NCBI GenBank assembly: GCA_963722075.1
Contig: CAVRJM010000001.1
Location: 160,001 to 224,000 of the forward strand
DNA: 64,000 bases
Direction of reading: 5' to 3'
Source of the DNA: Candidatus Babeliales bacterium
Lineage (GTDB): Bacteria > Babelota > Babeliae > Babelales > JANWKD01
Part shown: positions 1-64,000 of the stretch, one piece after another
Layout: each line of letters begins with the position of its first letter
Position numbering within the stretch: position 1 is the first letter of the stretch
Translations under genes and position numbers: made by a program
The notes under the pieces: generated by a model
The model's input: only the letters and a program-made list of their open reading frames with translations
Databases searched by the model: none
Told to the model about the DNA's origin: nothing

Positions 1-450
1 GTAAATAAATACCGTTCTAATATTAGTTTCAATAAATGCAGTTGGTTGATTATAGGCAAATGCGCAAATTGAAGCGGCAGTTGCTTTTCCAATACCCGGA
101 AAAGTAACTAAAATATCGGGAGTGGTTGGTAAAGAACCATTATACTCACTTATTACTTTTTGAGCGATTTGTTGTAAATATAAAGCGCGGCGATTATACC
201 CTAATCCTTGCCAGGTGGTTAAAATATCTTTTAAGGGTGCTTGGGCAAGCGATTCAAATGTATTAAAGCGGGCAAGGAATTCTTCAAATTTATGCATAAC
301 GCGATGTGTTTGTGTTTGTTGAAGCATTACTTCTGAAACTACAACATAATAAGGTTCATGATGAATGCGCCATAGAAAGTGTCGTTTATGTTCATGATAA
401 TAATGCCAAATGGTGGTAATAAAATCCGAAAGCTGTTTAGCACTATGCAT
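1..450 (-). CDS. mutY: A/G-specific adenine glycosylase (runs off window edge)
   Basis: Manual translation from ATG at 450: MHSAKQLSDFITTIWHYYHEHKRHFLWR...VVVSEVMLQQTQ...WQGLGYNRRA...FPGIGKATAAS, the HhH-GPD MutY motifs; not in the ORF track because it is truncated. Confidence 0.9.
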   Translation of the reverse strand, partial: MHSAKQLSDFITTIWHYYHEHKRHFLWRIHHEPYYVVVSEVMLQQTQTHRVMHKFEEFLARFNTFESLAQAPLKDILTTWQGLGYNRRALYLQQIAQKVISEYNGSLPTTPDILVTFPGIGKATAASICAFAYNQPTAFIETNIRTVFIY

Positions 451-456
451 ATGTAT

Positions 457-1602
457 CTATGAATATAAAAGTTGTTCAATAACCGGGTTTAAATATGAAC
501 CGAAATCTTTTTTAGGAAAATTAGTTAAGTTACGAACGCATTCTTGGTAATATCTTTTGTCATCCATCATTTTAGCTACCGCATAATTGAGTTGCTTATA
601 ATGAGTAACCACCATACCAAATTTATTTTTTTGAATAAAATTAATATTGAATTTTTCCCAATAGAGTGGCGTAGATGTATTATCTAAAATAATGGGCAGA
701 TTCATATAGATCGCTTCGCAAACGCTCACCGTTCCTGCTTTGGTAATACACGCATTTGAAATTGCCATTAAATCAGCAATTCTATTGGTATAACTTATAA
801 TGGATAATGAAATATGCGGTGGTAAAGTAATTTTTTCTAAACGTTTACGCAATGATTCATTTCTTCCTAAACAAATAATGATATGAATGGGTTTGGTTAA
901 TTCTAGAAGTGTTAATAAATAATAATACGTTGCTTGTGAGCCAGCTGCTCCCATTAAAACCAAAACCGTAAATTTATCATCGGGCACATTAAATTCTTTT
1001 TTTATTGCTGCAATATTTTTAGTCTGAAAAAATGTTGGTTTAATAGGAAAGCCCGTGATTTTTTTATTATACGGAGCAATAGCCTTATTTGCAGAAAATT
1101 TTAATATTTCAGAATCTTCAAAAGGAATAGTCAAAGTAAATTTATTATAAATTGGATCGGTAATGGTCCCAATGAATGATGTTGAATCTAAATCAGTAGG
1201 AATCAATAAAAATGGAATATTACATTCTTTACAGCTATCTTTAACGATATTATTAAAAAGCGGTATAACTGAAATAACTAAATCAGGTTGTTGTTTTTGT
1301 AAATATGCGGTAATAATTCGCTTAATTACCTTTTGATTGAGATAAATTAAAAATAAGCCTAATTGGTATAACTTATTAATGAACCAGGTCCATTTTTTTT
1401 GTAAGCAGAAATTATAGAATTTTTCCTGAGTATATTTACCGCGGCTACATATTTTGATGAGGTCTAAACAACCTAGTACTTCATCAATTAAATAAACCGT
1501 ATCAATAGTATAAGTATGAGGCTTCAGATATTCTTTGATTGTATCAGTGGCTGAAATATGTCCACCTCCTCCGTAGCTTGAAAAGACTAAAATCTTTTTC
1601 AT
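457..1602 (-). CDS. GT28 glycosyltransferase, MGDG synthase/UgtP-like
   Basis: N-terminal SYGGGGH, TGFPI, C-terminal DLMAISNACITKAGTVSVCEA. Confidence 0.8.
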   Translation of the reverse strand: MKKILVFSSYGGGGHISATDTIKEYLKPHTYTIDTVYLIDEVLGCLDLIKICSRGKYTQEKFYNFCLQKKWTWFINKLYQLGLFLIYLNQKVIKRIITAYLQKQQPDLVISVIPLFNNIVKDSCKECNIPFLLIPTDLDSTSFIGTITDPIYNKFTLTIPFEDSEILKFSANKAIAPYNKKITGFPIKPTFFQTKNIAAIKKEFNVPDDKFTVLVLMGAAGSQATYYYLLTLLELTKPIHIIICLGRNESLRKRLEKITLPPHISLSIISYTNRIADLMAISNACITKAGTVSVCEAIYMNLPIILDNTSTPLYWEKFNINFIQKNKFGMVVTHYKQLNYAVAKMMDDKRYYQECVRNLTNFPKKDFGSYLNPVIEQLLYS

Positions 1603-1937
1603 TTAGGTTCTATCCCTAACGCGTGAAAGTTAAAATGATTGTTTTATGAATATTTTTTTAATCTAAAATAGCATGGTAGTAAATGGTACTAGATACAACT
1701 GGGTTAAATAAGACTTAAATTTATATTTTTTAACAGAAAAATTATAAGGGATATCTATTTTCTTCATAGGGTTCATTTCTAATTTTAAAAGTAATTGTAA
1801 TATTGTCCGTGAAATAACAGTATAAGTATACTAAAAGTTTTTTGGAATTTACACTGTGAAATTATTGAAATAATCAATGTCGCTTATAAACTATAGTAAA
1901 ATATAAATCTTTAGACAAAATTAAAAAAGCGATCGTA

Positions 1938-2264
1938 ATGAATATCTTACTATTTATAATTCTTTTCTTGTTTTCCTTCAATAACTGGGCTATGGATTTT
2001 GGGTCCAGTAGGCCAATTTTTCCCCTTGTTCGTAATGATTTTATGGTTGACTATGTAATAAAAGGTCAAAATAATATTTTTCATATAAAAGCTAAAGTAG
2101 GTCCGGGTTCTTACTGGACTCAAATACCATTGGATTCTTCTCATTGTACCCCAATGCAATTCATTGAAAATGAACTGATGCAAAAGGATGTTAAAGAACT
2201 TATTGATGAAAATAAGATTGCGCCAGGTTCAACTGCAAGGATACTTATTACAAGATTGTTTTGA
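1938..2264 (+). CDS. Signal-peptide protein; probable N-terminal part of the downstream toxin (frameshift)
   Basis: Hydrophobic signal ending NWA-MD; overlaps next ORF by 77 nt. Confidence 0.5.
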   Translation: MNILLFIILFLFSFNNWAMDFGSSRPIFPLVRNDFMVDYVIKGQNNIFHIKAKVGPGSYWTQIPLDSSHCTPMQFIENELMQKDVKELIDENKIAPGSTARILITRLF

Positions 2265-4449
2265 TTATGCTCTGAATAACTCTATCGAATATGTAAATGC
2301 GGCACTTATTGATAAAGAGCGAGCACCATATCATTTATTATTAGCTACCTCTTTATATAAAGCGCTTACTGATACCAATGCTTCTGATGCAATTTTGTAT
2401 TGTGATTCATTGCTCTGTTCGTATGCACCGTTGCAAGGCTGTTATAATACGGTTTTGGAGCACAGCGCATCATTAATTAACATTCTGGATCAAAAACTAA
2501 CACCTGGTCAAAAAACTATTCTTGAAGATGCGCTTAAATCAGTAAGTCATTTATGGTATAAGGCGCAGTGGAAACACGATGCAGATGCATGGAGAAAAAT
2601 ACAATCATTAAGAACATTTCGTGATTACAATGAAGAGACATTTGTATTAGCTCAGCCAAATGGGGATGATAGTGATATAATGCCGCTTTCAGATCCATTG
2701 TTTGAAGATGCTCATGTTGATTTATTATGTACAGCTTGTTACCAAAATCCCATTTTTACTACAGTGCTTGAAAATAATCCAGCTAATTTTGCCTTAGAAT
2801 GTAAAGCTAAATTAATGGGGAATTTTAATGAAACATTTAATTTTAATGCAGTTGAAGCCATTTTTAGAGATGTTAATGCCCCACCTATGGTTATTTCATT
2901 ATTGCGTGATGCCTTACATTTTTGGGCAGGTGCGGTAAGTGGTGTGGAAAAGGAGGTTGGAAGCCTGGCAATTAATTTTGGTGAGATTGCTTATGATTAT
3001 TCAACACAAAATGATATGAAACATTGTTTGAGCTTTGCCTATATCGGGCGCCAATTATTAAAATACGGTCAGATTGTACAGAATGTTATTATTAATAAAT
3101 TTGATGAATATAAGCATTTAGCGGCTACAGGAGGGGAGTTCATTCAATATAGAATTGAATCATTTGCGCATTTTGTACCAGCATTAGCAGAAGCAGTAGA
3201 TAGTTTAGCAAATGCACTCAATGGTAAAGGCTTTTATTCGCCTTATTATGCATTTGAAGAGCAACAGCTTATTGAAGAGGTGATACGGGATCCTTATGCT
3301 TATAAAGAAAAACTTGATGCAGCTATTAATGATAATATGCTCATACAAGCAGGTGAAACCGCTCTTACCATGCTGCATTTTATTGCGCATCTACAGGATC
3401 CTGCGGTTAAAGCGCATATTGCTTTAAAAGCGCCAGCAGTAGCAGTGAAAGTAGTGAAATATATTAATGACTATCTTGCGCTTCCTGATGAAAAGCATTT
3501 TGAAGATACATTTGATTTTCTATTAGATGGTCTGATTATAAACAAAATTTTCCGCTTGGGTGGATATTTGTTTAAATTAGTTAGCCGTCATCATCAAGAA
3601 TTAGAATTTTTAAGTAGAAGAGCTAAAAATATAAAGCAAGGCAAATTATTGGAGCGAGCGGAAGCTTGTTTAGAAAAAGCAGGCCAAAAATTAATTAATA
3701 GCGCCAATAACAAATTAGTTCCAGATATTATGTCCTCTAATGGTGTATTATTTCGTAAAGGTACACCTAAACCAAATTTTAATAATGTAGTACCGGGATT
3801 ACAGAAATTCTTAACAGAGATTGGAGAATTAGAAGCTAAATACGGGCAACAGGCAGTACAACGAGTATTAGATGCGCTGGGCTATAATAATCAATATGCT
3901 TTAAATAAAACCTTACATTGGAGAAATCAATATCCTTTTAAGCAAACATTAATGGAGATTATCGAAGAACATGCAAAAAATATAATTGATTTTGAAAGCA
4001 ATGCAGGATGGAGTTTGTTGCCATTTGATCCTACTGAAGGTAATAAATGCATTTTAAAAACTATCGAAGAAGCTGTTGCGGGAGTCGCATGTGAAAAACA
4101 AGGGTTATTGACAGGATTAGTGAGAGATAACGTTGTGGGAAGAGGAGATTTTATTGATGGTTTTGGAAAAATTTGGGATGTAAAAACAGCAAAAACAGAT
4201 GGAATCTCCAAGTTTAATACTTTTAATGTTAATGATTTCATTCAAAGCATTGTTAAGGAGCTAACAAAACCTACCAATGAAAATGTAATTATTCATATTT
4301 CATACTTAACTGAAAAAAAAGAATTTGAGTTACTTTGTAAAAAACTAAGAGAATTATCTAATGATCAATTAAAAAGATGTATTATGGTACATAAATATGA
4401 TACCAAAAAAACCACTGATAATTTAATTAAATTTTTAGGTAAAAAATAA
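2188..4449 (+). CDS. Polymorphic-toxin-like protein with C-terminal PD-(D/E)XK-type nuclease domain
   Basis: C-terminal EEAVAG...RDNVVGRGDFIDGFGKIWDVKT (E...D...DxK); small ORF coupled directly downstream. Confidence 0.6.
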   Translation: MLKNLLMKIRLRQVQLQGYLLQDCFDYALNNSIEYVNAALIDKERAPYHLLLATSLYKALTDTNASDAILYCDSLLCSYAPLQGCYNTVLEHSASLINILDQKLTPGQKTILEDALKSVSHLWYKAQWKHDADAWRKIQSLRTFRDYNEETFVLAQPNGDDSDIMPLSDPLFEDAHVDLLCTACYQNPIFTTVLENNPANFALECKAKLMGNFNETFNFNAVEAIFRDVNAPPMVISLLRDALHFWAGAVSGVEKEVGSLAINFGEIAYDYSTQNDMKHCLSFAYIGRQLLKYGQIVQNVIINKFDEYKHLAATGGEFIQYRIESFAHFVPALAEAVDSLANALNGKGFYSPYYAFEEQQLIEEVIRDPYAYKEKLDAAINDNMLIQAGETALTMLHFIAHLQDPAVKAHIALKAPAVAVKVVKYINDYLALPDEKHFEDTFDFLLDGLIINKIFRLGGYLFKLVSRHHQELEFLSRRAKNIKQGKLLERAEACLEKAGQKLINSANNKLVPDIMSSNGVLFRKGTPKPNFNNVVPGLQKFLTEIGELEAKYGQQAVQRVLDALGYNNQYALNKTLHWRNQYPFKQTLMEIIEEHAKNIIDFESNAGWSLLPFDPTEGNKCILKTIEEAVAGVACEKQGLLTGLVRDNVVGRGDFIDGFGKIWDVKTAKTDGISKFNTFNVNDFIQSIVKELTKPTNENVIIHISYLTEKKEFELLCKKLRELSNDQLKRCIMVHKYDTKKTTDNLIKFLGKK

Positions 4450-4793
4450 TGAACGTGAGCATTGATTGGAATGACAAAACTATTATATATACTAAGGGTT
4501 CAATTTTAGACAAATTATGTTATTCAATGATCTCTATAATTGGAGAACAAGATATAGATATTAATGATGCTATTGATGAATTATTACGGGTTTGGTATGA
4601 CATTCCAGCTGGGGGAATTGATATTGCTGACTATATTCATAACAAAGTTGACTTTGATTCCTTTTTAATAATATTACGCAAAGGATTGGATAGGCTTTAT
4701 AAAGAAAATCAATATATCTTTCTCCATTATAAAAATGATTTAGAAAATTTTTATCAAGAATTACTAAAAATTCAAGAATCATGGCCTACTTAA
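4449..4793 (+). CDS. Putative cognate immunity protein
   Basis: 114 aa acidic ORF coupled to the toxin by a TAATG overlap. Confidence 0.55.
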   Translation: MNVSIDWNDKTIIYTKGSILDKLCYSMISIIGEQDIDINDAIDELLRVWYDIPAGGIDIADYIHNKVDFDSFLIILRKGLDRLYKENQYIFLHYKNDLENFYQELLKIQESWPT

Positions 4794-4829
4794 ATTTAAT
4801 TGCATTGTAAAAAATCGTTTTGAAGATCT

Positions 4830-5375
4830 TCAACCAAGAAGAATAAAAGGCAATAGCATTGATAATAGATATGCATATATTAAGCAACAAAGCGGCCCAA
4901 TGCCATTTATGTTAAATGGCCATAGTAAGATGTACACAAACATCAGAAACATTTTAATAATACGTGAATCGGTCATGTACCATAACCCTGCGAGATCTTG
5001 TTTACTTGGTATAGCATTGAAACCAATTGACATGCCTACCCAATAGAGGACAAGGCCAAACATAAGATGGCTAAGCGATGTTGGCATGAGAAAGTTTGTA
5101 CCAAGAAAAATAGGAATACCCATCGGAAGCGTTAAAACCATGCACAAAATGGAATTAATAAAAAGTGGCGCCATTCCTATAAAAAATGCTGCACGTAAAC
5201 TATTGGTGGGATGGTGACGGACGTGGCCGGCAGTTTTACTGAATGGTTTAAAATAATTAATTTCATATACCGGTACATTGAAGATATCGCAAAAAAAGCG
5301 ATGTGCTATTTCATGAATAATAACACCGGGAAATGTAATACATGCAATAGTTTGTCCAGGAATCCAAAAAAACAT
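4830..5375 (-). CDS. Membrane zinc metalloprotease-like protein (HExxH)
   Basis: FPGVIIHEIAH, multiple hydrophobic segments, PSKQD. Confidence 0.65.
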   Translation of the reverse strand: MFFWIPGQTIACITFPGVIIHEIAHRFFCDIFNVPVYEINYFKPFSKTAGHVRHHPTNSLRAAFFIGMAPLFINSILCMVLTLPMGIPIFLGTNFLMPTSLSHLMFGLVLYWVGMSIGFNAIPSKQDLAGLWYMTDSRIIKMFLMFVYILLWPFNINGIGPLCCLIYAYLLSMLLPFILLG

Positions 5376-5381
5376 ACCGTC

Positions 5382-5807
5382 CTAACAAAAACCCGATTTA
5401 AATGTAGTTCTTTGCTGATCAGTTGGTAAATAACAGGCTAATTCTTCAACTTCGTGATCATTGTATTCTTTATCTTGCAAGTAACAGAGACCGCATTCAT
5501 ACATTGAAGGAGCATCGGCACTACAGGCAAAGCAGCATTGAATAATTCTTTTTCTGGCTTTACCAAAATATTCATATTTCTCGAAGAACGTAGTATATAG
5601 TGCAAGTGCACCATAATAATCTTTATTAATAAAGCAACGCTCTGCCTTATCTACTTTATTTTTTAATTTACGATGCCTAGGAAATTCTATCCAAAAAAAC
5701 ATGAGCGTTACATATAAAAAAATTAACAATAATCCCGATCCGAATAATTTTATACGAAAAGGATAGCGATGCTTTTCCAGATAGTTGTCTTGCATAATAA
5801 AATCCAC
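5382..5807 (-). CDS. Hypothetical single-TM protein with TPR-like helices
   Basis: 141 aa ORF, N-terminal TM, co-oriented with the protease gene. Confidence 0.55.
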   Translation of the reverse strand: MDFIMQDNYLEKHRYPFRIKLFGSGLLLIFLYVTLMFFWIEFPRHRKLKNKVDKAERCFINKDYYGALALYTTFFEKYEYFGKARKRIIQCCFACSADAPSMYECGLCYLQDKEYNDHEVEELACYLPTDQQRTTFKSGFC

Positions 5808-6031
5808 AATTATTTAAAGTTAAAAAAATATAGCAAAAAATAGGAGTAGTAGCAAGAATGGCATGCTTTTTGCAATAGCATAAAAATCTTATGGATAACT
5901 TTTTTGTTGCCAATTTTGAACAAACACAGCTCTTTTCGATTACGTTTCATTGGTCTTTTTATTCATTATTAGCAATTAAACGGTAAATCTAGTATCATAA
6001 TTATAAACAAATTATAAAATAATAGATCACC

Positions 6032-6105
6032 ATCCGCCTACGTTTACCCTTCGACGGGACAAGCGCTTTATCCCGCCTTAGCTTTTAGCGGCGGCGGATC
6101 GTGAC
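6032..6105. repeat. Composite palindromic (REP-like) element
   Basis: Reverse complement closely matches 46041-46160 (gatccgccgccgc..ctaagg.gggataaa.gcgcttgtcccgtcgaag..aacgtag.cggatg). Confidence 0.8.
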
Positions 6106-6121
6106 AAGAAAGTAGTTTATA

Positions 6122-6616
6122 ATGGAATGGATTAAACGATTTTTGAAAAAAGTAATTTATCAGGAACGCTCTCCTGAAAAATTGGCTCTCTCTTTTTGTA
6201 TAGGTAATTATATAGCTTTTTCTCCCTTTCCTTGTTTTCATACAGCAATGGTATTTCTCTTTAGTTGGTTATTTAAGCTTAATTTTGCCGTTACCTTAGC
6301 ATCTTCCTGTTTTATTAACAATCCCTGGACGCTTATCCCGGTATATGGAGCTGATTATTTTTTTGGTTATTGGTTACTGTATAAAGTATTAAATCTTAAT
6401 ATTGCCTATTATGATCCATGGTGGATGCAACCCATTAATAGTTTTTGCATTAAAACACTGGGAATTGCTAAACCCTGCATTTTTTCCTTCTTAATTGGGG
6501 GAAATATACTTGGTATTGGTCTTAGCCTTCTTTTATATCCCATTATGAAACGAATATTCACCTATTATATAGCAGCAGAATTTGGAACAGCGCATGAAAA
6601 TAGTTACTCAAAATAA
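6122..6616 (+). CDS. DUF2062-family membrane protein
   Basis: SPEKLALSFCIG...NNPWT...LIGG pattern. Confidence 0.75.
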   Translation: MEWIKRFLKKVIYQERSPEKLALSFCIGNYIAFSPFPCFHTAMVFLFSWLFKLNFAVTLASSCFINNPWTLIPVYGADYFFGYWLLYKVLNLNIAYYDPWWMQPINSFCIKTLGIAKPCIFSFLIGGNILGIGLSLLLYPIMKRIFTYYIAAEFGTAHENSYSK

Positions 6617-7043
6617 AAAAGCATTTTTTGATTATGAAATTTTAGATCGCTTAGAGGCAGGGATAGTATTGAATGGCGATGAAGTAAAATCAATTCGTGC
6701 GGGCCATATTTCGCTTATAGGCGCCTTTGCCCACGTTAAGGATGGTGAACTATACCTCATTAATGCTTCAATAACACCGTATGCGCAGGCCTATCAAAAA
6801 AAAGAAGATCAAGCGGCGCGTACTCGTAAATTGCTCATTAAACGACGTGAATTAACTCGCTTGGTAGGTGATATTTCCCGTAAAGGCGTTACGGTAATAC
6901 CGCTCAAAGTTTATATCAATGAGAGGGGCTTAATAAAGGTTGAATTGGGCATCTGCAAGCATAAAAAAGCTGTTGAAAAGAAACAAGCTCTTAAAGAACG
7001 CGATATTAAGCGCGAGACTGCACGCGAATTAAAAAAACACTAA
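6594..7043 (+). CDS. smpB: SsrA-binding protein
   Basis: NKKAFFDYEILDRLEAGIVLNGDEVKSIR, RTRKLL. Confidence 0.95.
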   Translation: MKIVTQNKKAFFDYEILDRLEAGIVLNGDEVKSIRAGHISLIGAFAHVKDGELYLINASITPYAQAYQKKEDQAARTRKLLIKRRELTRLVGDISRKGVTVIPLKVYINERGLIKVELGICKHKKAVEKKQALKERDIKRETARELKKH

Positions 7044-7747
7044 CCAATCTTATGTATCCGTTTCCATTCACCCAATGCTACCGGAAAATGCGGTAATGCT
7101 AGTTCCAATAATGCATATGCATACGCGCGAATTTCATGTTGTGCACCCGGATTCATGCGCAGCTTCATAAAATGCATTAATGAATGTAAATTGCAGGTGA
7201 AAATAAATTCTGAATAGGTGCATAAGGGAAGCACGGCACGTGCTTGCTCTCGGCTGACTCCTTGGTCAAGTAAATGAGCGTAGGTATTCGATGCTAATTC
7301 TAATGATTGTTTATAGGCTTCAGTGAGCTGCTTATTTTCAAAAGCACCGGTGGAGCATTGGCGATTAGTAGCATCTTGATAGCGCCAATACGTGGGAATG
7401 TAAAATTCTAAGGGTGCCTTTACATAGCGATAACTAATTTCATTATAGGAATTCATGCGATGTCGCATCCATTGGCGAACCACAAATAAGGGGGCCTTAA
7501 TTCTAAAAGAAAGTTGGTTGTGTTCAAAGGGGCTGGTGTGGTTATGTTCAACCAGATATTTAATTAATTTATGATCCCGCTCAGTTACCGTTGTGGACAT
7601 TTTTCCATAGGAAACGCGCGCGGCATTAACAATATCTAGATCTGATCCTGAAACTCGTATTAGTTCTACTGAGCTGATACCATCGTGCAATGGGTCGATG
7701 CCGGTGACTGATTTTTCATATTCTTGGGCGGTAATAATTTCATTCAT
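7040..7747 (-). CDS. thyX: FAD-dependent thymidylate synthase
   Basis: AARVSY, HTSPFEH, RQWMRHR..SYNEISYRY, EQARAVLP. Confidence 0.95.
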   Translation of the reverse strand: MNEIITAQEYEKSVTGIDPLHDGISSVELIRVSGSDLDIVNAARVSYGKMSTTVTERDHKLIKYLVEHNHTSPFEHNQLSFRIKAPLFVVRQWMRHRMNSYNEISYRYVKAPLEFYIPTYWRYQDATNRQCSTGAFENKQLTEAYKQSLELASNTYAHLLDQGVSREQARAVLPLCTYSEFIFTCNLHSLMHFMKLRMNPGAQHEIRAYAYALLELALPHFPVALGEWKRIHKIG

Positions 7748-7843
7748 AATTTCCTACTTTTAGTAATTTGTTAAATTTATTTAAAATGTGAGTTTTTGCT
7801 TAGTGCAGAAAATTATGATACTTGATATGGATTTACAAATGGA

Positions 7844-8056
7844 CGTCGTTGCGATCTAGCCTTCGCTCAAGAGCTTCGGCGGACATGGCCCCTGCCGAAG
7901 CAATCCAGGCTCAATTATAAATTTTTTAACTACTGATTTATTAATTAATTTAATGAATTATTAATTACTTTTTTATTAAATTAATGAGCTTTTCCAGGTG
8001 CCTATACTCTTTATTTGGTTTTTAATCTGGATTGCTTCGGCAAGCTCGCAACGACG
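7844..8056. repeat. Inverted pair of GTC-tagged REP-like repeats around an AT-rich core; left copy carries a second hairpin
   Basis: cgtcgttgcga[insert]tgccgaagcaatccag ... ctggattgcttcggcaagctcgcaacgacg. Confidence 0.85.
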
Positions 8057-8169
8057 GCTTTCTATCTACATATTTTTTAACTTTGAGTAAATCATAATAT
8101 TTCTACAAAAAATCAATTGGAATCTAGTATAGCGTTAAAAATGTATAAGAAAAAATAAGAAAAATGAAT

Positions 8170-8586
8170 TTACTTATTTTCAAATATTTTTGAGATAAGC
8201 TTATCAATATGTACATCATAATCTGTTCTCATCTCATTAATTTTATCTTTCATACGAAGTATATCTTCAAGCATTACATTAGGAAGGGAACCACCTTCCT
8301 TTGCGCTTACGATCATAAAAAGTAATCGTTCATGGGCTGGTAAATATGCATAATAACCCACTCCTCCTTTAATTGCATCAAAGGTTCTAATCTCGGAAAT
8401 AAAATTTTCAGCTAAAGTTTTTAAATTAACAGGGCCTGTTTCACGTAATATTTTTATGATTTTTCTTTCAAATTCAGCCGCTTCTATTGCCTCTCTTTCC
8501 CGAGAACTTAATTGTCTTTCCATGGCCATAAGGGTAAATGGGGCAAAGGCTATGGTAAAAAGGGCTATTTTTAACAGATTTTTCAT
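8170..8586 (-). CDS. Hypothetical secreted protein
   Basis: GGAGG before MKNLLKIALFTIAFAPFTLMA-ME. Confidence 0.7.
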   Translation of the reverse strand: MKNLLKIALFTIAFAPFTLMAMERQLSSREREAIEAAEFERKIIKILRETGPVNLKTLAENFISEIRTFDAIKGGVGYYAYLPAHERLLFMIVSAKEGGSLPNVMLEDILRMKDKINEMRTDYDVHIDKLISKIFENK

Positions 8587-8751
8587 TATTTCCTCCAAAG
8601 TATAGGGTTTTTTATTAATTATAACATTTCTATTTGTCAAAAATATAGGGTTTAAAGGGGATTTTAGAGCCTATCCCCAGCTTCACTTTGTGATATAGGG
8701 CTTGTCCCATGGTATTCTCCCGTGCCGGCAGGTATAAATAAGTTTGGGGCG

Positions 8752-8783
8752 GCTTGTCCCGCCGTAGCCTTGGCGAAGGCGGA
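8752..8783. repeat. REP-like hairpin
   Basis: gcttgtcccgccgtagccttggcgaaggcgga, same family as 40576-40607. Confidence 0.75.
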
Positions 8784-8787
8784 AAAA

Positions 8788-8815
8788 TTGACATTTTCAA
8801 GGTTTTGCGTAGAAT
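8788..8815 (+). promoter_or_regulatory. Putative sigma70 promoter of rpmA
   Basis: TTGACA-N16-TAGAAT. Confidence 0.6.
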
Positions 8816-8903
8816 AAACAATAAAAATAGGTAAAAATCATTACTAATTTACCTTTCTTATACAAAACTGTTCTTAAAAATTATTCATACAAAAGGATTT
8901 GCG

Positions 8904-9164
8904 ATGGCAACCAGTAAATCGGGCGGTTCCACCTCGAACGGCCGAGATAGTCGTAGTAAACGATTAGGCGTTAAATTATTTGATGGGCAAGTAGTTAACG
9001 GGGGCGAAATTCTTGTTCGTCAACGTGGTACTAGAATTCACCCCGGTTCTGCAGTAGGTATTGGAACTGATCATACCCTATTTGCATTATCTTCTGGATT
9101 TGTTAAGTTCCATTATGGACCTAAAAAAAGAAGATATGTATCTATTATTGAGAAAAATGCGTAA
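8904..9164 (+). CDS. rpmA: 50S ribosomal protein L27
   Basis: [28 protein letters not shown]. Confidence 0.97.
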
Positions 9165-9247
9165 TTTTTCCCATATCCAATAATAGTTTTATAATAAAAA
9201 ACGAGTAATACCTTATGCTATCACCTAGTTTACGGTTGGAGAGTACC

Positions 9248-10135
9248 ATGATAGATTTTCTAAGATATCGCGTAGCATGTGCTATTTTTTCCCTCTTAAT
9301 ATTTTTTGGTTTTATTGGCATGTATGTATACCGTATGAATACTCGAGGGTATGCTTTTAGCTATAGCGTTGATTTTACGGGTGGTACACAAATTCTGATG
9401 CGTTTTGCACAACCGGTTACTGATAGCCAAATTAAGGATGTACTTGAGCGCAATGGATTTAGTAATCCGGTCATGCGTGATTTCTCGGCGACTGAAGTAG
9501 CAGTACGGCTTAAACAAGTTGCTACTGATACAAAGGGATTAAGTGATACGATTAAGCAGACCTTGCAAGATGGATTTCCTAATAATAGCGTTGAAATACT
9601 TTCTGTCGATAGTGTAAGTGGTGCTATTGGTGAAGTATTGCGTTGGAAATCAATTTATGCTGTTTGTTTAGCGCTTTTCTTAATGTTGTTATACATATGG
9701 TTCCGTTTCTGGTCGGTAAGTTTTGGCGTGGGGGCAGTTGTAGCGCTTTTTCATGATGCCATGGCCATTCTTTTTGTTTTCTTATTATTAGATAAAGAAA
9801 TTTCTATCAATGTTATTAGTGCAATTTTAGCGGTACTTGGTTACTCGATTAACGATACGATCGTTATTTTTACTAGGATTCGCCAAAACATAAAAACAAT
9901 GAAAAACATGTCTATTGATAAGATCGTTAATATCAGCCTTAATCAAACATTACGTCGCACCATTTTAACCAGCTTTGCAACAACGTTAGTGGTATTATCG
10001 CTCATGATTTTAGGTGGCGAAGCATTGCGCGATCTCTCATTAGCATTATTGGTTGGTATGATCTTCGGGACTTATTCATCTATTTACATAGCAGCTCCGG
10101 TTATGTTACTCTTATATAAAGAAGGAGCTAAATAA
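9248..10135 (+). CDS. secF: Protein translocase subunit SecF
   Basis: DFTGGT, ALFHD, GYSINDTIVIFTRIR, QTLRRT, GTYSSIYIA. Confidence 0.93.
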   Translation: MIDFLRYRVACAIFSLLIFFGFIGMYVYRMNTRGYAFSYSVDFTGGTQILMRFAQPVTDSQIKDVLERNGFSNPVMRDFSATEVAVRLKQVATDTKGLSDTIKQTLQDGFPNNSVEILSVDSVSGAIGEVLRWKSIYAVCLALFLMLLYIWFRFWSVSFGVGAVVALFHDAMAILFVFLLLDKEISINVISAILAVLGYSINDTIVIFTRIRQNIKTMKNMSIDKIVNISLNQTLRRTILTSFATTLVVLSLMILGGEALRDLSLALLVGMIFGTYSSIYIAAPVMLLLYKEGAK

Positions 10136-10341
10136 AATACTAAACACGTTTCTTTTAACAAATCAATGGAGTGAAAAATTCGTCTATTTTGTTTCATTTT
10201 TATGTAAGTAAAGCAGTGTATTGTCATTATATATTCACACTGTTTTTTGTATTCTAAAAAATTTCGTTTTTTTAATATTCTATTTAAAAAAGTAATAAAA
10301 AATTTTTAATTGTATCATTCTTCTTAAGGAGATCTATCGTT

Positions 10342-11646
10342 ATGGTAACGCAAGAATTAGAGAAAATGAGTCTTGCCGATTTAAATCAATATGCACGAAA
10401 ATTGGGTGTAGTAGGCGCTACCTTAATGTCAAAAGTGGTTTTAATTCAAAAAATTAAAGAACTACAAGAAAATCCTGATAAGGAATTGGAAGTAGAAGGG
10501 GTATTAGAAAAATTACCTGATGGATTTGGGTTTTTACGATCTGCTAAATTTGATTATGTATCCGGCCCTGATGATATTTATGTTTCGCCATCTCAAATAC
10601 GTCGTTTTGGTTTAAGAACGGGGGATACGGTATCAGGCGTTATCCGTAAACCTAAAGACGGGGAAAAATATTTTGCCTTATTAAAGATTGATAAAGTAAA
10701 TTTTATGGATCCATCAACGCTTGGTGATCGATTATTCTTTGATCGCTTAACACCGTTGCATCCCGATAAAAAATTTAATTTAGAATCTAATCCCACCTAT
10801 ATTTCTACTCGTTTAATGGATATTTTCTCGCCTATAGGTAAAGGACAGCGCGGATTAATTGTTGCGCCGCCAAAAGCAGGTAAAACGGTTCTCTTAAAAG
10901 AAATCGCTCAAACTATTTTAGCCAATCATCCAGAAGTATATCTCATTGTTCTTTTAGTTGATGAACGCCCTGAGGAAGTTTCTGATATGCGCCGTTCTAT
11001 AAAAGGCATGAACGCTGAAGTAATTAGTTCTACCTTTGATGAGGCAGCAGAACGTCACGTGCAAGTTGCAGAAATTGTGTTAGAGAAAGCAAAACGCTTT
11101 GTTGAAGTAGGCAAAGATGTGGTTATCGTGCTTGATGCTATTACCCGTTTAGCGCGTGCTTATAATACTATTGCACCAGCATCTGGTAAAATTTTAACCG
11201 GTGGTATTGATGCTAATGCTTTGCAGCGGCCAAAACGGTTTTTTGGTGCAGCACGTAATACTGAAGAGGGCGGATCTCTTACCATTATTGCAACCGCATT
11301 AATTGAGACTGGTTCTCGTATGGACGAAGTTATTTACGAGGAATTCAAGGGAACTGGTAATATGGAAATGCACCTGAGTCGAAAATTAGCAAACCGTCGC
11401 TTATTTCCTGCCTTTGATCTACTCATTTCTGGTACCCGTAAGGAAGATTTACTACTTTCTCCCGATGAACTTAATAAATCATGGATTCTACGTAAGTTCT
11501 TGGCTACAATGCCTACGGTAGAAGGCATGGAATTCTTAATTGATAAAATGAAAAAGCATAAAACGAACGCTGAATTTTTTGAATCAATTCATAAGAAGAA
11601 TGGAAGCAGCTCCAATGGTTCTTCAAATCCTGGCTCTGCAGCATAA
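10342..11646 (+). CDS. rho: Transcription termination factor Rho
   Basis: [48 protein letters not shown]. Confidence 0.98.
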
Positions 11647-12717
11647 ATTAATTTTTTTGGTAGCAGTAATAGGATTCTTGGCTACTGCAATGGAACCACC
11701 GCATAAGAAAATAAAAGAAACTAAATCCTTGCCAGCTTTATCAGAGCGATTGCCTACTGAAGCATCGTTACGCATTAGAGCGATTTATTGCTTAGCACAA
11801 AAATATCATGAAGAGAGTCCATATGGTGAAGGTAGTGAAGATAATACATTATCAGCTATAGCAACAAAGGTGCCCGATAATTGCTGGTGTTTACTGGAAG
11901 CGCTTTATAAAAAGAAACTACAGCCAACGCGTGCCTTAAGATTCATATGTAAGCATATTATGCCGATGAAGACATGGTGTACGATTTAATCAGTATTGGT
12001 GCAAGCCCCAATTGCTTTGTGCGGTGTGATGGGTATCGCATACCCATTTTAGTAAGTATGATTAAAATTGGCAGGTCATCAGTTGTCGAAGCATTGCTAC
12101 AATGTGGTGCTCATCCCAATAAAGTATATTACCATGATGATGCTTGTTCATATGAAAATAGAATATATAAATCAATTTCAGTATTAATGCATGCTGCGCT
12201 TTTTAAAAAGAAGAAAGAAATAGGCATACTTTTGTGTTATGGCGCAGACATAGCGCAAAGGCAGGGCGCCGGTTATACCACATTGGAATATGCTGCACCT
12301 GATAAAGAAGCGATGGAATTATTATTAGAGGCAGGTGCACCTAAAAATGATGCCGTGCTCGATTTTACTATTGAAAAAAAATACACCCAGATAACCAATT
12401 GGCTATTAATAAGCCATGATTTCAAACCAGATTTAGAAACATTGTGTCGAGCGTTAGAAAAAAATGAATCTGCTACGGTTGGGGTACTGTTAGATTTGAA
12501 AATTCCTGAAATTACTATCCATAGCAAATGGGGCACATATCCTATCGTTGCTAAGGCGATAGATAATGATTGTGTTGCAAGTCTAGAACAATTTCTTAAT
12601 CGTGGATTACCCATTAATTATCAAGTTGATCAACGAGGTACTACGTTACTACAATATGCACGACGAGAAAATGCAGTCAGAATCATGCAGTATCTTACAG
12701 AGCATGGGGCTCATTAA
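11615..12717 (+). pseudogene. Secreted ankyrin-repeat protein split by a frameshift near 11955 (ORFs 11615-11989 and 11974-12717)
   Basis: Signal ...IGFLATA-ME; joining frames gives ALRFICKH-YADEDMVYDLISIGASPN, an ankyrin-like repeat; further LLxxGA repeats downstream. Confidence 0.6.
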
Positions 12718-12737
12718 TTCTATATACTCAAAAAAGA

Positions 12738-12952
12738 TGTCGTTGCGAGCTTGCGAAGCAATCCAGGCTGAACATTTTTCAAAACTACAAGAATTAATTT
12801 ATCTATCCAAAAAACCCGAAATAAGTATGTTTATTATCTTTCCATTATTATTACCAGAATTAATTTGCGTGTAATTAATAGAGCAATTTTTATATAAACC
12901 TGGATTGCTTCTCCGCCGAAGCTCTTCGAGCGAAGGCTGGATCGCAATGACA
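12738..12952. repeat. Inverted pair of GTC-tagged REP-like repeats; right copy carries a second hairpin
   Basis: tgtcgttgcgagcttgcgaagcaatccagg ... cctggattgcttc[tccgccgaagctcttcgagcgaaggctgga]tcgcaatgaca. Confidence 0.85.
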
Positions 12953-13029
12953 TTGGTTTATAATTTTATGTAAATTGAACATCACTTTCTACAATAATCT
13001 GCCCAAGAAGAATTATTAAAATAGAGACA

Positions 13030-15045
13030 TCATGCGGCTGGATTAAGGTATTCATATGCATTATCAATAATCGAGCTTTCAATTCCTTCTTCTTTAAGAA
13101 TATCAAGTGCAATATGTTGCTCGGATATTCCTGGCTCTAATTTAAATGGATAATGAATATGACCAAGCGGGTCAATTTCTACCGATACTTTGTAATTACT
13201 AAAACTTGAATCCTCACTGAGTTGTGTTAGTTCAGCAAAATGGGTGGCGATAATACTCAAACAATTGGGCAACGTTCCTAAATAATGCGCAATGCTTAAT
13301 GCAGCAGCTTTGCTTTCGGCAACTGAGGTTCCGTTAAATAATTCATCCATAGCAAGTAAGCACCGTTGCTGTTGATTTATTTGTTGGGTAATATCACACA
13401 ATGTATGAACGCGTATCACTTGTGCCTTAAATAATGAGTTACCCGAAGCAATATCATCTTGAATATTTAAATAGGTGGCAATTGCGTCAAAAGGGGTAAT
13501 TATTGCTTTATCAGCTGCAGCGATCCCGATAGTTTGGGCAAGTACTATATTAATTATTAATCCTTTAATAAGCGCTGATTTTCCGCCGGCATTGGGACCC
13601 GTCAAAATAACATTGGGTTTATCGGTATCGCCCATAACTAAGGAATTAGGGACCACTATATTTTTATTAATTAAAATGTTCCAAAAGTTATGCAGTTCAA
13701 TAAAAGGAGTTGCTTGTGCTTTATATTCTACAAAACAGAAATGAACATGCTCATGTTCAAACTCTTTAAGGAGCGTGGCACATGAGAGGTATGCATCTAA
13801 TTGGCCTACTAATAAAAATAATTGTTGGAGTGATGCTTTAACGGTATGCATCAAACGATACGCAGCTAAAATAGTTCCTTGATGAGCAAAAAAGGTGGCA
13901 GGAGATTTAAAAGTATCGCTTTTTAATAAGGTAAATAATTTTTTTATTTTTTTGTATTTTTTTAGGGTGTCCATTTGGTTAATGAAATCAGTGGCAATAC
14001 TGCAGTGTTGCATTAAGTAGCGATTATGTTTAAGGATATCGTACATCTGTTCAAAAGAAGCAAACGCATCTGCCAGCGCCATTAACTTTTGGTGCATTAA
14101 AAGTTGGAGGGTAATATTATCAATGGTCCAATCAAAATTTTCTTTAAATGATAAGCCTGAATAACCACTAGCTAAAGTACAAAGTCCTGTTTGGGCATAT
14201 TTATTGGTACTAAAATAAGTAATGCAAGCACTTAATACCGCAGGACATACGCTTTGAAAATAAGTGCCAACTTGATGAATAGTATTTGGTAATGGTACAT
14301 CAAGTAATTGCATTAAACTATATAGTGGCAATGAAACAACGGCACCCAGTAAAAGTGCTGTGGTAGAAATACGAATTTGATGGTCCCATAATGATTTTGC
14401 TAGCAGTAAGAGTTCAGAGCTATTTAATAAATGATCAAATTTTTTTATGGCTGGTATTGAAAAATAACAGCGCTTACTTGCTTGTACAAAGCCATCTTGG
14501 CCGCCATAAAATGATAAGATAATATTTTCTTGAAGTGCAATTTTTTGTAAGCATTCATGTAGCTGCGTATATAATGATTCATTGCTCATGAAATAACGAA
14601 TGAGTGATTGCCGTTGTTGTAATTCGGTTATAGAACTAATAGGCGCGCTGAGCAACCCATATAAGTAGATTCTACCAAATTGTGTAAGGGTGCGATCAAC
14701 ACAATGTGCAGCAAACGTATCTTCCTTTTTATTACCGCACAAAAGATTAATATCTTGAGCGGTAATCATATCAAATAAAATTGCGGGCAGCTGCGTTGGG
14801 TGTTGTATTGCGGCCTTATCAAATATGGTAAAGGTAGTTTTTTGTTTTTTGAATGGTTGAAGATTTTGTTGGTATTTAAAACAGCGATTAAGATAATCGC
14901 CAAAGCATTCATTGGGCCATTCCTCATCGTCCCATGAAAGTGAGCGCATTGCGTACGGTTCTATTTTTTTATAAATAGTTTCGTGTGCTTCAGTTGATAA
15001 TAATAACCAAGTAATTAAAATAATTAGTAGATGTTTTTTTTTCAT
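13030..15045 (-). CDS. MutS-related protein (core and ATPase domains only) with signal peptide/TM segment
   Basis: TGPNAGGKS, GNSLFKAQ, MDELFNGTS, IATHF; no N-terminal mismatch-binding domain. Confidence 0.85.
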   Translation of the reverse strand: MKKKHLLIILITWLLLSTEAHETIYKKIEPYAMRSLSWDDEEWPNECFGDYLNRCFKYQQNLQPFKKQKTTFTIFDKAAIQHPTQLPAILFDMITAQDINLLCGNKKEDTFAAHCVDRTLTQFGRIYLYGLLSAPISSITELQQRQSLIRYFMSNESLYTQLHECLQKIALQENIILSFYGGQDGFVQASKRCYFSIPAIKKFDHLLNSSELLLLAKSLWDHQIRISTTALLLGAVVSLPLYSLMQLLDVPLPNTIHQVGTYFQSVCPAVLSACITYFSTNKYAQTGLCTLASGYSGLSFKENFDWTIDNITLQLLMHQKLMALADAFASFEQMYDILKHNRYLMQHCSIATDFINQMDTLKKYKKIKKLFTLLKSDTFKSPATFFAHQGTILAAYRLMHTVKASLQQLFLLVGQLDAYLSCATLLKEFEHEHVHFCFVEYKAQATPFIELHNFWNILINKNIVVPNSLVMGDTDKPNVILTGPNAGGKSALIKGLIINIVLAQTIGIAAADKAIITPFDAIATYLNIQDDIASGNSLFKAQVIRVHTLCDITQQINQQQRCLLAMDELFNGTSVAESKAAALSIAHYLGTLPNCLSIIATHFAELTQLSEDSSFSNYKVSVEIDPLGHIHYPFKLEPGISEQHIALDILKEEGIESSIIDNAYEYLNPAA

Positions 15046-15115
15046 AACTGCCTTTTTTGATAAATGAATTGAGTAATAATGGCAGTTTGAAGAATAATTA
15101 TTGTATCTATATTTG

Positions 15116-16096
15116 TCAAATTAATAACGGGTATTCTTTAAACCCAATTAAACGACATTCAGGCTGCGGTAAAATACCAAATTGTTCATAAACGCGTTGT
15201 TGCATAGTGCGCGCAAGAGAAATAATATCAGCGCTAGTTGCATTGCCTTTATTAACGATCATATTAGCATGCTGATACGAAACAATGGCATCTCCATAGG
15301 TAAGTACTCCTTTTACCCCAATTTTATCTAAATAATAAGCAACATAAATAAGCTTTTTGCCGTTGCTCATGAGGCTTACTTCATGCTCATAGAAGTTTCT
15401 AAAAAAGCTACCGCAGGTTCCGCTGGTAGGATAACGTGATGCACGATGGCGAATAATTTCTACGGATCGTCCGCGTGCAAATGCTGCTTCTAGTTGGGTG
15501 ATTTTTTTTACTTTAAAGGTAGCGCTTACTAAATAATACTGATCTGATTGTAAGGTAGAATCATTATAGCCAAAATTAAACCACCCATTATCGACATGTT
15601 TAATAATTCCAGTTTCTTTTTCTATAACTTCCGCGCTTACCAAAAAATGGGAAAGTAGGAATTGAAAATAATGCAAATTAATAAAAACGGAACCGCCTAC
15701 GGTGCCGGGAATACCGCTAAATTCTTCCAGCCCACTCAGATTATTATCAAGGCAGGTATTAATAAGGTCAGCAATAGTAATGCCCGCGCCAGCTTTTACT
15801 AAAAGATAATCTTTGTCACCATCAAAAAATTCAACATTTTTTAAGTGAGGACGAATTACCAACCCATTGAAGCCCTGATCGCTTATTAAGATGTTGGCGC
15901 CTTGCCCCAGGAGAAAAATAGGCAGATTGTATTGTTGGCCAAAAGAAAGTGCACTTTGGAATTCATGAATATGTGTTGGTTCACTAAAAAAAGCAGCAGT
16001 GCCGCCCGTACTAAACCAATTTTTATCGTGCAATGGCACGTTAATCTGAATGTTTGAAGGAAGTAAAGATGGTTCTATAAGTTCAAGATTATTCAT
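15116..16096 (-). CDS. murB: UDP-N-acetylmuramate dehydrogenase
   Basis: LGQGANILISD, GLEEFSGIPGTVGG, CGSFFRN, HANMIVN. Confidence 0.93.
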   Translation of the reverse strand: MNNLELIEPSLLPSNIQINVPLHDKNWFSTGGTAAFFSEPTHIHEFQSALSFGQQYNLPIFLLGQGANILISDQGFNGLVIRPHLKNVEFFDGDKDYLLVKAGAGITIADLINTCLDNNLSGLEEFSGIPGTVGGSVFINLHYFQFLLSHFLVSAEVIEKETGIIKHVDNGWFNFGYNDSTLQSDQYYLVSATFKVKKITQLEAAFARGRSVEIIRHRASRYPTSGTCGSFFRNFYEHEVSLMSNGKKLIYVAYYLDKIGVKGVLTYGDAIVSYQHANMIVNKGNATSADIISLARTMQQRVYEQFGILPQPECRLIGFKEYPLLI

Positions 16097-17018
16097 TGGT
16101 TTGTAGTTGAATGGAACAAACTTTTTTTGGTATGGTTCGAATTACTACTTTTTTTTGTTCAACTAAGATGGAACATTCTTTGCTACAGGTATTGCCAAAA
16201 CGTGCGATGCAGCCAGGACAGGCGATAAATTGGTTATTGCATTCAGCATTTATGCAGTTAGTATAATCATCATACATAATGCCGCATAGTTCGCAATTAG
16301 TCAGAATATCATCAGTAACCTTAACAGCAATGCGCCCATCAAAAACATAGTTTTTGCCTTTAAAATAACCATCGGGGAACTGCTCTGCGTAGCGATGAAT
16401 ACCCCCTTCAAGCTGATAAACTTTGCTAGCAACATTTTTTGATTTTAAGTAACTTGATGCGCGTTCGCATCTAATGCCACCGGTGCAATACATAAGCACT
16501 TCTTTATCTTTAAAAAGTTCTTGATTAGCATCAATGTAGTCAGGTAACTCCCGAAAATGATCAATATTTGGGGTGATTGCCTGCTTGAAAGCGCCAATAC
16601 GTGATTCATAGTTATTGCGTGCGTCTAAAATGATTAAGTTATCAGGTGGTTCAGTCAGGAGCTCATGTACCTGCTCAGGAGTTAGGTGAATTCCGCCATT
16701 TTTAGCGGTAATTTCTTGTGTATCAAGCCCTAGATGAGTAATTTCATTTTTAACGACAATGCGTAAGCGGGGAAAGTAATCGGCAGCGCCGTCACTTTCT
16801 TTAAAATCAATATGTAAAAATAACGGATGCTCATTCATAAGCTGTTTATAGCTTGCAATTGAATCATTAGTTCCACCTAAGGTGCCATTAATTCCTTCAT
16901 GAGCAATGATAACGCGTCCTTTAAGATGAAGCTCTTTACCTATTTTTTCTTGCCATTTTCTGATTTGCTCAGGATAGGTAATATCGACGTATTTATAAAA
17001 TAATATAATTTTACCCAT
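16089..17018 (-). CDS. trhO: Rhodanese-domain tRNA uridine(34) hydroxylase (UPF0176)
   Basis: EGINGT, DARNNYE, MYCTGGIRCE, YQLEGGI, NYVFDGR. Confidence 0.9.
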   Translation of the reverse strand: MGKIILFYKYVDITYPEQIRKWQEKIGKELHLKGRVIIAHEGINGTLGGTNDSIASYKQLMNEHPLFLHIDFKESDGAADYFPRLRIVVKNEITHLGLDTQEITAKNGGIHLTPEQVHELLTEPPDNLIILDARNNYESRIGAFKQAITPNIDHFRELPDYIDANQELFKDKEVLMYCTGGIRCERASSYLKSKNVASKVYQLEGGIHRYAEQFPDGYFKGKNYVFDGRIAVKVTDDILTNCELCGIMYDDYTNCINAECNNQFIACPGCIARFGNTCSKECSILVEQKKVVIRTIPKKVCSIQLQTNE

Positions 17019-17333
17019 AGTTTGTTATTTATAGTGGTTAAAGTGATGAAGCGGGAATCATTTTTTCTTAAAAGTATCAAAAAACTCTCAATTTGTCGAA
17101 TAAGGCAGGTATATTACTAGCAGGCAAATATATAAAAATTAATGTATAAGGCCATGTTGACTAAGATTTAGTTTACGTAGACGGATGGCCATCCATTAAT
17201 AAAATTATTCATACAACTATTCTAAATTATATGTTTCAGGTGCATTTGTCGGGTATTTCGGAGGTCTAAGTTGACAGGAATTGTTTATTTTTTCACAATA
17301 AATCTATAATAAAGTGTTTTTTAAAAGGAAAAA

Positions 17334-17762
17334 ATGAAAAAAATTGCACTTCTAGGTATGCTCTTACTAGTATCTTCAGCTATACAAGCCGAAAATACTA
17401 CCGACTCAGCTATCCCTACACAAGAAATAACCAGTGATACTATTGATATGAATGGTTTTGTAGACCCTCTTATCGAGGGGTTATTAGCAGAAGAAGCAGA
17501 ACTATTTCTATTTACGGTAATGCGAATAAATCGCTTGGTGTTGCAGAAACAAATTAATGATAATGCGCAGCAACACAATCAGCAATTAGAAGAATTAGCA
17601 ATTCAAAATAAAGCGTTACAAGAAAGAGTGGCAGAATTAGAAGAAAAGGACGAGCAGAAAACAATAGTGATTGTTCAGATGAAATCGCAATTAAATTACT
17701 TGGGTACCAAGCTTGCGCAGTTTGAATATAAAAAAAATAGTGAAGGCATTATTGGTGGTTAA
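17334..17762 (+). CDS. Hypothetical secreted coiled-coil protein
   Basis: Signal peptide, Q/E-rich heptads, upstream TTGACA at 17271. Confidence 0.65.
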   Translation: MKKIALLGMLLLVSSAIQAENTTDSAIPTQEITSDTIDMNGFVDPLIEGLLAEEAELFLFTVMRINRLVLQKQINDNAQQHNQQLEELAIQNKALQERVAELEEKDEQKTIVIVQMKSQLNYLGTKLAQFEYKKNSEGIIGG

Positions 17763-17791
17763 GCGCCCTTTATAAAGGATATGGTTATTCA

Positions 17792-20128
17792 ATGAAATTA
17801 TCGCTCCGTTGGATTTTTGATCATTTAGCAACATCCTGGAAAGATCATTCTATTCCAGATCTCATTGCTCGTATTAATAATACCGTTGCAGAAGTAGAAT
17901 TATTTGAATTTTATGCGCTTGATTTTTCTCTATTCACCTTTATAAAGGTGACTGATATAGCGCCAGATAGCATTATTGGGTTTAGTGATGAATATAAGTT
18001 ATCTATAGCCCTTACTCCACGAGATGATATTCAAATGCACGAATGGTATTTAATAAAAAGGAGTAAGGAAAAATGGGTATGGGCGAGCGCAACAGATTTT
18101 AAAGCACAAAAAGAAGGATTGTTGCCAGCATTTACCATTCGGTTAGATGACATAGCAGGTCAATGGAAAAAAACAATCGAGCATGAAGATTATATTCTTA
18201 CGATCGCAAATACTTCTCTTACGCATCGGCCAGATTTATGGTCACATCGCGGGTTTGCACGTGAAATTGCCGTGATTTTGGGATGCGCATTACGCGATGA
18301 AAAGCATTTTTTAACCGATTATGTAATTAACGAAGAAAAAGGGCCTGAGCATACTACAAAAGCCGACCAGGTTGCCTTTGGTGTCTTAACTGCTCATGTT
18401 AAACGATTGGCAGGATTATATATTTCACGTATTCAAAATCAACCGTGTGTATTTGATATTGCCTATCGCTTGCTGCGGGTGGATGGCAAGCCTATTAATG
18501 CAATTGTTGATCTTACCAATTATGTTATGTACGATATCGGCCAGCCAATGCATGCCTTTGATGCAACAAAATTGGCGGCAAAAAAAATTATAGCTACGCA
18601 GGTAGCACAGGAACAACCATTGGTGTTATTAGATGGCCAAGAAATTATAATTTCTGAACATGATCTTGTTATTAGTGATGGCAAAAAAGCCGTAGCGCTA
18701 GCGGGCATTATGGGAGGAAAATCAAGTGCCATTGAGCGTACTACTAATTCCATAATAATAGAAGCAGCTACCTTTGATGCGGCAACGATTCGCAGAAGTT
18801 CGATGCATTTTAAAATACGTACTGAAGCATCAACTCGTTTTGAAAAATCGTTGGATGTTCATCAATTACCTAAAGCATTGTTACGATTTTTACATCTACT
18901 GGAAAAAAATAATATTTCATTTGAAGCTCAAGATCCTATTACGTGCATAGGGAATGTCGGTAAAGTAATCACTATCAATATTGAGCATGCATTTATTGAA
19001 AAAAAAATTGGTGCAGTTATTGAACAGCAGTTTGTGGTAAAAACATTAGAATCCTTGGGATTTAATGTAGAAATAATTCAAAAACCGCATCTGCATTATT
19101 TGGTTACGGTGCCACATTGGCGCGCTAAAGATGTAACGATTGCTGAAGACTTGGTAGAAGAAGTAGTACGTTTTTATGGGTATAATAATATTGTGTATCA
19201 ATTGCCGCAATTGCCAACTAAACCGATGCCGTATTTGCAGACGCAACGGCGCTATACTATTAAGCAGCTTCTTGCATTCCATGGATTAATGCGTGAAGTG
19301 TATAATTATGCGTTATATGATGATGAATTTCTTAACGTAATTTCTTGGCAACCACTATACGCATTATCATTACAAAATCCAATTTCTGAGCACATGACAC
19401 GGTTGGTTACCAGCTTAATACCGCACCTATTCAAAACTGTGTACCAAAATAAAAATTATCAAGATACATTACCGTTTTTTGAGTGTAATAAAATATGGCC
19501 AGCTACCATGCAATCGGGCACATTATCCTTTGGAGAGCAACAAAGCATAGCCGGCGTTTTTTATGATGAAAAAAAGCCAGTAGATTTTTATCAAAAAAAA
19601 CAAATTCTTACTGATATATTTGCAAGTTTAGGAATTTCTATACAATGGGCCAAAACCGATGCGGTGCTGCCACTATGGTACCATCCCTATAAAACGGCAA
19701 CACTTATGCATGACCAAACCGTTATTGGATGGGCTGGCTCGGTTAATCCTGGCTTTTTATCACGCTTTTTACCGGGTGATGCATTTATTTTTGAATTAAA
19801 TGCTGATCAATTAGTAGCAATACCGCCTAAACTGGTTACCATGGCGCCACTTGCAAAATACCAAGATACCTGGCGCGATATTAGTATGTTCATACCCGCG
19901 GTACTATCATTTGATCAGGTTGTACGTACCATAAAAGCTGTTTCGCCACTGATTTTTGATGTTGCATTGATAGACTTTTTTCAAAAGCCTGAATGGCTGG
20001 ATAAACGTGCAATGACGGTACGCTTTTTTGCGCGAGATCCTCATAAAACCTTAACAACAGAAGAAATTGATCAATTGTATCATCAGATTGTGCAAAGCCT
20101 GACACCGTATCAGGTGGAAATAAGATGA
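17792..20128 (+). CDS. pheT: Phenylalanine-tRNA ligase beta subunit
   Basis: HRPDLWSHRGFAREI, GQPMHAFD, ALAGIMGG, EDLVEEVVRFYGY, C-terminal FDX-ACB domain. Confidence 0.95.
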   Translation: MKLSLRWIFDHLATSWKDHSIPDLIARINNTVAEVELFEFYALDFSLFTFIKVTDIAPDSIIGFSDEYKLSIALTPRDDIQMHEWYLIKRSKEKWVWASATDFKAQKEGLLPAFTIRLDDIAGQWKKTIEHEDYILTIANTSLTHRPDLWSHRGFAREIAVILGCALRDEKHFLTDYVINEEKGPEHTTKADQVAFGVLTAHVKRLAGLYISRIQNQPCVFDIAYRLLRVDGKPINAIVDLTNYVMYDIGQPMHAFDATKLAAKKIIATQVAQEQPLVLLDGQEIIISEHDLVISDGKKAVALAGIMGGKSSAIERTTNSIIIEAATFDAATIRRSSMHFKIRTEASTRFEKSLDVHQLPKALLRFLHLLEKNNISFEAQDPITCIGNVGKVITINIEHAFIEKKIGAVIEQQFVVKTLESLGFNVEIIQKPHLHYLVTVPHWRAKDVTIAEDLVEEVVRFYGYNNIVYQLPQLPTKPMPYLQTQRRYTIKQLLAFHGLMREVYNYALYDDEFLNVISWQPLYALSLQNPISEHMTRLVTSLIPHLFKTVYQNKNYQDTLPFFECNKIWPATMQSGTLSFGEQQSIAGVFYDEKKPVDFYQKKQILTDIFASLGISIQWAKTDAVLPLWYHPYKTATLMHDQTVIGWAGSVNPGFLSRFLPGDAFIFELNADQLVAIPPKLVTMAPLAKYQDTWRDISMFIPAVLSFDQVVRTIKAVSPLIFDVALIDFFQKPEWLDKRAMTVRFFARDPHKTLTTEEIDQLYHQIVQSLTPYQVEIR

Positions 20129-20583
20129 AAAAGAGTACCGGTCTCCTACTATATGGATTTGTTTTTATGGCAATTCTATGTATTGATCGAGTAACTAAAC
20201 TATTTGCACAAATGGTTGGTGATTGGGTGGTTATTCCCCATTTTTTGAGGATGTACCTCGTATATAATCGCGGCGTTTCTTGGAGTTTTTTTCATTCAGA
20301 TAATAATACGGTATTTATGTGGTTAACGTTTGTTATCGTGTTGTTTATTGTCATTTTTTTTGCTTACACGATCCATCGTTGGCAAAATCAGGCACTGATC
20401 CTGGGTGAAGTAATGGTTCTTGCTGGCGCATTATCTAATGTAGTTGATCGCTTCCTGTATGGAGGCGTTATAGATTTTATACTCATGTCATATTATTCCT
20501 GGTCCTGGCCCATTTTTAATGCGGCGGATGTTTTTATTGTAATGGGATTAATAATAATGGTTGTAAGTGAGCTATTTATTTAA
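20125..20583 (+). CDS. lspA: Lipoprotein signal peptidase II
   Basis: NRGVSWS, GALSNVVDR, VIDF, PIFNAAD. Confidence 0.93.
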   Translation: MKKSTGLLLYGFVFMAILCIDRVTKLFAQMVGDWVVIPHFLRMYLVYNRGVSWSFFHSDNNTVFMWLTFVIVLFIVIFFAYTIHRWQNQALILGEVMVLAGALSNVVDRFLYGGVIDFILMSYYSWSWPIFNAADVFIVMGLIIMVVSELFI

Positions 20584-21020
20584 TGAAACGATTATTACTA
20601 TATTATGCAACATTAGGACCCATTGGTTATCAACGAGCGTCTGGAACGGTTGCTAGTTTATGTACTATGGTATGCTTATTTTGTATACCAGCGATAGGAA
20701 CGGGTTGGTATTTACTCATTTGTAGCATGCTATATCTTATTTCACATGTTATTATAAAAAATGTATTGAAGCATTTTCAAAACGAAGACCCCTCTGAGAT
20801 TGTCATTGATGAGCTGGTAGGATCCTTGGTTACTTTTTATGGTGTTTCCTTCTCTGCATCATCATTAATTTTGGGGTTTTTGTTATTTCGTTTTTTTGAT
20901 ATATCAAAAGTATGGCCCATAAATATGGTAGAAAAATTTGGCGGGCCGACTGGTATTATGCTTGATGATATTATTGCCGGAATATTCAGTAATCTTATTT
21001 TAAAAATTCTTTTTATATGA
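20583..21020 (+). CDS. pgpA: Phosphatidylglycerophosphatase A
   Basis: SGTVAS, DPSEIVIDE, LFRFFDISK, GIMLDDIIAG. Confidence 0.92.
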   Translation: MKRLLLYYATLGPIGYQRASGTVASLCTMVCLFCIPAIGTGWYLLICSMLYLISHVIIKNVLKHFQNEDPSEIVIDELVGSLVTFYGVSFSASSLILGFLLFRFFDISKVWPINMVEKFGGPTGIMLDDIIAGIFSNLILKILFI

Positions 21021-21679
21021 ATAAGCAGCACGTGATCGTAAGATCTCTTTTAAATATGGTGGTACCCCGTTTTTGCAATAATTGTGGTTGTTGGCTGACT
21101 GAACGTACTATTTTGTGTGCACCATGCACGGATGTTATAAATCCCGTTGTATCCAAAGAACTATTCATCACCTCGACCGCTTCCATGCACGTATATGCCG
21201 TATCTGATTATGCGTATCCGTTAAAATCGTTAATTTTAGCCAAATCCCATGGTAATCGAGTTGCCAGTATGCATTTAGGTCATCTGCTCTGGCAGATGAG
21301 CACAATTAGCACAATGGATTTTGATATTATAGTCCCCATTCCGCTTCATTGGACTCGGTATGCGTACCGGGGGTACAATCAAGCTGAAGTATTAGCACAA
21401 GTGCTTGCCCGCTATAGCAAAAAGCCGGTAGTTAATTTACTCAAGCGAACCAAGCGCACCATATTTCAATCAAAGCTACCGTTGAAGCAACGCGCTGAAA
21501 ATGTAAAAAATGTATTTAAAATGGTATCAGTGACCGATCACCATGATTATTATGGAAAGAAGATTCTATTGGTTGATGATTTGATGACCACTGGATCAAC
21601 CTTTAAATACGCAGCGCGAGAACTATTAGCATTAAAACCAGCATCAATTGCAGGGGTGGTTGCCTGTAGAGTTGTATAG
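21017..21679 (+). CDS. comF: ComF-family phosphoribosyltransferase-like protein
   Basis: CxxC...CxxC, VPIPLH, RGYNQA, LLVDDLMTTGST. Confidence 0.9.
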   Translation: MNKQHVIVRSLLNMVVPRFCNNCGCWLTERTILCAPCTDVINPVVSKELFITSTASMHVYAVSDYAYPLKSLILAKSHGNRVASMHLGHLLWQMSTISTMDFDIIVPIPLHWTRYAYRGYNQAEVLAQVLARYSKKPVVNLLKRTKRTIFQSKLPLKQRAENVKNVFKMVSVTDHHDYYGKKILLVDDLMTTGSTFKYAARELLALKPASIAGVVACRVV

Positions 21680-21772
21680 GTTGTTTTTGCAACATTTGGG
21701 TTTCTATGGTAGGATTTTTAAAAGGAAAAATATATGTATAAAATACTTATTAAACCAAAAAGGGAATACCCA

Positions 21773-22858
21773 ATGAATAAACGTATGTTTGCCAGCTCCA
21801 TATTAGTAATGGGTGCGCTTGTTTTATTGCCTAATTGTGAATTATCTAAATCTGGCGAATCAGCGGCGCCAGCTGCTGCCCATGAAAAATCGGTGCCAGG
21901 GGCTCCTGCACCAGCAGTTTCTAAACCAGCGCCTTCAGGCCCACAAGGGGAAATTCTGTTGACCTTATATGATCAAAAAGTTCCAAAAGTTACCGTAACG
22001 GATTTTCAAAATTATAAAAAAGAGCTTTTAGAAGCACAACCTAACTATGCTTCCATTATTGAATTTATGCCGGGTGCTAATGAGCAGATTTTTGAAAGCC
22101 TCGTGAATGAAGCGATCCTTGAAGAATGGGCGGATAAGAACCATATCGCGCAAACCAAGGAATATAAAGAAGATCTTGATAAAATTATGAAATATGCGCA
22201 TCGCAGCTTGAACGTTAAATACTTCCAAGAAAAACATCCAGTAACCGTTACTGATGCAGAAATCAAAAAATATTATGACGAAAACAAAAATAATATTCCA
22301 CAATTAATTGTTTCTCCTGGTGGCGTAACTGCTAAAGCGGTTATGTTTGATACCAAAGCAGCAGCACAGGCTTTCTATGATAAGGTGAAAGATCCTAAAT
22401 CTAATTTTGATGCAATGGCTAAAGAAACAAACGCAGCGGTAAAAGATCTTGGCGAAGTAAATAACCAAAGCTTTGAAGTGGATAGCGCTGTTCGCAAAAC
22501 CTTAATGGATGCAAAAAGATTCCCAGCGGTTGATCTTGTTGAAATCAGTGATAAATCATTTGCCGTAGTTAAAGCATTAAGCAAAAAAGATGCGCAATAT
22601 GTTCCATTTGACCAAGTTAAGCCAGGCATTGAAAACTTGTTAAAACAACAAAAAGCTGCTGAAGTATTAACTAAAGAACTTGATAAACTCAAAAAGGAAT
22701 ACAAGGCAAACGTTAACAAAGAATATTTCGAACGTGAACGTAAAGTACAAGAAGAGCATGCTCAAAAGGCAGCCGCTTCTATGAAAAAAGAACTTGGTGA
22801 ACCTACCAAAGGTGAAGAAGAAAAAAAACCAGCACCCAAGCCAATGAAAGCTGCTTAA
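21773..22858 (+). CDS. PrsA/parvulin-like foldase lipoprotein
   Basis: Lipobox-like LPNC, VTDAEIKKYYDENK, FDAMAKE...DLG, PFDQVK. Confidence 0.75.
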   Translation: MNKRMFASSILVMGALVLLPNCELSKSGESAAPAAAHEKSVPGAPAPAVSKPAPSGPQGEILLTLYDQKVPKVTVTDFQNYKKELLEAQPNYASIIEFMPGANEQIFESLVNEAILEEWADKNHIAQTKEYKEDLDKIMKYAHRSLNVKYFQEKHPVTVTDAEIKKYYDENKNNIPQLIVSPGGVTAKAVMFDTKAAAQAFYDKVKDPKSNFDAMAKETNAAVKDLGEVNNQSFEVDSAVRKTLMDAKRFPAVDLVEISDKSFAVVKALSKKDAQYVPFDQVKPGIENLLKQQKAAEVLTKELDKLKKEYKANVNKEYFERERKVQEEHAQKAAASMKKELGEPTKGEEEKKPAPKPMKAA

Positions 22859-22880
22859 GGATTTGATTTAATTTTTATAA

Positions 22881-23110
22881 CTGGATTCTCATCCGTCTTC
22901 GTTAAAACTACGCCGGACAAGCGACCTAATTAAGCCTGACTGGATGTGGGGACTGTGTCCGCCGAAGTTTTTTACTCAATAGTAATTAACTAAGGAAATC
23001 AACGAAGGCGGATCCAGTGAATAAATAAAAAGCCTTTATTCTTTAAAACTGGATTGCTTCGTAACTCATGTCCGCCGAAGCCAACCGGGCGAAGGCTGGA
23101 TCGACTATGG
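22881..23110. repeat. Cluster of REP-like palindromes
   Basis: tccgtcttcg..ctacgccggacaagc; gtggggactgtgtccgccgaag..cgaaggcggatccag; ctggattgcttcg..tgtccgccgaagc..gcgaaggctgga. Confidence 0.8.
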
Positions 23111-23190
23111 CATTTTCTTGTTTAGTACGATCTATTTGAAAAAGAAGGGACACGTGTAATTATGATTCTTACATTATATGGGGTTTTCTT

Positions 23191-24111
23191 ATGAAAAAAT
23201 TATGGCCAATTCTCTACATTTTTTCTCTCTGCTTTTATATAAATGTAACAAGTGCAGTTGTTATGGATGTATTAAAGGATAAAGAGTTATTTGATATTAA
23301 TAGCGTAGTGGTAACGGTTGATGGTCCCGAACGCAAGCGCTATATTTGTAAATCAGAATTAATGCGTGTTGGTATTGATGGTAGAAAACCATCAGTGGAA
23401 GATTTAATTACTGAAGAACTTGCCTTGCAAGATGCCATTAAACATAAGATACCGGTTGAGGATTTTGCTGATCGTTACATCGCTTCAATAAAAAAAGCGC
23501 ATAACGTTAATGATCGTGAAGTTGATCGTATCTTTGAAGCCGCTGGACTTACTCCTGATGAAGGGCGTGCTAAGTTGCAAGCAATGGGTGCGCATAATAC
23601 CATGATTGATATGAAGGTAAAAGCACGGATTTTTGTTCCCCAACAAGAAATCGAAGAGTATGCTAAAAATAATCCCCTCTATAAAGAACCAAAATATCAA
23701 TTAGAAGTAGCGATTGTTCCATTTTTTTCCTTTGATCGAAAAAAACAAGAAGAACAATTCCAGTTTCTGATTGAGCAAGCCAAAGAAGGGCAATTAGATG
23801 TGATATGGGGTGCTCCCTTTTGGTTGAAAAAAAGCGATATTGCTGATGATAAACAATTTATACTCACCATGCAGGTGGGCGAGGTTTCGTTACCGCAACC
23901 TGGCAATGCTGGTTTTGAATTTTGCCGTTTAAAAAATAAAAAACCTGAAAAGCTTATTCCTTTAGAAAAAAGATTTAGAACGATTCTCGATGAATTGCGT
24001 GAACCAAAATTTAAGGGAATGTTTGATAGCTATATCAATGATCTTTTAACCAATGCAGCCATTATTTACCCAGAAGCTGATTGTTCTGGCGGAGACACCG
24101 GCCGGGCTTGA
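23191..24111 (+). CDS. SurA-like periplasmic chaperone
   Basis: Signal peptide, VVVTVDG, QEIEEY, MQVGEVSLP; follows the PrsA-like gene. Confidence 0.6.
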   Translation: MKKLWPILYIFSLCFYINVTSAVVMDVLKDKELFDINSVVVTVDGPERKRYICKSELMRVGIDGRKPSVEDLITEELALQDAIKHKIPVEDFADRYIASIKKAHNVNDREVDRIFEAAGLTPDEGRAKLQAMGAHNTMIDMKVKARIFVPQQEIEEYAKNNPLYKEPKYQLEVAIVPFFSFDRKKQEEQFQFLIEQAKEGQLDVIWGAPFWLKKSDIADDKQFILTMQVGEVSLPQPGNAGFEFCRLKNKKPEKLIPLEKRFRTILDELREPKFKGMFDSYINDLLTNAAIIYPEADCSGGDTGRA

Positions 24112-25439
24112 GGACCATATAATACATAATGCTGCGCATGTGGGAAACCTTGTGCTGCCAATTTATTCATAAGAGCAATGCCAATAGTTTGTTTGGCTGG
24201 TTTATGTTCGATATATAAACGTGCAATAAGATAAGAAGCCGTTTGATGATGATTTCTATGTGCTTGCTTGAGTAGCTTATATCCGACTTTTTGGTTGAAT
24301 GCTCCTGGTTGATTAAGATGATGGATCGCTAATTCATATTGCGCATCAGAATCTTTTTGGCCAGCTGCTATCTCTAAGTAAAAAAGCCCTAAGGAAATAT
24401 CTTGATCAAGATACGTGCCCTTTAATAGATGGGTTCCGTATTCACGGTAAGCAGGCATATGCTGTTGTGCCACTGCTTCTTGAAAAAATTTTTTTGCTTT
24501 TTCTTTATTTTGGGGAAGGTATCTATTGGTACAATAATAACGTCCCATAAGGCATTGAGCAGGAGCAAATCCTATGCATGCTGCATTATGTATTAATTTG
24601 ATACCTTTTTTTATATCAAATGGGACTCCGTTACCCTGCAAATATAAAACACCCAGACTATTTTGAGCATATAAACAGCCTAATTGGGTGGCCTTTTCAT
24701 AATAGAACGTTGCGTGATTGTAATTTTGCTTTACGAAGTTATTTTCAGTTTCATATAATAAGCCCAAATAAAAAGCTGCGGTAGCAAAATCTGATTTCGC
24801 TGCTTGTTTCATAAGCTCGAGTGCTTGTTTTATGTTTTTTATTTGACCAAAGCCATATAAGTAACAGAGCCCTAATGAAAATGTGGCAGGAATTGAACCC
24901 ATCATTTGAGCTTTATTATAACAGCTTTGGGCTTTGAATTCATCATTTTTATATTCATACAGTTTACCAAGCAAATAAAGTGCCCGATGATCCGATTTTG
25001 CTTTTTCTAAATAAGCAATACCTAGTTGTTCATTAATAGATTCTATATCCGTTATTTTTTTAATTAAATAATAAATACCCCAAAATAAATAATCTGAAGG
25101 GCTAACGGGTGATCTTTGCTCAAAAAATGAAAAATCTATTTGATCCCACCGCATATTTTTAAAGGGATCGCTTGGGGTTTGGTAGGCATCAGCATCATCA
25201 AGAAATTTGTTATAGGTTGCGTAGTAAATAAGCGTTTGGAGGGCCTGTGGATTGCTGTTAGCATGTGCAATTAATAGTGGAATGACGGGAAAAATATCTT
25301 TCAAATTAATGGAAGGGGTATGGTAATGGGAAGCAATAAGATGTGTTGGATCCTCATGAGTTAGTTTCCCAATGAGTGGCGGTTTCATAGAATATAATGC
25401 AGTATTTATAAATACTATAAATATTAATAATAGAAACAT
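24066..25439 (-). CDS. Secreted Sel1-repeat protein
   Basis: Repeated AQNSLGVLYLQGNGV / LGLCYLYGFG motifs; signal ending LYS-MK. Confidence 0.88.
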   Translation of the reverse strand: MFLLLIFIVFINTALYSMKPPLIGKLTHEDPTHLIASHYHTPSINLKDIFPVIPLLIAHANSNPQALQTLIYYATYNKFLDDADAYQTPSDPFKNMRWDQIDFSFFEQRSPVSPSDYLFWGIYYLIKKITDIESINEQLGIAYLEKAKSDHRALYLLGKLYEYKNDEFKAQSCYNKAQMMGSIPATFSLGLCYLYGFGQIKNIKQALELMKQAAKSDFATAAFYLGLLYETENNFVKQNYNHATFYYEKATQLGCLYAQNSLGVLYLQGNGVPFDIKKGIKLIHNAACIGFAPAQCLMGRYYCTNRYLPQNKEKAKKFFQEAVAQQHMPAYREYGTHLLKGTYLDQDISLGLFYLEIAAGQKDSDAQYELAIHHLNQPGAFNQKVGYKLLKQAHRNHHQTASYLIARLYIEHKPAKQTIGIALMNKLAAQGFPHAQHYVLYGPQARPVSPPEQSASG

Positions 25440-25589
25440 GTCCCTTTCCCCTTTACGAGTTTCATCTGTTACTATATCAAAATAGATTTTGGTAATTAAA
25501 GAATTAAAAGCAAAAAGTGAATAATTGCATTTATTTATAATAGGTTACTATAATGCAGATGGTTTTGAATTAAATTAAGAGGAATTTGT

Positions 25590-26558
25590 ATGAAACATGG
25601 ATTGTTGTTATTACTTTTTTTACCCGGCATTGTTAATGGAATGTTAGAATTAGAAAACGGGCTTAAGCAGCTAAAATCAAAATTATCAACGCTTGATAGG
25701 CAAATGCATGCATTTTATACCGCGCCGATAGCTACAAAACCTGCAAAACCACCGATGCCTATTATCTCAGAACCAATAATTGCTAAAAAACCGGAACCCC
25801 AAAGTATCAGTGCTCCTCTAAAACGGCTTACTTCTATACAATATAATGATTTAAAAAAGGTGATAGAAGAAGAATCTAAAGAAGATGGTTGTTGGAATTA
25901 TAATTTAAATACCTATCCAGTTATCCAGGAACTTGAAAAAGAATTGGGGCTTTCTCAATTTATTTTTTCATGCCTTGGTAAATATATTATGATTTCCAGC
26001 CGTACCATGATGCGTGGGAACCGTGAATTATTCTCTATTGATGAGGTGAGGACTGAATTAAATAGTTACCGTTTTGATAAGGTAACCAAAGAGTATAAAA
26101 TTCATCTTATGCCTAAATCGGGTGAAGATTTACTCCTTATCATTGAGCGTTTGCTCAAAGAAATTCAATCGAATGATCAACTGCAAAATTCGCTTGTTGA
26201 AATTAAATTTAAAACGCCTGATTATCAAGAATTAAAGGAGCGATTAAAAAAACTGAAAAGCGGTAGTAAAAAAGTTAAGCCTATTATTGTTATATATCCA
26301 GGTAGCAGTAAAAAAGATGCGCAAACGGTGTTAAATAGTGTGTATAAATTATTTGGCACTATGGAAGGGCTTGATATGGCACCGCGATTTAATGAAAAAA
26401 TTACCTCGTTAATATATTATGCACAAAGCCATGGCGATATAAAAAGAGGTAATGAGTTTGATGAATTTTTTACTGAAGATAAGAAATTCTTCAAACCGGA
26501 TGTAGAAGGCAAAGGATACGATATTGATTATCGCTTACAAAATCCCGCTGCACATTAA
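25590..26558 (+). CDS. Hypothetical secreted protein (YKIHLMP...IVIYP...PRFN...YYAQ family)
   Basis: 322 aa ORF with signal ending VNG-ML; paralogous fragment at 34147. Confidence 0.7.
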   Translation: MKHGLLLLLFLPGIVNGMLELENGLKQLKSKLSTLDRQMHAFYTAPIATKPAKPPMPIISEPIIAKKPEPQSISAPLKRLTSIQYNDLKKVIEEESKEDGCWNYNLNTYPVIQELEKELGLSQFIFSCLGKYIMISSRTMMRGNRELFSIDEVRTELNSYRFDKVTKEYKIHLMPKSGEDLLLIIERLLKEIQSNDQLQNSLVEIKFKTPDYQELKERLKKLKSGSKKVKPIIVIYPGSSKKDAQTVLNSVYKLFGTMEGLDMAPRFNEKITSLIYYAQSHGDIKRGNEFDEFFTEDKKFFKPDVEGKGYDIDYRLQNPAAH

Positions 26559-27809
26559 TTATTCGTATTCTTCTTCTTGATTAATTTGAGCATACAATTC
26601 ACATGCCTTTTTAGTTAAATTATCTTTATTATCTTTATACTCATTTTTAGATGAAAAATAATGAGATATAATAGCTTCAAATCCAACATCAATATTAATG
26701 GGCGCTCTTTTTTCGCGTACTTCGATGGTTCTGACGGGGGTAACACTCACTAGATGCAATGCATGGTTACATGCTTGAATAACTTTTTGTAAATCAACCG
26801 TATCTTTAGTTTGATCAGGAACATAATAGATAATTTTCACAATGGCATCAGCAATATCATACTGCTGAATTGCTTCAATAATTTGATAGGTCTGATCCAA
26901 ATTCGGTTTTAAGCGAATCTCTATTTGCAAAAACGGGCGTATGGGTGTCTTAATAAATTCATGTGTAGTTACGTTTTTTTCTTTAATAGTAACGGAACAA
27001 AACCCTTTTTCTTCTTTGCGTTCGCCAAAATCAATGCGTTCAATAGATCCGGAATATATAATAGCCGGATATCCCTCAGGATTAAGATTTTGATAACGAT
27101 GTAAATGTCCTAAGGCAACATAATCAAATGGTTCAATAGCTAATTGAGATGGTAGTAAAATAGGATCAGTGCCATAAATAGCGCGTTTTTCTGAGCCCGA
27201 AAAAATCCCTGAACTTACCGTTAGATGACCTGCCAGCACGGCCGGGATGGTTGGATCAAGTTCTTGTGCCAGATTGTTAATAATAGTGCTCACTGATTGT
27301 GAAATATAATCAGTAAGCACGGTGTTCGATTTATATGCATGAGTGTTATTCATTGCAATATTAGTTCTACTGGGCCACGGGATACCAACAATCTGAACAG
27401 GACCGCTTTTGGTTGGTAATGTTATCCAGGATGGTTTTGCAAATACATGAAACCCTTGCACGGGGAGCTCACCAAAGATATCAAGGGTGGTGGCTTTACC
27501 AAAACTTAACGGGTTATCATGATTACCAACCACAATAATAATGGGGATTCCTGCTTTATATAAACGTAAAAAGCAGCGCATTAAGAGCCGCTGCTGCGTG
27601 GGGCTTGGATTGATTGTTTTATATGCATCACCCGAAAACAGAAAAAAATCAAAAGCATGATCAATGGTGTAATCGATGCAAAAATTAAGCGCCTTTTCAA
27701 AATCTAATAAGCGTGTATGGATTCCTGTTTTGGCATCGATCTTACCATAATTTTCCATACCAAAATGGATATCGGCAGTGTGAATAAATCGTATCCCATT
27801 ACGATCCAT
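26559..27809 (-). CDS. sbcD: SbcCD nuclease subunit D
   Basis: HTADIHFG, SGD, GNHD, DYVALGHLH, YSGS. Confidence 0.92.
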   Translation of the reverse strand: MDRNGIRFIHTADIHFGMENYGKIDAKTGIHTRLLDFEKALNFCIDYTIDHAFDFFLFSGDAYKTINPSPTQQRLLMRCFLRLYKAGIPIIIVVGNHDNPLSFGKATTLDIFGELPVQGFHVFAKPSWITLPTKSGPVQIVGIPWPSRTNIAMNNTHAYKSNTVLTDYISQSVSTIINNLAQELDPTIPAVLAGHLTVSSGIFSGSEKRAIYGTDPILLPSQLAIEPFDYVALGHLHRYQNLNPEGYPAIIYSGSIERIDFGERKEEKGFCSVTIKEKNVTTHEFIKTPIRPFLQIEIRLKPNLDQTYQIIEAIQQYDIADAIVKIIYYVPDQTKDTVDLQKVIQACNHALHLVSVTPVRTIEVREKRAPINIDVGFEAIISHYFSSKNEYKDNKDNLTKKACELYAQINQEEEYE

Positions 27810-29245
27810 TATGTTCCTTCAATGGATTTTGCGGTTTTGGTGGCGGCAATAAATGGAGAACGGGCTGTTCGCTCTTTTATTTTTTTAGCATATCCTTCTT
27901 TATTTATTTGCCGAGCGCGGCCGATTGCTAGGGTTGCTGGTGGAATATGGTTGGTAATAACAGAACCTGCTGCGGTGTAGCTTTCTTTTTCTATAGTTAC
28001 CGGAGCAACAAGTGTGTTGTTACTGCCAATAAATACCTGATCTTTAATAATGGTAGCATGTTTGTTAACACCATCATAATTACAGGTGATAGTGCCAGCA
28101 CCTATATTGACCTTATTGCCAATAGTTGCATTACCCAAAAAAGAAAGATGTTTTGCTTTACTGTGTTTGCCCACCGTGCTCTTTTTTACTTGTACAAAAT
28201 TGCCAATAACTGAATGCTCTTCAATGGTTGTTGATCCTTCAATATGCGCAAAAGGGCCAATATGACAATAATCATGAATGGTAGAATCAGTAATAACGGA
28301 ATGAGAATAAACAGTAACCTTATTCCCAACTGATGCGTTATTAATAATTGAAAAGGGTTCAATGTTGCAATTGTTGCCAATGCGCGATCCATTAATAATA
28401 TGCACACCGCTACTTATATAGCTTCCCGATCCAATAATTACATCAGTATCAATATGAACATTTTGTGCAGCATAAAAACGTACGCCACGTTCCATCCAGT
28501 AGGTAATTAATGATGAGCGTTTTATTTGCTCAACAGTCCAAAGTTCTTTAAAATCATTAACGCCGCGAATGGTATCAAAAGGTGCATCAATCGTTTTAAC
28601 GATCAGCTGTTGATCGCCAGCAATTTTTATTAAATCAGTAATATATAATTCATTAGTTATCTTGCTCTGTTCAAGCTTATGGATATTATCTTCTAAAAAG
28701 CTTTTTTTAAAGAGGTAAATACCCGCATTAATGCAGCAAGATTCTTCCTTATAATCGGTACGTTCTTTTGCCTCAACAATAGTAATTCTGGTATCTTCTT
28801 TCAGAATGCGCCCATATCCTTTGAGCCCTGGATCAGTATTATGTGCTATAACCAAGGTAACTGCCGCATCTGTAAGTGTATGCGTATCAATTAATTGGGT
28901 GATGAGTTCTTGCGTGATGAGGGGAGTATCGCCATTGAGTACTAATACATATTCGGCATTCCAATTATTTTTCGTGGAATACAATGCATGTCCAGTACCT
29001 TTTTGTTCAGACTGAATTTCAAAATTGATCGTTGTGCCATGCCGTCGGGTGATTATATGTTCTATGGTCTCCCGATCATGGCCCACGACTACGGTAGTAT
29101 CAATATGTAATTTTTCAAGAAGAGTAGTTGCATATAATATCATTTCTTGACCGCAAATTTTTTCCGCTAATTTAGTTTTGCCGGTATTAAAACGTGTTGA
29201 GCGGCCTGCTGCTAAAATGATTGCTTGTACCTTATTTTCTGACAT
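27809..29245 (-). CDS. glmU: Bifunctional GlmU
   Basis: ILAAGRSTR, QKGTGHA, NGDTPL, hexapeptide repeats, GAGTITCNYDG. Confidence 0.96.
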   Translation of the reverse strand: MSENKVQAIILAAGRSTRFNTGKTKLAEKICGQEMILYATTLLEKLHIDTTVVVGHDRETIEHIITRRHGTTINFEIQSEQKGTGHALYSTKNNWNAEYVLVLNGDTPLITQELITQLIDTHTLTDAAVTLVIAHNTDPGLKGYGRILKEDTRITIVEAKERTDYKEESCCINAGIYLFKKSFLEDNIHKLEQSKITNELYITDLIKIAGDQQLIVKTIDAPFDTIRGVNDFKELWTVEQIKRSSLITYWMERGVRFYAAQNVHIDTDVIIGSGSYISSGVHIINGSRIGNNCNIEPFSIINNASVGNKVTVYSHSVITDSTIHDYCHIGPFAHIEGSTTIEEHSVIGNFVQVKKSTVGKHSKAKHLSFLGNATIGNKVNIGAGTITCNYDGVNKHATIIKDQVFIGSNNTLVAPVTIEKESYTAAGSVITNHIPPATLAIGRARQINKEGYAKKIKERTARSPFIAATKTAKSIEGT

Positions 29246-29397
29246 ACAGAGCTCCTTAAATCGTGAACAATTCAATCCCATCATGAGGGGTGCCTAATTT
29301 TGTCCCAGTATACCTGCCATTTTGAATATTTTTAATCCCTTTTTATTTTTTTTGTATGCAATTATTAGATGATACATGGTATAAAAATATAACTGAA

Positions 29398-29515
29398 AGC
29401 GACTTGAGCAAAGGCTGGATCATAATGATAGTTGTTCCTATTGTTCATTCCGAATGCAGTTTGGGAATCCATTAATAAAATCACTATTGTCATCACGAGC
29501 TTGCGTGGTGATCCA
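29398..29515. repeat. Degenerate REP-like repeats
   Basis: aaggctggatc; tcattccgaa..gggaatcc; tgtcatcacgagcttgcgtggtgatcc. Confidence 0.55.
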
Positions 29516-29543
29516 TTAATGAGATTATCATCCTATTTTATAT

Positions 29544-29999
29544 TCAGATTACTTTTGGCTTGTATATCGTAATTTTATTGCCATCAGGATCAAGCGCAAT
29601 AAATGCCCTTTTGCCTTCTATTTCAATTAATGGTTGCAGTATAGGAATTTCCATAGCGATAAAATCTTCATAAGAATTCTCGATCTTGTTAGCACCAAAC
29701 GATAAGTTATAAGTACCCGTGGGTTGCCATTCGTTGGCGGAAAGAGATAAAATTAACTTTCCAAAATCTAATGAAAAAGAAGAAGAAGTTGGTCTTAGAT
29801 TATCAGGTTTTATTCCCAAAATTTTTTCGTAGAAAGCGGTACTTACGTTCACGTTTTTTACATATACCATATCGATATAATGTATGGAAGCTTTTTGTGC
29901 ATTACCCCATACAAGAGTTCCCATTTGTTTATAAAATATAGGTATTAATACCATCATAACAATTTTGAATAATAAAACCTTATCCGGTTCAGATGTCAT
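29544..29999 (-). CDS. VOC/glyoxalase-family protein
   Basis: STAFYEKILG and DPDGNKI. Confidence 0.75.
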   Translation of the reverse strand: MTSEPDKVLLFKIVMMVLIPIFYKQMGTLVWGNAQKASIHYIDMVYVKNVNVSTAFYEKILGIKPDNLRPTSSSFSLDFGKLILSLSANEWQPTGTYNLSFGANKIENSYEDFIAMEIPILQPLIEIEGKRAFIALDPDGNKITIYKPKVI

Positions 30000-30248
30000 A
30001 TAATAATTTTACTTTCGTGGTAATATTTTCTTTCGAACAATGATCTATTACTAGTTGTCCTCAATACTACCACTTTTATTACACCCATTTTTTCATTTTA
30101 TTGTGATTTGCTCAAATTTCTATTTTAACGTTTAATAATATAGCTTAATTTTTCTCAGTTGTCTCTATGAGAGCTTAATTTAAGACTATAAATAAAAAAA
30201 TGAGAAGTTATTGAAGTTTGCCATAGTATGTTCAACGTAATTATACCA

Positions 30249-30297
30249 GCGCCTTGTCCGGCATCGCCTTGGCGACGACGGAAAGCTAGGGATGACA
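30249..30297. repeat. REP-like element
   Basis: gccttgtccggcatcgccttggcgacgacggaaagctagggatgaca, nearly identical to 37278-37324. Confidence 0.8.
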
Positions 30298-30504
30298 GAG
30301 GGAAAAATTTTTACTAGAAGATTCCTTACTTCGCTCAACATACTAGGTTGAGTTATGCTGAAGAAATGAATTGCCTGTTCCGAAATGTCAGGATCAAAGG
30401 TATAAAATAAAAAACAAAATGATATGTTGAAACTACCAAAAATAACTTCTCAAAAAACCAGAATCCTTTATCCTTATGTAATGTATAATAACGGTGAGTT
30501 TTAT

Positions 30505-30597
30505 GGAGAGATGGCTGAGCGGTCGAAAGCGGTTGCCTCGAAAGCGATTATTCTCTAAATAAGGGAATCGAGGGTTCGAATCCCTCTCTCTCCTCCA
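30505..30597 (+). tRNA. tRNA-Ser(CGA)
   Basis: GGAGAGA/TCTCTCC acceptor stem, CT-CGA-AA loop, long variable arm, GGTTCGAATCC, encoded CCA. Confidence 0.95.
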
Positions 30598-30796
30598 TAC
30601 TTCGCTAAAGCTTCGTATGGCAGGCCAACTTTTTAAATGATTGAAATTAATATAAATAGAATAGTGAAAGCGAAGTATGCCTTCGAAGTTCGTAGGGCTT
30701 ATGAGAATAACGTGAAGATGGATACAACGCTTGGCACGGCTATTTAGAATGATAGAAATTTATTATTAGAGCAATGAAAGAGCGAAGACGGTAATA

Positions 30797-32065
30797 ATGT
30801 TTGTTAAGTATCGAAATTCTTTTTTTATTTTTTTTCTGTTGTGTTTAATCGGTTCCACCAGTAAAGCATGGGTAGCTGATAATCGTTTTTTACCTGAATT
30901 TTATCCGCATGTTAATCATTACAGAACATGGGAATCTCCCTCTACCAGTTATCTTGATGGGCTTTTTATGGTGGGGCATGATGCTTTTGATCATGAGGAC
31001 GATGAAAAAGAGGTGGGCATTTTTGATATATTTGGTAATTATGATGAAAATAAATTAGCACAAGCAATTGTTGCAATTGGGCTCCCCGATCCATTTGATG
31101 CCTTTCCAACATTACAACGATTTCGTGGTCAAGAAATTTTGTGGAATATGGAAAGCAAAATTCAAGCACAAGGTGCGGTATTTCAATTTGAACAACAAGT
31201 ATGGGATTATCTTTGGATAGGCGGTTCATCATTTTTTCTTCATCTATATTCACGCATCAATTTTGAATTAAACCCCCATACCATTAGAACATTATCAATT
31301 AGCCCTGAGGATCAAATAAGCTTAGATCAAATGCGTCGCCTGATGAATGATGAAATTGGCATTTTTCCGCCGGTGGTGAGTAAAGTTGGTTTTTCAGATA
31401 TAGATGTCTATTTGCGCTTAGGCTCTATGTGGGAATACCTGTGTAAATTTAGAAAAGTTGATGCAGGCTTCAGTTTTGGGGGATTAATACCAACCGGTTT
31501 GATGCGTACGATCCAAAATCCTGCTTCTATTCCCATTGGTGGTGATGGGCATTGGGGCGTATATCTTAAAGGAGACCTTGAATTAGAATTAAAAGAAGAT
31601 TGGAAGGCTGGCGCCTGGTTTCGTATTAATAAGCGATTTAAAAAATATAGAACGGAGCGGTTGCAGGTTGTTGATGAGCAGCAACTTTTTGGCGTAGTTC
31701 AAGGCCGTGTTGCCATTAATCCCGGATGGACTTTTCTTTTTGCGCCGTATGGACGATTAGAAAATATCCGTGAAGGATTTGGTCTTGAGTTGGGGTATGT
31801 TATTACGCATCATATGCAGGATGATTGGAAGGATGCACGTGAGGTGCAAATACCAACAGTAAATCTGCAAGAGATTATAAAACGTTCTTCATGGACGTCT
31901 GAATATGTTATGGTTGAAGCATTTTTTGATTCTGCTAGAATTTTACCATCTTATTGTAAAGCACCAATTATATCTTTTAGATGGGATGTACCAATACGAT
32001 TTTTTGCAGCTAAAGGCGCTGCCAAAACGAATCGAATTATGTTAGGAATTGAATTAAATTATTAA
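30797..32065 (+). CDS. Hypothetical exported protein, probable outer-membrane beta-barrel
   Basis: Signal peptide, alternating beta-strand pattern, C-terminal LGIELNY. Confidence 0.6.
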   Translation: MFVKYRNSFFIFFLLCLIGSTSKAWVADNRFLPEFYPHVNHYRTWESPSTSYLDGLFMVGHDAFDHEDDEKEVGIFDIFGNYDENKLAQAIVAIGLPDPFDAFPTLQRFRGQEILWNMESKIQAQGAVFQFEQQVWDYLWIGGSSFFLHLYSRINFELNPHTIRTLSISPEDQISLDQMRRLMNDEIGIFPPVVSKVGFSDIDVYLRLGSMWEYLCKFRKVDAGFSFGGLIPTGLMRTIQNPASIPIGGDGHWGVYLKGDLELELKEDWKAGAWFRINKRFKKYRTERLQVVDEQQLFGVVQGRVAINPGWTFLFAPYGRLENIREGFGLELGYVITHHMQDDWKDAREVQIPTVNLQEIIKRSSWTSEYVMVEAFFDSARILPSYCKAPIISFRWDVPIRFFAAKGAAKTNRIMLGIELNY

Positions 32066-32081
32066 AGGTTGGGTTTAACTT

Positions 32082-33131
32082 ATGGCAAAATTATTAACGT
32101 TCTTTCCCGCAAAAAAACTATTTAGTTTTTTTTCTAATGATATTGCAATCGATTTAGGAACAGCAAATACGTTAGTGTATGTTCGCAATAAAGGTATCGT
32201 GCTTGATGAACCGACGGTAGTTGCGGTTAAAGCAAACACTAATATAGTATTAGCTGCAGGACGTAGTGCTAAGGAAATGCTTGGCAAAACGCCAGAAAGT
32301 ATTGTCGCCTGCCGTCCCATGCGTGATGGCGTTATTGCTAACTTTGAATTAACTGAAAGTATGTTGCGCTATTTTATCCGCTCGGTAAATGATAATCGTC
32401 GTACCATGATCCGCCCTCGTATGATTATTGGCGTTCCTTCGGGCATTACACAAGTTGAGCGGCGCGCGATTGAAGAATCAGCAAAGCAGGCAGGTGCGCG
32501 TGAAGTGCACACCATTATGGAACCGATGGCAGCAGCAATTGGTGCTGGGTTGGCGGTACAGGATCCTGTTGGCAGTATGATTGTTGATATTGGTGGCGGA
32601 ACTACTGAAGTTGCGGTTATTACGCTTAAAGATGTGGTGTTTTGCCGTTCCGTGCGCGTGGGCGGTGATGAAATGGATCGCTCCATTGTGCAGTATGTAA
32701 AACGAAAATATAATCTTCTTATTGGTGAACGAACCGCTGAACAAGTTAAAATAAATATTGGTACGGTTATTCTTGATTCCCCTATTGAGAAGATGAATGT
32801 AAAAGGGCGTGATTTAGTAACCGGTATTCCAAAAACAATTTTGTTAACAAGCACGGAAGTTAATGAAGCGTTACTGGAAACCGTTTCGCATATCGTTGAC
32901 GTGGTACGTGTTGCTTTGGAAAATACCCCGCCAGAACTTTCATCTGATTTGGTTGATAAAGGAATTGTAATGGCAGGTGGTGGTTCTCTTTTGCGTGGTC
33001 TTGATAAACTTATTTCTAAAGAAACTAAATTGCCGGTGCGCCTTGCCGATGATCCATTGCGTTGTGTGGTGAACGGAGCAGGTATGGTGCTTGATAAATT
33101 AGATTTCTTCAAAGAAACATTAATGAAATAA
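32082..33131 (+). CDS. mreB: Rod shape-determining protein MreB
   Basis: IDLGTANT, RPMRDGVI, EPMAAAIGAG, DIGGGTTE, GGGSLLRG. Confidence 0.97.
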   Translation: MAKLLTFFPAKKLFSFFSNDIAIDLGTANTLVYVRNKGIVLDEPTVVAVKANTNIVLAAGRSAKEMLGKTPESIVACRPMRDGVIANFELTESMLRYFIRSVNDNRRTMIRPRMIIGVPSGITQVERRAIEESAKQAGAREVHTIMEPMAAAIGAGLAVQDPVGSMIVDIGGGTTEVAVITLKDVVFCRSVRVGGDEMDRSIVQYVKRKYNLLIGERTAEQVKINIGTVILDSPIEKMNVKGRDLVTGIPKTILLTSTEVNEALLETVSHIVDVVRVALENTPPELSSDLVDKGIVMAGGGSLLRGLDKLISKETKLPVRLADDPLRCVVNGAGMVLDKLDFFKETLMK

Positions 33132-33136
33132 TACAT

Positions 33137-33919
33137 TTGAATAAAGTACAATCTCAGGGGATTCCCCTTAAAAAGAAATTTGGGCAACATTTTTTACGTG
33201 ATCAAAGCGTGGTTGATGCTGCTATTGCACGGGTAGATATTACTAATGCTTCGGTGTTTGAAATTGGAGGCGGTGACGGTTTTTTAACGCGTTCAATTTT
33301 GCAAGCACCCATTGCGCGTTTGTGGGTATTTGAAATCGATCCCGATTGGGTTAGCTATTTACAAAATAGTATCCATGATGAACGCTTATGCGTTAAACAT
33401 GAGAATATTTTAGATGTGAATTTTGAGCAATTTGAACCCAATAAGCCATGGACCTTACTAGCGAATTTACCCTACCAAATTACCTTCCCTATCTTTTATA
33501 TGCTCTATGATCATCGGGCATTAATAAAAGAAGGAGTGGTTATGGTGCAAGAAGAAGTGGCACAAAAATTAGTTAAAACCCGTGGCAAAGGATATGGATT
33601 CCCGTCGCTTTTTTTTAACCATTATTTTGAACTTGAATTGTTACAAAAAATTCCACCTACAGCATTTTTGCCACCGCCCAAAGTCTATTCGCGGCTTATA
33701 TATATCAAGCCAAAAAACAATGTGCCCATTATTCCCCATGAACCAGAATTTTGGAAATTTATTAAAATCTGCTTTGCTCAACCGCGTCGTACACTTAAAA
33801 ATAATCTTAATCATACGCATTATGATATGAATAAGATTTCTGAAGAAACGTTAGCGTTGCGCGCGCAGCAAATGAAAATGGAAGATTTTTTAGAGATTTG
33901 GAAAAAAATCAATTATTAA
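33137..33919 (+). CDS. rsmA: 16S rRNA m6,2A1518/1519 dimethyltransferase
   Basis: KKFGQHFL, EIGGGDG, ANLPYQI, MVQEEVA, FLPPPKV. Confidence 0.94.
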   Translation: MNKVQSQGIPLKKKFGQHFLRDQSVVDAAIARVDITNASVFEIGGGDGFLTRSILQAPIARLWVFEIDPDWVSYLQNSIHDERLCVKHENILDVNFEQFEPNKPWTLLANLPYQITFPIFYMLYDHRALIKEGVVMVQEEVAQKLVKTRGKGYGFPSLFFNHYFELELLQKIPPTAFLPPPKVYSRLIYIKPKNNVPIIPHEPEFWKFIKICFAQPRRTLKNNLNHTHYDMNKISEETLALRAQQMKMEDFLEIWKKINY

Positions 33920-34146
33920 TAAAACCTTTTCTTATTATAACTAATTTTAATAATACAATATTACAGGAATTAAAATGCAGATCGATCTTTTATTAGATTT
34001 AATAAAGATAGGATGTGTGTTAATGAAGATGGGACACGTAGCTCCCGAATTACGTTTTGCCAGTGACGAGTTATTGCTCGTAAAATATTACTATAATAGA
34101 TCAAATAAGGATGAGCAAACCAAGCTAACAAGATTGCCTACCAACC

Positions 34147-34338
34147 ATGCAGGGGTTAGATATAACACCCCGATTTAATACGAAGATTACCTCCTTAATT
34201 TATTATGCACAAAGTAGTAGTGATCTGAAAATAAAGAGTGATTTAGAAAAATATTTTACTGAGGATAAAATTTTTTTTAGATCGGATGTTGAAGGTAAAA
34301 AAAATGTTGATTATAGTTTGAAAGATCCCCGTACGTAA
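34147..34338 (+). pseudogene. C-terminal remnant paralogous to 25590-26558
   Basis: MQGLDITPRFNTKITSLIYYAQS...FTEDK.FF..DVEGK vs MEGLDMAPRFNEKITSLIYYAQS...FTEDK.FF..DVEGK. Confidence 0.8.
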
Positions 34339-34360
34339 ATCGCCTATCTTTATGGGGCAA

Positions 34361-35575
34361 TTAATCCAGCGTTAATATGACTTTCATCCATCCATCAGCA
34401 CGTTTATCAAATTGCTTATATCCAGTAACAATCTCATCAAAGGGTAATTTATGGGAATAAAAATCGCGCGAGTCAAAAATGCTATTCTGTACCCATTCAA
34501 GCAAGCGCGGAATATACTTACGATGATTGCAATTTCCCATTCGCAGGATAAGATTTTTTCCCATAGCTTCTCCAATCGGGAATGTCTTTAATAATTCGGT
34601 ATAGACGCCAATGATAGAAATAGTTCCTGCTTTTGCAACTGATCTGACTGCCCATTGCAATGCTTGTGATGGTGCATTTCCGGGAATCCAATTACCGTGA
34701 TGCGGATTAATGCGTGGCGCAACAGTTTTAACTTCTTTTTTAAATTCTTTAAGCCACGCATGATGTTTTAATGAAGAAAAAAAGGAATAATGAGGATGAT
34801 CAGCATCAATGCCGACCGCATCAATTATTTTAGTAGGTCCTTTGTTACTGGTACTTTTTTTGAGTTCTGTGTATGGATCATGAGTATCAAAATTAATGGT
34901 AATAGCGCCTTGTGCTGCTGCTTTTTGTAAGCGAAATGGTATGCGATCAATGGCAAACACTGCAGCTGGTTTTAATTGGTTTACACAAAAAAGTATGAGT
35001 TGGCCGACTGGGCCGCAGCCAAATATAGCAACCGTATCATCAGGTTGGATATCGGCCATTTCAACAGCCATGTAGGCAGTGGGTAAAATATCTGATAATA
35101 AAATAACTTGATCATCAACAATGGAATCAGGAATAGCAATCAATGAAGCATCAGCATATGGTACACGAACTTTTTGGGTTTGCATTCCTTGAAAGGGGCC
35201 TGAATCTTTAGGGCCGCCATAATACGGTGTGCCGGCATCAGGACCTTGTGGATTAGCATTATCGCATTGGGAATAGATTTCTTTGCGACAATATTCACAA
35301 TAGCCGCAGCTGATGGTAGAAGGAACAATAACGCGATCGCCGATTTTAAATTTTTCAACGCGAGCGCCAAGCTGCTCAACTATACCAACTCCTTCATGCC
35401 CTAAAATAGTTCCTTTAAGAGTGTTTGCGATAGTGCCGCGTACGCTATGTAAATCGGTTCCGCAAATAGCACTACGCGTTAATTTTACAATGACATCATG
35501 ATCATTTTTAAGTTTAGGCTCAGGAACGTGCTCTAAACGAATATCTCCCACCTTATAAAATACTAGCGCTTTCAT
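34361..35575 (-). CDS. Zinc-dependent (formaldehyde/alcohol) dehydrogenase, MDR family
   Basis: ICGTDLH, LGHEGVG, CGYCEYC...C, LSDILPT, FGCGPVG. Confidence 0.92.
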   Translation of the reverse strand: MKALVFYKVGDIRLEHVPEPKLKNDHDVIVKLTRSAICGTDLHSVRGTIANTLKGTILGHEGVGIVEQLGARVEKFKIGDRVIVPSTISCGYCEYCRKEIYSQCDNANPQGPDAGTPYYGGPKDSGPFQGMQTQKVRVPYADASLIAIPDSIVDDQVILLSDILPTAYMAVEMADIQPDDTVAIFGCGPVGQLILFCVNQLKPAAVFAIDRIPFRLQKAAAQGAITINFDTHDPYTELKKSTSNKGPTKIIDAVGIDADHPHYSFFSSLKHHAWLKEFKKEVKTVAPRINPHHGNWIPGNAPSQALQWAVRSVAKAGTISIIGVYTELLKTFPIGEAMGKNLILRMGNCNHRKYIPRLLEWVQNSIFDSRDFYSHKLPFDEIVTGYKQFDKRADGWMKVILTLD

Positions 35576-35654
35576 AAACTGAATCTCCTTTTTATGGTAA
35601 GCGTAGTTTAACAATGAGATTGGATGCAATTATTTTACAAAAAATCCCAAACAG

Positions 35655-37061
35655 TTAGGAGATTATTGCACGGCGCCATTTGCGGCGTTTGAGCCATCTT
35701 TCTTTTTTTTGAGCCTTTTTTGATTCATGTGCGTTTGCAAGCGCTTGCTGCGCTTTTTGTTCGTACATTTCTCGCGTGTATTGGGCGGGAATACAGGGCT
35801 TAATCACATCAAGGACGCGTTGATGATCGTCAATGCCAGGAAAGCTTACATTAAGTTTGTGAGAAGTATTAAGTGACCTAATACGCATTTTATTTTCAAA
35901 TAAGCGAATATCCAACATTACATGATTAGAAGGTAAATTAAGTTCTTTTAGAATAGTAACCAAATACCCTAAATAAGCGCCCGCTGGAAAGGGATGGTAC
36001 GGCAAATAATCGCGATAGCCAAATGTCCAGCCAAATGACCATAATTCTGTATGTCCTGGATCAGCATTCCGTAACAAACGCGAAGGAATAGTATCTTTGT
36101 GGCGCGTACAATTATTGTTGATGGCGGTGCGCGCGATACGTTTAAAGCGTAACCAAATTTGGGTTAATTTATCAGGAAGGGTGAACCCATAACGTGAGCT
36201 AAAGATACGGTTAGAAAAAAAGCGATTAGTAGCCAGGCAATCAACCACTTGAACGCGATCTCCGGTGGAATAAAAATGATATACTTTTTTAAATAATGGA
36301 TGAAGAATTAAATAATCAGCGTCAGGAATAACCGGAACTCCAATCAAAATAAGTTCATCAATGTGCCAGGGAAGTTTAAGTGGTGGTAAGGCATTTGCTG
36401 CTGGAGATGCAGTAATTGTTGGCGTAGCAATTTTTTGTGGTGCATTATGGCGTTCGTCGGCGGCATGAGCAGTTTTTAATACCACGTAACCACCATGGCT
36501 ATAGGCGACCGTTTGAATTTTAGGTTCTATTCCTTTTGCACGTAATTTTGCTACTTCTTTATCAAGCTGATCATAAAAAATTAATGCCTCTTGGTAGCGT
36601 ACTTGTGAGCTGAGTAATCCTGACCAGCCAAAGGTATAAAATAGATGTTCTTGCGCTTGTGGGTGCAATGAAGCAAACTCTTTATATGCATGAGCAAATG
36701 CTGTTGAGGCGTTGCCTTGCAGTAAGCTGTGCATATCTACGGGCTGCAGCCCTAAACCTTGCATTGCATATACTTGGTAAAAAAACGGGTCTTTGCGCAT
36801 AATTTCAACAGCGCGGGCATATATAGAATCAGCTATCTGATCTGTCATGAATCGGATTAAATTTGATACTGAAAGATGTGGTTTAATATTAATAATGCCA
36901 TGCACAAAAATGGTCATCCATACTTCTTTAGGTTTCACGGTGGGTGAAATTCCATTTTGATTAGCGGGAATAATTTTTTCTGTTGTATGTACCAAAGAAA
37001 TACCGCAGGTAACCCAAGTAAAAAGAAAAATAAAAGCAAAGCTTTTTTTAAATAAATTCAT
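35655..37061 (-). CDS. Secreted alpha/beta-hydrolase-like protein
   Basis: IFVHG, FGWSG, AYSHGG elbow, LIGVP, D..Q, PGH. Confidence 0.6.
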   Translation of the reverse strand: MNLFKKSFAFIFLFTWVTCGISLVHTTEKIIPANQNGISPTVKPKEVWMTIFVHGIINIKPHLSVSNLIRFMTDQIADSIYARAVEIMRKDPFFYQVYAMQGLGLQPVDMHSLLQGNASTAFAHAYKEFASLHPQAQEHLFYTFGWSGLLSSQVRYQEALIFYDQLDKEVAKLRAKGIEPKIQTVAYSHGGYVVLKTAHAADERHNAPQKIATPTITASPAANALPPLKLPWHIDELILIGVPVIPDADYLILHPLFKKVYHFYSTGDRVQVVDCLATNRFFSNRIFSSRYGFTLPDKLTQIWLRFKRIARTAINNNCTRHKDTIPSRLLRNADPGHTELWSFGWTFGYRDYLPYHPFPAGAYLGYLVTILKELNLPSNHVMLDIRLFENKMRIRSLNTSHKLNVSFPGIDDHQRVLDVIKPCIPAQYTREMYEQKAQQALANAHESKKAQKKERWLKRRKWRRAIIS

Positions 37062-37187
37062 AATAGAAATAATTGAAAAAAATGAATAATACGTACCATT
37101 TCTTAGTATATACAGTTTTTTAATAATTTTTATCGGGTATTTAATTCTATTTTATCATATTGGAGGGAGTAGAGGGGGAGGGAAATA

Positions 37188-37430
37188 AATTTTCGGGTGT
37201 ACGACGCTGTTACCGGTCTTAATCAATTAATGGATCAAGCCTTCGCTAAAAAAAGCTACGGCGGACACAGTCCCCACGCCTTGTCCGGCATAGTCTTGGC
37301 GACGACGGAAAGCTCAGAATGACATGAGTGAGTCCTTGTCATCTTGAGGGAGCGTAGCGACCGTAAAGATCCAGTTATAAAATTAATTTATTATTTATCA
37401 TCCTGAGGAGCGTTAGCGACAAAAGGATAT
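37188..37430. repeat. Cluster of REP-like palindromes
   Basis: aattttcgggtgtacgacgc (also at 40331); a composite element that is the reverse complement of 40050-40160; gtcatcttgagggag..gcgaccgtaaagatccag (also at 40382). Confidence 0.85.
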
Positions 37431-37432
37431 TA

Positions 37433-39271
37433 TTATTCAATAGTCACTGACTTTGCCAAATTGCGTGGCTTATCAATATGACAACCCAAGCTGCGAGCAA
37501 CACTATAAGCAAAAAACTGCATCAGGCCCGTCATAGCAAGAGGTGCTAAAAGCGGCTCAACTGGTTGAATAATAAATGCGGTATCAGCGAGTTCTATTAA
37601 TTCCTGTTGGCCTTCAAATGCAAATATAATAAGATGACCATTGCGCGCTTTAACTTCTTGTGCATTAGAAATAAGTTTTTGGTAAATAAGAATATCCAAA
37701 GAAGAAAATATAAAAATTGGTGTTTGGTTATCAATAAGAGCTATAGGGCCGTGTTTTAATTCGCCGGCAGGGTAACATTGCGTAAATACATAGGCGATTT
37801 CTTTTAATTTTAATGCCGCTTCCATAGCAAACGGGTAACTAATATTACGTCCTAAGAAAATAAATTTTTTAAATTGAGCATACCAACCAGCTAATTGATT
37901 AACAATTTTATCATGATAAAGCCATATGCTATTTTCAAGTACTTCAGCTGCGATAGAAAGATTTCGGTATGCGTCATCCATAGAGGTTATTATATTCTTT
38001 TCAAGCGCAATACGGTGAGCGAGCCAATACAGCGTTGTTAATTGGCATGAAAATGCTTTGGTTGAAGCAACCGCAATTTCCGGGCCAGCATTCATTAAAA
38101 GAGCGCCTCTTGTTTCGCGTATAATGCTGCTGGAGGGTACATTGGTGAGGCCAACTGTTGGCAGATTAAAAGAATTGATTAAGCGAAGCGCTTCAAGTGT
38201 ATCGGCTGTTTCGCCTGATTGTGATATGCCAATATAGATGGAATTTTTTTCAGCAAAAAAAGTCATATACCTAAATTCAGAAGCCAGTACTACACGGGTG
38301 GGAATATTACAAATTTGCTCAAAAAAGAATTGAGCAATGCGTGCTGCATACCAAGAAGTGCCGCATCCAATGAGCGTAATAGATTCCATATTTTTTACCA
38401 AATCGGCGCTCACTCCCATCTGCTGCCATATTGTTTCATGCTGTGAAGAAAGCTGTTCAAGCGTAGATTGAATGGCTGCTTTTTGTTCAAAAATTTCTTT
38501 TAACATAAAATGTTCATAACCATTTTTGTTAATAACAGACCATTGACCGGTCATTTCCTGCGCTTGCAGTGGTAATGCTTGTCCAGAAAAATCATAAAGC
38601 TGTACGGCTTGATGATCTAAAAATGCAAAACTTTTATCAGGTAAAAAAACAGTTTTATTTGTATGTTCAATAAACGCTAAATGATCAGAGGCTACAAAAG
38701 TTTCTTGGGTACCCAACCCTAAGCATAACGGCGACCCTTTACGTATAACGATCATGATATCAGGGTATTGTTGGGTGATGATAGCCAGCGCATACGCCCC
38801 TTCTAATTGCTTAATAAGCGCACGCGTTGCATCATAAAGATTAGGAATGGCTGTAATAATTGATTCAAAAAGGTGCGCTACTACTTCGGTATCTGTTTGA
38901 GAGCTGAAAACATGTCCTTCTTTAATAAGAGTATTTTTTAGCTCATGATAATTTTCAATGATACCATTGTGCACTACCGAAACCGTTTTTAAGCAGTCAA
39001 ATTGCGGATGTGCATTATCTGTAGAAGCAACGCCATGGCTTGACCATCGCGTATGGCCAATCCCCACATGACCATCAATAGGAGAATCTTCAATTTTTTT
39101 AACCAAATTAGAAAGATGTCCTGCTGCCTTTTGATAAAGGATGCTATTATCTTGTGGATTTATACAAGCGAAACCAGCAGAATCATAACCGCGGTATTCC
39201 AAACGGCCCAAGCCTTTAAGAATAGTAGCACAGCTAAAATTTTTACCTATATACCCGACCAATCCACACAT
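37433..39271 (-). CDS. glmS: Glutamine-fructose-6-phosphate transaminase
   Basis: MCGLVG, LEYRGYDSAG, GHTRW, SQSGETADT, VASTKAF, ELKHGP, PRNLAKSVTIE. Confidence 0.98.
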   Translation of the reverse strand: MCGLVGYIGKNFSCATILKGLGRLEYRGYDSAGFACINPQDNSILYQKAAGHLSNLVKKIEDSPIDGHVGIGHTRWSSHGVASTDNAHPQFDCLKTVSVVHNGIIENYHELKNTLIKEGHVFSSQTDTEVVAHLFESIITAIPNLYDATRALIKQLEGAYALAIITQQYPDIMIVIRKGSPLCLGLGTQETFVASDHLAFIEHTNKTVFLPDKSFAFLDHQAVQLYDFSGQALPLQAQEMTGQWSVINKNGYEHFMLKEIFEQKAAIQSTLEQLSSQHETIWQQMGVSADLVKNMESITLIGCGTSWYAARIAQFFFEQICNIPTRVVLASEFRYMTFFAEKNSIYIGISQSGETADTLEALRLINSFNLPTVGLTNVPSSSIIRETRGALLMNAGPEIAVASTKAFSCQLTTLYWLAHRIALEKNIITSMDDAYRNLSIAAEVLENSIWLYHDKIVNQLAGWYAQFKKFIFLGRNISYPFAMEAALKLKEIAYVFTQCYPAGELKHGPIALIDNQTPIFIFSSLDILIYQKLISNAQEVKARNGHLIIFAFEGQQELIELADTAFIIQPVEPLLAPLAMTGLMQFFAYSVARSLGCHIDKPRNLAKSVTIE

Positions 39272-39446
39272 AATACTTCTCCTTTAGTATGTTCAGTAGT
39301 ATATCCAGTCTTCGCTTGCGATGGAGTATCGTTGAGTAGGGCTGAGCTACGACGGACAATCTTCGTATCATTTCAAACCTATAGCAACGCAGTCGATCGT
39401 AGCCGAATTTACCTTCGAAGTTTTTCTCGTGAAGGCAAAGATTGAA

Positions 39447-39905
39447 TTAACGTTTTACAAACTGGAATCGGCGACGTGCTGCTTTACGACCATATTTTTT
39501 ACGTTCTTTTACGCGTGAATCGACTGTTAATAACCCGTGAGAGCGCAATAAAGAACGAGACGCTTCATCGATTTCCAGTAAGGCACGTGATATGCCAAGA
39601 CGTACTGCTCCTGCTTGGCCATTAATACCGCCACCCATTACATCAGCATATGCATCATATAGAGAGGTTTTTAATGCTTTAAAAGGTTTAGTTGCATCAA
39701 GGCGGGCAATATCAGTAGTGAAATAAGAAGAGTATTCTTTATCGTTTACTAAGATTTTACCGGTTCCTCGGCGTAACCAAACACGTGCTACTGACTTTTT
39801 ACGGCGACCAACACCGTGAGCCAACGGAGCTTGTTTTTTAATCGCTTTTACTGGCGCAGTACCTGATTTAGGGGCTGCTTTAGTTGTTTTTTTTACTTTT
39901 TCCAT
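39447..39905 (-). CDS. rpsI: 30S ribosomal protein S9
   Basis: GRRKKSVARV, GGGINGQAGA, ERKKYG, QFVKR. Confidence 0.96.
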   Translation of the reverse strand: MEKVKKTTKAAPKSGTAPVKAIKKQAPLAHGVGRRKKSVARVWLRRGTGKILVNDKEYSSYFTTDIARLDATKPFKALKTSLYDAYADVMGGGINGQAGAVRLGISRALLEIDEASRSLLRSHGLLTVDSRVKERKKYGRKAARRRFQFVKR

Positions 39906-39953
39906 TAGAGGTTTTGATATCCTTATTTGATAACAGTGGATTAACAATCCTTA

Positions 39954-39982
39954 ATTATGTCAAAAAGGGGTAAAATTGTCAA
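39954..39982 (-). promoter_or_regulatory. Putative sigma70 promoter of rpsI
   Basis: TTGACA-N17-CATAAT on the minus strand. Confidence 0.55.
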
Positions 39983-40607
39983 TCCGCCTTCGTTTTCTAA
40001 AAGTATTACTTCTAAGTAAAGAAAACTACGGCGGGATAAATCCGCTCCCTGTCATCCCGAGCTTTCCGTCGTCACCAAGGTTATGCCGGACACCGGCGTG
40101 GGGACTGCGTCCGCCGTAGCTTGCCAAGCCTGTAGGCGTGGATAAGCGTAGGCTGGATCCATTAATAAAAATTATAATCCTATTTTGCAAGTAAGGTATT
40201 TTTCTCGCCAAAAATACCTTAACTAAAAGGGGGCCACCATGCTGGTGGATCCGTCTTCGCTAAGGCTTCGCCGAGACAGGATGCTCTCCCACGCGTATAT
40301 ACACCACTTCAATGTTAATGCTGCGCATTAAATTTTCGGGTGTACGACGCGTTACCGGATTTTAATTTTATACATTTCCTCGTCATCTTGAGGGAGTAGA
40401 GCGACCGTAAAGATCCAGTGGATAATATAAAGAGTCATTTAAAATTGGCGTTACCCAAGGCGAAGTACGCCTACGCTTTCTATAAGTTTTATTATGGGGT
40501 AAAGAAAGCTTCGGACGGGACAGCCTACGCCTATCACTTTTCTCATATAATTTATATAGATCATTAAAAAAACTGGCTTGCCCAGCCGTAGCCTTGGCGT
40601 AGGCTGG
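39983..40607. repeat. Large cluster of REP-like palindromes between rpsI and tRNA-Thr
   Basis: Multiple ccgcc-t(t/a)cg..g(c/t)..ct(t/a)cg-gcgg hairpins and gtcat..gatcc frames. Confidence 0.85.
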
Positions 40608-40679
40608 AGCCGATGATCGGACTTGAACCGACGACCTATTGATTACGAATCAATTGCTCTACCACTGAGCTACATCGGC
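40605..40679 (-). tRNA. tRNA-Thr(CGT)
   Basis: GCCGATGTAGCTCAGTGGTAGAGC, TT-CGT-AA loop, GGTTCAAGTCC, encoded CCA. Confidence 0.95.
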
Positions 40680-40724
40680 GTTTGCTGCTTGTAGGATAAC
40701 AAAAATGAAAATAAAAGTATAAAA

Positions 40725-41102
40725 CTATGCAGCTTCTTTAGCCGATTCTTCAATACGTTCTTGGCATTTAAGACAGCGGGTTGCATTAGGGTATAATTTC
40801 AAGCGTTTTTCTGAAATTGGTTGATTACAATCAACACAAATACCATATGACCCTTCAGCGATCATTTCTAATGCTTTAAGAATGCGATTATACTCGTCCA
40901 GTTCAGCGTCTTGCAGAGAAATTTTAAGTGTTTCCATAGAAGAAGACGATGCTTGATCACCAATATCCTGTACTTCACCGGGGTTATCCGTTTTATACAG
41001 TTCGCCCAGTTCTTGATCCAGTTCTTTTTTACGTGTTAATAATTTAGCTTTTATTGCAGATAAGTTTATGCCTTCTCTAATTATTTTTTTTTCCTCGCTC
41101 AC
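40725..41102 (-). CDS. TraR/DksA C4 zinc-finger protein
   Basis: GSYGICVDCNQPISEKRL..YPNATRCLKCQ. Confidence 0.9.
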   Translation of the reverse strand: MSEEKKIIREGINLSAIKAKLLTRKKELDQELGELYKTDNPGEVQDIGDQASSSSMETLKISLQDAELDEYNRILKALEMIAEGSYGICVDCNQPISEKRLKLYPNATRCLKCQERIEESAKEAA

Positions 41103-41552
41103 TCGAGATCCTTCTTTCTTTGAAAAATTTTTTTAATAAGGTTGCTGATTCCTGAAGGCAGATTCCTGAAATAATTTCTAAAGTATTTCTTCTATATACC
41201 TGAAGAGGGCCTTGGTTGTCAAGTTTGTAACCAAATAAAGGAGAAGAAGCACCAAAAACTACCCCACGTAATCTGCTTAGTAATATTAAATTCATACACA
41301 TGGCGCATGGTTCCAAGGTAACATAGAGCCAGCATCCCTCAAGGCGCCAATCTTTTTGGAAGGCGCATGCTTTAGTAATTGCTCGTATTTCTGCATGGGC
41401 TACTTGCTGTTTTTTTTCTCTACCTGATTATAGCCGCGACCAATAATAGTGCCGGTAGAATTCACTACTAGTGCTCCAATAGGAACCTCATTTTGCTTAT
41501 AGGCGCGCCGTGCTTGGGCAAGGGCCTGTTTCATATATAATTCATGATTCAT
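41077..41552 (-). CDS. tadA: tRNA adenosine(34) deaminase, interrupted by a -1 frameshift in an A8 run (41410-41417)
   Basis: Frame 0: YMKQALAQA...EVPIGALVV...GYNQVEKK; -1 frame: QQVAHAEIRAI...WRLEGCWLYVTLEPCAMC. Confidence 0.88.
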
Positions 41553-43335
41553 CGGTACCCTGCAGAAATCTAATAAGATCTTCAGAGGCATGAGGGGTAA
41601 TATAATCTGATGCAGTTCTTCCTTGGTGATCTTTCATCGTTTTATCAGCGCCATTATTAACGAGTAATATTACTGCATTAGTATTATTACGACCTACTAC
41701 TATCATAAGCGGGGTAATGCCTTGATTATCTGGTGAATTAATAAGTTTTGTAAGTTGGTGAGGGTAGGTCGTGTGTAGTAGCAATTTTAAGCAATCAAAA
41801 TTGTGTTTCGCGGCAAAATGGATAGCATTGCGTCCCTTATTATCAGTTAAAAATATATCGGCTTTAAAGTCGTGAATTAATGTTGATGCCACTGGAAATA
41901 GATTATGCTTAATGGCCTGATGTAAGGGTGTACGCCCTTTATTGTTTTTCTTATCAAGAAATGAACGATGTTGATCAACAAGCTTTTCTAGTAATTGAGG
42001 GCAATAAATTGCAAAGTGTATAATTGCATCACCTCTATTAGTGACATGAGTGGTATCGGAATTGGGTAATAATTTTAAAGATAACTCGCTATCATTATCA
42101 CGAAGTGCGTTCATGAGCGCGGTTTCACCAGTATCATCACATTGGTTGATGATATTTGGATAGCGGCATAATGTATCAATTGTGGTAGGATCTTTATGGC
42201 AGGTTGCGTACCATAAAACGGACCTTTTTTGAGAATCAAGGATGGCTGGATTAGCGCGTTTAGCAAGTAATCTATTAAAAGTTTCTGGAGAGATACCAGA
42301 TTTAACGCATAATTGTAATAAGGTACATTTTCGATTCTCACAAAAAAAATATATATCATACGCATCATTTATATGGGCCCACCAACTATCATCAACTAAA
42401 TGTATGTTGTTAGTTATAACAGCTAATAATAAAAATAACTTATTTTTTTGAGCAATGGTCAATTTCGGTGTGTCTGTTAGTAACTTATCATATGCTCCGT
42501 CTTCAACTTGTTCAACCAGTTCTTCATATGCTCCAATTCTAACGTGCCCCTGCGGAGCATGATAGTTTGTTGGTAATTCGGTGACTCTATCTTTAAATTG
42601 GATTTCCGCCTGCGCAACCATATAGTCCGTTGCTAATTCTGGAGCATGATTAAGTATTAGTTCTAATAAATGAGTATTACGATTAGTAGCATTTACTTTT
42701 TGCCATAAATATTTCTTGGTAATAATGTTAATTAATAAGCTTGCAAGTTTTTTACAATCATATATAAGCGCATTATGTAACGGGGTCATACCGTTCTTAT
42801 CTGGTGTTACTATATCTAAATATCCTGCATTGCGCGGTAATTTCTTGCGATCACAAAGTAGTAATAGTTCCGTTGCTACCTTAGGATCTCCATTACAAAT
42901 AAGCGCATTAAGGGGCGTTTGCCCAGCTGTATTAGTAGCTTCTAAATTACAGCGATAATTTTTTAATCTATTATGTAATGATGCTATGGTTCTTGATCGG
43001 TGAATAAAAAAATCCGGCTTACATTCGCCTGATTCTAAAAATGTAGCAAAGTCAACATGAGCTTTTAAGAGGCTCTCATAATCTTCATTTTGAAGTAATG
43101 GTTCAATTTCTTTATGGGTTAACTTTTTATTTTCCAGTGCATGTAATATGCCATCTATGGCTAAGGTAATTAAGGAAGGTAGCTGGTAGGTATCGTGTAA
43201 GGGTTCTACCGGTTCTAATATAGTAGGGTCAATATCCATTATAGTAGGATTAACATTCATTGTAGTATGTTCCATATCCATGGCGGCTATAATGCTCGTG
43301 CAAAAAAGTGAGAATAAAAGAATATTTTTTTTCAT
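41542..43335 (-). CDS. Secreted ankyrin-repeat protein
   Basis: GQTPL, GMTPLH, GETALM, GRTPLH, GITPLM repeats; signal ending IAA-MD. Confidence 0.92.
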   Translation of the reverse strand: MKKNILLFSLFCTSIIAAMDMEHTTMNVNPTIMDIDPTILEPVEPLHDTYQLPSLITLAIDGILHALENKKLTHKEIEPLLQNEDYESLLKAHVDFATFLESGECKPDFFIHRSRTIASLHNRLKNYRCNLEATNTAGQTPLNALICNGDPKVATELLLLCDRKKLPRNAGYLDIVTPDKNGMTPLHNALIYDCKKLASLLINIITKKYLWQKVNATNRNTHLLELILNHAPELATDYMVAQAEIQFKDRVTELPTNYHAPQGHVRIGAYEELVEQVEDGAYDKLLTDTPKLTIAQKNKLFLLLAVITNNIHLVDDSWWAHINDAYDIYFFCENRKCTLLQLCVKSGISPETFNRLLAKRANPAILDSQKRSVLWYATCHKDPTTIDTLCRYPNIINQCDDTGETALMNALRDNDSELSLKLLPNSDTTHVTNRGDAIIHFAIYCPQLLEKLVDQHRSFLDKKNNKGRTPLHQAIKHNLFPVASTLIHDFKADIFLTDNKGRNAIHFAAKHNFDCLKLLLHTTYPHQLTKLINSPDNQGITPLMIVVGRNNTNAVILLVNNGADKTMKDHQGRTASDYITPHASEDLIRFLQGTDES

Positions 43336-43486
43336 AAAAGGCCTTTTTATAATACATGATTAACAACAGCATAGTATCACATATTATTTCAATTAGCAAA
43401 TAATGCAAAAAGGTGGTTTTTACCAAGGCGTTATAGGAAAATACCTATTTTTAGGGTATACTAACTATGGTATGCTCAGTGCATAA

Positions 43487-45958
<2,472 letters not shown>

Positions 45959-45963
45959 CTTTT

Positions 45964-46165
45964 TGTCATCCCGATCCAACCTTCGCCTGAGAGATTTGGG
46001 CGGACATGGCTTGTGAATCAATCCATTAATAAAAATCCCCTGTCATCCCGATCCGCCGCCGCCAAAGGCTAAGGTGGGATAAAAGCGCTTGTCCCGTCGA
46101 AGTTGTTTACTCCGCCATAGCTTTTTTAGCTACGGCTGGATTAACGTAGACGGATGGGGATCCAT
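45964..46165. repeat. Nested REP-like palindromes
   Basis: Two tgtcatcccgatcc frames; second contains a hairpin inside a hairpin. Confidence 0.85.
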
Positions 46166-46240
46166 TAATTAATAAAGGCCATAGTTATGGTCATTCTAAA
46201 CAGAAGTAACCTAACAACCTACTAAAAAGAAGTTTAATAG

Positions 46241-46981
46241 ATGAAATATTTATTTATTAAAAAAATAATAAGCACCGTTATGATATCCATTTTTAGTGGG
46301 CTTTTATATAGTATGGATAGGCCAGATGATCTAGAGGGTGGATCTATTCAAGTAGATTTGGCCAATATTTCTTTATTTAGTCATATTTATAATGCAGATG
46401 AGGTCAGTGTACTTGATCGTGAAAGTTTAAAGGAAGATCTAGAGCAAAAAAAGCTGAAAACCGTTTCCATTCTTCTTGAAATGTGTTACAGATGTCGCGT
46501 TGATCTTTGTGACGGTGATTTATTCCAGAACAGCTTTTTTTTCCCACAATGGGCATGGGAAGAAGAATATCCGGAAGGCTTAATAAAAATACATGCCATT
46601 TGGCAGTTGCTACGAAGTGATTATGAAATACAACGCGATATCGGAAAAATTACATTTTTAAATCTTATCGAAAGTCTTAATTCTACTTCACAAGAAATAA
46701 TATTGAAACAATTAAATTCTTACAAAATGTCCAAAGAAAGACTTTTTATTAATGTGTGTCTAACGCTAATGCCTTTTTCTGTAATAGGATTAATTGGCTA
46801 TTACGAAAATGAAAACGATTTGTGGAAAAACAAATCTTTTAAATTAGTGATAGGGCTTGGGGGTGTTGCTGCTCTTTTATATGGCTCGATAAAAGTTGGC
46901 TGCTCAACTCAAGATTATAGGTGGTGGCAATCAGCCAAGCGGTTTCAGAAGGCAGTAGCTATCTGTGAACAATCTTCTTAG
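46241..46981 (+). CDS. Hypothetical secreted protein with two C-terminal TM helices; paralog of 48922-49611
   Basis: Signal ending LYS-MD; shared W..Y.P.G and WW...A..IC motifs. Confidence 0.7.
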   Translation: MKYLFIKKIISTVMISIFSGLLYSMDRPDDLEGGSIQVDLANISLFSHIYNADEVSVLDRESLKEDLEQKKLKTVSILLEMCYRCRVDLCDGDLFQNSFFFPQWAWEEEYPEGLIKIHAIWQLLRSDYEIQRDIGKITFLNLIESLNSTSQEIILKQLNSYKMSKERLFINVCLTLMPFSVIGLIGYYENENDLWKNKSFKLVIGLGGVAALLYGSIKVGCSTQDYRWWQSAKRFQKAVAICEQSS

Positions 46982-47101
46982 TTTCTTGAAAAAAGCACTT
47001 CTTGTAAATATTTTCAAATAGAAATATACAACATTCTATTGGTTGTAAATTCATAAAGTTTATGTATACTAAATAATACAAATATTAATAATGGAGTAAT
47101 A

Positions 47102-48364
47102 ATGCATTATAAAAAGCTTTTTTTATTATTCTTGTTGATTGGTATACCGTTAACAAGTAATGCTAGGCTTAAGACAGCATTGTTAAATTCGATCTTAACG
47201 AATAAATTTCATCGGCGGCTTGAGGATGTTGGCTTTGGGGGGACATGGGCTTTATTAGCAATGGGTGGTTTTCATGCAGCTGAAACAATGTGGTGGGATA
47301 AGAAACCACTTAGTAAACACAATCTTATACTACCGATTGCAGGAATTGTTACTATGATAGGAACGATGGGTTTATCTACTTATTTACAAATTAAATCAAG
47401 AAGTTGGAATCCCTTTCAAGAAGAGCTTAATGCCGCAACTAATAATTATGAGAATAAGAAAAAGGATCTTATCAAAAAACTATATGAAGTAGAGCTAAAT
47501 AAAGAAAAAGAAATAGTTGAGCGGTTGAATGAGTTAGAAACTGATTTAGATAAAAAAATAATAGAAGCACTAGATAATAACCATAATTATAAATCATTTT
47601 TCCTTTCCAGGAGCATGGGAACAGACCGATACCAAAACATACAAGAATTATTATTTAGTCGTAATCCACGGCCAAATATTCTTATTCATCTTTGTAGGTA
47701 TGGATTTAAACTCACCACTCACGAATTTCAAACAATACTGAATGAATGGCCCTTAACTGATGCTAACTATCTATTTAAAAAAATGAGTAAGTTAAAAAAA
47801 AATGGTCTTTACACACAAAATAAATGCAAAATTGTCGGATTGTCTGACTATTCTGATTGGTTGGAGCTCTGGGCAGATTATGCAAATAATTCAAATAACC
47901 TATATCGTAATATAAAACTTTTTGAACGGTTAAATAAGTATGGTACTTGTATGGATTTAACAGAAGTAGTTATTTATTGTGTTAGAAAAAACTATTTTAA
48001 TGTTATTGATTGTTTAAAAAAACAATTTGGTATTGATTTGAATAAAGGAAATAAATATGGGGAAACGCCACTTGAAACTGCTACTTTAGCTAATAATATA
48101 GTGATGGTTAAATACCTAATAGAGCAAGGTGCATCTGTGGTGAATGCGAAAACTAAAGGGTTATTATGGTTTGCTAAGAGATTTCCCGACCGCTTAATTT
48201 ATGATTATCTAAAAAGCAAATTGAGAGACCAACTAGTTGATAATTTTAAAATTATATTGGGCAATGGTTATACCAATAGATATGAATACAGAACTGGCTC
48301 TATTCCTACAGAATTGCCTGATGAACTTATACAACATATTGCCGACTATGCAGTAAAAAAATAA
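47102..48364 (+). CDS. Membrane protein with ankyrin repeats and C-terminal F-box-like motif
   Basis: Two TMs, coiled coil, GETPLETA...VKYLIEQGA, terminal LPDELIQHIADY. Confidence 0.75.
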   Translation: MHYKKLFLLFLLIGIPLTSNARLKTALLNSILTNKFHRRLEDVGFGGTWALLAMGGFHAAETMWWDKKPLSKHNLILPIAGIVTMIGTMGLSTYLQIKSRSWNPFQEELNAATNNYENKKKDLIKKLYEVELNKEKEIVERLNELETDLDKKIIEALDNNHNYKSFFLSRSMGTDRYQNIQELLFSRNPRPNILIHLCRYGFKLTTHEFQTILNEWPLTDANYLFKKMSKLKKNGLYTQNKCKIVGLSDYSDWLELWADYANNSNNLYRNIKLFERLNKYGTCMDLTEVVIYCVRKNYFNVIDCLKKQFGIDLNKGNKYGETPLETATLANNIVMVKYLIEQGASVVNAKTKGLLWFAKRFPDRLIYDYLKSKLRDQLVDNFKIILGNGYTNRYEYRTGSIPTELPDELIQHIADYAVKK

Positions 48365-48395
48365 ATTGATGAATACTTAAAATGAGGAAATCAAA

Positions 48396-48902
48396 ATGGA
48401 ATTATATAAAAAATTGATATTGCTTATGGGTATTATAGTGGTAATGCCTTGTGTATTTGCAATGGAGCATGAAGATGACCCAGAATTAGCGGAAGCAATG
48501 AAGCGGTCATTACTTGGGCAAAATCAATACCTGCCAAGTGCGCCCCCAATGCATGGAGTTCAAAATAGTGAAATAGCAGATCGAAATTTAGCAATAGAAC
48601 TTACCTACTCATGGAATAATTCTGAAGGCAATGGAAAAGAAAGAACGGGTAATGATGATTCTCAAAATTATGCAGGTTCTTCACGTTCACGTGGTACAAA
48701 TAGACCGGTTGATTCCACTAATTTTAATTTTGCTGCCCGTCATGCTGCACTTACCGAGTTTAAAAACAAACCATGTAATAATTGTTTTTATAGGCAAAAT
48801 CTACCTTGGTACAAAAAATATTTTCTTCCACTTATTAGTAGTGCAGCACTTTTTGGTGCGGGTAGTTTATTTACCTACGCATTGATGAAGTGGACTCGAT
48901 AA
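48396..48902 (+). CDS. Secreted tail-anchored protein with UIM-like and PSAP motifs
   Basis: EDDPELAEAMKRSL, LPSAPP, C-terminal TM. Confidence 0.7.
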   Translation: MELYKKLILLMGIIVVMPCVFAMEHEDDPELAEAMKRSLLGQNQYLPSAPPMHGVQNSEIADRNLAIELTYSWNNSEGNGKERTGNDDSQNYAGSSRSRGTNRPVDSTNFNFAARHAALTEFKNKPCNNCFYRQNLPWYKKYFLPLISSAALFGAGSLFTYALMKWTR

Positions 48903-48921
48903 TGATTCTCCTTCAGTAATA

Positions 48922-49611
48922 ATGGTTTTTATGAAGAAGTATATTTCTTATCTACTTTTTGCTTTTTCTATTTTAAGTTTATTTATGAGTACTGCTTCAT
49001 TACTGCATGCTATGGATAGTGATTCAGAATGGTGGCAAGAAAATGAAAAGCAACAAGCAATTATCACGCTGGTAAGTACCATAGCAAAAATGGGATATAT
49101 TTATCAAAAATTAGATATTCAAAATATCGAATTTCCCGTTTACATACCGGAGGTTACCGGAAGATATGATTTATGGTGTAATAATTATGATTCTCCTAAT
49201 CCTTTTGAGAATTCTCATTGGGATAAATACTGTCCTGGTGGGTATGATCAATGTTCTGCTGCAGTAGATCAATTAAAGAAACGTTTACCAGAAAATACAT
49301 TACTTTCTCTTATTGCAAAACTAACGCCATTAAATAAAAAAATACTCTTGAAGGATTTGCAACAATATAATCCAAACCCTTCTTTATATTGGCGTATTGC
49401 AGGTACAAGTGCATCGGCAGTGTTGTCGGTAGGTAGTGCGGCTCTTACGTATACATTTCCTGATTTAAAATATGCTGGTATTGCTGGCATGGTGCTGGGT
49501 GGAATTGGTACTTTAGTAGGAGCATGTTTTGTAAAAACTAGTTTTAGTGAGCGGCAATGGTGGCGGCGATGTCCTAATTGCCATGAAGCAATTAGACTTT
49601 GCAAAGAATAG
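48922..49611 (+). CDS. Hypothetical secreted protein with two C-terminal TM helices
   Basis: Signal ending LHA-MD; paralog of 46241-46981. Confidence 0.7.
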   Translation: MVFMKKYISYLLFAFSILSLFMSTASLLHAMDSDSEWWQENEKQQAIITLVSTIAKMGYIYQKLDIQNIEFPVYIPEVTGRYDLWCNNYDSPNPFENSHWDKYCPGGYDQCSAAVDQLKKRLPENTLLSLIAKLTPLNKKILLKDLQQYNPNPSLYWRIAGTSASAVLSVGSAALTYTFPDLKYAGIAGMVLGGIGTLVGACFVKTSFSERQWWRRCPNCHEAIRLCKE

Positions 49612-49720
49612 TAAAAACAATCTCAATGGTTTCAAAACTTCGATGGTATTCTTGACGTAAGTAAAACCTTTTATAAAACAACCCAGTCTATTAAGAAAAA
49701 AATGACAGCTATGGTAATAC

Positions 49721-50330
49721 CGTCATTCCGCTATGCCATTGCCAGGATTATGGCAGAATAAAAGCGCTTGTTTCGTCTAAGCTTTAGCGAAGACGGATAG
49801 GGAATTGAATTGCATCAGCCGTAGCTGGCAAAGCGAAGGCTGGAAACAATGGATAAAATTAAATGACCTTAAAGCAAAACCCGTTGAAGGGTCTGCAGCA
49901 CATCGTTAGATGTGCGAGGGCCCGCCTTTTTTGCGATCAAAGAGAGATACATAAGAGATTCTTCTCTTATGTGCCCTTGTATTGAAAATATTGGGCAAGC
50001 AATATTTTCATACCCGGCCGGTATTAGGCCAATTGAGAAATTGGATTAAAATTTTATTGCTGGATTGCTTCGACAAGCTCGCAACGACAATGGCGATTTT
50101 ATTACCCAATTGCTTTGACAAGCCATGTCCGCCGAAGTTATTCGAGCGAAGGATCGATCGCAACGACAAGAGGTTCTATTTCTTAATGGATTCCCATCGT
50201 CTCTGCTAAAGCTTCGACGTGACAAGCGCATCCCGCCATAGCTGTTTACTCCGCCATAGCTTTCTTTACTTAGTATTAAAGCTTTTAGAAAGCGACGGCT
50301 GGATTGGCGGCGGCGAATCAGGATGACAAA
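49721..50330. repeat. Large non-coding cluster of REP-like palindromes and other hairpins
   Basis: cgtcattccg..; cagccgtagc..gcgaaggctgg; ctggattgcttcgacaagctcgcaacgac; nested ccgccatagc hairpins. Confidence 0.85.
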
Positions 50331-50478
50331 GGTGATTTTGTTGCTTTTTATACCTTTGTTATCTTTCTCAATTTAAAAATAAGTCTTAATAAAATAGTTG
50401 GCAAGATAAAAAATTGCATTAGCCCAATGAGCCATGGTAAAATAATTCTCAAAAATCTTTTTACCATTGCATTAGCTC

Positions 50479-51390
50479 ATGAATGAAAAAAATATAAACG
50501 CTCCTGCTCAATTATTAATTGTAACCGGCTATTCTGGTGCGGGCAAAAGTACTGTTTTGCGTGCCTTAGAAGATATCGGTTTTTTTTGTGTTGATAATTT
50601 ACCCATTCCGTTACTCACCTCATTTTTTCAACTCATTGCTCAGTCAACCATGATGGGGCAAAAAATTGCGCTCGGCATTGATATTCGTAGCGGTCAAAAT
50701 ATGCAAGATTTGATCACCAAATTACAAGAACCAATTGCCAATCAATATTTGGTGAAAATATTCTTTTTAACCGCTAGTTTGCAGGTGCTGGTGAAACGCT
50801 ACCAAGAAACACGGCGCAAGCATCCATTGAGCACTACCATGAGTCTTGAAGAAGCGATTAAAAACGAACAAGAATTATTATATCCACTTATGCAATTAGC
50901 TGATTTGGTATTGGATACTGATCAATTAACCATTCATCATCTGCGTAAATTTGTGCGTGGATCATTTGCTGAATCGGGGCAATCGCAATTGGTGGTGAAT
51001 CTTATTTCATTTGGTTTTAAATATGGCATTCCCACCGAAAGCAATTATATTTATGATGTACGTTCGTTACCCAATCCCTATTTTGTGTCACATTTGCGTC
51101 CCTTAGATGGCACCTCTACTGAAATACGTAATTATTTATTTGCGCAGCCAGAAGTGCAAGATTATTGGCATCGCTTAAAAGAGTTTATTAATTTTTCAAT
51201 TCAAAAATCGTATGATGAAGGGCGCTTTTTTACTAATATAGCAATTGGCTGTACCGGCGGGCGTCATCGTTCGGTTGCATTAGTGCATGAGCTTGCTAGC
51301 ATACCGATGGAACAAGTTCATTACGTGGTAAAGCATCGTGATATTATGCAATATGCAACAGAAAACCAAATGACAGGAGGGTTTTATTAA
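50479..51390 (+). CDS. rapZ: RNase adapter RapZ/YvcJ P-loop protein
   Basis: TGYSGAGKS, CVDNLP, ETRRKHPL, SFGFKYG, LPNPYF, GCTGGRHRSV. Confidence 0.95.
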   Translation: MNEKNINAPAQLLIVTGYSGAGKSTVLRALEDIGFFCVDNLPIPLLTSFFQLIAQSTMMGQKIALGIDIRSGQNMQDLITKLQEPIANQYLVKIFFLTASLQVLVKRYQETRRKHPLSTTMSLEEAIKNEQELLYPLMQLADLVLDTDQLTIHHLRKFVRGSFAESGQSQLVVNLISFGFKYGIPTESNYIYDVRSLPNPYFVSHLRPLDGTSTEIRNYLFAQPEVQDYWHRLKEFINFSIQKSYDEGRFFTNIAIGCTGGRHRSVALVHELASIPMEQVHYVVKHRDIMQYATENQMTGGFY

Positions 51391-51432
51391 TGGATTCCCA
51401 CACTTCGTTCGGAATGACCGATAGGAATAATA

Positions 51433-51711
51433 ATGAAGTATAAAAAAATGGTATTACCCCTCATATTAGTAGCGGAAATTATTTTATTTTTTGGTAATTT
51501 TTTAATAGCAGAAAACGGCTTGCGTGCTATTAATGGATTAAAAAATGAAAACGCGCAATTAGGCGCTCATATTGATGCGCTTAAAAAAGAGCTTTTTGAT
51601 TTAGAAGAAGAAATTTTGTTACGGCACAAATATCCTTTTTATAAAGAAAAAATAGCACGCGAACAGCTGCATATGGCAAAAAAGAATGAAACTATTTGTT
51701 ACCTTAATTAA
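51433..51711 (+). CDS. Septum formation initiator (FtsB/DivIC family)
   Basis: TM, coiled coil, EKIAREQLHMAKKNE. Confidence 0.8.
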   Translation: MKYKKMVLPLILVAEIILFFGNFLIAENGLRAINGLKNENAQLGAHIDALKKELFDLEEEILLRHKYPFYKEKIAREQLHMAKKNETICYLN

Positions 51712-51716
51712 GGAGA

Positions 51717-52328
51717 ATGATGGTATATACGTTGGCTCCCTTACCATACCCCTATAATGCACTTGAACCATATATCGATACTAAAACGATGGAATTGCAT
51801 CATGATAAGCATCAACAAGCTTACATTGATGGCTTAAATAAAGCGCTCGAAAATCATCCTGAAATACAAAATACCCCGCTTGTTGAATTGATTAGACATC
51901 TTGATAAGGTGCCCCAAGATATACGCACTGACGTGCAAAATAATGGTGGCGGTGAATTGAATCATTCAATGTTTTGGTTGATGCTCAAAGTAAATAATGA
52001 TACAGAACCAAAAGGAGTTATTGCGCAAGAAATAAAAAAAAAGTTTGGCTCTTTTGCAGCATTTCAAATGGAGTTTGAGCAGAGTGCAAAAAAACGATTT
52101 GGTAGCGGCTGGGCATGGTTGTGTGTTGATAAGAAAGGTGATTTGATGATTACTTCAACTGCCAATCAAGATAATCCCTTATCACAAGGACATATGCCTA
52201 TTTTAGGATTAGATGTATGGGAACATGCCTATTATTTAAAATATAATAATAGACGCCCTGATTATATTAAGGCATGGTGGCATGTAGTTAATTGGGATGA
52301 AGTAGAACAAAATTATAAAAAAATATGA
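51717..52328 (+). CDS. sodA: Mn/Fe superoxide dismutase
   Basis: ALEPYID, HHDKH, NNGGG..NH, FGSGWAWL, NQDNP, DVWEHAYY. Confidence 0.92.
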   Translation: MMVYTLAPLPYPYNALEPYIDTKTMELHHDKHQQAYIDGLNKALENHPEIQNTPLVELIRHLDKVPQDIRTDVQNNGGGELNHSMFWLMLKVNNDTEPKGVIAQEIKKKFGSFAAFQMEFEQSAKKRFGSGWAWLCVDKKGDLMITSTANQDNPLSQGHMPILGLDVWEHAYYLKYNNRRPDYIKAWWHVVNWDEVEQNYKKI

Positions 52329-52341
52329 AAGGAACAAAGTA

Positions 52342-52713
52342 ATGAACGTTAAATTTTTTTCTTTAGTAGTGGTAACTCTTTTATTGAGCACTGTTTGTTT
52401 GAAAGCAAATATATTTAATGATCTAGATCGTTCTACCAATACGGTAATAAGTCACCCGTATTATAATCATGTTCTTAATACTTGTGTTGGTATTTGGACT
52501 TTTTCATTATTAAAGGAACTTTTGGTTCCTAATTTACATCATAACGATACTGAAACTACGGTTGCTACCTTATGTTCACTTGGTGGTGCTTGTGGTGCTT
52601 CATATCTTGCACAGAAGTATCCTGGCTATGCCACAGTAACGTGTGTAGTCTATGGCCTTTACTGTTTTTTACATAAACATCATCGCACCATAAAAAGACA
52701 TATGAGGTTATAA
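52342..52713 (+). CDS. Hypothetical membrane protein
   Basis: AGGA before the start, signal peptide, hydrophobic segments. Confidence 0.55.
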   Translation: MNVKFFSLVVVTLLLSTVCLKANIFNDLDRSTNTVISHPYYNHVLNTCVGIWTFSLLKELLVPNLHHNDTETTVATLCSLGGACGASYLAQKYPGYATVTCVVYGLYCFLHKHHRTIKRHMRL

Positions 52714-52721
52714 AAGATAAA

Positions 52722-52743
52722 AGGGAACGATAATTCGTTCCCT
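52722..52743. terminator. Bidirectional hairpin terminator
   Basis: agggaacga-taat-tcgttccct between convergent genes. Confidence 0.65.
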
Positions 52744-52774
52744 CATTATTTTCTTTGTTACAAAAAGTAATATT

Positions 52775-53363
52775 TTATTGAGCTGTTGGTGCAACGTCGC
52801 TGGTAGCGGAAGTTTGAATATACATCATATTACCACTATTATCATATACCGGTGTTTGTGGCATAAATACTTGTGGCATCTTAAATCCAGTTACTATTTG
52901 ATACAACAAACTTTGAATGAACTGTTTAGCATTTGGTGTTTCAGTTGAAATTTGTGTTTTAACTACAGGACCAAATATTTGTATAAAGACTTCGTTATCT
53001 TTTATTACAATCTGCCCTATAATCATTTTTTACGCTATTATAAATACCGTTTAAAGCACCTAAAGGAGGAAGCCCTCCCATTCCATATTTTTTAGTGCCT
53101 CCTCGAGCATATGAATTTAATGCATGTACTAAGCCACGAAGTTCATCAACAGTTACCGTACTCAGTGGATTTGTTAGATTCATAAATGGTATTTTGACTT
53201 TTTCAAACGTCGTATTAGCTGTTGTTGTGATATCTTGTATTGCGCTATTTATTTCTTTTTGTATTTTAGCTTTATTATAAAGCCCCTGGCCGCCAATGCG
53301 CGTTGCAGCAAAAGATGCCATTGGCACTAAAGCCAATAAAACTATATATATAACTTTCTTCAT
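52775..53363 (-). pseudogene. Hypothetical secreted protein apparently split at an A6 run (ORFs 52995-53363 and 52775-53026)
   Basis: Removing one A at 53016-53021 fuses ...GIYNSVK-MIIGQIVIKD... Confidence 0.5.
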
Positions 53364-53574
53364 GAAAACTCCTTTTAAGTGATTTATAGGTAAAACTGTG
53401 CCAAAAATGGCTCCTATTCTTAAGAATAACTCATTATAGAGGGGAATAGCAATATTTTCAAATAGAAAATAAAATCAGGCGATTGCTTGTAAATAAGGGC
53501 GGGGGCCCTTTTAAAAATAATTATATTTGTTATTATTATAATAGTAATATTTAATTAGTAACGAGAGGAATTGT

Positions 53575-54045
53575 ATGAAAATAAAGTTGTTTACACTGTT
53601 TTTAATGGTTAGCCTTGGAATGGGTACAGTATCTCTTCGGGCAATGGATAGCAAAAAGGTAATTGATTGGGATCGTAGGTATGATGCATTCGAGCAAGGA
53701 GCAGCTACAGCAGAAACTGGGAGGCCAGATCGGAGATGGCAAAGGGTAAGAAATCAGCAGGAAGATGATCTCATTGGTAATCGAACTTCAACAGGATCAC
53801 AGTATCCAAATACATCCTATTATAATCCTAGCAATCATTCATCTGGTAAATCTACTTTTTTCTTAATAAAAGATTACCTAAAATGGGGTTTGAGTGGTGG
53901 ATTATTGGCAACAGCAGTTGGTTTTGTTGGTTATGAAGTATATAAACATGGTTGGGATTATCAATCATACCGAAAACTAAAGATAGTTGGTGGTCTTTAC
54001 TGTGGCGCATTATCTCTTCTTGCTTATAAATTTTTTAATGACTAA
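53575..54045 (+). CDS. Hypothetical secreted protein with two C-terminal TM helices
   Basis: GAGGA before the start, signal ending LRA-MD. Confidence 0.7.
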   Translation: MKIKLFTLFLMVSLGMGTVSLRAMDSKKVIDWDRRYDAFEQGAATAETGRPDRRWQRVRNQQEDDLIGNRTSTGSQYPNTSYYNPSNHSSGKSTFFLIKDYLKWGLSGGLLATAVGFVGYEVYKHGWDYQSYRKLKIVGGLYCGALSLLAYKFFND

Positions 54046-54057
54046 ATTCGGACGTCT

Positions 54058-54654
54058 ATGAAGAACATATTTTTTCTTACGGTAGCTTTAACACTATTTT
54101 CTACCCATCAAATGAAGGCAATGAAGGCATATTCAACGGATGCCGGGCAACCAATGCCTACAGATGTAGCATTTGATCATCGTAATCATATTGCCTCAAC
54201 TGAAGATCATTATTATTTATTTCAGATGGATGCCCAGGATGCATAGGCAATTGGCTGTGTGGTAAATGATATGATGAGAGATCGAAATGAGCTTTGTCAT
54301 CAACGATCTTTTAGAGACTTACATCGAAATGATGCAAGCAGCGCAGAAGCGTCATCTTCTACAGCTACTGCTTCGTCATCTCAGAATCCAAATCAGCAGA
54401 TTAGAACGTACGTTCGTCCCAATCCCATCTGGAATCCAGATTCAAAAGATAAAGCTATGAATAATGCTGAACGCACTATTGTAAGATAGTTTGGTTATGG
54501 AATTTCCTCGGGGCTATTTATAGGTGGCATTTCGTGTATGTGTTTTGGCATGTATAATCAGAGCGGGTATAAAGTATATGGTGCTGGCTTAGGCTTATTA
54601 AGCGGAGCAGGATTTGGTTGCCTTATCACTTGGTTAAAAACAAGAGCGCGATAA
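54058..54654 (+). pseudogene. Secreted two-TM protein gene with two in-frame TAG codons (54244, 54487)
   Basis: One frame throughout; after the second TAG it reads FGYGISSGLFIGGISCMCFG...YGAGLGLLSGAGFGCLITWLKTRAR-TAA. Confidence 0.7.
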
Positions 54655-54745
54655 AAGAATTTGTAATACTTAATTTCATCTGATTTTTTTGTTACACTAG
54701 CATAAGTATCAAATTTGTATAATTCTTCTCATAAAGAAATCGCTC

Positions 54746-56251
54746 ATGAAAAAAGATGTAACACCGCAAGAGCTGATCGATTTAGCTGCGGATGAACATA
54801 TTTCCCAAGAACATACCGTTCGTTTGCAAAAAGTAATTGAATTGCAGAAATTAGGGGTTAACCCCTGGCCTGAAGCCGAACCAGTGACTGCCGAATGCCA
54901 CCAAGTAATTACTCAATATTCTGAGAATGCAACCCAAGAATATAAGATTGCCGGGCGTTTGCTTACCATTCGCGGGCATGGCAAAACGGTTTTTGCAACG
55001 ATTCAAGATAGCTCTGGGAAAGTGCAGATTTACCTCAAAAAAGAAGAGCTTGGCGAACAACAAATTGATCTATTTCAACGCTTTATTGATATTGGCGATA
55101 TTATTTGGGTAACTGGTACCTCATTTACCACCAAAACGGGAGAAATCACACTCAAGGTGACTTCGTTTAAGCTGCTGAGCAAATGTTTATACCCATTGCC
55201 TGAAAAATTTCATGGCTTAACTGATATTGAAACGAAATATCGGCAACGATACCTAGATTTAATTACCAATCAAATTTCTCGTTCTAAATTTATAAAACGA
55301 TCCTTATTGATAGCTTCTCTACGAGCATTTTTAAATAAACATGGTTTTATGGAAGTTGAAACACCGATGTTGCACCCGATAGCTGGCGGTGCGGCAGCGC
55401 GTCCTTTTATTACGCATCACAATGCATTAAGTAGTGATTTTTATTTGCGCATTGCTCCAGAACTATATTTAAAAAGATTGGTAGTGGGTGGCTTTGAGCG
55501 GGTGTATGAAATTAATAGAAACTTCAGAAATGAAGGAATTTCTACGCGCCATAATCCAGAATTTACCATGCTTGAATTTTATATGGCTAATCATGATTAT
55601 ATTTTCATCATGGATTTTGTAGAAAGCTTACTCAAAACGATTATTCGCACCGTTGATGAAGCCGGTAAGATTCCTTTTGGTGAGCATACTTTAGATTTTG
55701 GGGTGCCATTTGCTAAAATGAGCATCAAAGAAGCAGTGATGAAGTATGGAAAGTTTACTGAAGCTGATCTTACTGAAGATCATATTGATTCAATATTGCA
55801 TGATCAAGCAATCGTACTTGAAAATAAAGAAGCATCGCTGGGGCAAAAAATATTCGCACTTTTTGAAAAAATTGTAGAGCCGCAACTTATTCAACCTACC
55901 TTTATTACCCATTTTCCTATTGAAATTTCCCCCTTATCAAAACGTGATGCCAACAATCCTGAATACGCAGCTCGTTTTGAACTTTTTATTGGTGGCATGG
56001 AAATTGCTAATGGTTTTAATGAATTAAATGATCCCTTTGATCAAGCAGAACGCTTTAAGGAACAATTAAAAGCTCACGCGGCTGGTGATCCTGAAGCCCA
56101 TCAATATGATGCTGATTATATTTTGGCATTAGAATATGGCTTAGTACCAACCGTTGGGGTGGGGATTGGTATTGATCGATTAACTATGCTTGCTACTAAT
56201 ACTACTTCTATTAAAGATGTTATTCTATTTCCGACATTAAAGAAAAAGTGA
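54746..56251 (+). CDS. lysS: Lysine-tRNA ligase (class II)
   Basis: YRQRYLDL, LRIAPELYLK, FRNEGIS, HNPEFT, GIGIDRL. Confidence 0.98.
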   Translation: MKKDVTPQELIDLAADEHISQEHTVRLQKVIELQKLGVNPWPEAEPVTAECHQVITQYSENATQEYKIAGRLLTIRGHGKTVFATIQDSSGKVQIYLKKEELGEQQIDLFQRFIDIGDIIWVTGTSFTTKTGEITLKVTSFKLLSKCLYPLPEKFHGLTDIETKYRQRYLDLITNQISRSKFIKRSLLIASLRAFLNKHGFMEVETPMLHPIAGGAAARPFITHHNALSSDFYLRIAPELYLKRLVVGGFERVYEINRNFRNEGISTRHNPEFTMLEFYMANHDYIFIMDFVESLLKTIIRTVDEAGKIPFGEHTLDFGVPFAKMSIKEAVMKYGKFTEADLTEDHIDSILHDQAIVLENKEASLGQKIFALFEKIVEPQLIQPTFITHFPIEISPLSKRDANNPEYAARFELFIGGMEIANGFNELNDPFDQAERFKEQLKAHAAGDPEAHQYDADYILALEYGLVPTVGVGIGIDRLTMLATNTTSIKDVILFPTLKKK

Positions 56252-56259
56252 CAATCTTA

Positions 56260-57102
56260 TTATTCAGATTCTTCTTCTAGTTCTTCATTACACAGCAAAG
56301 AACTTATAGAACTTATGCCAACTTGTAATGCTTGATTTGAATCTTGAACTGGTGGGTGGTATTTGGTGATATGATTTTGTAACTCACTAGGACGTCGAAA
56401 GCTTTTCAAACAGATAGAGCATCGGTGCGGTTTGCCATCATGGGAATTCTTAATATGAGCGCTCAGTTCTTTTTTAGCGTTAAAAGCCTGATGGCATGTC
56501 CCATCTGGGCAAGTAAGTTGTAATGTTGATTTATGCTGATCAGATATATGACTTTTAAGGGTATTCTCCGTAGAGAATATTTTGAAGCATTGTGCGCAAG
56601 TGTAGTTTGATTTATTATGAATCTCTTGATGCATTTTTAACTTATAAGGACGTGGAAATCTTTTCAAGCAGATAGAGCATTGGTGTGCTTTGCCATCGTG
56701 AGCGCTCTTAATATGTTCGCTACGTTCTTTTTTAGTGGCAAAAGTCTTACGGCATTTTATATCTGGACAAGTAAACTCTACTCGATCTCGTTTTCTTTTA
56801 TGAGAATTGGTATTAGCATTACCATCATTATTAATAGCAGCGTTTTGATTATCCAAAGGATTGTTATCAATGCTTGTAGTAGAATCTTCATTTTCTTCTT
56901 CTTCAACTAATGGTTCTTTATCTATTAAACCATCATTTATTAAAGCATCATAATCTTCGGTTTCAAACGGAATTAAAAGGGTGTCGTCTTCTTCCATAAA
57001 TTCAGCCCAAGAAGAAATAGGTGAATTTTGATCATGCTCCATTGGCTGTGCTAGAAAAGGAAATAAGGCGATAATAAGTATAAAAAAGATAGGTAATCTC
57101 AT
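56260..57102 (-). CDS. Secreted protein with five C2H2 zinc fingers
   Basis: Signal peptide, acidic region, HKRKR, five Cx2-4Cx12Hx3-4H fingers with HDGKPH-type linkers. Confidence 0.9.
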   Translation of the reverse strand: MRLPIFFILIIALFPFLAQPMEHDQNSPISSWAEFMEEDDTLLIPFETEDYDALINDGLIDKEPLVEEEENEDSTTSIDNNPLDNQNAAINNDGNANTNSHKRKRDRVEFTCPDIKCRKTFATKKERSEHIKSAHDGKAHQCSICLKRFPRPYKLKMHQEIHNKSNYTCAQCFKIFSTENTLKSHISDQHKSTLQLTCPDGTCHQAFNAKKELSAHIKNSHDGKPHRCSICLKSFRRPSELQNHITKYHPPVQDSNQALQVGISSISSLLCNEELEEESE

Positions 57103-57239
57103 TTATTCTCCTTGTTAACTTTTTTACTAATTTTTTTAATAAATGGCTTAAATTGAATCTATTTTTATTCTATAAAATAGGTATATAGTTATTATTTTAT
57201 AGAAAATTATCAATTTGTCAATAAAATATATGGTTTTGA

Positions 57240-57431
57240 CAGGGCAAATGCCCTAAAAATATCGGATTCAAAAGGCTTTAATAGAATGCTGGATTGCTTC
57301 GATAAACTCGCAACGACGTTCTTTTGTTTTCGGCCGCGTCGTCGTCCCGAGCGTAGCGTGGGGATCCAGGCAAAAGTTGATAACCTTTAAATTTTTGGCT
57401 TAAATACTGTACTTTAAATGCGTTTGCCCTG
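57240..57431. mobile_element. MITE-like element with 12-bp terminal inverted repeats enclosing a REP pair
   Basis: cagggcaaatgc ... gcgtttgccctg (11/12 match); internal ctggattgcttcg..gcaacgacg and cgtcgtcccgag..ggatccag. Confidence 0.55.
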
Positions 57432-57580
57432 GTTTTTCTATTTTAAAGGGGGGATTATAGACCTTCTATTTTAGCTATAATTGAAAGAAAAATAAGATTA
57501 AAATACCTTGACTTATTCAAATAGAAAATATTATTATTATAATTAGATAAAATATTGGATAATTGAATTGGGGAAATGGT

Positions 57581-59542
57581 ATGAAGAAGCTCTTATTTTC
57601 TTGGCTTATGGCCAGTTGTTGTATGGTGATAATGCAGGTATATACAGGAGCACAGCCAACACGTTCAAAAACAGTTCCAAAAAGCAATACTATAGAAGAT
57701 ACGGGTGAGCCATTTACTCAAAGAATACAAGAGGTCAAAAAAAAGTTAGAAGCACAAAGCGCCGAACCCCAACCATTTTCAAAAGAAAGTTATGCAAAAT
57801 TAAAAGATGATTTAACAACAACGTTTAAGTCAATCGCTAAAAACGTACTTATGAGACAGTTGTATGAACGCACGTGGAATCGGTTAAAAGATCTTGCTAA
57901 CCGTATGCCTACCACTGGTGGCACCAATGTGAGGGTTGATACTGCCTTATCAGCTAATGAAAGATTATTTTTAAGTAAGCGAATGGAAACGGTACGAAAT
58001 GCATTGGAGCAATTTTTAGATACTGATTTATCAGATAGAAGAAAAATAACTGATAATGATTTAAAAATAGCATTTGTGGCAAGTGGCGGGGGCTATCGTG
58101 CTATGATTCTTACGATTGGTTACTTATCTGCGCTGCAGCAAATGGGCTTATATGATGCACTTACGTATGTTTCAACCTTATCAGGATCAAGCTGGGCGTT
58201 AGCACCGATGATTTCGCTTAATTATACACCGCAACATTATAAAGAAAAATTATTAAACTCGATTCAAAATTTAAATCTATTGGCAATTCAAAACGTTCTT
58301 TTTAAATCATTGACCAACATAAATAATCTGGTAGATACCATTATTGTGCCCAAATATTTATATAATCAGCCAATACGCTCCATTGATTTTTATGGATTTA
58401 TGTTAGCGCAAACATTATTAGGAAATGATGGGTATAAATATTATTTATCCGATCAATGGAAGATTCTTAATGATTCTAATAATGCAGGAAAAATACCTTT
58501 TCCTCTTTATTCAGCAATCTCAGTGAGTAAGAAAAAGGACAATACGTATGCTCTGGATTGGTATGAATTTGGTCCGAGCGAAGTGCGCGTGGGTTTCCCG
58601 ACGGAAGATAAAAAAGTTGCTTCATTCAATATACCTACGTATGAATTTGGTAGTGAATTTAATGCAGGAAAGCCTGTTAGAAGTGTCCCTGAAGTAATAA
58701 CGCCATACTATCTAGGGCCTGAACAAATGTTAGGGTACTATTTAGGAATTTTTGGATCTGTCTATTCAATCAATTTTAATAAGATTAATCAATTTGTTTC
58801 TGGTGGAATGGCACAATTATCAAGCGGCGGATTTTCACTCGATTCTGCAAAGAATTATATTGCGATTAGCGCCTTTAACGCGCTTCAAAATTTTAGTAAA
58901 AAAACTACGGAGAACATTTTACCAGCACAAGTATTTAACTTCTTAAAAGGATATGAAGAAGCTCCCGATTATTTACAAACAGCAGACTACCTCACCATGG
59001 GTGATGCGAGCATTGATTATAACATTCCAGCGCGCCCCGTATTATGGCCGTTACGTAATGTAAAAGTATTAATTATTGGCGATTCTTCTTCCAACATAGA
59101 ATCAGCAACCGAATTAAAGCGTTTTTTTGAAGATGCATATAAATTGTATGGCTATCAATATACACGTATTGATACGGGCGATAATAAAACCATTCGTTTT
59201 TATAAAGATTTAAAAAATAGCAAAGCACCACGAGTTGTTTATGTTAATTTTGTAAAAGATATAGATTTAATAGAGCAAGCTAAAATAAAAAATAAAGAAC
59301 TGCGAGATTTAATTGAAGTTACGCGCTTAGAACAATTTGATCCAGTCGCCTGCATTCAAACTAAACCCAATAATTTTTGTGACGCCTTTAATTTTAACTA
59401 TTCCAAAACAGATTATGAACAACTCATTGGTATTTCAGAATTCAACATGAAAGTTAATATAGAGAATATTAAACGCTTTTTAATTGATGAAATGGTAAAA
59501 AATCTGGAAGACGTTAATTTCCCCGTTTTTGGCCAACCGTAA
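57581..59542 (+). CDS. cPLA2/lysophospholipase (PLA2_B-type catalytic domain), secreted
   Basis: ASGGGYRAM oxyanion motif, YVSTLSGSSW nucleophile, PFPLY, WYEFGPSE, late DASIDYNIP...RNVKVLIIGD. Confidence 0.85.
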   Translation: MKKLLFSWLMASCCMVIMQVYTGAQPTRSKTVPKSNTIEDTGEPFTQRIQEVKKKLEAQSAEPQPFSKESYAKLKDDLTTTFKSIAKNVLMRQLYERTWNRLKDLANRMPTTGGTNVRVDTALSANERLFLSKRMETVRNALEQFLDTDLSDRRKITDNDLKIAFVASGGGYRAMILTIGYLSALQQMGLYDALTYVSTLSGSSWALAPMISLNYTPQHYKEKLLNSIQNLNLLAIQNVLFKSLTNINNLVDTIIVPKYLYNQPIRSIDFYGFMLAQTLLGNDGYKYYLSDQWKILNDSNNAGKIPFPLYSAISVSKKKDNTYALDWYEFGPSEVRVGFPTEDKKVASFNIPTYEFGSEFNAGKPVRSVPEVITPYYLGPEQMLGYYLGIFGSVYSINFNKINQFVSGGMAQLSSGGFSLDSAKNYIAISAFNALQNFSKKTTENILPAQVFNFLKGYEEAPDYLQTADYLTMGDASIDYNIPARPVLWPLRNVKVLIIGDSSSNIESATELKRFFEDAYKLYGYQYTRIDTGDNKTIRFYKDLKNSKAPRVVYVNFVKDIDLIEQAKIKNKELRDLIEVTRLEQFDPVACIQTKPNNFCDAFNFNYSKTDYEQLIGISEFNMKVNIENIKRFLIDEMVKNLEDVNFPVFGQP

Positions 59543-59543
59543 A

Positions 59544-60188
59544 TTATTGATTGGTTGAATTCTCAGATGATGATGATGTTTCTTCCCCTTCTTGCATAAT
59601 GTCTTTACCGATTTGTGCATCTTGTTCTATTTCTAAATGTTGTTTGCTCTTCTTATGCGCCGGAATATGCTTATTTAATTTAGATTGAGACTCGTAAGCT
59701 TTTGAACAATATTCGCATTTATAAGGCTTCCCATTATGTTGAATTTTCATATGATTAGAGTATTCATAATTTTTTTCGGCAAAAGTTGTACCACAGCCTG
59801 GAAAAGGACAAGTATATGGCTCTTGGATACTATGATCTCTTTGTAAGTGATAAATTAGCTCTTTCTGTTGATTGAAAATTTTACCACATTCTTCAATGGT
59901 ACATTTATATTCTGATATAGAACGTTTTCTTTTACGAGAACTACTAGTTGTAGTTGATGAAGTAGTAGATGAGTTAGTAAGATTTTCTGTAGTTTCCTGG
60001 GTAGTATTTGTAGTATCTATAGAATTCTGTTTTTTGGAATGAAATTTTTTCATATGTGTATTATATGTTTTTTCACTCACAAATTTTGCTTGACATGGTT
60101 TACAATAGCGGTAACTACTTGGATCTCGATGGTTTCTTGCCCGATGCTTTCTTAATGCGTCCGCGGTTGTGGATGCAGAATTAGCCAT
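59544..60188 (-). CDS. C2H2 zinc-finger protein (four fingers), N-terminally truncated
   Basis: Begins with a half finger (LRKHRARNH), SSRKRKRS, HNGKPY linker; no signal peptide. Confidence 0.8.
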   Translation of the reverse strand: MANSASTTADALRKHRARNHRDPSSYRYCKPCQAKFVSEKTYNTHMKKFHSKKQNSIDTTNTTQETTENLTNSSTTSSTTTSSSRKRKRSISEYKCTIEECGKIFNQQKELIYHLQRDHSIQEPYTCPFPGCGTTFAEKNYEYSNHMKIQHNGKPYKCEYCSKAYESQSKLNKHIPAHKKSKQHLEIEQDAQIGKDIMQEGEETSSSSENSTNQ

Positions 60189-60289
60189 TAATAACCTATT
60201 TCTTACAATTTTAACCGGAGAATTTAGGTTAACTAACGTAAATTATATTTTATTCAGTTCTTTCAATATCAGGCCAAATGGGTAACTTT

Positions 60290-61711
60290 TTAGTTGTTTT
60301 TACTATTGAGCGTCAATAATAATCCAATTAAATCAGTTTCCAAATCTTGATATTGGGTGTTATTGTTGGGGTTATGGTCAGGCTGAGGTCCTTCTTCTTC
60401 TTCTTCTTCGCGGTTTACAACTGATGAAATGGCGGGCGGCATATTTGATAGATTGTGCGCATATGAGTCCACAATTTGAGCAGCATTATTACTCGTTGTT
60501 GATGATACCGTAGCTACATCAGGAACTATTGCAAATGGTGTTTGTTCTTCTTGCTGTATCATCTGATCAGGCCTGTTAGTAGATGCTGCATTACGATCAT
60601 TATAGTTGCTGATATGCTTTTGGAGATCCTCGAATTTTTTAGGGCATTTTGGTACATGTTTATCAAAAATTCTTTTGCTCACATATACAATTGAGCATAT
60701 CGGACATGTATATTTAACTTTGTTGTGAGTCTTTATATGCCGGGTTAAGTCACAGTTGCGTTTAAAAGACTTTCCGCAATCTTCATACTGACATATAAGA
60801 GATTTATCTTGCAATTGAGTAACATTTTCTGTTTGGTTATTTTCTTCTTCTTCTTCTGGTTCTTCCGAATCATAAGATTGGTTACTATTGTTATCTTTCT
60901 TATGATATCTCGATTTATGTTTATATAACGCCGCACGAGTAGGACATTTTGTTGAGCAAATTTCACAAAAAAATCCAGGTTTAGTATGTGTTTCTATATG
61001 TGCATCTAATTGATTAGTACGTTTAAAGGACATATTGCAACCTTTATAGTGACATTTATATCGTTTTTCTTGAACTTGAGTAGCATTTTGTACCGATTGT
61101 GTTGATCGTTTTCTTTTTCGGGAACTGCCGGCTGTTGTATTTATATCATTGTTAGAAGATTCTGGTAATTTACTCTGTTCTTGGGTTGATAAATTTGTAA
61201 GAATGTTAGCATCTTGTTGGTGATGAAGTATGGTATGGATTTCTAAAATATGGGGAAACCGTGATGTTGTCCTGCACCCTTTTAGTGAACATTTAAGACG
61301 TTCTGGTGATGCCATATCTTTATGGTGATTCCTACAATGAGTAGAATAAGTAATAGAATTTTCAAATTTATCGCTGCAATATACACATATAATTGGTAAT
61401 TTTATATGGAATTGCAAATGGCGTCTTAGAAGATTTTCATCATCATCAGAGTATTTTTCCCCGCAACTAGGAATGGCACAGGTAGCGGTATTTTCAGAAC
61501 GATTTATATGATTTTCTTTCATATGCGCTAATAGATCACGATATTTCATTGGAGCTTCGGTGCAACCAGGGCATTGAAATGAATTAACAAATGATTGTGC
61601 TACTTCTGGTTGAGAAACAGCGGTTTGGGTAGGTGGATTAGGATCCTCCATTGCCCTAAAGGTAGTGGGTACTAAACTGATAATAAGTAAAAAAAAGCTC
61701 CATTTATTCAT
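60290..61711 (-). CDS. Secreted protein with eight C2H2/C2HC zinc fingers
   Basis: Signal ending FRA-ME, SSRKRKRS, CQYEDCGKSFKRNCDLTRHIKTH. Confidence 0.9.
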   Translation of the reverse strand: MNKWSFFLLIISLVPTTFRAMEDPNPPTQTAVSQPEVAQSFVNSFQCPGCTEAPMKYRDLLAHMKENHINRSENTATCAIPSCGEKYSDDDENLLRRHLQFHIKLPIICVYCSDKFENSITYSTHCRNHHKDMASPERLKCSLKGCRTTSRFPHILEIHTILHHQQDANILTNLSTQEQSKLPESSNNDINTTAGSSRKRKRSTQSVQNATQVQEKRYKCHYKGCNMSFKRTNQLDAHIETHTKPGFFCEICSTKCPTRAALYKHKSRYHKKDNNSNQSYDSEEPEEEEENNQTENVTQLQDKSLICQYEDCGKSFKRNCDLTRHIKTHNKVKYTCPICSIVYVSKRIFDKHVPKCPKKFEDLQKHISNYNDRNAASTNRPDQMIQQEEQTPFAIVPDVATVSSTTSNNAAQIVDSYAHNLSNMPPAISSVVNREEEEEEGPQPDHNPNNNTQYQDLETDLIGLLLTLNSKNN

Positions 61712-61799
61712 AAAGATATTCCTTTTTAAATAAAATCTATTATATACTATAATTTTATATTAAATTTCCAATTTGTCAATAAAAAAAGCATTAAGCTAT

Positions 61800-64000
61800 C
61801 TATTTTGTTGTAGGATTGAGAATTCGTAATAATTGTAATAACGCTTCTCGCTGGTCTTCTTCGGTTTCCTGTTCCTGGTAACTTGCAGCCGACGAGTTGG
61901 TATGTAAAATATTTGATGGTTGTTGTGCATATAAGCCTATTATTTGGGCAGTATTACTTGTTGTTAATGTTGTTGTATTAGGATTTGTTGCAACTATATG
62001 TTCTTCTTGTTGTTCTGTGCGATTAGTTGTGTTGGTAGATGCTGCACCAATATCATGATAGTAGCTAAGATGTCTGTCTAAAAAATCCTGAAAGCTATAT
62101 GTATAGTTACCTGAGCATAAATGGCATGTAAATTGACCTTTATGATCATCGGCATGTTTATTGCGGCAATGGTGCTGGTAAGATTTATAAGTGACAAACG
62201 GTTTTAAACAAGCTGAACTGTATGCGCAATGGATATCTTCATTAATATGAGTTAGCATATGTGTTTTTATCCATTCGGTATTCGTTTCTATATTACAATT
62301 TTTGATAGTACAAATACATTTTTTATCTGAATTGGGCGCATCGATTGTATGTTCTTGTACCATATGGTTTATTAAATCTGGAAGTTTCTTAGTAACATGA
62401 CAATTTGGACACTTAAATATGTTACACTTCCATCTATCGGTTTGGTGATTATTGTGGTTAACGTCTATGGTTACTGTATTATTGGATTGTTGCTCAGGCC
62501 GTTGAGCTACTGTTGTTTCTTCTTCTTCAGGTTCTTCAGAGCGATTGATCAACTGTGTGGGTATTTCTCGAATACTTGCAGGGATAACATAATGGTTCTT
62601 ATGATATCGTGCCAAATGTATTATTAGTGAGGGAAGAAAGTTGAACGATATGTGGCATTCTTTATTAGGGCATATACGTTTTGTTTTCTCAGTGGCATGA
62701 ATTTTTTTAACATGGTTATTATGATTATCGAATGTGTGAAGTTCTTTTGAGCAGTACATGCAAGTAAAATTTTCTTTAATGTGTGTTTTCAAATGTTGCT
62801 TAATACTTCTCATTAATTGGTCACTATCATTGTTTACAAAGGTTTTATTACATTTGTTGCATTTATATTGTCCTTCAGATTTAATAGTGTGATCTTGTAA
62901 CATATGCTCTACTAATGCATAATATTTCATAGGGTTTTGTAAACATCCTGTGCAGGGGCAACTGAATAAGATAAAATAATGATAATCGTAGTACTCCTGC
63001 GGTGTATGGTAATAGGTAGAGCCCACTTGCGCGGGATCTAATGTTTTTGCAAAAAATGTCTTATAATTAGTATCATGATACCGTGCCATATGTATTATTA
63101 AAAAAGGAAGAAATGTTAACTTTAGGTTGCAATTTTGTTCAGGACATTGAAACGTGTTACTTTTAATGGCATGGTTATATTTACAATGTTTATAATACGT
63201 ACTTAATTTATAAAATTCTTCTGAGCAATACATACAAATGAAATGTTCGTTAATATATGTTTTCAGATGTTGTTTAGTATCTTTTATTAATTGCTTCTCA
63301 TTATTGTTTTCAATTGTTGTATGACATTTGTTGCACGTATATTGTCCTTCAGATTTAGTAGTATGATCTTGTAACATATGCTTTACCAATGCATAATATT
63401 TCATATTTTTGCTTGGGCATTTCAAGGGACAATCAAATGAAATAGAAAAATGATGGTCGTAATATTCTTGTGCTATTTTTTCTTCAAGATGAGTGGTGTT
63501 ATCCGTAGCAGACATCGTATTAGTAGTTATTACCGGTGGTGTTTGCTCTTCTTGCTGTGCTCTGGGATTAGATATATTAATAGGTGTTATGCTACGTTGT
63601 GCCACATCTTGATAGCTGCCTCTTTGTAAAGAGTCAGGAAACGTAAATGTATCGTTACTGCTTGGGCATTCAAATGTGTTAGACATACATCGATTAATTG
63701 TGGAATCACTACTATTATCAGTAACCATGGGGGTTAATGCGTTATTGTGTTGTTCAGCTTGCTCGGCTATTTCTTCAAGTTGGGTAAAAAAGTCATTTAA
63801 TTCTCCAAAGTCATCCATATTATAAATATCGTCATCTGCAAATATTGATTGAGGAGGCGTTAGTATGGTGGTATTGATATCATTATCAATTGATTCTTGC
63901 TGGTTATTAGTTGTACCATGACTCGTATTAGTTGAAGCATTTTGTATAGCTTCTGTTGGACGTTTTCTTTTACGGTAATTGTTTGTTCTAGTGGTGTTAT
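61800..64000 (-). CDS. Large C2H2 zinc-finger protein (about 12 fingers); start lies beyond the window
   Basis: Frame is open from 63998 (NTTRTNNYRKRKRP...DDDIYN-MDDF); three tandem four-finger modules. Confidence 0.88.
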   Translation of the reverse strand, partial: NTTRTNNYRKRKRPTEAIQNASTNTSHGTTNNQQESIDNDINTTILTPPQSIFADDDIYNMDDFGELNDFFTQLEEIAEQAEQHNNALTPMVTDNSSDSTINRCMSNTFECPSSNDTFTFPDSLQRGSYQDVAQRSITPINISNPRAQQEEQTPPVITTNTMSATDNTTHLEEKIAQEYYDHHFSISFDCPLKCPSKNMKYYALVKHMLQDHTTKSEGQYTCNKCHTTIENNNEKQLIKDTKQHLKTYINEHFICMYCSEEFYKLSTYYKHCKYNHAIKSNTFQCPEQNCNLKLTFLPFLIIHMARYHDTNYKTFFAKTLDPAQVGSTYYHTPQEYYDYHYFILFSCPCTGCLQNPMKYYALVEHMLQDHTIKSEGQYKCNKCNKTFVNNDSDQLMRSIKQHLKTHIKENFTCMYCSKELHTFDNHNNHVKKIHATEKTKRICPNKECHISFNFLPSLIIHLARYHKNHYVIPASIREIPTQLINRSEEPEEEETTVAQRPEQQSNNTVTIDVNHNNHQTDRWKCNIFKCPNCHVTKKLPDLINHMVQEHTIDAPNSDKKCICTIKNCNIETNTEWIKTHMLTHINEDIHCAYSSACLKPFVTYKSYQHHCRNKHADDHKGQFTCHLCSGNYTYSFQDFLDRHLSYYHDIGAASTNTTNRTEQQEEHIVATNPNTTTLTTSNTAQIIGLYAQQPSNILHTNSSAASYQEQETEEDQREALLQLLRILNPTTK

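Follow-up and report, generated by a model that had tools for sequence, protein, structure and literature searches.

Leader-bearing proteins in the window

The window, a 64,000-nucleotide stretch from the genome of a Candidatus Babeliales bacterium that parasitises protists, encodes thirteen proteins in which a Sec-type leader runs directly into a Met residue that would become the first residue (+1) of the mature protein. All thirteen sites named in a preliminary description of this DNA are present, each of its coordinates being the first ATG of an ORF with a Sec-type leader. In the list below, the slash marks the predicted cut, and the rank is that given to the Met site by a fixed cleavage rule (first in 8/13 proteins, second in the other 5/13).

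1938..1997, + strand: leader with WA/MD on a 108-aa orphan; Met codon at 1992; ranked first
8518..8586, - strand: leader with MA/ME on a 138-aa orphan; ranked first
11615..11695, + strand: leader with TA/ME on a 124-aa orphan overlapping the end of rho; ranked first
25383..25439, - strand: leader with YS/MK on a Sel1-repeat protein (24066-25439); ranked second
25590..25646, + strand: leader with NG/ML on a 322-aa orphan, +2 non-acidic; ranked first
43276..43335, - strand: leader with AA/MD on an ankyrin protein (41542-43335); ranked second
46241..46318, + strand: leader with YS/MD on a 246-aa orphan; ranked first
48396..48467, + strand: leader with FA/ME on a 168-aa orphan; ranked first
48922..49017, + strand: leader with HA/MD on a 229-aa orphan; ranked first
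53575..53649, + strand: leader with RA/MD on a 156-aa orphan; ranked second
54058..54126, + strand: leader with KA/MK on a 62-aa orphan; ranked second
57037..57102, - strand: leader with QP/ME on a C2H2 zinc-finger protein; ranked second; Pro at -1, a cut two residues earlier being possible
61646..61711, - strand: leader with RA/ME on a C2H2 zinc-finger protein (60290-61711); ranked first
61800..64000, - strand: paralog of the 60290-61711 C2H2 gene, starting at 64151, just outside the window; its leader and RA/ME junction are near-identical to those of 60290-61711
21776..22858, + strand: PrsA-like PPIase without Met at +1, lipobox-like Cys; negative
start at 23191: SurA-like protein without Met at +1; negative
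30797..32065, + strand: exported protein with a putative barrel fold, KA/WV, no Met at +1; negative (its homolog in genome G126 reads FS/MV)
47102..48364, + strand: leader-bearing ankyrin protein without Met at +1; counter-example
57581..59542, + strand: leader-bearing cPLA2-like (PLA2_B) protein without Met at +1; counter-example

The motif was originally labelled Met-acidic, which is slightly too narrow: Asp or Glu occupies +2 in 10/13 sites, with Lys in two and Leu in one. As the preliminary description stated, the PrsA-like (21776), SurA-like (23191) and barrel-like (30797) proteins lack Met at +1, the first of these being a poor control because of its lipobox-like Cys. In all, ten leader-bearing window proteins checked lack Met at +1, including the effector-like 47102 and 57581 and the MutS-domain protein 15045.

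Methionine at the predicted cleavage site across the genome

The pattern is confirmed across the genome: at the predicted cut, about one third of signal-peptide proteins, chiefly ones with eukaryote-like domains, have Met and then a large polar residue. Cleavage sites throughout are our own heuristic predictions, made by the fixed rule or by a logistic model, both blind to +1 and +2 and both chosen only after an EM-trained Met-blind model had been discarded; the latter drifted into the h-region, placing Met at +1 in only 33/498 proteins with peaks at offsets 3-4. A loose regular expression for a small residue followed by Met likewise gave false positives in the h-region, which were corrected by eye.

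Under the fixed rule, Met occupies the predicted +1 in 132/436 signal-peptide proteins and -1 in none, with counts of 4-24 at the remaining offsets, in support of the proposed mature Met terminus. The logistic model, in family-grouped cross-validation, chooses the Met site in 130/151. A small residue followed by Met and [DEQKN] is found in the c-region of 161/471 strict signal-peptide proteins (6-11 in four shifted windows), and in the relaxed set the Met class comprises 192/517 (20-28 in shifted windows). The first Met of the c-window is preceded by A/S/G at -1 in 164/242 cases without any selection on that position. The leaders of the Met class, mostly 17-22 aa, have the features of Sec/SPase I signal peptides (basic n-region, hydrophobic h-region, small -1, small or aliphatic -3, the -3 residues being L/I/A/S/V/T/C), and their -1/-3 residues are similar to those of the non-Met class.

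The genome-wide code can be written Met-[Glu>Gln>Asn>Asp>Lys]. Glu, Gln, Asn or Asp occupies +2 in 106/132 Met+1 proteins versus 67/304 others, Lys occurs in 10/132, and small residues (7/132 versus 105/304) and hydrophobic residues (7/132 versus 116/304) are depleted. Disorder-promoting residues at +3..+12 amount to 0.55 in the Met class versus 0.44. NLS-like clusters are weakly enriched in Met+1 proteins (9/132 versus 5/304), and an F-box-like regular expression is uninformative (2/192 in the Met class versus 0/325 others).

The motif Met is an in-frame ATG close to the 5' end of its gene, and the preliminary description raised the concern that it is the true start codon; a true or second start would yield a cytoplasmic isoform. 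This reading has a negligible probability, and we reject it: a Shine-Dalgarno-like sequence precedes the first ATG in 156/204 genes, the motif ATG in only 6/204, and other internal ATGs in 145/1909, and the segment upstream of the motif ATG reads as an intact leader throughout.

The Met could also be a historical relic, either the old start of captured genes that were given a leader or part of a mobile leader cassette. Leaders are indeed common to tandem paralogs, leader pairs with 8/16 identities are in slight excess (38 versus 21 in shuffles), and one pair from neighbouring genes reaches 12/16. However, the Met class spans 138 separate cargo families with leader similarity otherwise near the column-shuffle level, which excludes a single mobile cassette. 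The +2 residues are unlike the ordinary second residues of the genome (Asn 13%, Lys 13%, Ile 12%, Glu 5%), the Met sits in exact +1 register, and it is retained while the leader diverges, being kept in homologs of 22-40% identity with otherwise dissimilar leaders. The relic reading is thus largely refuted by these comparisons, and we consider it highly improbable.

Protein classes and spread across Babelota

Genome-wide, by eye, Met+1 is found on 42/56 proteins with ankyrin, WD40, J, C2H2 or Sel1 domains, on 0-2/41 conventional exported proteins and on 0/10 barrel-like proteins (eukaryote-like versus conventional, Fisher p 7e-13, the paralogs among them not being independent). The logistic model, whose training set of Met-class proteins includes many of the 56 eukaryote-like ones, calls Met+1 in 37/56, 0/41 and 0/10, respectively. 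Met at +1 is therefore not equally frequent in housekeeping exported proteins (at most 2/41 versus 42/56), the alternative that the preliminary description had set against its proposal. The Met-class proteins are probably host-targeted effectors. Most of them are orphans, for which effector status is assumed. As the genome-wide effector predictor once proposed, the motif offers high precision, but 14/56 eukaryote-like proteins escape it, and in several Babelota families it cannot be applied.

Of the Babelota families sampled, about half show enrichment of the motif, whose distribution is patchy. Other families have lineage-specific junctions (Ala/Ser-Gln/Glu in family f6; Pro-Ala/Ala or Pro/Met in f11), the few ankyrins seen in f8 and f12 have Trp, Asp, Asn or Gln at +1, and Met-Ala/Gly/Pro termini occur in genome G041. 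In the cultured Babela massiliensis, 10/10 ankyrin proteins among the supplement rows listed have a small residue then Met at the leader end, and the motif is therefore experimentally testable. The genome papers report leaders on 79/126 ankyrin proteins of this species (PMC4378268) and on 78% of those of Chromulinavorax destructans (PMC6561590), with type II as the sole secretion system in both. The word methionine is absent from the main texts of both papers, and the motif was not found described in a literature search whose coverage left out bioRxiv supplements and journals behind subscription.

In Chlamydiota and Amoebophilaceae the motif is at background: 41 Chlamydiota genomes gave 93 matches (a raw count without shifted control, those listed being mostly not leader-like), and 12 genomes of the Amoebophilaceae family gave 0-5 each. 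Five further outgroup genomes gave 17 matches versus 15 in the shifted control. A J-domain homolog search aimed at Holosporales returned 3 matches.

Possible roles of the Met terminus and comparison with known systems

Eukaryotic hosts read N-terminal Asp, Glu, Gln, Asn, Lys, Arg, His or bulky hydrophobic residues as degrons. The explanation we tentatively prefer, plausible though far from assured, is that selection favoured a terminus of Met plus a large polar residue because it withstands methionine aminopeptidase and host N-degron pathways in the protist cytosol or nucleus. After Sec export, signal peptidase I would cut directly before the Met, and cargo bound for these compartments would arrive bearing the new N-terminus. 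Met at +1 and, at +2, a large residue that is not hydrophobic may then have become fixed by selection; this pair would block Met removal and avoid a Met-hydrophobic degron, while periplasmic, outer-membrane and vacuole-lumen proteins would escape this filter, leaving their +1 free. One study indicates that termini made by signal peptidase are read by N-degron pathways once cytosolic (BiP), and the methionine aminopeptidase rule for +2 is taken from the same source (PMC8037982).

The observed termini have the expected form, with a stabilising +1 and the depletion of small and hydrophobic +2 residues given above. By the logistic model, the predicted +1 is destabilising under the N-end rule in 25/41 conventional and 8/10 barrel-like proteins and in 12/56 eukaryote-like ones. 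Where Met is rare, stabilising +1 residues are found in 20/22 ankyrins versus 47/79 others (G040) and in 4/4 versus 6/17 (G009); in G041, where model predictions look error-prone, they are not enriched (29/48 versus 8/15). Against the N-degron explanation stand the 14 eukaryote-like proteins lacking Met+1 and the f8 and f12 ankyrins with their Trp, Asp, Asn or Gln. Moreover, other stabilising residues (Ala, Ser, Gly, Thr and Val) would be cheaper to reach, and the preference for Met is thus not explained by stability alone.

The NatB substrate set is Met-Asp/Glu/Asn/Gln, and the terminus was earlier suggested to mimic a eukaryotic N-terminus of its Met-Asp/Glu type; built for host NatB, it might confer protection or acetyl-dependent binding. 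The 106/132 +2 residues fall exactly within this set, and the Ser/Ala-Gln/Glu junctions of f6 resemble NatA substrates, but a +2 that is merely resistant to methionine aminopeptidase and non-hydrophobic fits equally well, and Lys at +2 and the Met-Ala/Gly/Pro termini of G041 are misfits. NatB works mainly co-translationally, whereas Met-class proteins would arrive folded. Since the ribosome is where NatB normally acts, a stable terminus that needs no acetylation is the simpler assumption, and acetylation mimicry seems improbable.

Alternatively, abundant proteins might pass through Sec or be cleaved faster when P1' is Met and P2' is acidic, a dedicated peptidase perhaps being involved. Acidic early mature regions do favour Sec export, and G000 has two signal peptidase I genes, but conventional exported proteins share the machinery yet lack the motif, and -1/-3 do not distinguish the classes. 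The two peptidases are close paralogs, and 22/40 other Babelota genomes, including the motif-rich G001, G002 and G003, have a single match, so a dedicated signal peptidase is rejected; gains in processing efficiency are a very improbable cause.

It is possible, but on balance doubtful, that mature Met-[E/Q/N/D] and a short polar stretch form an export code read by a sorting factor, as is processed PEXEL in Plasmodium, which would send a periplasmic subset out by way of one of the two secretins, or else across the vacuole membrane. Such a code would account for the preference for Met over other stabilising residues and for the disorder-promoting +3..+12 region, and the junctions of f6 and f11 would fit a co-evolving receptor. 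The type II gene set of this genome, with gene names read by eye, is ordinary, comprising two secretins and a pseudopilin cluster. However, the receptor is hypothetical, the motif is patchy in a phylum that has the secretion genes throughout, and substrate recognition by type II systems usually depends on folded surfaces. Typical type II substrates in this genome (glycosidases, phospholipase, peptidases, phosphoesterases) lack the motif, which is thus no general secretion signal. Two gspD copies are reported for all TM6 genomes studied (PMC4776705), in line with a second secretin for such a route.

In Dependentiae, up to ~40% of genes encode leader-bearing proteins, secretion systems are limited to type II, and host-directed proteins have so far not been distinguishable. 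With high precision, the two-residue code distinguishes ~190 mostly orphan proteins from envelope proteins and hydrolases, and it points to host N-terminal quality control, or to a sorting step not yet known, as a force that shaped the secretome across a large part of the phylum.

In bacteria, the lipoprotein +2 sorting rule (Lol avoidance) is a case in which residues that directly follow a signal-peptidase site carry a code; it differs in involving signal peptidase II, a lipidated Cys and the choice between inner and outer membrane. Listeriolysin O is said to be degraded in the host cytosol via the N-end rule, and papers on it and on ActA reportedly describe SPase-made termini of Sec-exported bacterial proteins read by host N-degron machinery. 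The likeness to the present proteins lies in such termini on Sec-exported proteins; those are single proteins, whereas here a shared, predicted stabilising terminus is found on ~190 proteins of 138 families. The ankyrin effectors of Babela massiliensis and Chromulinavorax destructans belong to the same protein class as many Met+1 proteins. In the bipartite plastid signal of ochrophytes and diatoms, as described in 10.64898/2026.03.27.714854, a +1 Phe right after the signal peptide carries targeting information, so that one conserved residue likewise adjoins the signal-peptidase site. That system differs in being eukaryotic ER-to-plastid import, in using Phe and in having a transit peptide after it.

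A further parallel is PEXEL, with the consensus RxL/x-E/Q/D. Arg is essentially absent at -3 of Met-class leaders, so the RxL element is not found; E, Q or D does occupy +2 in 90/132 Met+1 proteins. Cleavage of PEXEL in the secretory pathway exposes E/Q/D at +2, is tied to host-targeted proteins, depends on P1', and leaves a mature terminus that decides export, as described in 10.1101/2023.07.12.548774, an analogy that may favour an export code here. PEXEL operates in a eukaryotic parasite with plasmepsin V and RxL, unlike the bacterial Sec leader with Met fixed at +1 found here, for which an export role is putative. A Babelota counterpart, in which a receptor, possibly a secretin, reads Met-Glu/Gln/Asn/Asp and ~190 proteins per genome reach the host cytosol with a terminus passing as a native eukaryotic start, is rather unlikely; if true, it would mean that type II effectors carry a signal in their sequence, and that a bacterium without an injectisome can thereby deploy an effector arsenal.

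Register of the Met junction

The window spans G000:C1:160001-224000. Genome G000 (1.47 Mb, 35% GC) can be placed in Dependentiae/Babelota, since the PrsA-like protein of the window has a homolog named from Ca. Babeliales. Dependentiae/Babelota are protist parasites. All 13 window positions at which the preliminary description put a "Met-acidic" signature are ORF starts, each with a hydrophobic leader and the described junction, in which methionine comes first after the heuristically predicted signal-peptidase cut (Met+1). The acidic part is less uniform, with Asp/Glu at +2 in 10, Lys in two and Leu in one. Met+1 is missing in 10/10 other leader-bearing window proteins checked, including the PrsA-like protein (a probable lipoprotein) and barrel-like proteins, as had been claimed. 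Those ten also include the SurA-like protein and three effector-like proteins (one ankyrin, one cPLA2-like and one MutS-domain). Window features are as follows.

13030-15045, minus strand: MutS_III + MutS_V domain protein (Pfam), Sec-like leader, without Met+1
57581-59542, plus strand: cPLA2-like lysophospholipase, PLA2_B (Pfam), a eukaryote-type enzyme with a leader, without Met+1
59544-60188, minus strand: C2H2 zinc-finger ORF without a leader; other members of its tandem family have leaders
60290-64000, minus strand, and G000:C1:224216-225283: three tandem genes of one zinc-finger family, almost identical in the leader and at the predicted mature N-terminus

An exported MutS-like protein is unusual; the lysophospholipase perhaps acts from the vacuole side, and the leaderless C2H2 ORF is possibly a split remnant. 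Pro at -1, unusual for signal peptidase I, recurs at predicted cuts, marked here by a bar (QP|ME, e.g. at 57102, IP|ME and YP|LE, and Pro|Met in the Babelota genome G041).

Genome-wide, 1407 ORFs were called by hexamer score and leaders by a hydropathy rule. A small residue, Met and one of D, E, Q, K or N occur in the c-region of 161/471 strict leaders (6-11 in shifted windows), and the Met-class makes up 192/517 of the relaxed set (20-28 in shifted windows), fractions diluted by the miscalling of some cytoplasmic enzymes and membrane anchors as leader-bearing. Of the 517 proteins examined, 436 passed a fixed cleavage rule blind to +1 and +2; Met then fell at +1 in 132 and never at -1, with 4-24 cases at other offsets. 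When a logistic model was fitted to Met-class sites with +1/+2 features excluded, it picked the Met site in 130/151 under family-grouped cross-validation, and the first c-window Met is preceded by Ala/Ser/Gly in 164/242. Taken together, these results make cleavage directly before Met well predicted.

Shine-Dalgarno-like words lie upstream of 156/204 first ATGs, 6/204 motif ATGs and 145/1909 other internal ATGs, which rules out the motif ATG as the true start codon, the objection raised at the outset. A single mobile leader cassette is ruled out by the spread of Met-class proteins over 138 cargo families and by leader similarity across unrelated cargo at about the column-shuffle level. Comparison with 400 kb of another Babelota genome, G126, gave 43 reciprocal pairs (Met judged by eye). 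Met+1 is kept in 6/7 pairs that have it in G000, at 22-37% identity and with unalignable leaders; two non-Met G000 proteins have a Met-bearing partner. Five of six members of an AAA family retain Met-Asp, and the relatives that align share 25-39% identity with the query.

Protein classes and the +2 residue

The Pfam scan covered 323 sequences (leader candidates from ~860 kb of G000, plus window extras), and ankyrin, J, C2H2 and WD40 domains were searched across the whole genome. Most Met-class proteins lack a Pfam match. By eye, Met+1 is present in 25/38 ankyrin, 8/8 WD40, 5/6 J-domain, 3/3 C2H2 and 1/1 Sel1 leader-bearing proteins, counts that leave out two positives recognised later. It is not equally common in housekeeping exported proteins: enzymes and envelope proteins of conventional type whose leaders look cleavable, a set omitting those judged cytoplasmic, lipoprotein or membrane-anchored, give 0/41 (logistic model) to 2/41 (by eye), and barrel-like proteins chosen by eye 0/10. 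Two Met-bearing AAA ATPases were put in neither class. The Fisher test of eukaryote-like against conventional proteins gives p = 7e-13, a significance overstated by paralogy. Features outside the window are as follows.

G000:C1:973394-982682: a tandem run of four WD40 proteins, each with a leader and Met+1
G000:C1 ~434865 and 422612: DOT1-family methyltransferase and Macro-domain proteins; both carry leaders but lack Met+1
G000:C1 ~41730, 62224, 108785, 358508, 363178, 1010962, 1041382, and window 30797: exported barrel-like proteins of 420-600 aa

Many exported proteins of 420-600 aa lack a Pfam match and several end in a barrel-type C-terminal Phe; they may form an expanded, unnamed outer-membrane-barrel-like set.

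Among 132 Met+1 proteins, +2 is Glu in 61, Gln in 16, Asn in 16, Asp in 13 and Lys in 10. Small +2 residues occur in 7/132, versus 105/304 non-Met proteins, and hydrophobic ones in 7/132 versus 116/304. The methionine aminopeptidase specificity rule is given in PMC8037982. From +3 to +12, Met+1 proteins are more polar than other exported proteins, a difference that fades deeper in. Met-hydrophobic termini are degrons, and NatB specificity covers Met-Asp/Glu/Asn/Gln termini. With so few small or hydrophobic residues at +2, the predicted terminus would resist methionine aminopeptidase, avoid the Met-hydrophobic degron and match NatB; the NatB mimicry proposed earlier thus fits the +2 preference, which fits aminopeptidase resistance and degron avoidance too. 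Three GNAT acetyltransferases with leader-like N-termini are clustered at L106:13510-18912 (G000:C1 ~577500-582900), and exported acetyltransferases could be relevant to N-terminal modification.

Range across Babelota and secretion machinery

Searching 121 Babelota genomes with a Met-Lys-Lys...small-Met-Glu/Gln DNA pattern yielded 857 matches, versus 340 with the pattern shifted 60 bases; at least 10 matches were found in 26 genomes, versus 1 in the shifted control, and 17/20 matches in G000 are in frame. The pattern/shifted ratio is 2.9-10 in families f1, f2, f3, f8, f9 and f16, ~2 in f6, f10, f13 and f14, and at most 1.1 in f4, f5, f7, f11, f12, f15 and f17, several of these families holding just 1-3 genomes. 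Counts were at background in Amoebophilaceae, Waddliaceae and the other outgroups searched; ankyrin proteins are mostly lipoprotein-like in Amoebophilaceae and leaderless in Waddliaceae. Among the ankyrin rows at places 4-13 of 127 in the Babela supplement, all 10 have a small residue before Met. Ankyrin junctions are mostly Ala/Ser-Gln/Glu in the Babelota genomes G040 and G009, and Pro-Ala|Ala or Pro|Met in G041, which also holds the following array.

L248-L249 (G041:C1:1388001-1428000): ~40 short ankyrin genes with leaders and a junction signature of their own

The few f8 and f12 ankyrins often have a destabilising first residue.

Published accounts (PMC4378268, PMC4776705, PMC6561590) describe numerous ankyrin proteins with leaders, type II as the sole secretion system and two gspD copies. 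The G000 gene set includes two secretins, one pseudopilin cluster and two signal peptidase I genes that are close paralogs. Since 22/40 relatives, motif-rich ones included, have a single signal peptidase match, a dedicated peptidase for Met junctions is unneeded.

Readings of the Met+1/+2 code

We tentatively favour host N-degron avoidance, in which Met-class proteins would enter the host cytosol with a mature Met terminus that escapes host N-degron pathways. This would account for the class bias, for the avoidance of both small and hydrophobic residues at +2, for the unconstrained +1 of envelope proteins and for the Ala/Ser junctions of f6. The logistic model gives a destabilising +1 in 33/51 conventional and barrel-like proteins, and in f6 (G040) +1 is stabilising in 20/22 ankyrins versus 47/79 others. 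Left unexplained are the use of Met over Ala, the 14 of 56 eukaryote-like proteins without Met+1, and G041, in whose ankyrins the logistic model finds no enrichment of stabilising +1. The Met specificity and the lineage-private junctions would be accounted for by a PEXEL-like export code read from the mature Met terminus, which we consider less likely; it leaves unexplained why typical type II hydrolases lack Met+1, a gap that would close if the code acted at a second step. Such an export code and N-degron avoidance are not mutually exclusive.

The literature searched, including passages of the Babela, TM6 and Chromulinavorax papers and the Babela supplements, yielded no mention of a Met+1/+2 code. 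Codes in the residues that follow a cleavage site have precedents in PEXEL, the ochrophyte +1 Phe and the lipoprotein +2; what is new here is a +1/+2 code at proteome scale on bacterial Sec substrates.

Follow-up and report, generated by a model that had tools for sequence, protein, structure and literature searches.

A PSAP motif and a weak UIM-like helix on a predicted secreted protein with a hydrophobic tail in a Babelota genome

The P0001 gene and its setting

The window analysed here, a 64,000-nucleotide stretch of a Candidatus Babeliales contig, includes a short gene (P0001) located between gyrB and a rapZ-like gene, where signal-peptide genes form a variable island. The sequence GAGGAA, which resembles a ribosome-binding site, lies 6 nt 5' of the P0001 ATG, whilst a promoter scan returned background-level signals only. 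Translation of the reading frame recovered every element described in the earlier note, from the signal-peptide start, the UIM-pattern helix and LPSAPP to the helix ADRNLAIEL and the C-terminal hydrophobic stretch (Table 1).

Table 1. Features of P0001, with positions in the window
Feature	Residues	Position	Strand	Basis
ORF P0001, 168 aa		48396..48902	+	Translation
Predicted Sec signal peptide, cleavage before Met-Glu	1-22	48396..48461	+	Sequence and heuristic
UIM-like helix 1, weak; acidic, L31, A34, M35, S38	24-39	48465..48512	+	Pattern match
PSAP (within LPSAPP, 46-51), candidate Tsg101/Vps23 UEV ligand	47-50	48534..48545	+	Exact match, same in P0003
Helix 2, containing ADRNLAIEL (61-69)	61-70	48576..48605	+	Alignment with P0003 UIM, decayed
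CxxC, N-terminal to tail	127-130	48774..48785	+	Seen in four of five family members
Tail: PWYKKY, Gly/Ala/Ser-rich hydrophobic helix, basic end (KWTR)	146-164 (helix)	48804..48899	+	Hydrophobicity, flanking charge

The signal peptide is of a type common in the lineage and is kept in all five members of the P0001 family described below, whilst C130 of the CxxC motif is invariant in the five-member alignment. In a genome of the same genus (G001) the flanking genes are syntenic and the P0001 gene is absent from that site. The reading frame is intact; a frameshift was ruled out as the cause of the diverged middle of the protein, as the other frames hold no frameshifted remnant. Four contigs from eight runs match P0001 only in parts away from the motifs. 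Comparison with PDB sequences gave nothing relevant, a Pfam scan gave no family at E<=10, and an AlphaFold model built from five sequences was uninformative (mean pLDDT 49.4).

Upstream of P0001, at 47102-48364 of the window, lies a gene for a signal-peptide ankyrin protein that ends in a short LPxELxxHIA motif. This ending resembles the F-box-like C-termini of ankyrin effectors; the protein has no Pfam F-box match.

A small and variable protein family

Family searches closed at five proteins (P0001, P0003, P0006, P0007 and P0008), which have in common a signal peptide and a WYKKY-helix-basic tail. The closest homologue of P0001 is P0003, at 37% identity overall, with signal and tail near-identical and the middle diverged. 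P0003 carries an exact PSAP followed by a UIM that scores 21.5 bits against Pfam PF02809 (curated cut-off 21 bits) and 33.3 bits against a UIM profile of the lineage. When the two proteins are aligned the PSAPs are paired and the P0003 UIM lies opposite helix 2 of P0001; BLAST instead pairs that UIM with helix 1. P0006 lacks PSAP and its UIM is degenerate, whilst neither motif is present in P0007 or P0008; in all, a clear UIM is present in one of the five members and PSAP in two. On conservation in homologues, which the earlier note had named as a check, P0003 keeps the PSAP and the remaining three proteins lack it. Because only two of the five members have the UIM+PSAP pair, it is, on these comparisons, an N-terminal module that members may or may not carry, and not the family core. 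A core domain is common to P0003, P0006, P0007 and P0008, and in P0001 is partly replaced by Asn/Ser/Gly-rich sequence.

Used alone as a query, P0001 matched none of 60 relatives. A four-member profile gave eight weak matches in 260 other genomes, the seven inspected being unlike family members, and a five-member profile found no further protein. Searching the ESM Atlas with P0003 returned scores under 0.8 only, and DNA scans of genome and metagenome contigs found no P0001 relatives; a DNA scan for the neighbouring rapZ-like gene likewise found none.

The UIM-like helices and the PSAP motif

The UIM consensus is an acidic run followed by hydrophobic-x-x-Ala-hydrophobic-x-x-Ser. Helix 1 of P0001 reads EHEDDPELAEAMKRSL, and its segment E26-L39 fits a strict form of this pattern, as do four of the 1381 ORFs of the genome in total. 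Its Asp-Pro-Glu-Leu opening presumably resembles those of the Rpn10 and Vps27 UIMs. PF02809 gave no match to P0001 at E<=10, whether with the whole protein, a fragment or a genome search. Against the lineage profile, which was made from 29 UIM matches of the phylum (the 30 loci analysed below minus L030), helix 1 scores 11.2 bits and ranks 10 of 401,687 windows; leave-one-out scores of the 29 training UIMs are 19-31 bits, all exceeding that of helix 1, whose score falls among ordinary acidic helices. Judged by pattern and profile together, helix 1 fits the consensus yet is weak or degenerate as a UIM, and the earlier assignment of a UIM survives as a consensus match that scores below every genuine UIM of the lineage. 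Helix 2 scores 1.9 bits on the same profile (rank 460). It also fits an MIU-type pattern, D-x-x-L-A-x-x-L, a reading that was dropped since a loose form of this pattern is present in 27 of the 1381 ORFs. UIM affinities are low and reliant on tandem copies (PMC7226360).

The PSAP of P0001 falls in a coil in the low-confidence model, at pLDDT <50. Shuffling residues 23-136 of the protein 200,000 times produced a loose UIM pattern in 0.23% of cases and P[ST]AP in 0.31%, and the two coincided in a single shuffle, for patterns drawn up after the protein was seen. Two of the 1381 called ORFs combine the loose UIM pattern with P[ST]AP, the second being a tRNA-synthetase-like housekeeping protein, and P0001 is the only one to combine P[ST]AP with the strict pattern. 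Genome-wide, signal-peptide ORFs show no enrichment of P[ST]AP (4 of 541, compared with 5 of 840 other ORFs). Across 627 signal-peptide ORFs it occurs four times, compared with 0-10 times (mean about 4.5) for its 11 permutations; genome-wide enrichment was rejected.

Among the phylum loci, P[ST]AP is found in 1 of 30 UIM proteins (0.39 expected) and in 4 of 31 RING ORFs (0.14 expected), although three of these four RING proteins are homologues. Run over 261 genomes, a combined UIM+PSAP profile brought up no further strong match; its seven weak matches in the other 259 genomes (E 0.02-0.05) are no more than chance. Support for the PSAP is, on these counts, local, coming from P0003, from a protein of genome G004 described below and from the RING ORFs, and not genome-wide.

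The C-terminal tail

The tail is the best-conserved part of the P0001 family, with W138-Y142 invariant in all five members. Its helix has basic flanks on both sides and is moderately hydrophobic (Kyte-Doolittle 19-mer 1.54, the same measure giving 1.84-2.79 for five single-span inner-membrane proteins of the genome). On the contig that carries P0001 there are 43 ORFs with a signal peptide and a C-terminal hydrophobic tail, P0001 alone having a PSAP. An aromatic-basic motif ahead of the helix, itself derived from this tail class, is seen in 7 of 31 short-C-tail ORFs of the class and in 26 of 1252 other C-termini, and several of the 43 ORFs carry an aromatic-Q/K-basic motif at this place. The class possibly reflects a sorting or tail-anchor signal that has not been described.

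Sorting domains of the GlyGly-CTERM type are similar in having a short motif, a helix and a basic end on a Sec substrate, together with type II secretion genes. Rhomboid is the protease of GlyGly-CTERM sorting, and none was found in the genome. P0001 differs further in lacking any NCBIfam sorting-domain match; it falls outside the GlyGly-CTERM-type definition and no rhombosortase was found.

One RING protein of the lineage (L045:2756-3205, the ORF running past the locus end) combines a signal peptide and a RING domain with a PWMKK-helix tail like that of P0001, and 2 of 29 other RING ORFs have both signal and tail. Taken with the helix of P0001 being weaker than inner-membrane anchors, this similar tail is only suggestive of export of the tail protein to the host.

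Ubiquitin-system proteins with signal peptides across the phylum

The phylum set comprised 261 genomes, those listed all belonging to one order. UIM matches were found in 35 of them at E<=0.05, of which about 13 are expected by chance and six lie above the cut-off, and in none of 14 controls. By eye, 26 of the top 30 UIM loci have a signal-peptide-like start; of the other four, two are truncated 5' and two are short fragments. A Pfam scan of 16 loci chosen among these 30 identified three USP and three RING domains above cut-off and, in one further protein, ankyrins with an F-box-like match just under it. RING domains are present in 155 of the 261 genomes, with signal peptides on 23 of 29 parsed RING ORFs, and ubiquitin domains in 13, the top two loci being on signal-peptide proteins; neither domain was found in the 14 controls. 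Signal-peptide proteins with UIM, RING, USP, F-box-like and ubiquitin domains are thus widespread (L002-L031, L044-L055, L140-L169).

Because these UIM, RING, USP and ubiquitin domains need eukaryotic partners, it is very likely that Sec-signal proteins of the lineage reach the host. Such proteins are common across the phylum, and export to the host cytosol is therefore plausible. The evidence for this phylum-wide set, which we did not meet in the literature searched (titles and abstract openings), is stronger than that for P0001 alone.

A protein of the same bacterial family that is unrelated to P0001 (L018; L058:7610-8500, genome G004) has a signal peptide and several UIM-like helices, with a PSAP between them. 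Another unrelated signal-peptide protein (L028:400-1629, genome G003) is rich in UIMs and has no PSAP. Both UIM-rich proteins are located in the variable island after gyrB.

Lifestyle and secretion

The genome that encodes P0001 is 1.47 Mb with about 35% GC, and contains ATP/ADP-translocase-family genes; by a crude heuristic, 541 of its 1381 ORFs have a signal peptide. We infer that it fits a Babelota (Dependentiae) parasite, likely one infecting protists. The published description of Chromulinavorax gives 44% signal peptides, together with ankyrins, export by Sec and outer-membrane vesicles (PMC6561590). The P0001 genome encodes GspC, two secretins, a PilM-like protein and PulE-type ATPases, as well as USP, RING and C2H2 zinc-finger proteins with signal peptides. 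Type II secretion genes and two secretins lie near the gene for a signal-peptide USP deubiquitinase (L172:6062-17263; about 1149061-1160265 of the contig), a protein that holds the genome's top UIM-profile match.

A possible ubiquitin and Tsg101 adaptor

The most likely reading, to which we give somewhat less than an even chance, is that P0001 is exported, sits in a host membrane by its tail and serves as an adaptor between ubiquitin and Tsg101 of the protist host, working in an ESCRT-0-like or late-domain-like manner. The protein would be exported by Sec with its signal cleaved at residue 22, and would probably leave the cell by the type II secretion system, for which genes are present, or in outer-membrane vesicles; its weakly hydrophobic tail may slip past the translocon. 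The tail would then enter a host membrane around the bacterium, leaving the N-terminus in the cytosol. There, by analogy, one or two UIM-like helices may bind ubiquitin at low affinity and PSAP the UEV domain, so that ESCRT-I would be drawn in to repair the membrane or to bud host material inwards. The earlier note had placed a secreted, tail-anchored effector in a vacuole membrane: the signal-like start and hydrophobic tail are present, whilst export and vacuole placement are interpretation and not observation. Recruitment of ubiquitin and ESCRT-I, as it also proposed, gains from the PSAP and cut-off-passing UIM of P0003 and from the many ubiquitin-system proteins that the phylum very likely exports, but is weakened by the degenerate UIM of P0001, the three family members without PSAP and the lack of P[ST]AP enrichment.

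Three other explanations deserve weight. In P0001 the ubiquitin/ESCRT module of an exported effector may be in decay, with P0003 as the working form and P0001 retaining one activity at most, or none. The profile scores of its helices (1.9 bits for helix 2, which aligns with the P0003 UIM, and 11.2 for helix 1, against 33.3 for P0003), the partial replacement of the family core and the degenerate, PSAP-less P0006 all point that way. We nevertheless consider this unlikely: the frame is intact with no remnant in other frames, the PSAP is exact, and helix 1 keeps both the acidic-L-A-hydrophobic-S pattern and, presumably, an Rpn10/Vps27-like start. Signal peptide plus C-terminal helix usually denotes an inner-membrane protein with its N-domain in the periplasm, and P0001 could by this default topology be an ordinary envelope protein, exported by Sec and held by a stop-transfer helix, whose motifs never meet host cytosol. 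That the tail rather than the motifs is best conserved, that PSAP occurs in P0001 only among the 43 ORFs of this architecture and that no rhomboid was found in the genome are all consistent with such a protein. It is quite unlikely in our view, however, as the UIM of P0003 would be useless in the periplasm, the RING protein has a similar tail and the P0001 helix is weaker than the genome's own inner-membrane anchors.

An exported, tail-anchored effector might also have a different partner or place, its UIM binding ATG8 or shielding ubiquitinated membrane from autophagy and its tail being mitochondrial rather than vacuolar. A moderately hydrophobic helix with basic flanks, such as P0001 has, is typical of mitochondrial tail anchors. 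UIMs are able to bind ATG8 (PMC9400066), and Chromulinavorax replicates in the cytoplasm wrapped by a mitochondrion (PMC6561590). This explanation leaves the PSAP beside a UIM in two homologues and in the unrelated L018 unaccounted for, and we regard it as improbable.

Extending the adaptor reading to the lineage, Babelota might export synthetic, tail-anchored ESCRT-0 adaptors, with a true UIM and a viral-style PSAP, that set off ESCRT-mediated budding or mending of the membrane enclosing the parasite, as part of a large Sec/type II-exported ubiquitin toolkit of UIM, RING, USP, F-box, ubiquitin mimics and PSAP-bearing RING ligases. Drawn from sequence comparisons, this broader proposal is somewhat unlikely; if true, it would give bacteria a P[S/T]AP late domain of their own, and membrane-anchored effectors would have a way out of Gram-negative cells that needs neither type III nor type IV secretion.

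Comparison with known systems

Late-domain mimicry is established in viruses and Toxoplasma, and a bacterial UIM+PSAP adaptor, if true, would extend it to bacteria. We found no such effector in the literature searched (titles and abstract openings, mostly of open-access papers). An adaptor of this kind would suggest how parasites nearly without metabolism draw membrane or cytosol from protist hosts, and the 50-residue segment of P0001 offers a testable handle on how the lineage's Sec-signal proteins reach the host.

With Hrs/Vps27 (and STAM/Hse1) P0001 shares a UIM and P[S/T]AP in one chain, but in 168 residues it has no VHS, FYVE, GAT/coiled-coil or clathrin box, and its membrane tail stands where Hrs has PI3P binding. 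Mimicry of Hrs/Vps27, as first suggested, can hence apply in a functional sense only; membership of the Hrs family was rejected, P0001 having no Pfam family at E<=10. Hrs and STAM are not known outside animals and fungi. In amoebae Tom1 takes the ESCRT-0 role, binding ubiquitin and Tsg101 (PMC7952518), and Tsg101-dependent repair of bacterial vacuoles exists (PMC6329560). The P[S/T]AP motif of Hrs binds the TSG101 UEV domain (PMC10159163).

Short P[S/T]AP mimics that draw ESCRT-I to a membrane are found in viral late-domain proteins of the HIV-1 Gag p6 type; unlike these, P0001 is not viral and has an extra ubiquitin-reading helix and a signal peptide. GRA14 of the intracellular parasite Toxoplasma is secreted, crosses the membrane once and carries a P[T/S]AP motif; it recruits TSG101 to the vacuole via PTAP and was found through the same motif and signal-peptide logic (PMC8700025, PMC10159163). 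GRA14 differs in that it comes from a eukaryotic parasite and in that its motif lies at the C-terminus, has been demonstrated on the host-cytosol side and occurs together with YPX(n)L; the available parts of these sources describe no UIM for it, and the comparison with P0001 is by description. The secreted bacterial proteins EsxG/EsxH and SopB act on ESCRT at the vacuole but bind or inhibit Hrs and do not imitate it (PMC10159163, Table 2). In the same table of this 2023 review, none of the bacterial ESCRT recruiters is assigned a motif.

Other candidate effectors

Three RING proteins of one family (L151, L162 and L166) have a signal peptide and a C-terminal RING and, alone among 11 aligned homologues, carry P[ST]AP, each at the same position of the linker. 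L157 likewise has a signal peptide and a C-terminal RING, with P[ST]AP twice just before the RING. These proteins are reminiscent of the eukaryotic Tsg101-binding ligases Tal/LRSAM1 and MGRN1.

An internal domain close to ubiquitin is found in three signal-peptide proteins (L044:230-1321, L044:1372-2382 and L045:1417-1992), that of the second L044 copy being about 80% identical to ubiquitins of viral contigs. By sequence these are possible ubiquitin decoys. Within the window, C2H2 zinc-finger genes are clustered at positions 56260-63818; signal peptides are encoded by at least two of them and basic NLS-like stretches by two, and a phospholipase-domain gene (57563-59542) adjoins the cluster; from their domains, these genes likely encode nuclear and membrane effectors.

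Follow-up and report, generated by a model that had tools for sequence, protein, structure and literature searches.

Clustered C2H2 zinc-finger genes of a Babelota bacterium as candidate exported mimics of host transcription factors

The window analyzed here, a 64,000-nucleotide stretch of a contig from a Candidatus Babelota (Dependentiae) bacterium, ends in a cluster of C2H2 zinc-finger genes. Judged from sequence, their products are, with a probability of about 65%, exported transcription-factor mimics that act on host DNA. A recurring architecture without detectable N-terminal sequence kinship, combined with selection at base-contact sites, supports a role as exported DNA-binding effectors. 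An earlier note on this DNA had proposed a family of exported nucleomodulins. The phylum-wide architecture and the contact-site selection favor that proposal, whereas gene B lacks a signal peptide, a four-finger module fits protein binding, and the selection signal comes from relatives.

The cluster comprises six genes inserted between the bacterial core gene lysS (54746..56251, plus strand) and recJ (C1:226424) on a 1.42-Mb contig, in a genome that is 99% complete and 2% contaminated. Four of the genes, A to D, are located in the window on the minus strand, two lie past its end, and a seventh finger gene is found at C1:1250846. The open reading frames of the window genes were confirmed as previously described, with 5, 4, 8 (the last being C2HC) and 11 intact of 12 finger positions, respectively. 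Gene A (56260..57102, minus strand; 280 aa) begins with a predicted signal peptide (approximately residues 1–20), followed by an acidic/Asn-rich linker, KRKR, five C2H2 fingers and an acidic tail; fingers 1–2 and 4–5 form an internal duplicate. Gene B (59544..60188, minus strand; 214 aa) has four fingers and RKRKR, with neither a signal peptide nor a promoter copy, and its sequence suggests that it is likely a 5′-truncated paralogue. Gene C (60290..61711, minus strand; 473 aa) combines a predicted signal peptide and a degenerate four-finger module (residues 47–164) with RKRKR and two pairs of near-canonical fingers; it also has acidic tracts and a C-terminal Leu-rich helix. Gene D (61800..64000, minus strand; 783 aa) starts at C1:224151, 151 bases past the window end, and its signal-peptide-like start matches that of gene C exactly. 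It carries RKRKR and an acidic region, contains the four-finger module in three copies, and has an acidic C-terminus with the Leu-rich helix, which four cluster genes share by descent.

A sigma70-like promoter-like site, TTGACA-16-TAAAAT, is common to genes A (57194..57221, minus strand), C (61752..61779, minus strand) and D and to the next gene outside the window. Over the 11.5-kb region, the four best-scoring promoter-like sites (11/12) each precede a finger gene. The stretch with the gene C site and the one preceding gene D share 98.6% identity over 73 bp, and the DNA around RKRKR is homologous between the two genes. Tandem duplication carried along both promoter and signal peptide, and the paralogous family that had been proposed is a six-gene tandem cluster. 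The cluster paralogues have dN/dS values of 0.4–0.6, with contact sites only slightly above, and the window paralogues are under purifying selection.

The four window genes truly belong to a Babelota bacterium. The earlier note had named contig context indicative of eukaryotic contamination as a refutation; the lysS/recJ context, the promoter-like sites and GC3 and codon use native to the genome instead place the genes in a bacterium. Mis-assembly or recent non-functional host DNA would be related explanations, and no public contig extends across the whole stretch, the pieces being at most 1028 bases. Near-identical pieces of both finger genes and core genes are nevertheless present in four DNA runs from two studies, with contigs too short for bridging the cluster. 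Together with the intronless reading frames, the length of the contig, the lysS–phospholipase–recJ order kept in relatives, the dN/dS of the paralogues and the same architecture in 29 genomes, these observations largely refute contamination and its variants, which we consider very improbable. The genome itself looks host-dependent, with three ATP/ADP translocase genes, 69 ankyrin matches and two secretins.

Within the cluster, a phospholipase B/cPLA2-like gene (PF01735; 57563..59542, plus strand) with a signal-peptide-like start stands outside the finger family. It is also found after lysS in relatives G108–G111, all without finger genes there; it was therefore rejected as a finger-gene partner and is an older resident of the locus. 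Rfam returned just two tRNAs, both distant from the cluster.

The fingers were first described as classical, and this holds for three of the genes. Genes A, B and C match Pfam zf-C2H2 (PF00096; E = 7e-19, 6e-12 and 3e-6) and display C-x2/4-C-x12-H-x3/5-H with the conserved Phe and Leu. Gene D misses PF00096, as does the degenerate module, and matches only zf-Di19 (3e-10) and zf-H2C2_2 (0.001); its fingers are therefore not classical by Pfam. One cluster finger has its second His replaced by Tyr, and the window fingers are more degenerate than those of phylum relatives. Linkers of the window (HDGKPH/HNGKPY type; DGKAHQ, DGKPHR, NGKPYK) keep the His-to-Cys spacing, and none is an exact TGEKPY. 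AlphaFold models adopt the beta-beta-alpha fold, gene A being predicted as five such units with pLDDT 76–94 across the fingers and a bead-like arrangement (pTM 0.35). The best Foldseek matches were CTCF, WT1 and YY1 (AlphaFold models; E approximately 1e-4, TM-scores at most 0.25). The Pfam scan of window proteins and scanned relatives gave no KRAB, SCAN or BTB domain, and TAL repeats gave no Pfam or NCBIfam match.

Signal peptides, called with our own heuristic rather than SignalP, are predicted for five of the six cluster genes. The earlier note had given signal peptides to the two genes with visible intact starts; in the window the prediction covers genes A, C and D, and gene B has none. Across the family the heuristic scored 85/98 ORFs, in 29/29 genomes, as compared with 2/39 viral arrays and 37/605 internal segments, and with a stricter start rule 0/164 other finger proteins. 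About half of the genes in this genome (626/1287) score a signal peptide, so the peptide alone says little on destination. A Sec signal delivers to the periplasm only. The proteins could accordingly remain in the periplasm or on the surface and serve there in zinc binding or adhesion; alternatively, they could regulate the bacterium's own genes in the manner of Ros/MucR. The missing signal peptide of gene B would suit retention in the bacterium, and C2H2 regulators of bacteria exist, as cited in the available part of PMC12491435. However, the window proteins have no match to a Ros/MucR Pfam domain at E up to 0.1, a signal peptide takes a protein away from the bacterial chromosome, and the finger genes are missing in 180/261 genomes of the phylum, including three of four family relatives. 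Retention in the bacterium would also leave the basic-motif enrichment and contact-site selection unexplained, and we view it as quite improbable.

The basic motif that had been reported for all four genes was located in each: KRKR in gene A (56788..56799), 7 residues before finger 1 and a predicted nuclear localisation signal, and RKRKR in genes B (59922..59936), C (61106..61120) and D (63960..63974), all on the minus strand. The loose consensus K(K/R)x(K/R) is itself weak evidence and was dropped, because it is so common among the genome's other signal-peptide proteins (159/527). A run of four basic residues occurs in all six cluster genes and in 6/7 finger proteins of the genome versus 33/527 other signal-peptide proteins, this pattern having been picked after it was seen and the finger paralogues not being independent. 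In the phylum sample, a basic motif precedes finger 1 in 49/98 ORFs (18 genomes), as compared with a mean of 7.3 and a maximum of 17 in shuffles.

PF00096 was detected in 81/261 phylum genomes versus 1/14 controls, and PF13465 in 75/261 versus 0/14. The multi-finger sample consists of 98 ORFs from 29 genomes; its loci were chosen for their top Pfam scores (29/81 genomes), which biases the sample toward canonical arrays. The combination of signal peptide and basic motif with a C2H2 array recurs in the 29 genomes, with no detectable common sequence in the N-terminal regions. The arrays contain 2–16 fingers. Of 404 linkers, 351 are 7 aa long and 158 are of the TGEKPY type, and helix residues over 542 fingers are Q/T/R/S at −1, N/D/H at +3 and R/K/T at +6. 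The N-terminal region is acidic in 70/84 ORFs. No activation or repression motif is common to the 98 ORFs; a Sin3/LxxLL-type repression helix was unsupported (15/98 ORFs versus a shuffle mean of 9.4 and maximum of 18).

Base-contact residues diversify under positive selection phylum-wide, in relatives of the cluster. Among recent finger duplicates, dN/dS at positions −1, 2, 3 and 6 was 2.0 (95% interval 1.4–3.1; 44 pairs) and 2.2 (1.7–2.8; 79 pairs), compared with 1.2–1.3 at non-contact helix positions and 0.7–1.1 in neutral simulation. Position −2 is likewise fast-changing, and at the strictest threshold the difference between contact and non-contact positions includes zero. Only 1 of 168 pairs comes from the cluster's own genome; the phylum sample does contain duplicates that are clustered and positively selected at −1, 3 and 6, and the signal there comes from relatives. 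The same contact-site pattern is described for vertebrate poly-ZF genes in the available text of PMC2604467.

This selection indicates shifting specificity rather than a particular target. The exported proteins might read nucleic acid sequence-specifically with a target other than host promoters: host RNA, in a TFIIIA-like manner, transposon DNA, mitochondrial DNA, or DNA of giant viruses co-infecting the host. Gene A matches TFIIIA in the PDB as well as it matches ZFP568 and CTCF, and half of the family ORFs (49/98) have no basic motif before finger 1. Replication of Chromulinavorax wrapped by the host mitochondrion, as reported in the portion of PMC6561590 available, would also be in keeping with such a target. 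We nevertheless judge these targets unlikely: the basic motif shows strong enrichment and a set position, and the acidic N-terminal regions suit transcription factors. TGEKPY linkers are associated with duplex DNA binding, and those of the family point to duplex DNA.

The four-finger module of genes C and D probably binds proteins rather than DNA, given that its helices are hydrophobic and Pro-containing (for example FLPFLII). The module is modeled confidently over residues 1–125 (pTM 0.56, versus 0.35 for gene A), and its fold neighbours were taken from Foldseek alone. No close relative was found among 1.84 billion proteins. The close matches of the module profile are this genome's three proteins only, followed by generic multi-finger proteins; of eight of these looked up, four have names, all animal or fungal. 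A single-protein search yielded three other proteins, one of them named and from an insect, and an Atlas search gave viral and generic C2H2 clusters. Among 260 other genomes, the module appears weakly in 10 (E = 8.5e-8 or worse), with no match in the same-genus genome. A broader alternative, which suits the module best, is that the fingers serve as protein-interaction repeats, either as decoys or adaptors for host zinc-finger partners or in ubiquitin ligase recruitment. The fingers would then be used like the secreted ankyrins of the phylum, and in two G024 proteins the fingers are indeed joined with ankyrin and F-box domains, which points to action within a eukaryotic cell. For the family as a whole this alternative is improbable: diversification peaks at −1, 2, 3 and 6 rather than surface-wide, canonical linkers are retained throughout the phylum, and the near-canonical fingers of genes A and C are positioned directly behind the basic run.

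Action on host DNA, the reading we favor, would proceed in several steps. The proteins would be exported by Sec, with cleavage before a Met, and would cross the outer membrane either by way of a type II-like secretin system or carried in vesicles. The KRKR run may then mediate importin-dependent nuclear entry, allowing the near-canonical fingers to bind the major groove. The acidic tracts, the Leu-rich helix at the C-terminus and the degenerate module are candidates for the parts that would then activate or repress transcription or compete with host factors.

In our literature search, no report of an exported bacterial C2H2 array family was found. The closest functional precedent, by analogy, is the fungal MoHTR effectors. 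As described in the available text of PMC10189765, MoHTR1/2/3 of Magnaporthe oryzae have a signal peptide, a nuclear localisation signal and C2H2 fingers and reach host nuclei; MoHTR1/2 attach to promoter elements and bring about repression of defence genes. The same combination is found in the Babelota proteins, with the signals being predicted; however, MoHTRs are small fungal proteins with a C-terminal finger domain, whereas the family here is bacterial, with 2–16 fingers and tandem clusters.

The specificity of TALEs is set by modular repeats, and the earlier note had likened the cluster to them. TAL effectors (AvrBs3/PthA) and HsvG/HsvB are bacterial, carry nuclear localisation signals and mimic host transcription factors, according to the part of PMC7819608 available. 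The analogy is sound in function and fails in export: those proteins are type III-injected, have another repeat fold and act in plant hosts, whereas the cluster has Sec-type signals, and its 99%-complete genome gave no match to the type III export gate (FHIPEP). VirB4 was also not found in the genome. Few bacterial effectors are sequence-specific for host DNA (TALEs, HsvG/B and Ehrlichia TRPs), and in the available portions of the reviews none is built on the principal DNA-binding fold of eukaryotes themselves.

Ros/MucR proteins are likewise bacterial and of the Cys2His2 type. They are cytoplasmic regulators with a single atypical finger, in contrast to the arrays here. A parallel within the phylum is offered by its secreted proteins of eukaryote-like type, among them ankyrin and F-box proteins, for which lineage-specific expansion is described (PMC4378268, PMC6561590 and PMC4776705, in part). 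These also have signal peptides and presumed type II export, but their domains are those of protein interaction or the ubiquitin system, and the available text of the three papers contains no mention of C2H2 arrays.

Vertebrate poly-ZF/KRAB-ZF genes share with the Babelota family the C-x2/4-C-x12-H-x3-H units and the 7-residue TGEKPY linkers; both also form tandem clusters, have expanded in particular lineages and are under positive selection at −1, 3 and 6 (PMC2604467, in part). Unlike KRAB-ZF proteins, the Babelota proteins are bacterial, have a signal peptide, lack KRAB, SCAN and BTB domains, and would act on another organism's genome. Tentatively, at somewhat less than even odds, Babelota may be engaged in a KRAB-ZF-like arms race across domains, with a secreted, reshuffled and selected finger repertoire directed against protist genomes. 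The same weapon would have been taken up separately in Endozoicomonadaceae (including intranuclear parasites), in a Bacteroidota lineage and as C-terminal cargo of Pseudomonas RHS proteins.

If the favored reading is true, transcription is the level at which a widespread phylum, hardly represented in culture, controls its protist hosts. Part of the C2H2 recognition code is known, so that prediction and testing of target motifs are feasible and may also be of use in identifying hosts. The family would further supply a natural set of finger arrays, diversified and intronless, and would allow one to test how proteins with Sec signals reach a host nucleus from a bacterium that has just a type II-like system.

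Endozoicomonadaceae are host-associated bacteria that also have many Kruppel-type arrays. Zinc-finger domain enrichment in Kistimonas/Endozoicomonadaceae is noted, without mechanism, in the available part of PMC12491435, and 63 of 80 C2H2 array loci among the matches listed carry Endozoicomonadaceae titles. Most of their ORFs begin directly with fingers, without a Sec-type signal, whereas the Babelota family mostly has one.

The earlier note described four minus-strand finger genes, here called A (280 aa), B (214 aa), C (473 aa) and D (783 aa). Inspection of each ORF and finger bears out that description, including the basic runs, yet the full cluster holds six finger genes, all on the minus strand, and extends past the window end; the two further proteins have lengths near 355 and 211 aa. 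The window corresponds to C1:160001-224000 of a contig of 1,418,565 bases. Gene D starts just past that end, and its first 26 residues are identical to those of gene C. A lone seventh gene, encoding 197 aa with two fingers and a signal-peptide-like start, lies 1 Mb from the cluster (G000:C1:1250846-1251439, minus strand). Genes A, B and C match Pfam zf-C2H2; gene D matches zf-Di19 only. The AlphaFold model of gene A has five beta-beta-alpha units. Foldseek matched the predicted finger structure best to CTCF, WT1 and YY1, with low TM-scores, and the gene A sequence gave 71 matches to PDB sequences, with ZFP568, CTCF and TFIIIA at the top.

Two types of finger occur in the window proteins. The first is near-canonical and comes after the basic run of genes A, B and C; examples in gene C carry R-N-Q-A and R-C-D-R at positions -1, 2, 3 and 6. 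The second type is a degenerate four-finger module, of which gene D has three copies, and gene C (where AlphaFold models it confidently) and the 355-aa gene one each. Its spacings are long and its helices hydrophobic with Pro, and a close relative is absent from the 260 other phylum genomes and from 1.84 billion representative proteins. Judged by sequence, the module is more likely protein-binding than DNA-binding. A broader role for the fingers as protein-interaction scaffolds would suit the module; with near-canonical fingers also present, we consider it unlikely. In four proteins of the cluster the C-terminus consists of an acidic stretch plus a Leu-rich helix, a type of motif that is not enriched across the finger family.

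The cluster is bacterial and not a contaminant. Contamination had been named in the earlier note as a possible refutation, and the genome context proves bacterial: lysS flanks the cluster on one side and recJ on the other, and finger-gene codon use is native, at the 9th to 89th percentile of the genome (1.47 Mb; completeness 99.2%, contamination 2%). Public contigs from four runs in two studies match both finger genes and core genes almost identically over short stretches; none among them spans the cluster. An artefact, the reading that this last result would favor, is very improbable. Two relatives of the same family (G109, G110) have lysS, phospholipase and recJ in direct succession; in a third (G111) the same two slots are occupied by other short genes, and G108 also lacks a finger gene at the locus. 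This variable occupancy indicates that the finger genes are insertions at variable slots. In G108 (contig L041), lysS, phospholipase and sod are each broken into two ORFs, probably by frameshift errors in the assembly.

The phospholipase B/cPLA2 gene (PF01735; window 57563-59542, plus strand) is eukaryote-like, has a signal-peptide-like start and is kept after lysS in four relatives; its named distant matches are one fish and one fungus. It is a candidate secreted lipase against host membranes. A repeat roughly 170 bp long (window ~57240-57430) is dispersed over the genome, with 81 other full or partial BLAST matches there, and occurs in relatives too. It is MITE- or REP-like, and its predicted fold is not better than those of shuffles. 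Within the 11.5-kb region, the best four promoter-like sites all lie upstream of finger genes and are mutual copies, while the total number of such sites is not above shuffles (55 vs 57.5). Gene B has neither a promoter copy nor a signal peptide, begins with an apparent half finger and is probably a truncated paralogue copy. Pairwise dN/dS across the finger regions of the window paralogues is 0.42-0.56.

PF00096 matches 81 of 261 phylum genomes (59 above cut-off; 12 of 21 families) vs 1 of 14 controls, and PF13465 matches 75 (23 above cut-off) vs none of the 14. Multi-finger ORFs were taken from the best-scoring loci in 29 of the 81 genomes, a sample biased to canonical arrays. Tandem clusters are common, with eight genes each in G013 and G024, six in G056 and five each in G055 and G255. 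An in-house signal-peptide heuristic was passed by 85 of the 98 ORFs whose 5' end was closed, at least one in each of the 29 genomes, compared with 37/605 internal protein segments, 2/39 viral-contig finger ORFs and, under a stricter start rule, 0/164 other finger proteins. It was also passed by about half of the window genome's own genes (626/1287). Retention of the proteins in the bacterium appears improbable. K(K/R)x(K/R) occurs upstream of the first finger in 49 of the 98 ORFs, from 18 genomes (composition-preserving shuffles, 7.3; maximum, 17). Outside the fingers the motif reaches 4.2 per 1000 residues vs 1.2 in 142 neighboring signal-peptide proteins (window genome excluded). Pre-finger regions are net acidic in 70/84 ORFs. 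Compared by BLAST, these regions form 84 pairs from the same genome and not one from different genomes; thus, the layout is conserved and the sequence is not. Among 404 short linkers, 351 have seven residues and 158 are TGEKPY-type.

To follow selection, fingers were paired within genomes by DNA identity outside the helix, and change was counted inside it (544 fingers, 26 genomes). By this simple count, to which the window genome supplies only one pair, dN/dS at -1, 2, 3 and 6 is 2.02 at the strictest threshold (genome bootstrap 1.36-3.13; 44 pairs) and, with older pairs, 2.19 (1.69-2.76; 79 pairs), 1.86 (107) and 1.48 (168). Non-contact helix positions give 1.29, 1.16, 1.01 and 0.91 at the same thresholds, and the gap between contact and non-contact values includes zero at the strictest. 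Neutral simulation with local AT bias gives 0.72-1.10. The structural Phe and Leu are almost unchanged between paired fingers, and position -2 also changes fast, though it is not among the contact set. The same pattern at helix positions is reported for vertebrate poly-ZF expansions (PMC2604467), where, in the portions of the article available, it is taken to reflect selection for novel DNA specificity. A nucleic-acid target other than host DNA and its transcription could leave the same pattern; we regard this as unlikely.

We favor, with a probability of roughly 0.65, a pathway in which the proteins would be exported by Sec, released via a type II-like secretin system or vesicles, imported into the host nucleus by way of the basic run and bound to host DNA, changing transcription. 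In G024, two neighboring proteins, each about 980 aa long (L052:2536-8387), lend support, combining a signal-peptide-like start, basic motif and C2H2 fingers with ankyrin repeats and an F-box. Fungal MoHTR effectors share the make-up of signal peptide, nuclear localization signal and C2H2 finger, and accessible sections of PMC10189765 describe them reaching host nuclei and binding promoters. The window genome encodes two secretins and three ATP/ADP translocases and gives 69 matches to ankyrin, and no match to FHIPEP or VirB4. At the level of gene content, this fits the published picture, in the text available, of intracellular protist parasites with two gspD copies, type II as sole secretion system and, in Chromulinavorax, signal peptides on 44% of genes (PMC4776705, PMC4378268, PMC6561590). 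Met, mostly as Met-Glu, follows the predicted signal peptide in 62 of 85 finger proteins; it does so genome-wide in 222/527 other signal-peptide proteins, vs 105/654 proteins without one. Mature effectors would possibly start like newly made eukaryotic proteins, or Met may mark an export class. Such a start is possibly suited to host N-terminal acetylation.

Effectors mimicking transcription factors are a known kind, and the Babelota finger proteins fall outside the TALE, KRAB-ZF and Ros/MucR families. In accessible article text we found no published account of C2H2 arrays as secreted proteins of Babelota or as nucleomodulins of bacteria; supplementary domain tables may list them, and subscription journals lay outside the search. 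In the text available, 'zinc' and 'C2H2' have no occurrence in PMC4378268, PMC4776705 or PMC11521996, and 'zinc' has none in PMC12172432 and one in PMC6561590. In the available text of two nucleomodulin reviews (PMC7819608, PMC7232420), 'zinc finger' denotes a host protein or MYND motif. One sentence in the accessible part of PMC12491435 remarks on zinc-finger enrichment in Kistimonas.

A search of the GTDB collection with an exact pattern, the linker together with the Cys pair that comes next, gave at least 176 matching stretches. Among the 80 matches listed, 63 are Endozoicomonadaceae by title (many overlapping, from few genomes), a count that presumes one genus to belong there; four are Babelota-order contigs, two Pseudomonas and two Bacteroidota. 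Several of the 80, on short contigs, may be contamination. Most Endozoicomonadaceae finger ORFs among these matches have no Sec-type signal, which is present in some from Endonucleobacter and in both Bacteroidota ORFs. In Endozoicomonadaceae, including the intranuclear parasite Ca. Endonucleobacter, genes for Kruppel-type fingers stand in large tandem arrays (L112-L143, L153, L177, L180-L186); 'zinc' and 'finger' have no occurrence in the available main text of the paper on that organism. Two Pseudomonas RHS-core proteins, which we take to be Tc C-subunit-like, carry five or six Kruppel-type fingers as C-terminal cargo (L151:170-2929, plus strand; L175:2411-5119, minus strand). Viral contigs (L071-L107, ten named as giant-virus bins) also hold multi-finger arrays, most of which have a C-terminal extension and nearly all of which lack a signal peptide. 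These contigs may represent a reservoir for genetic exchange where viruses and Babelota infect the same host.
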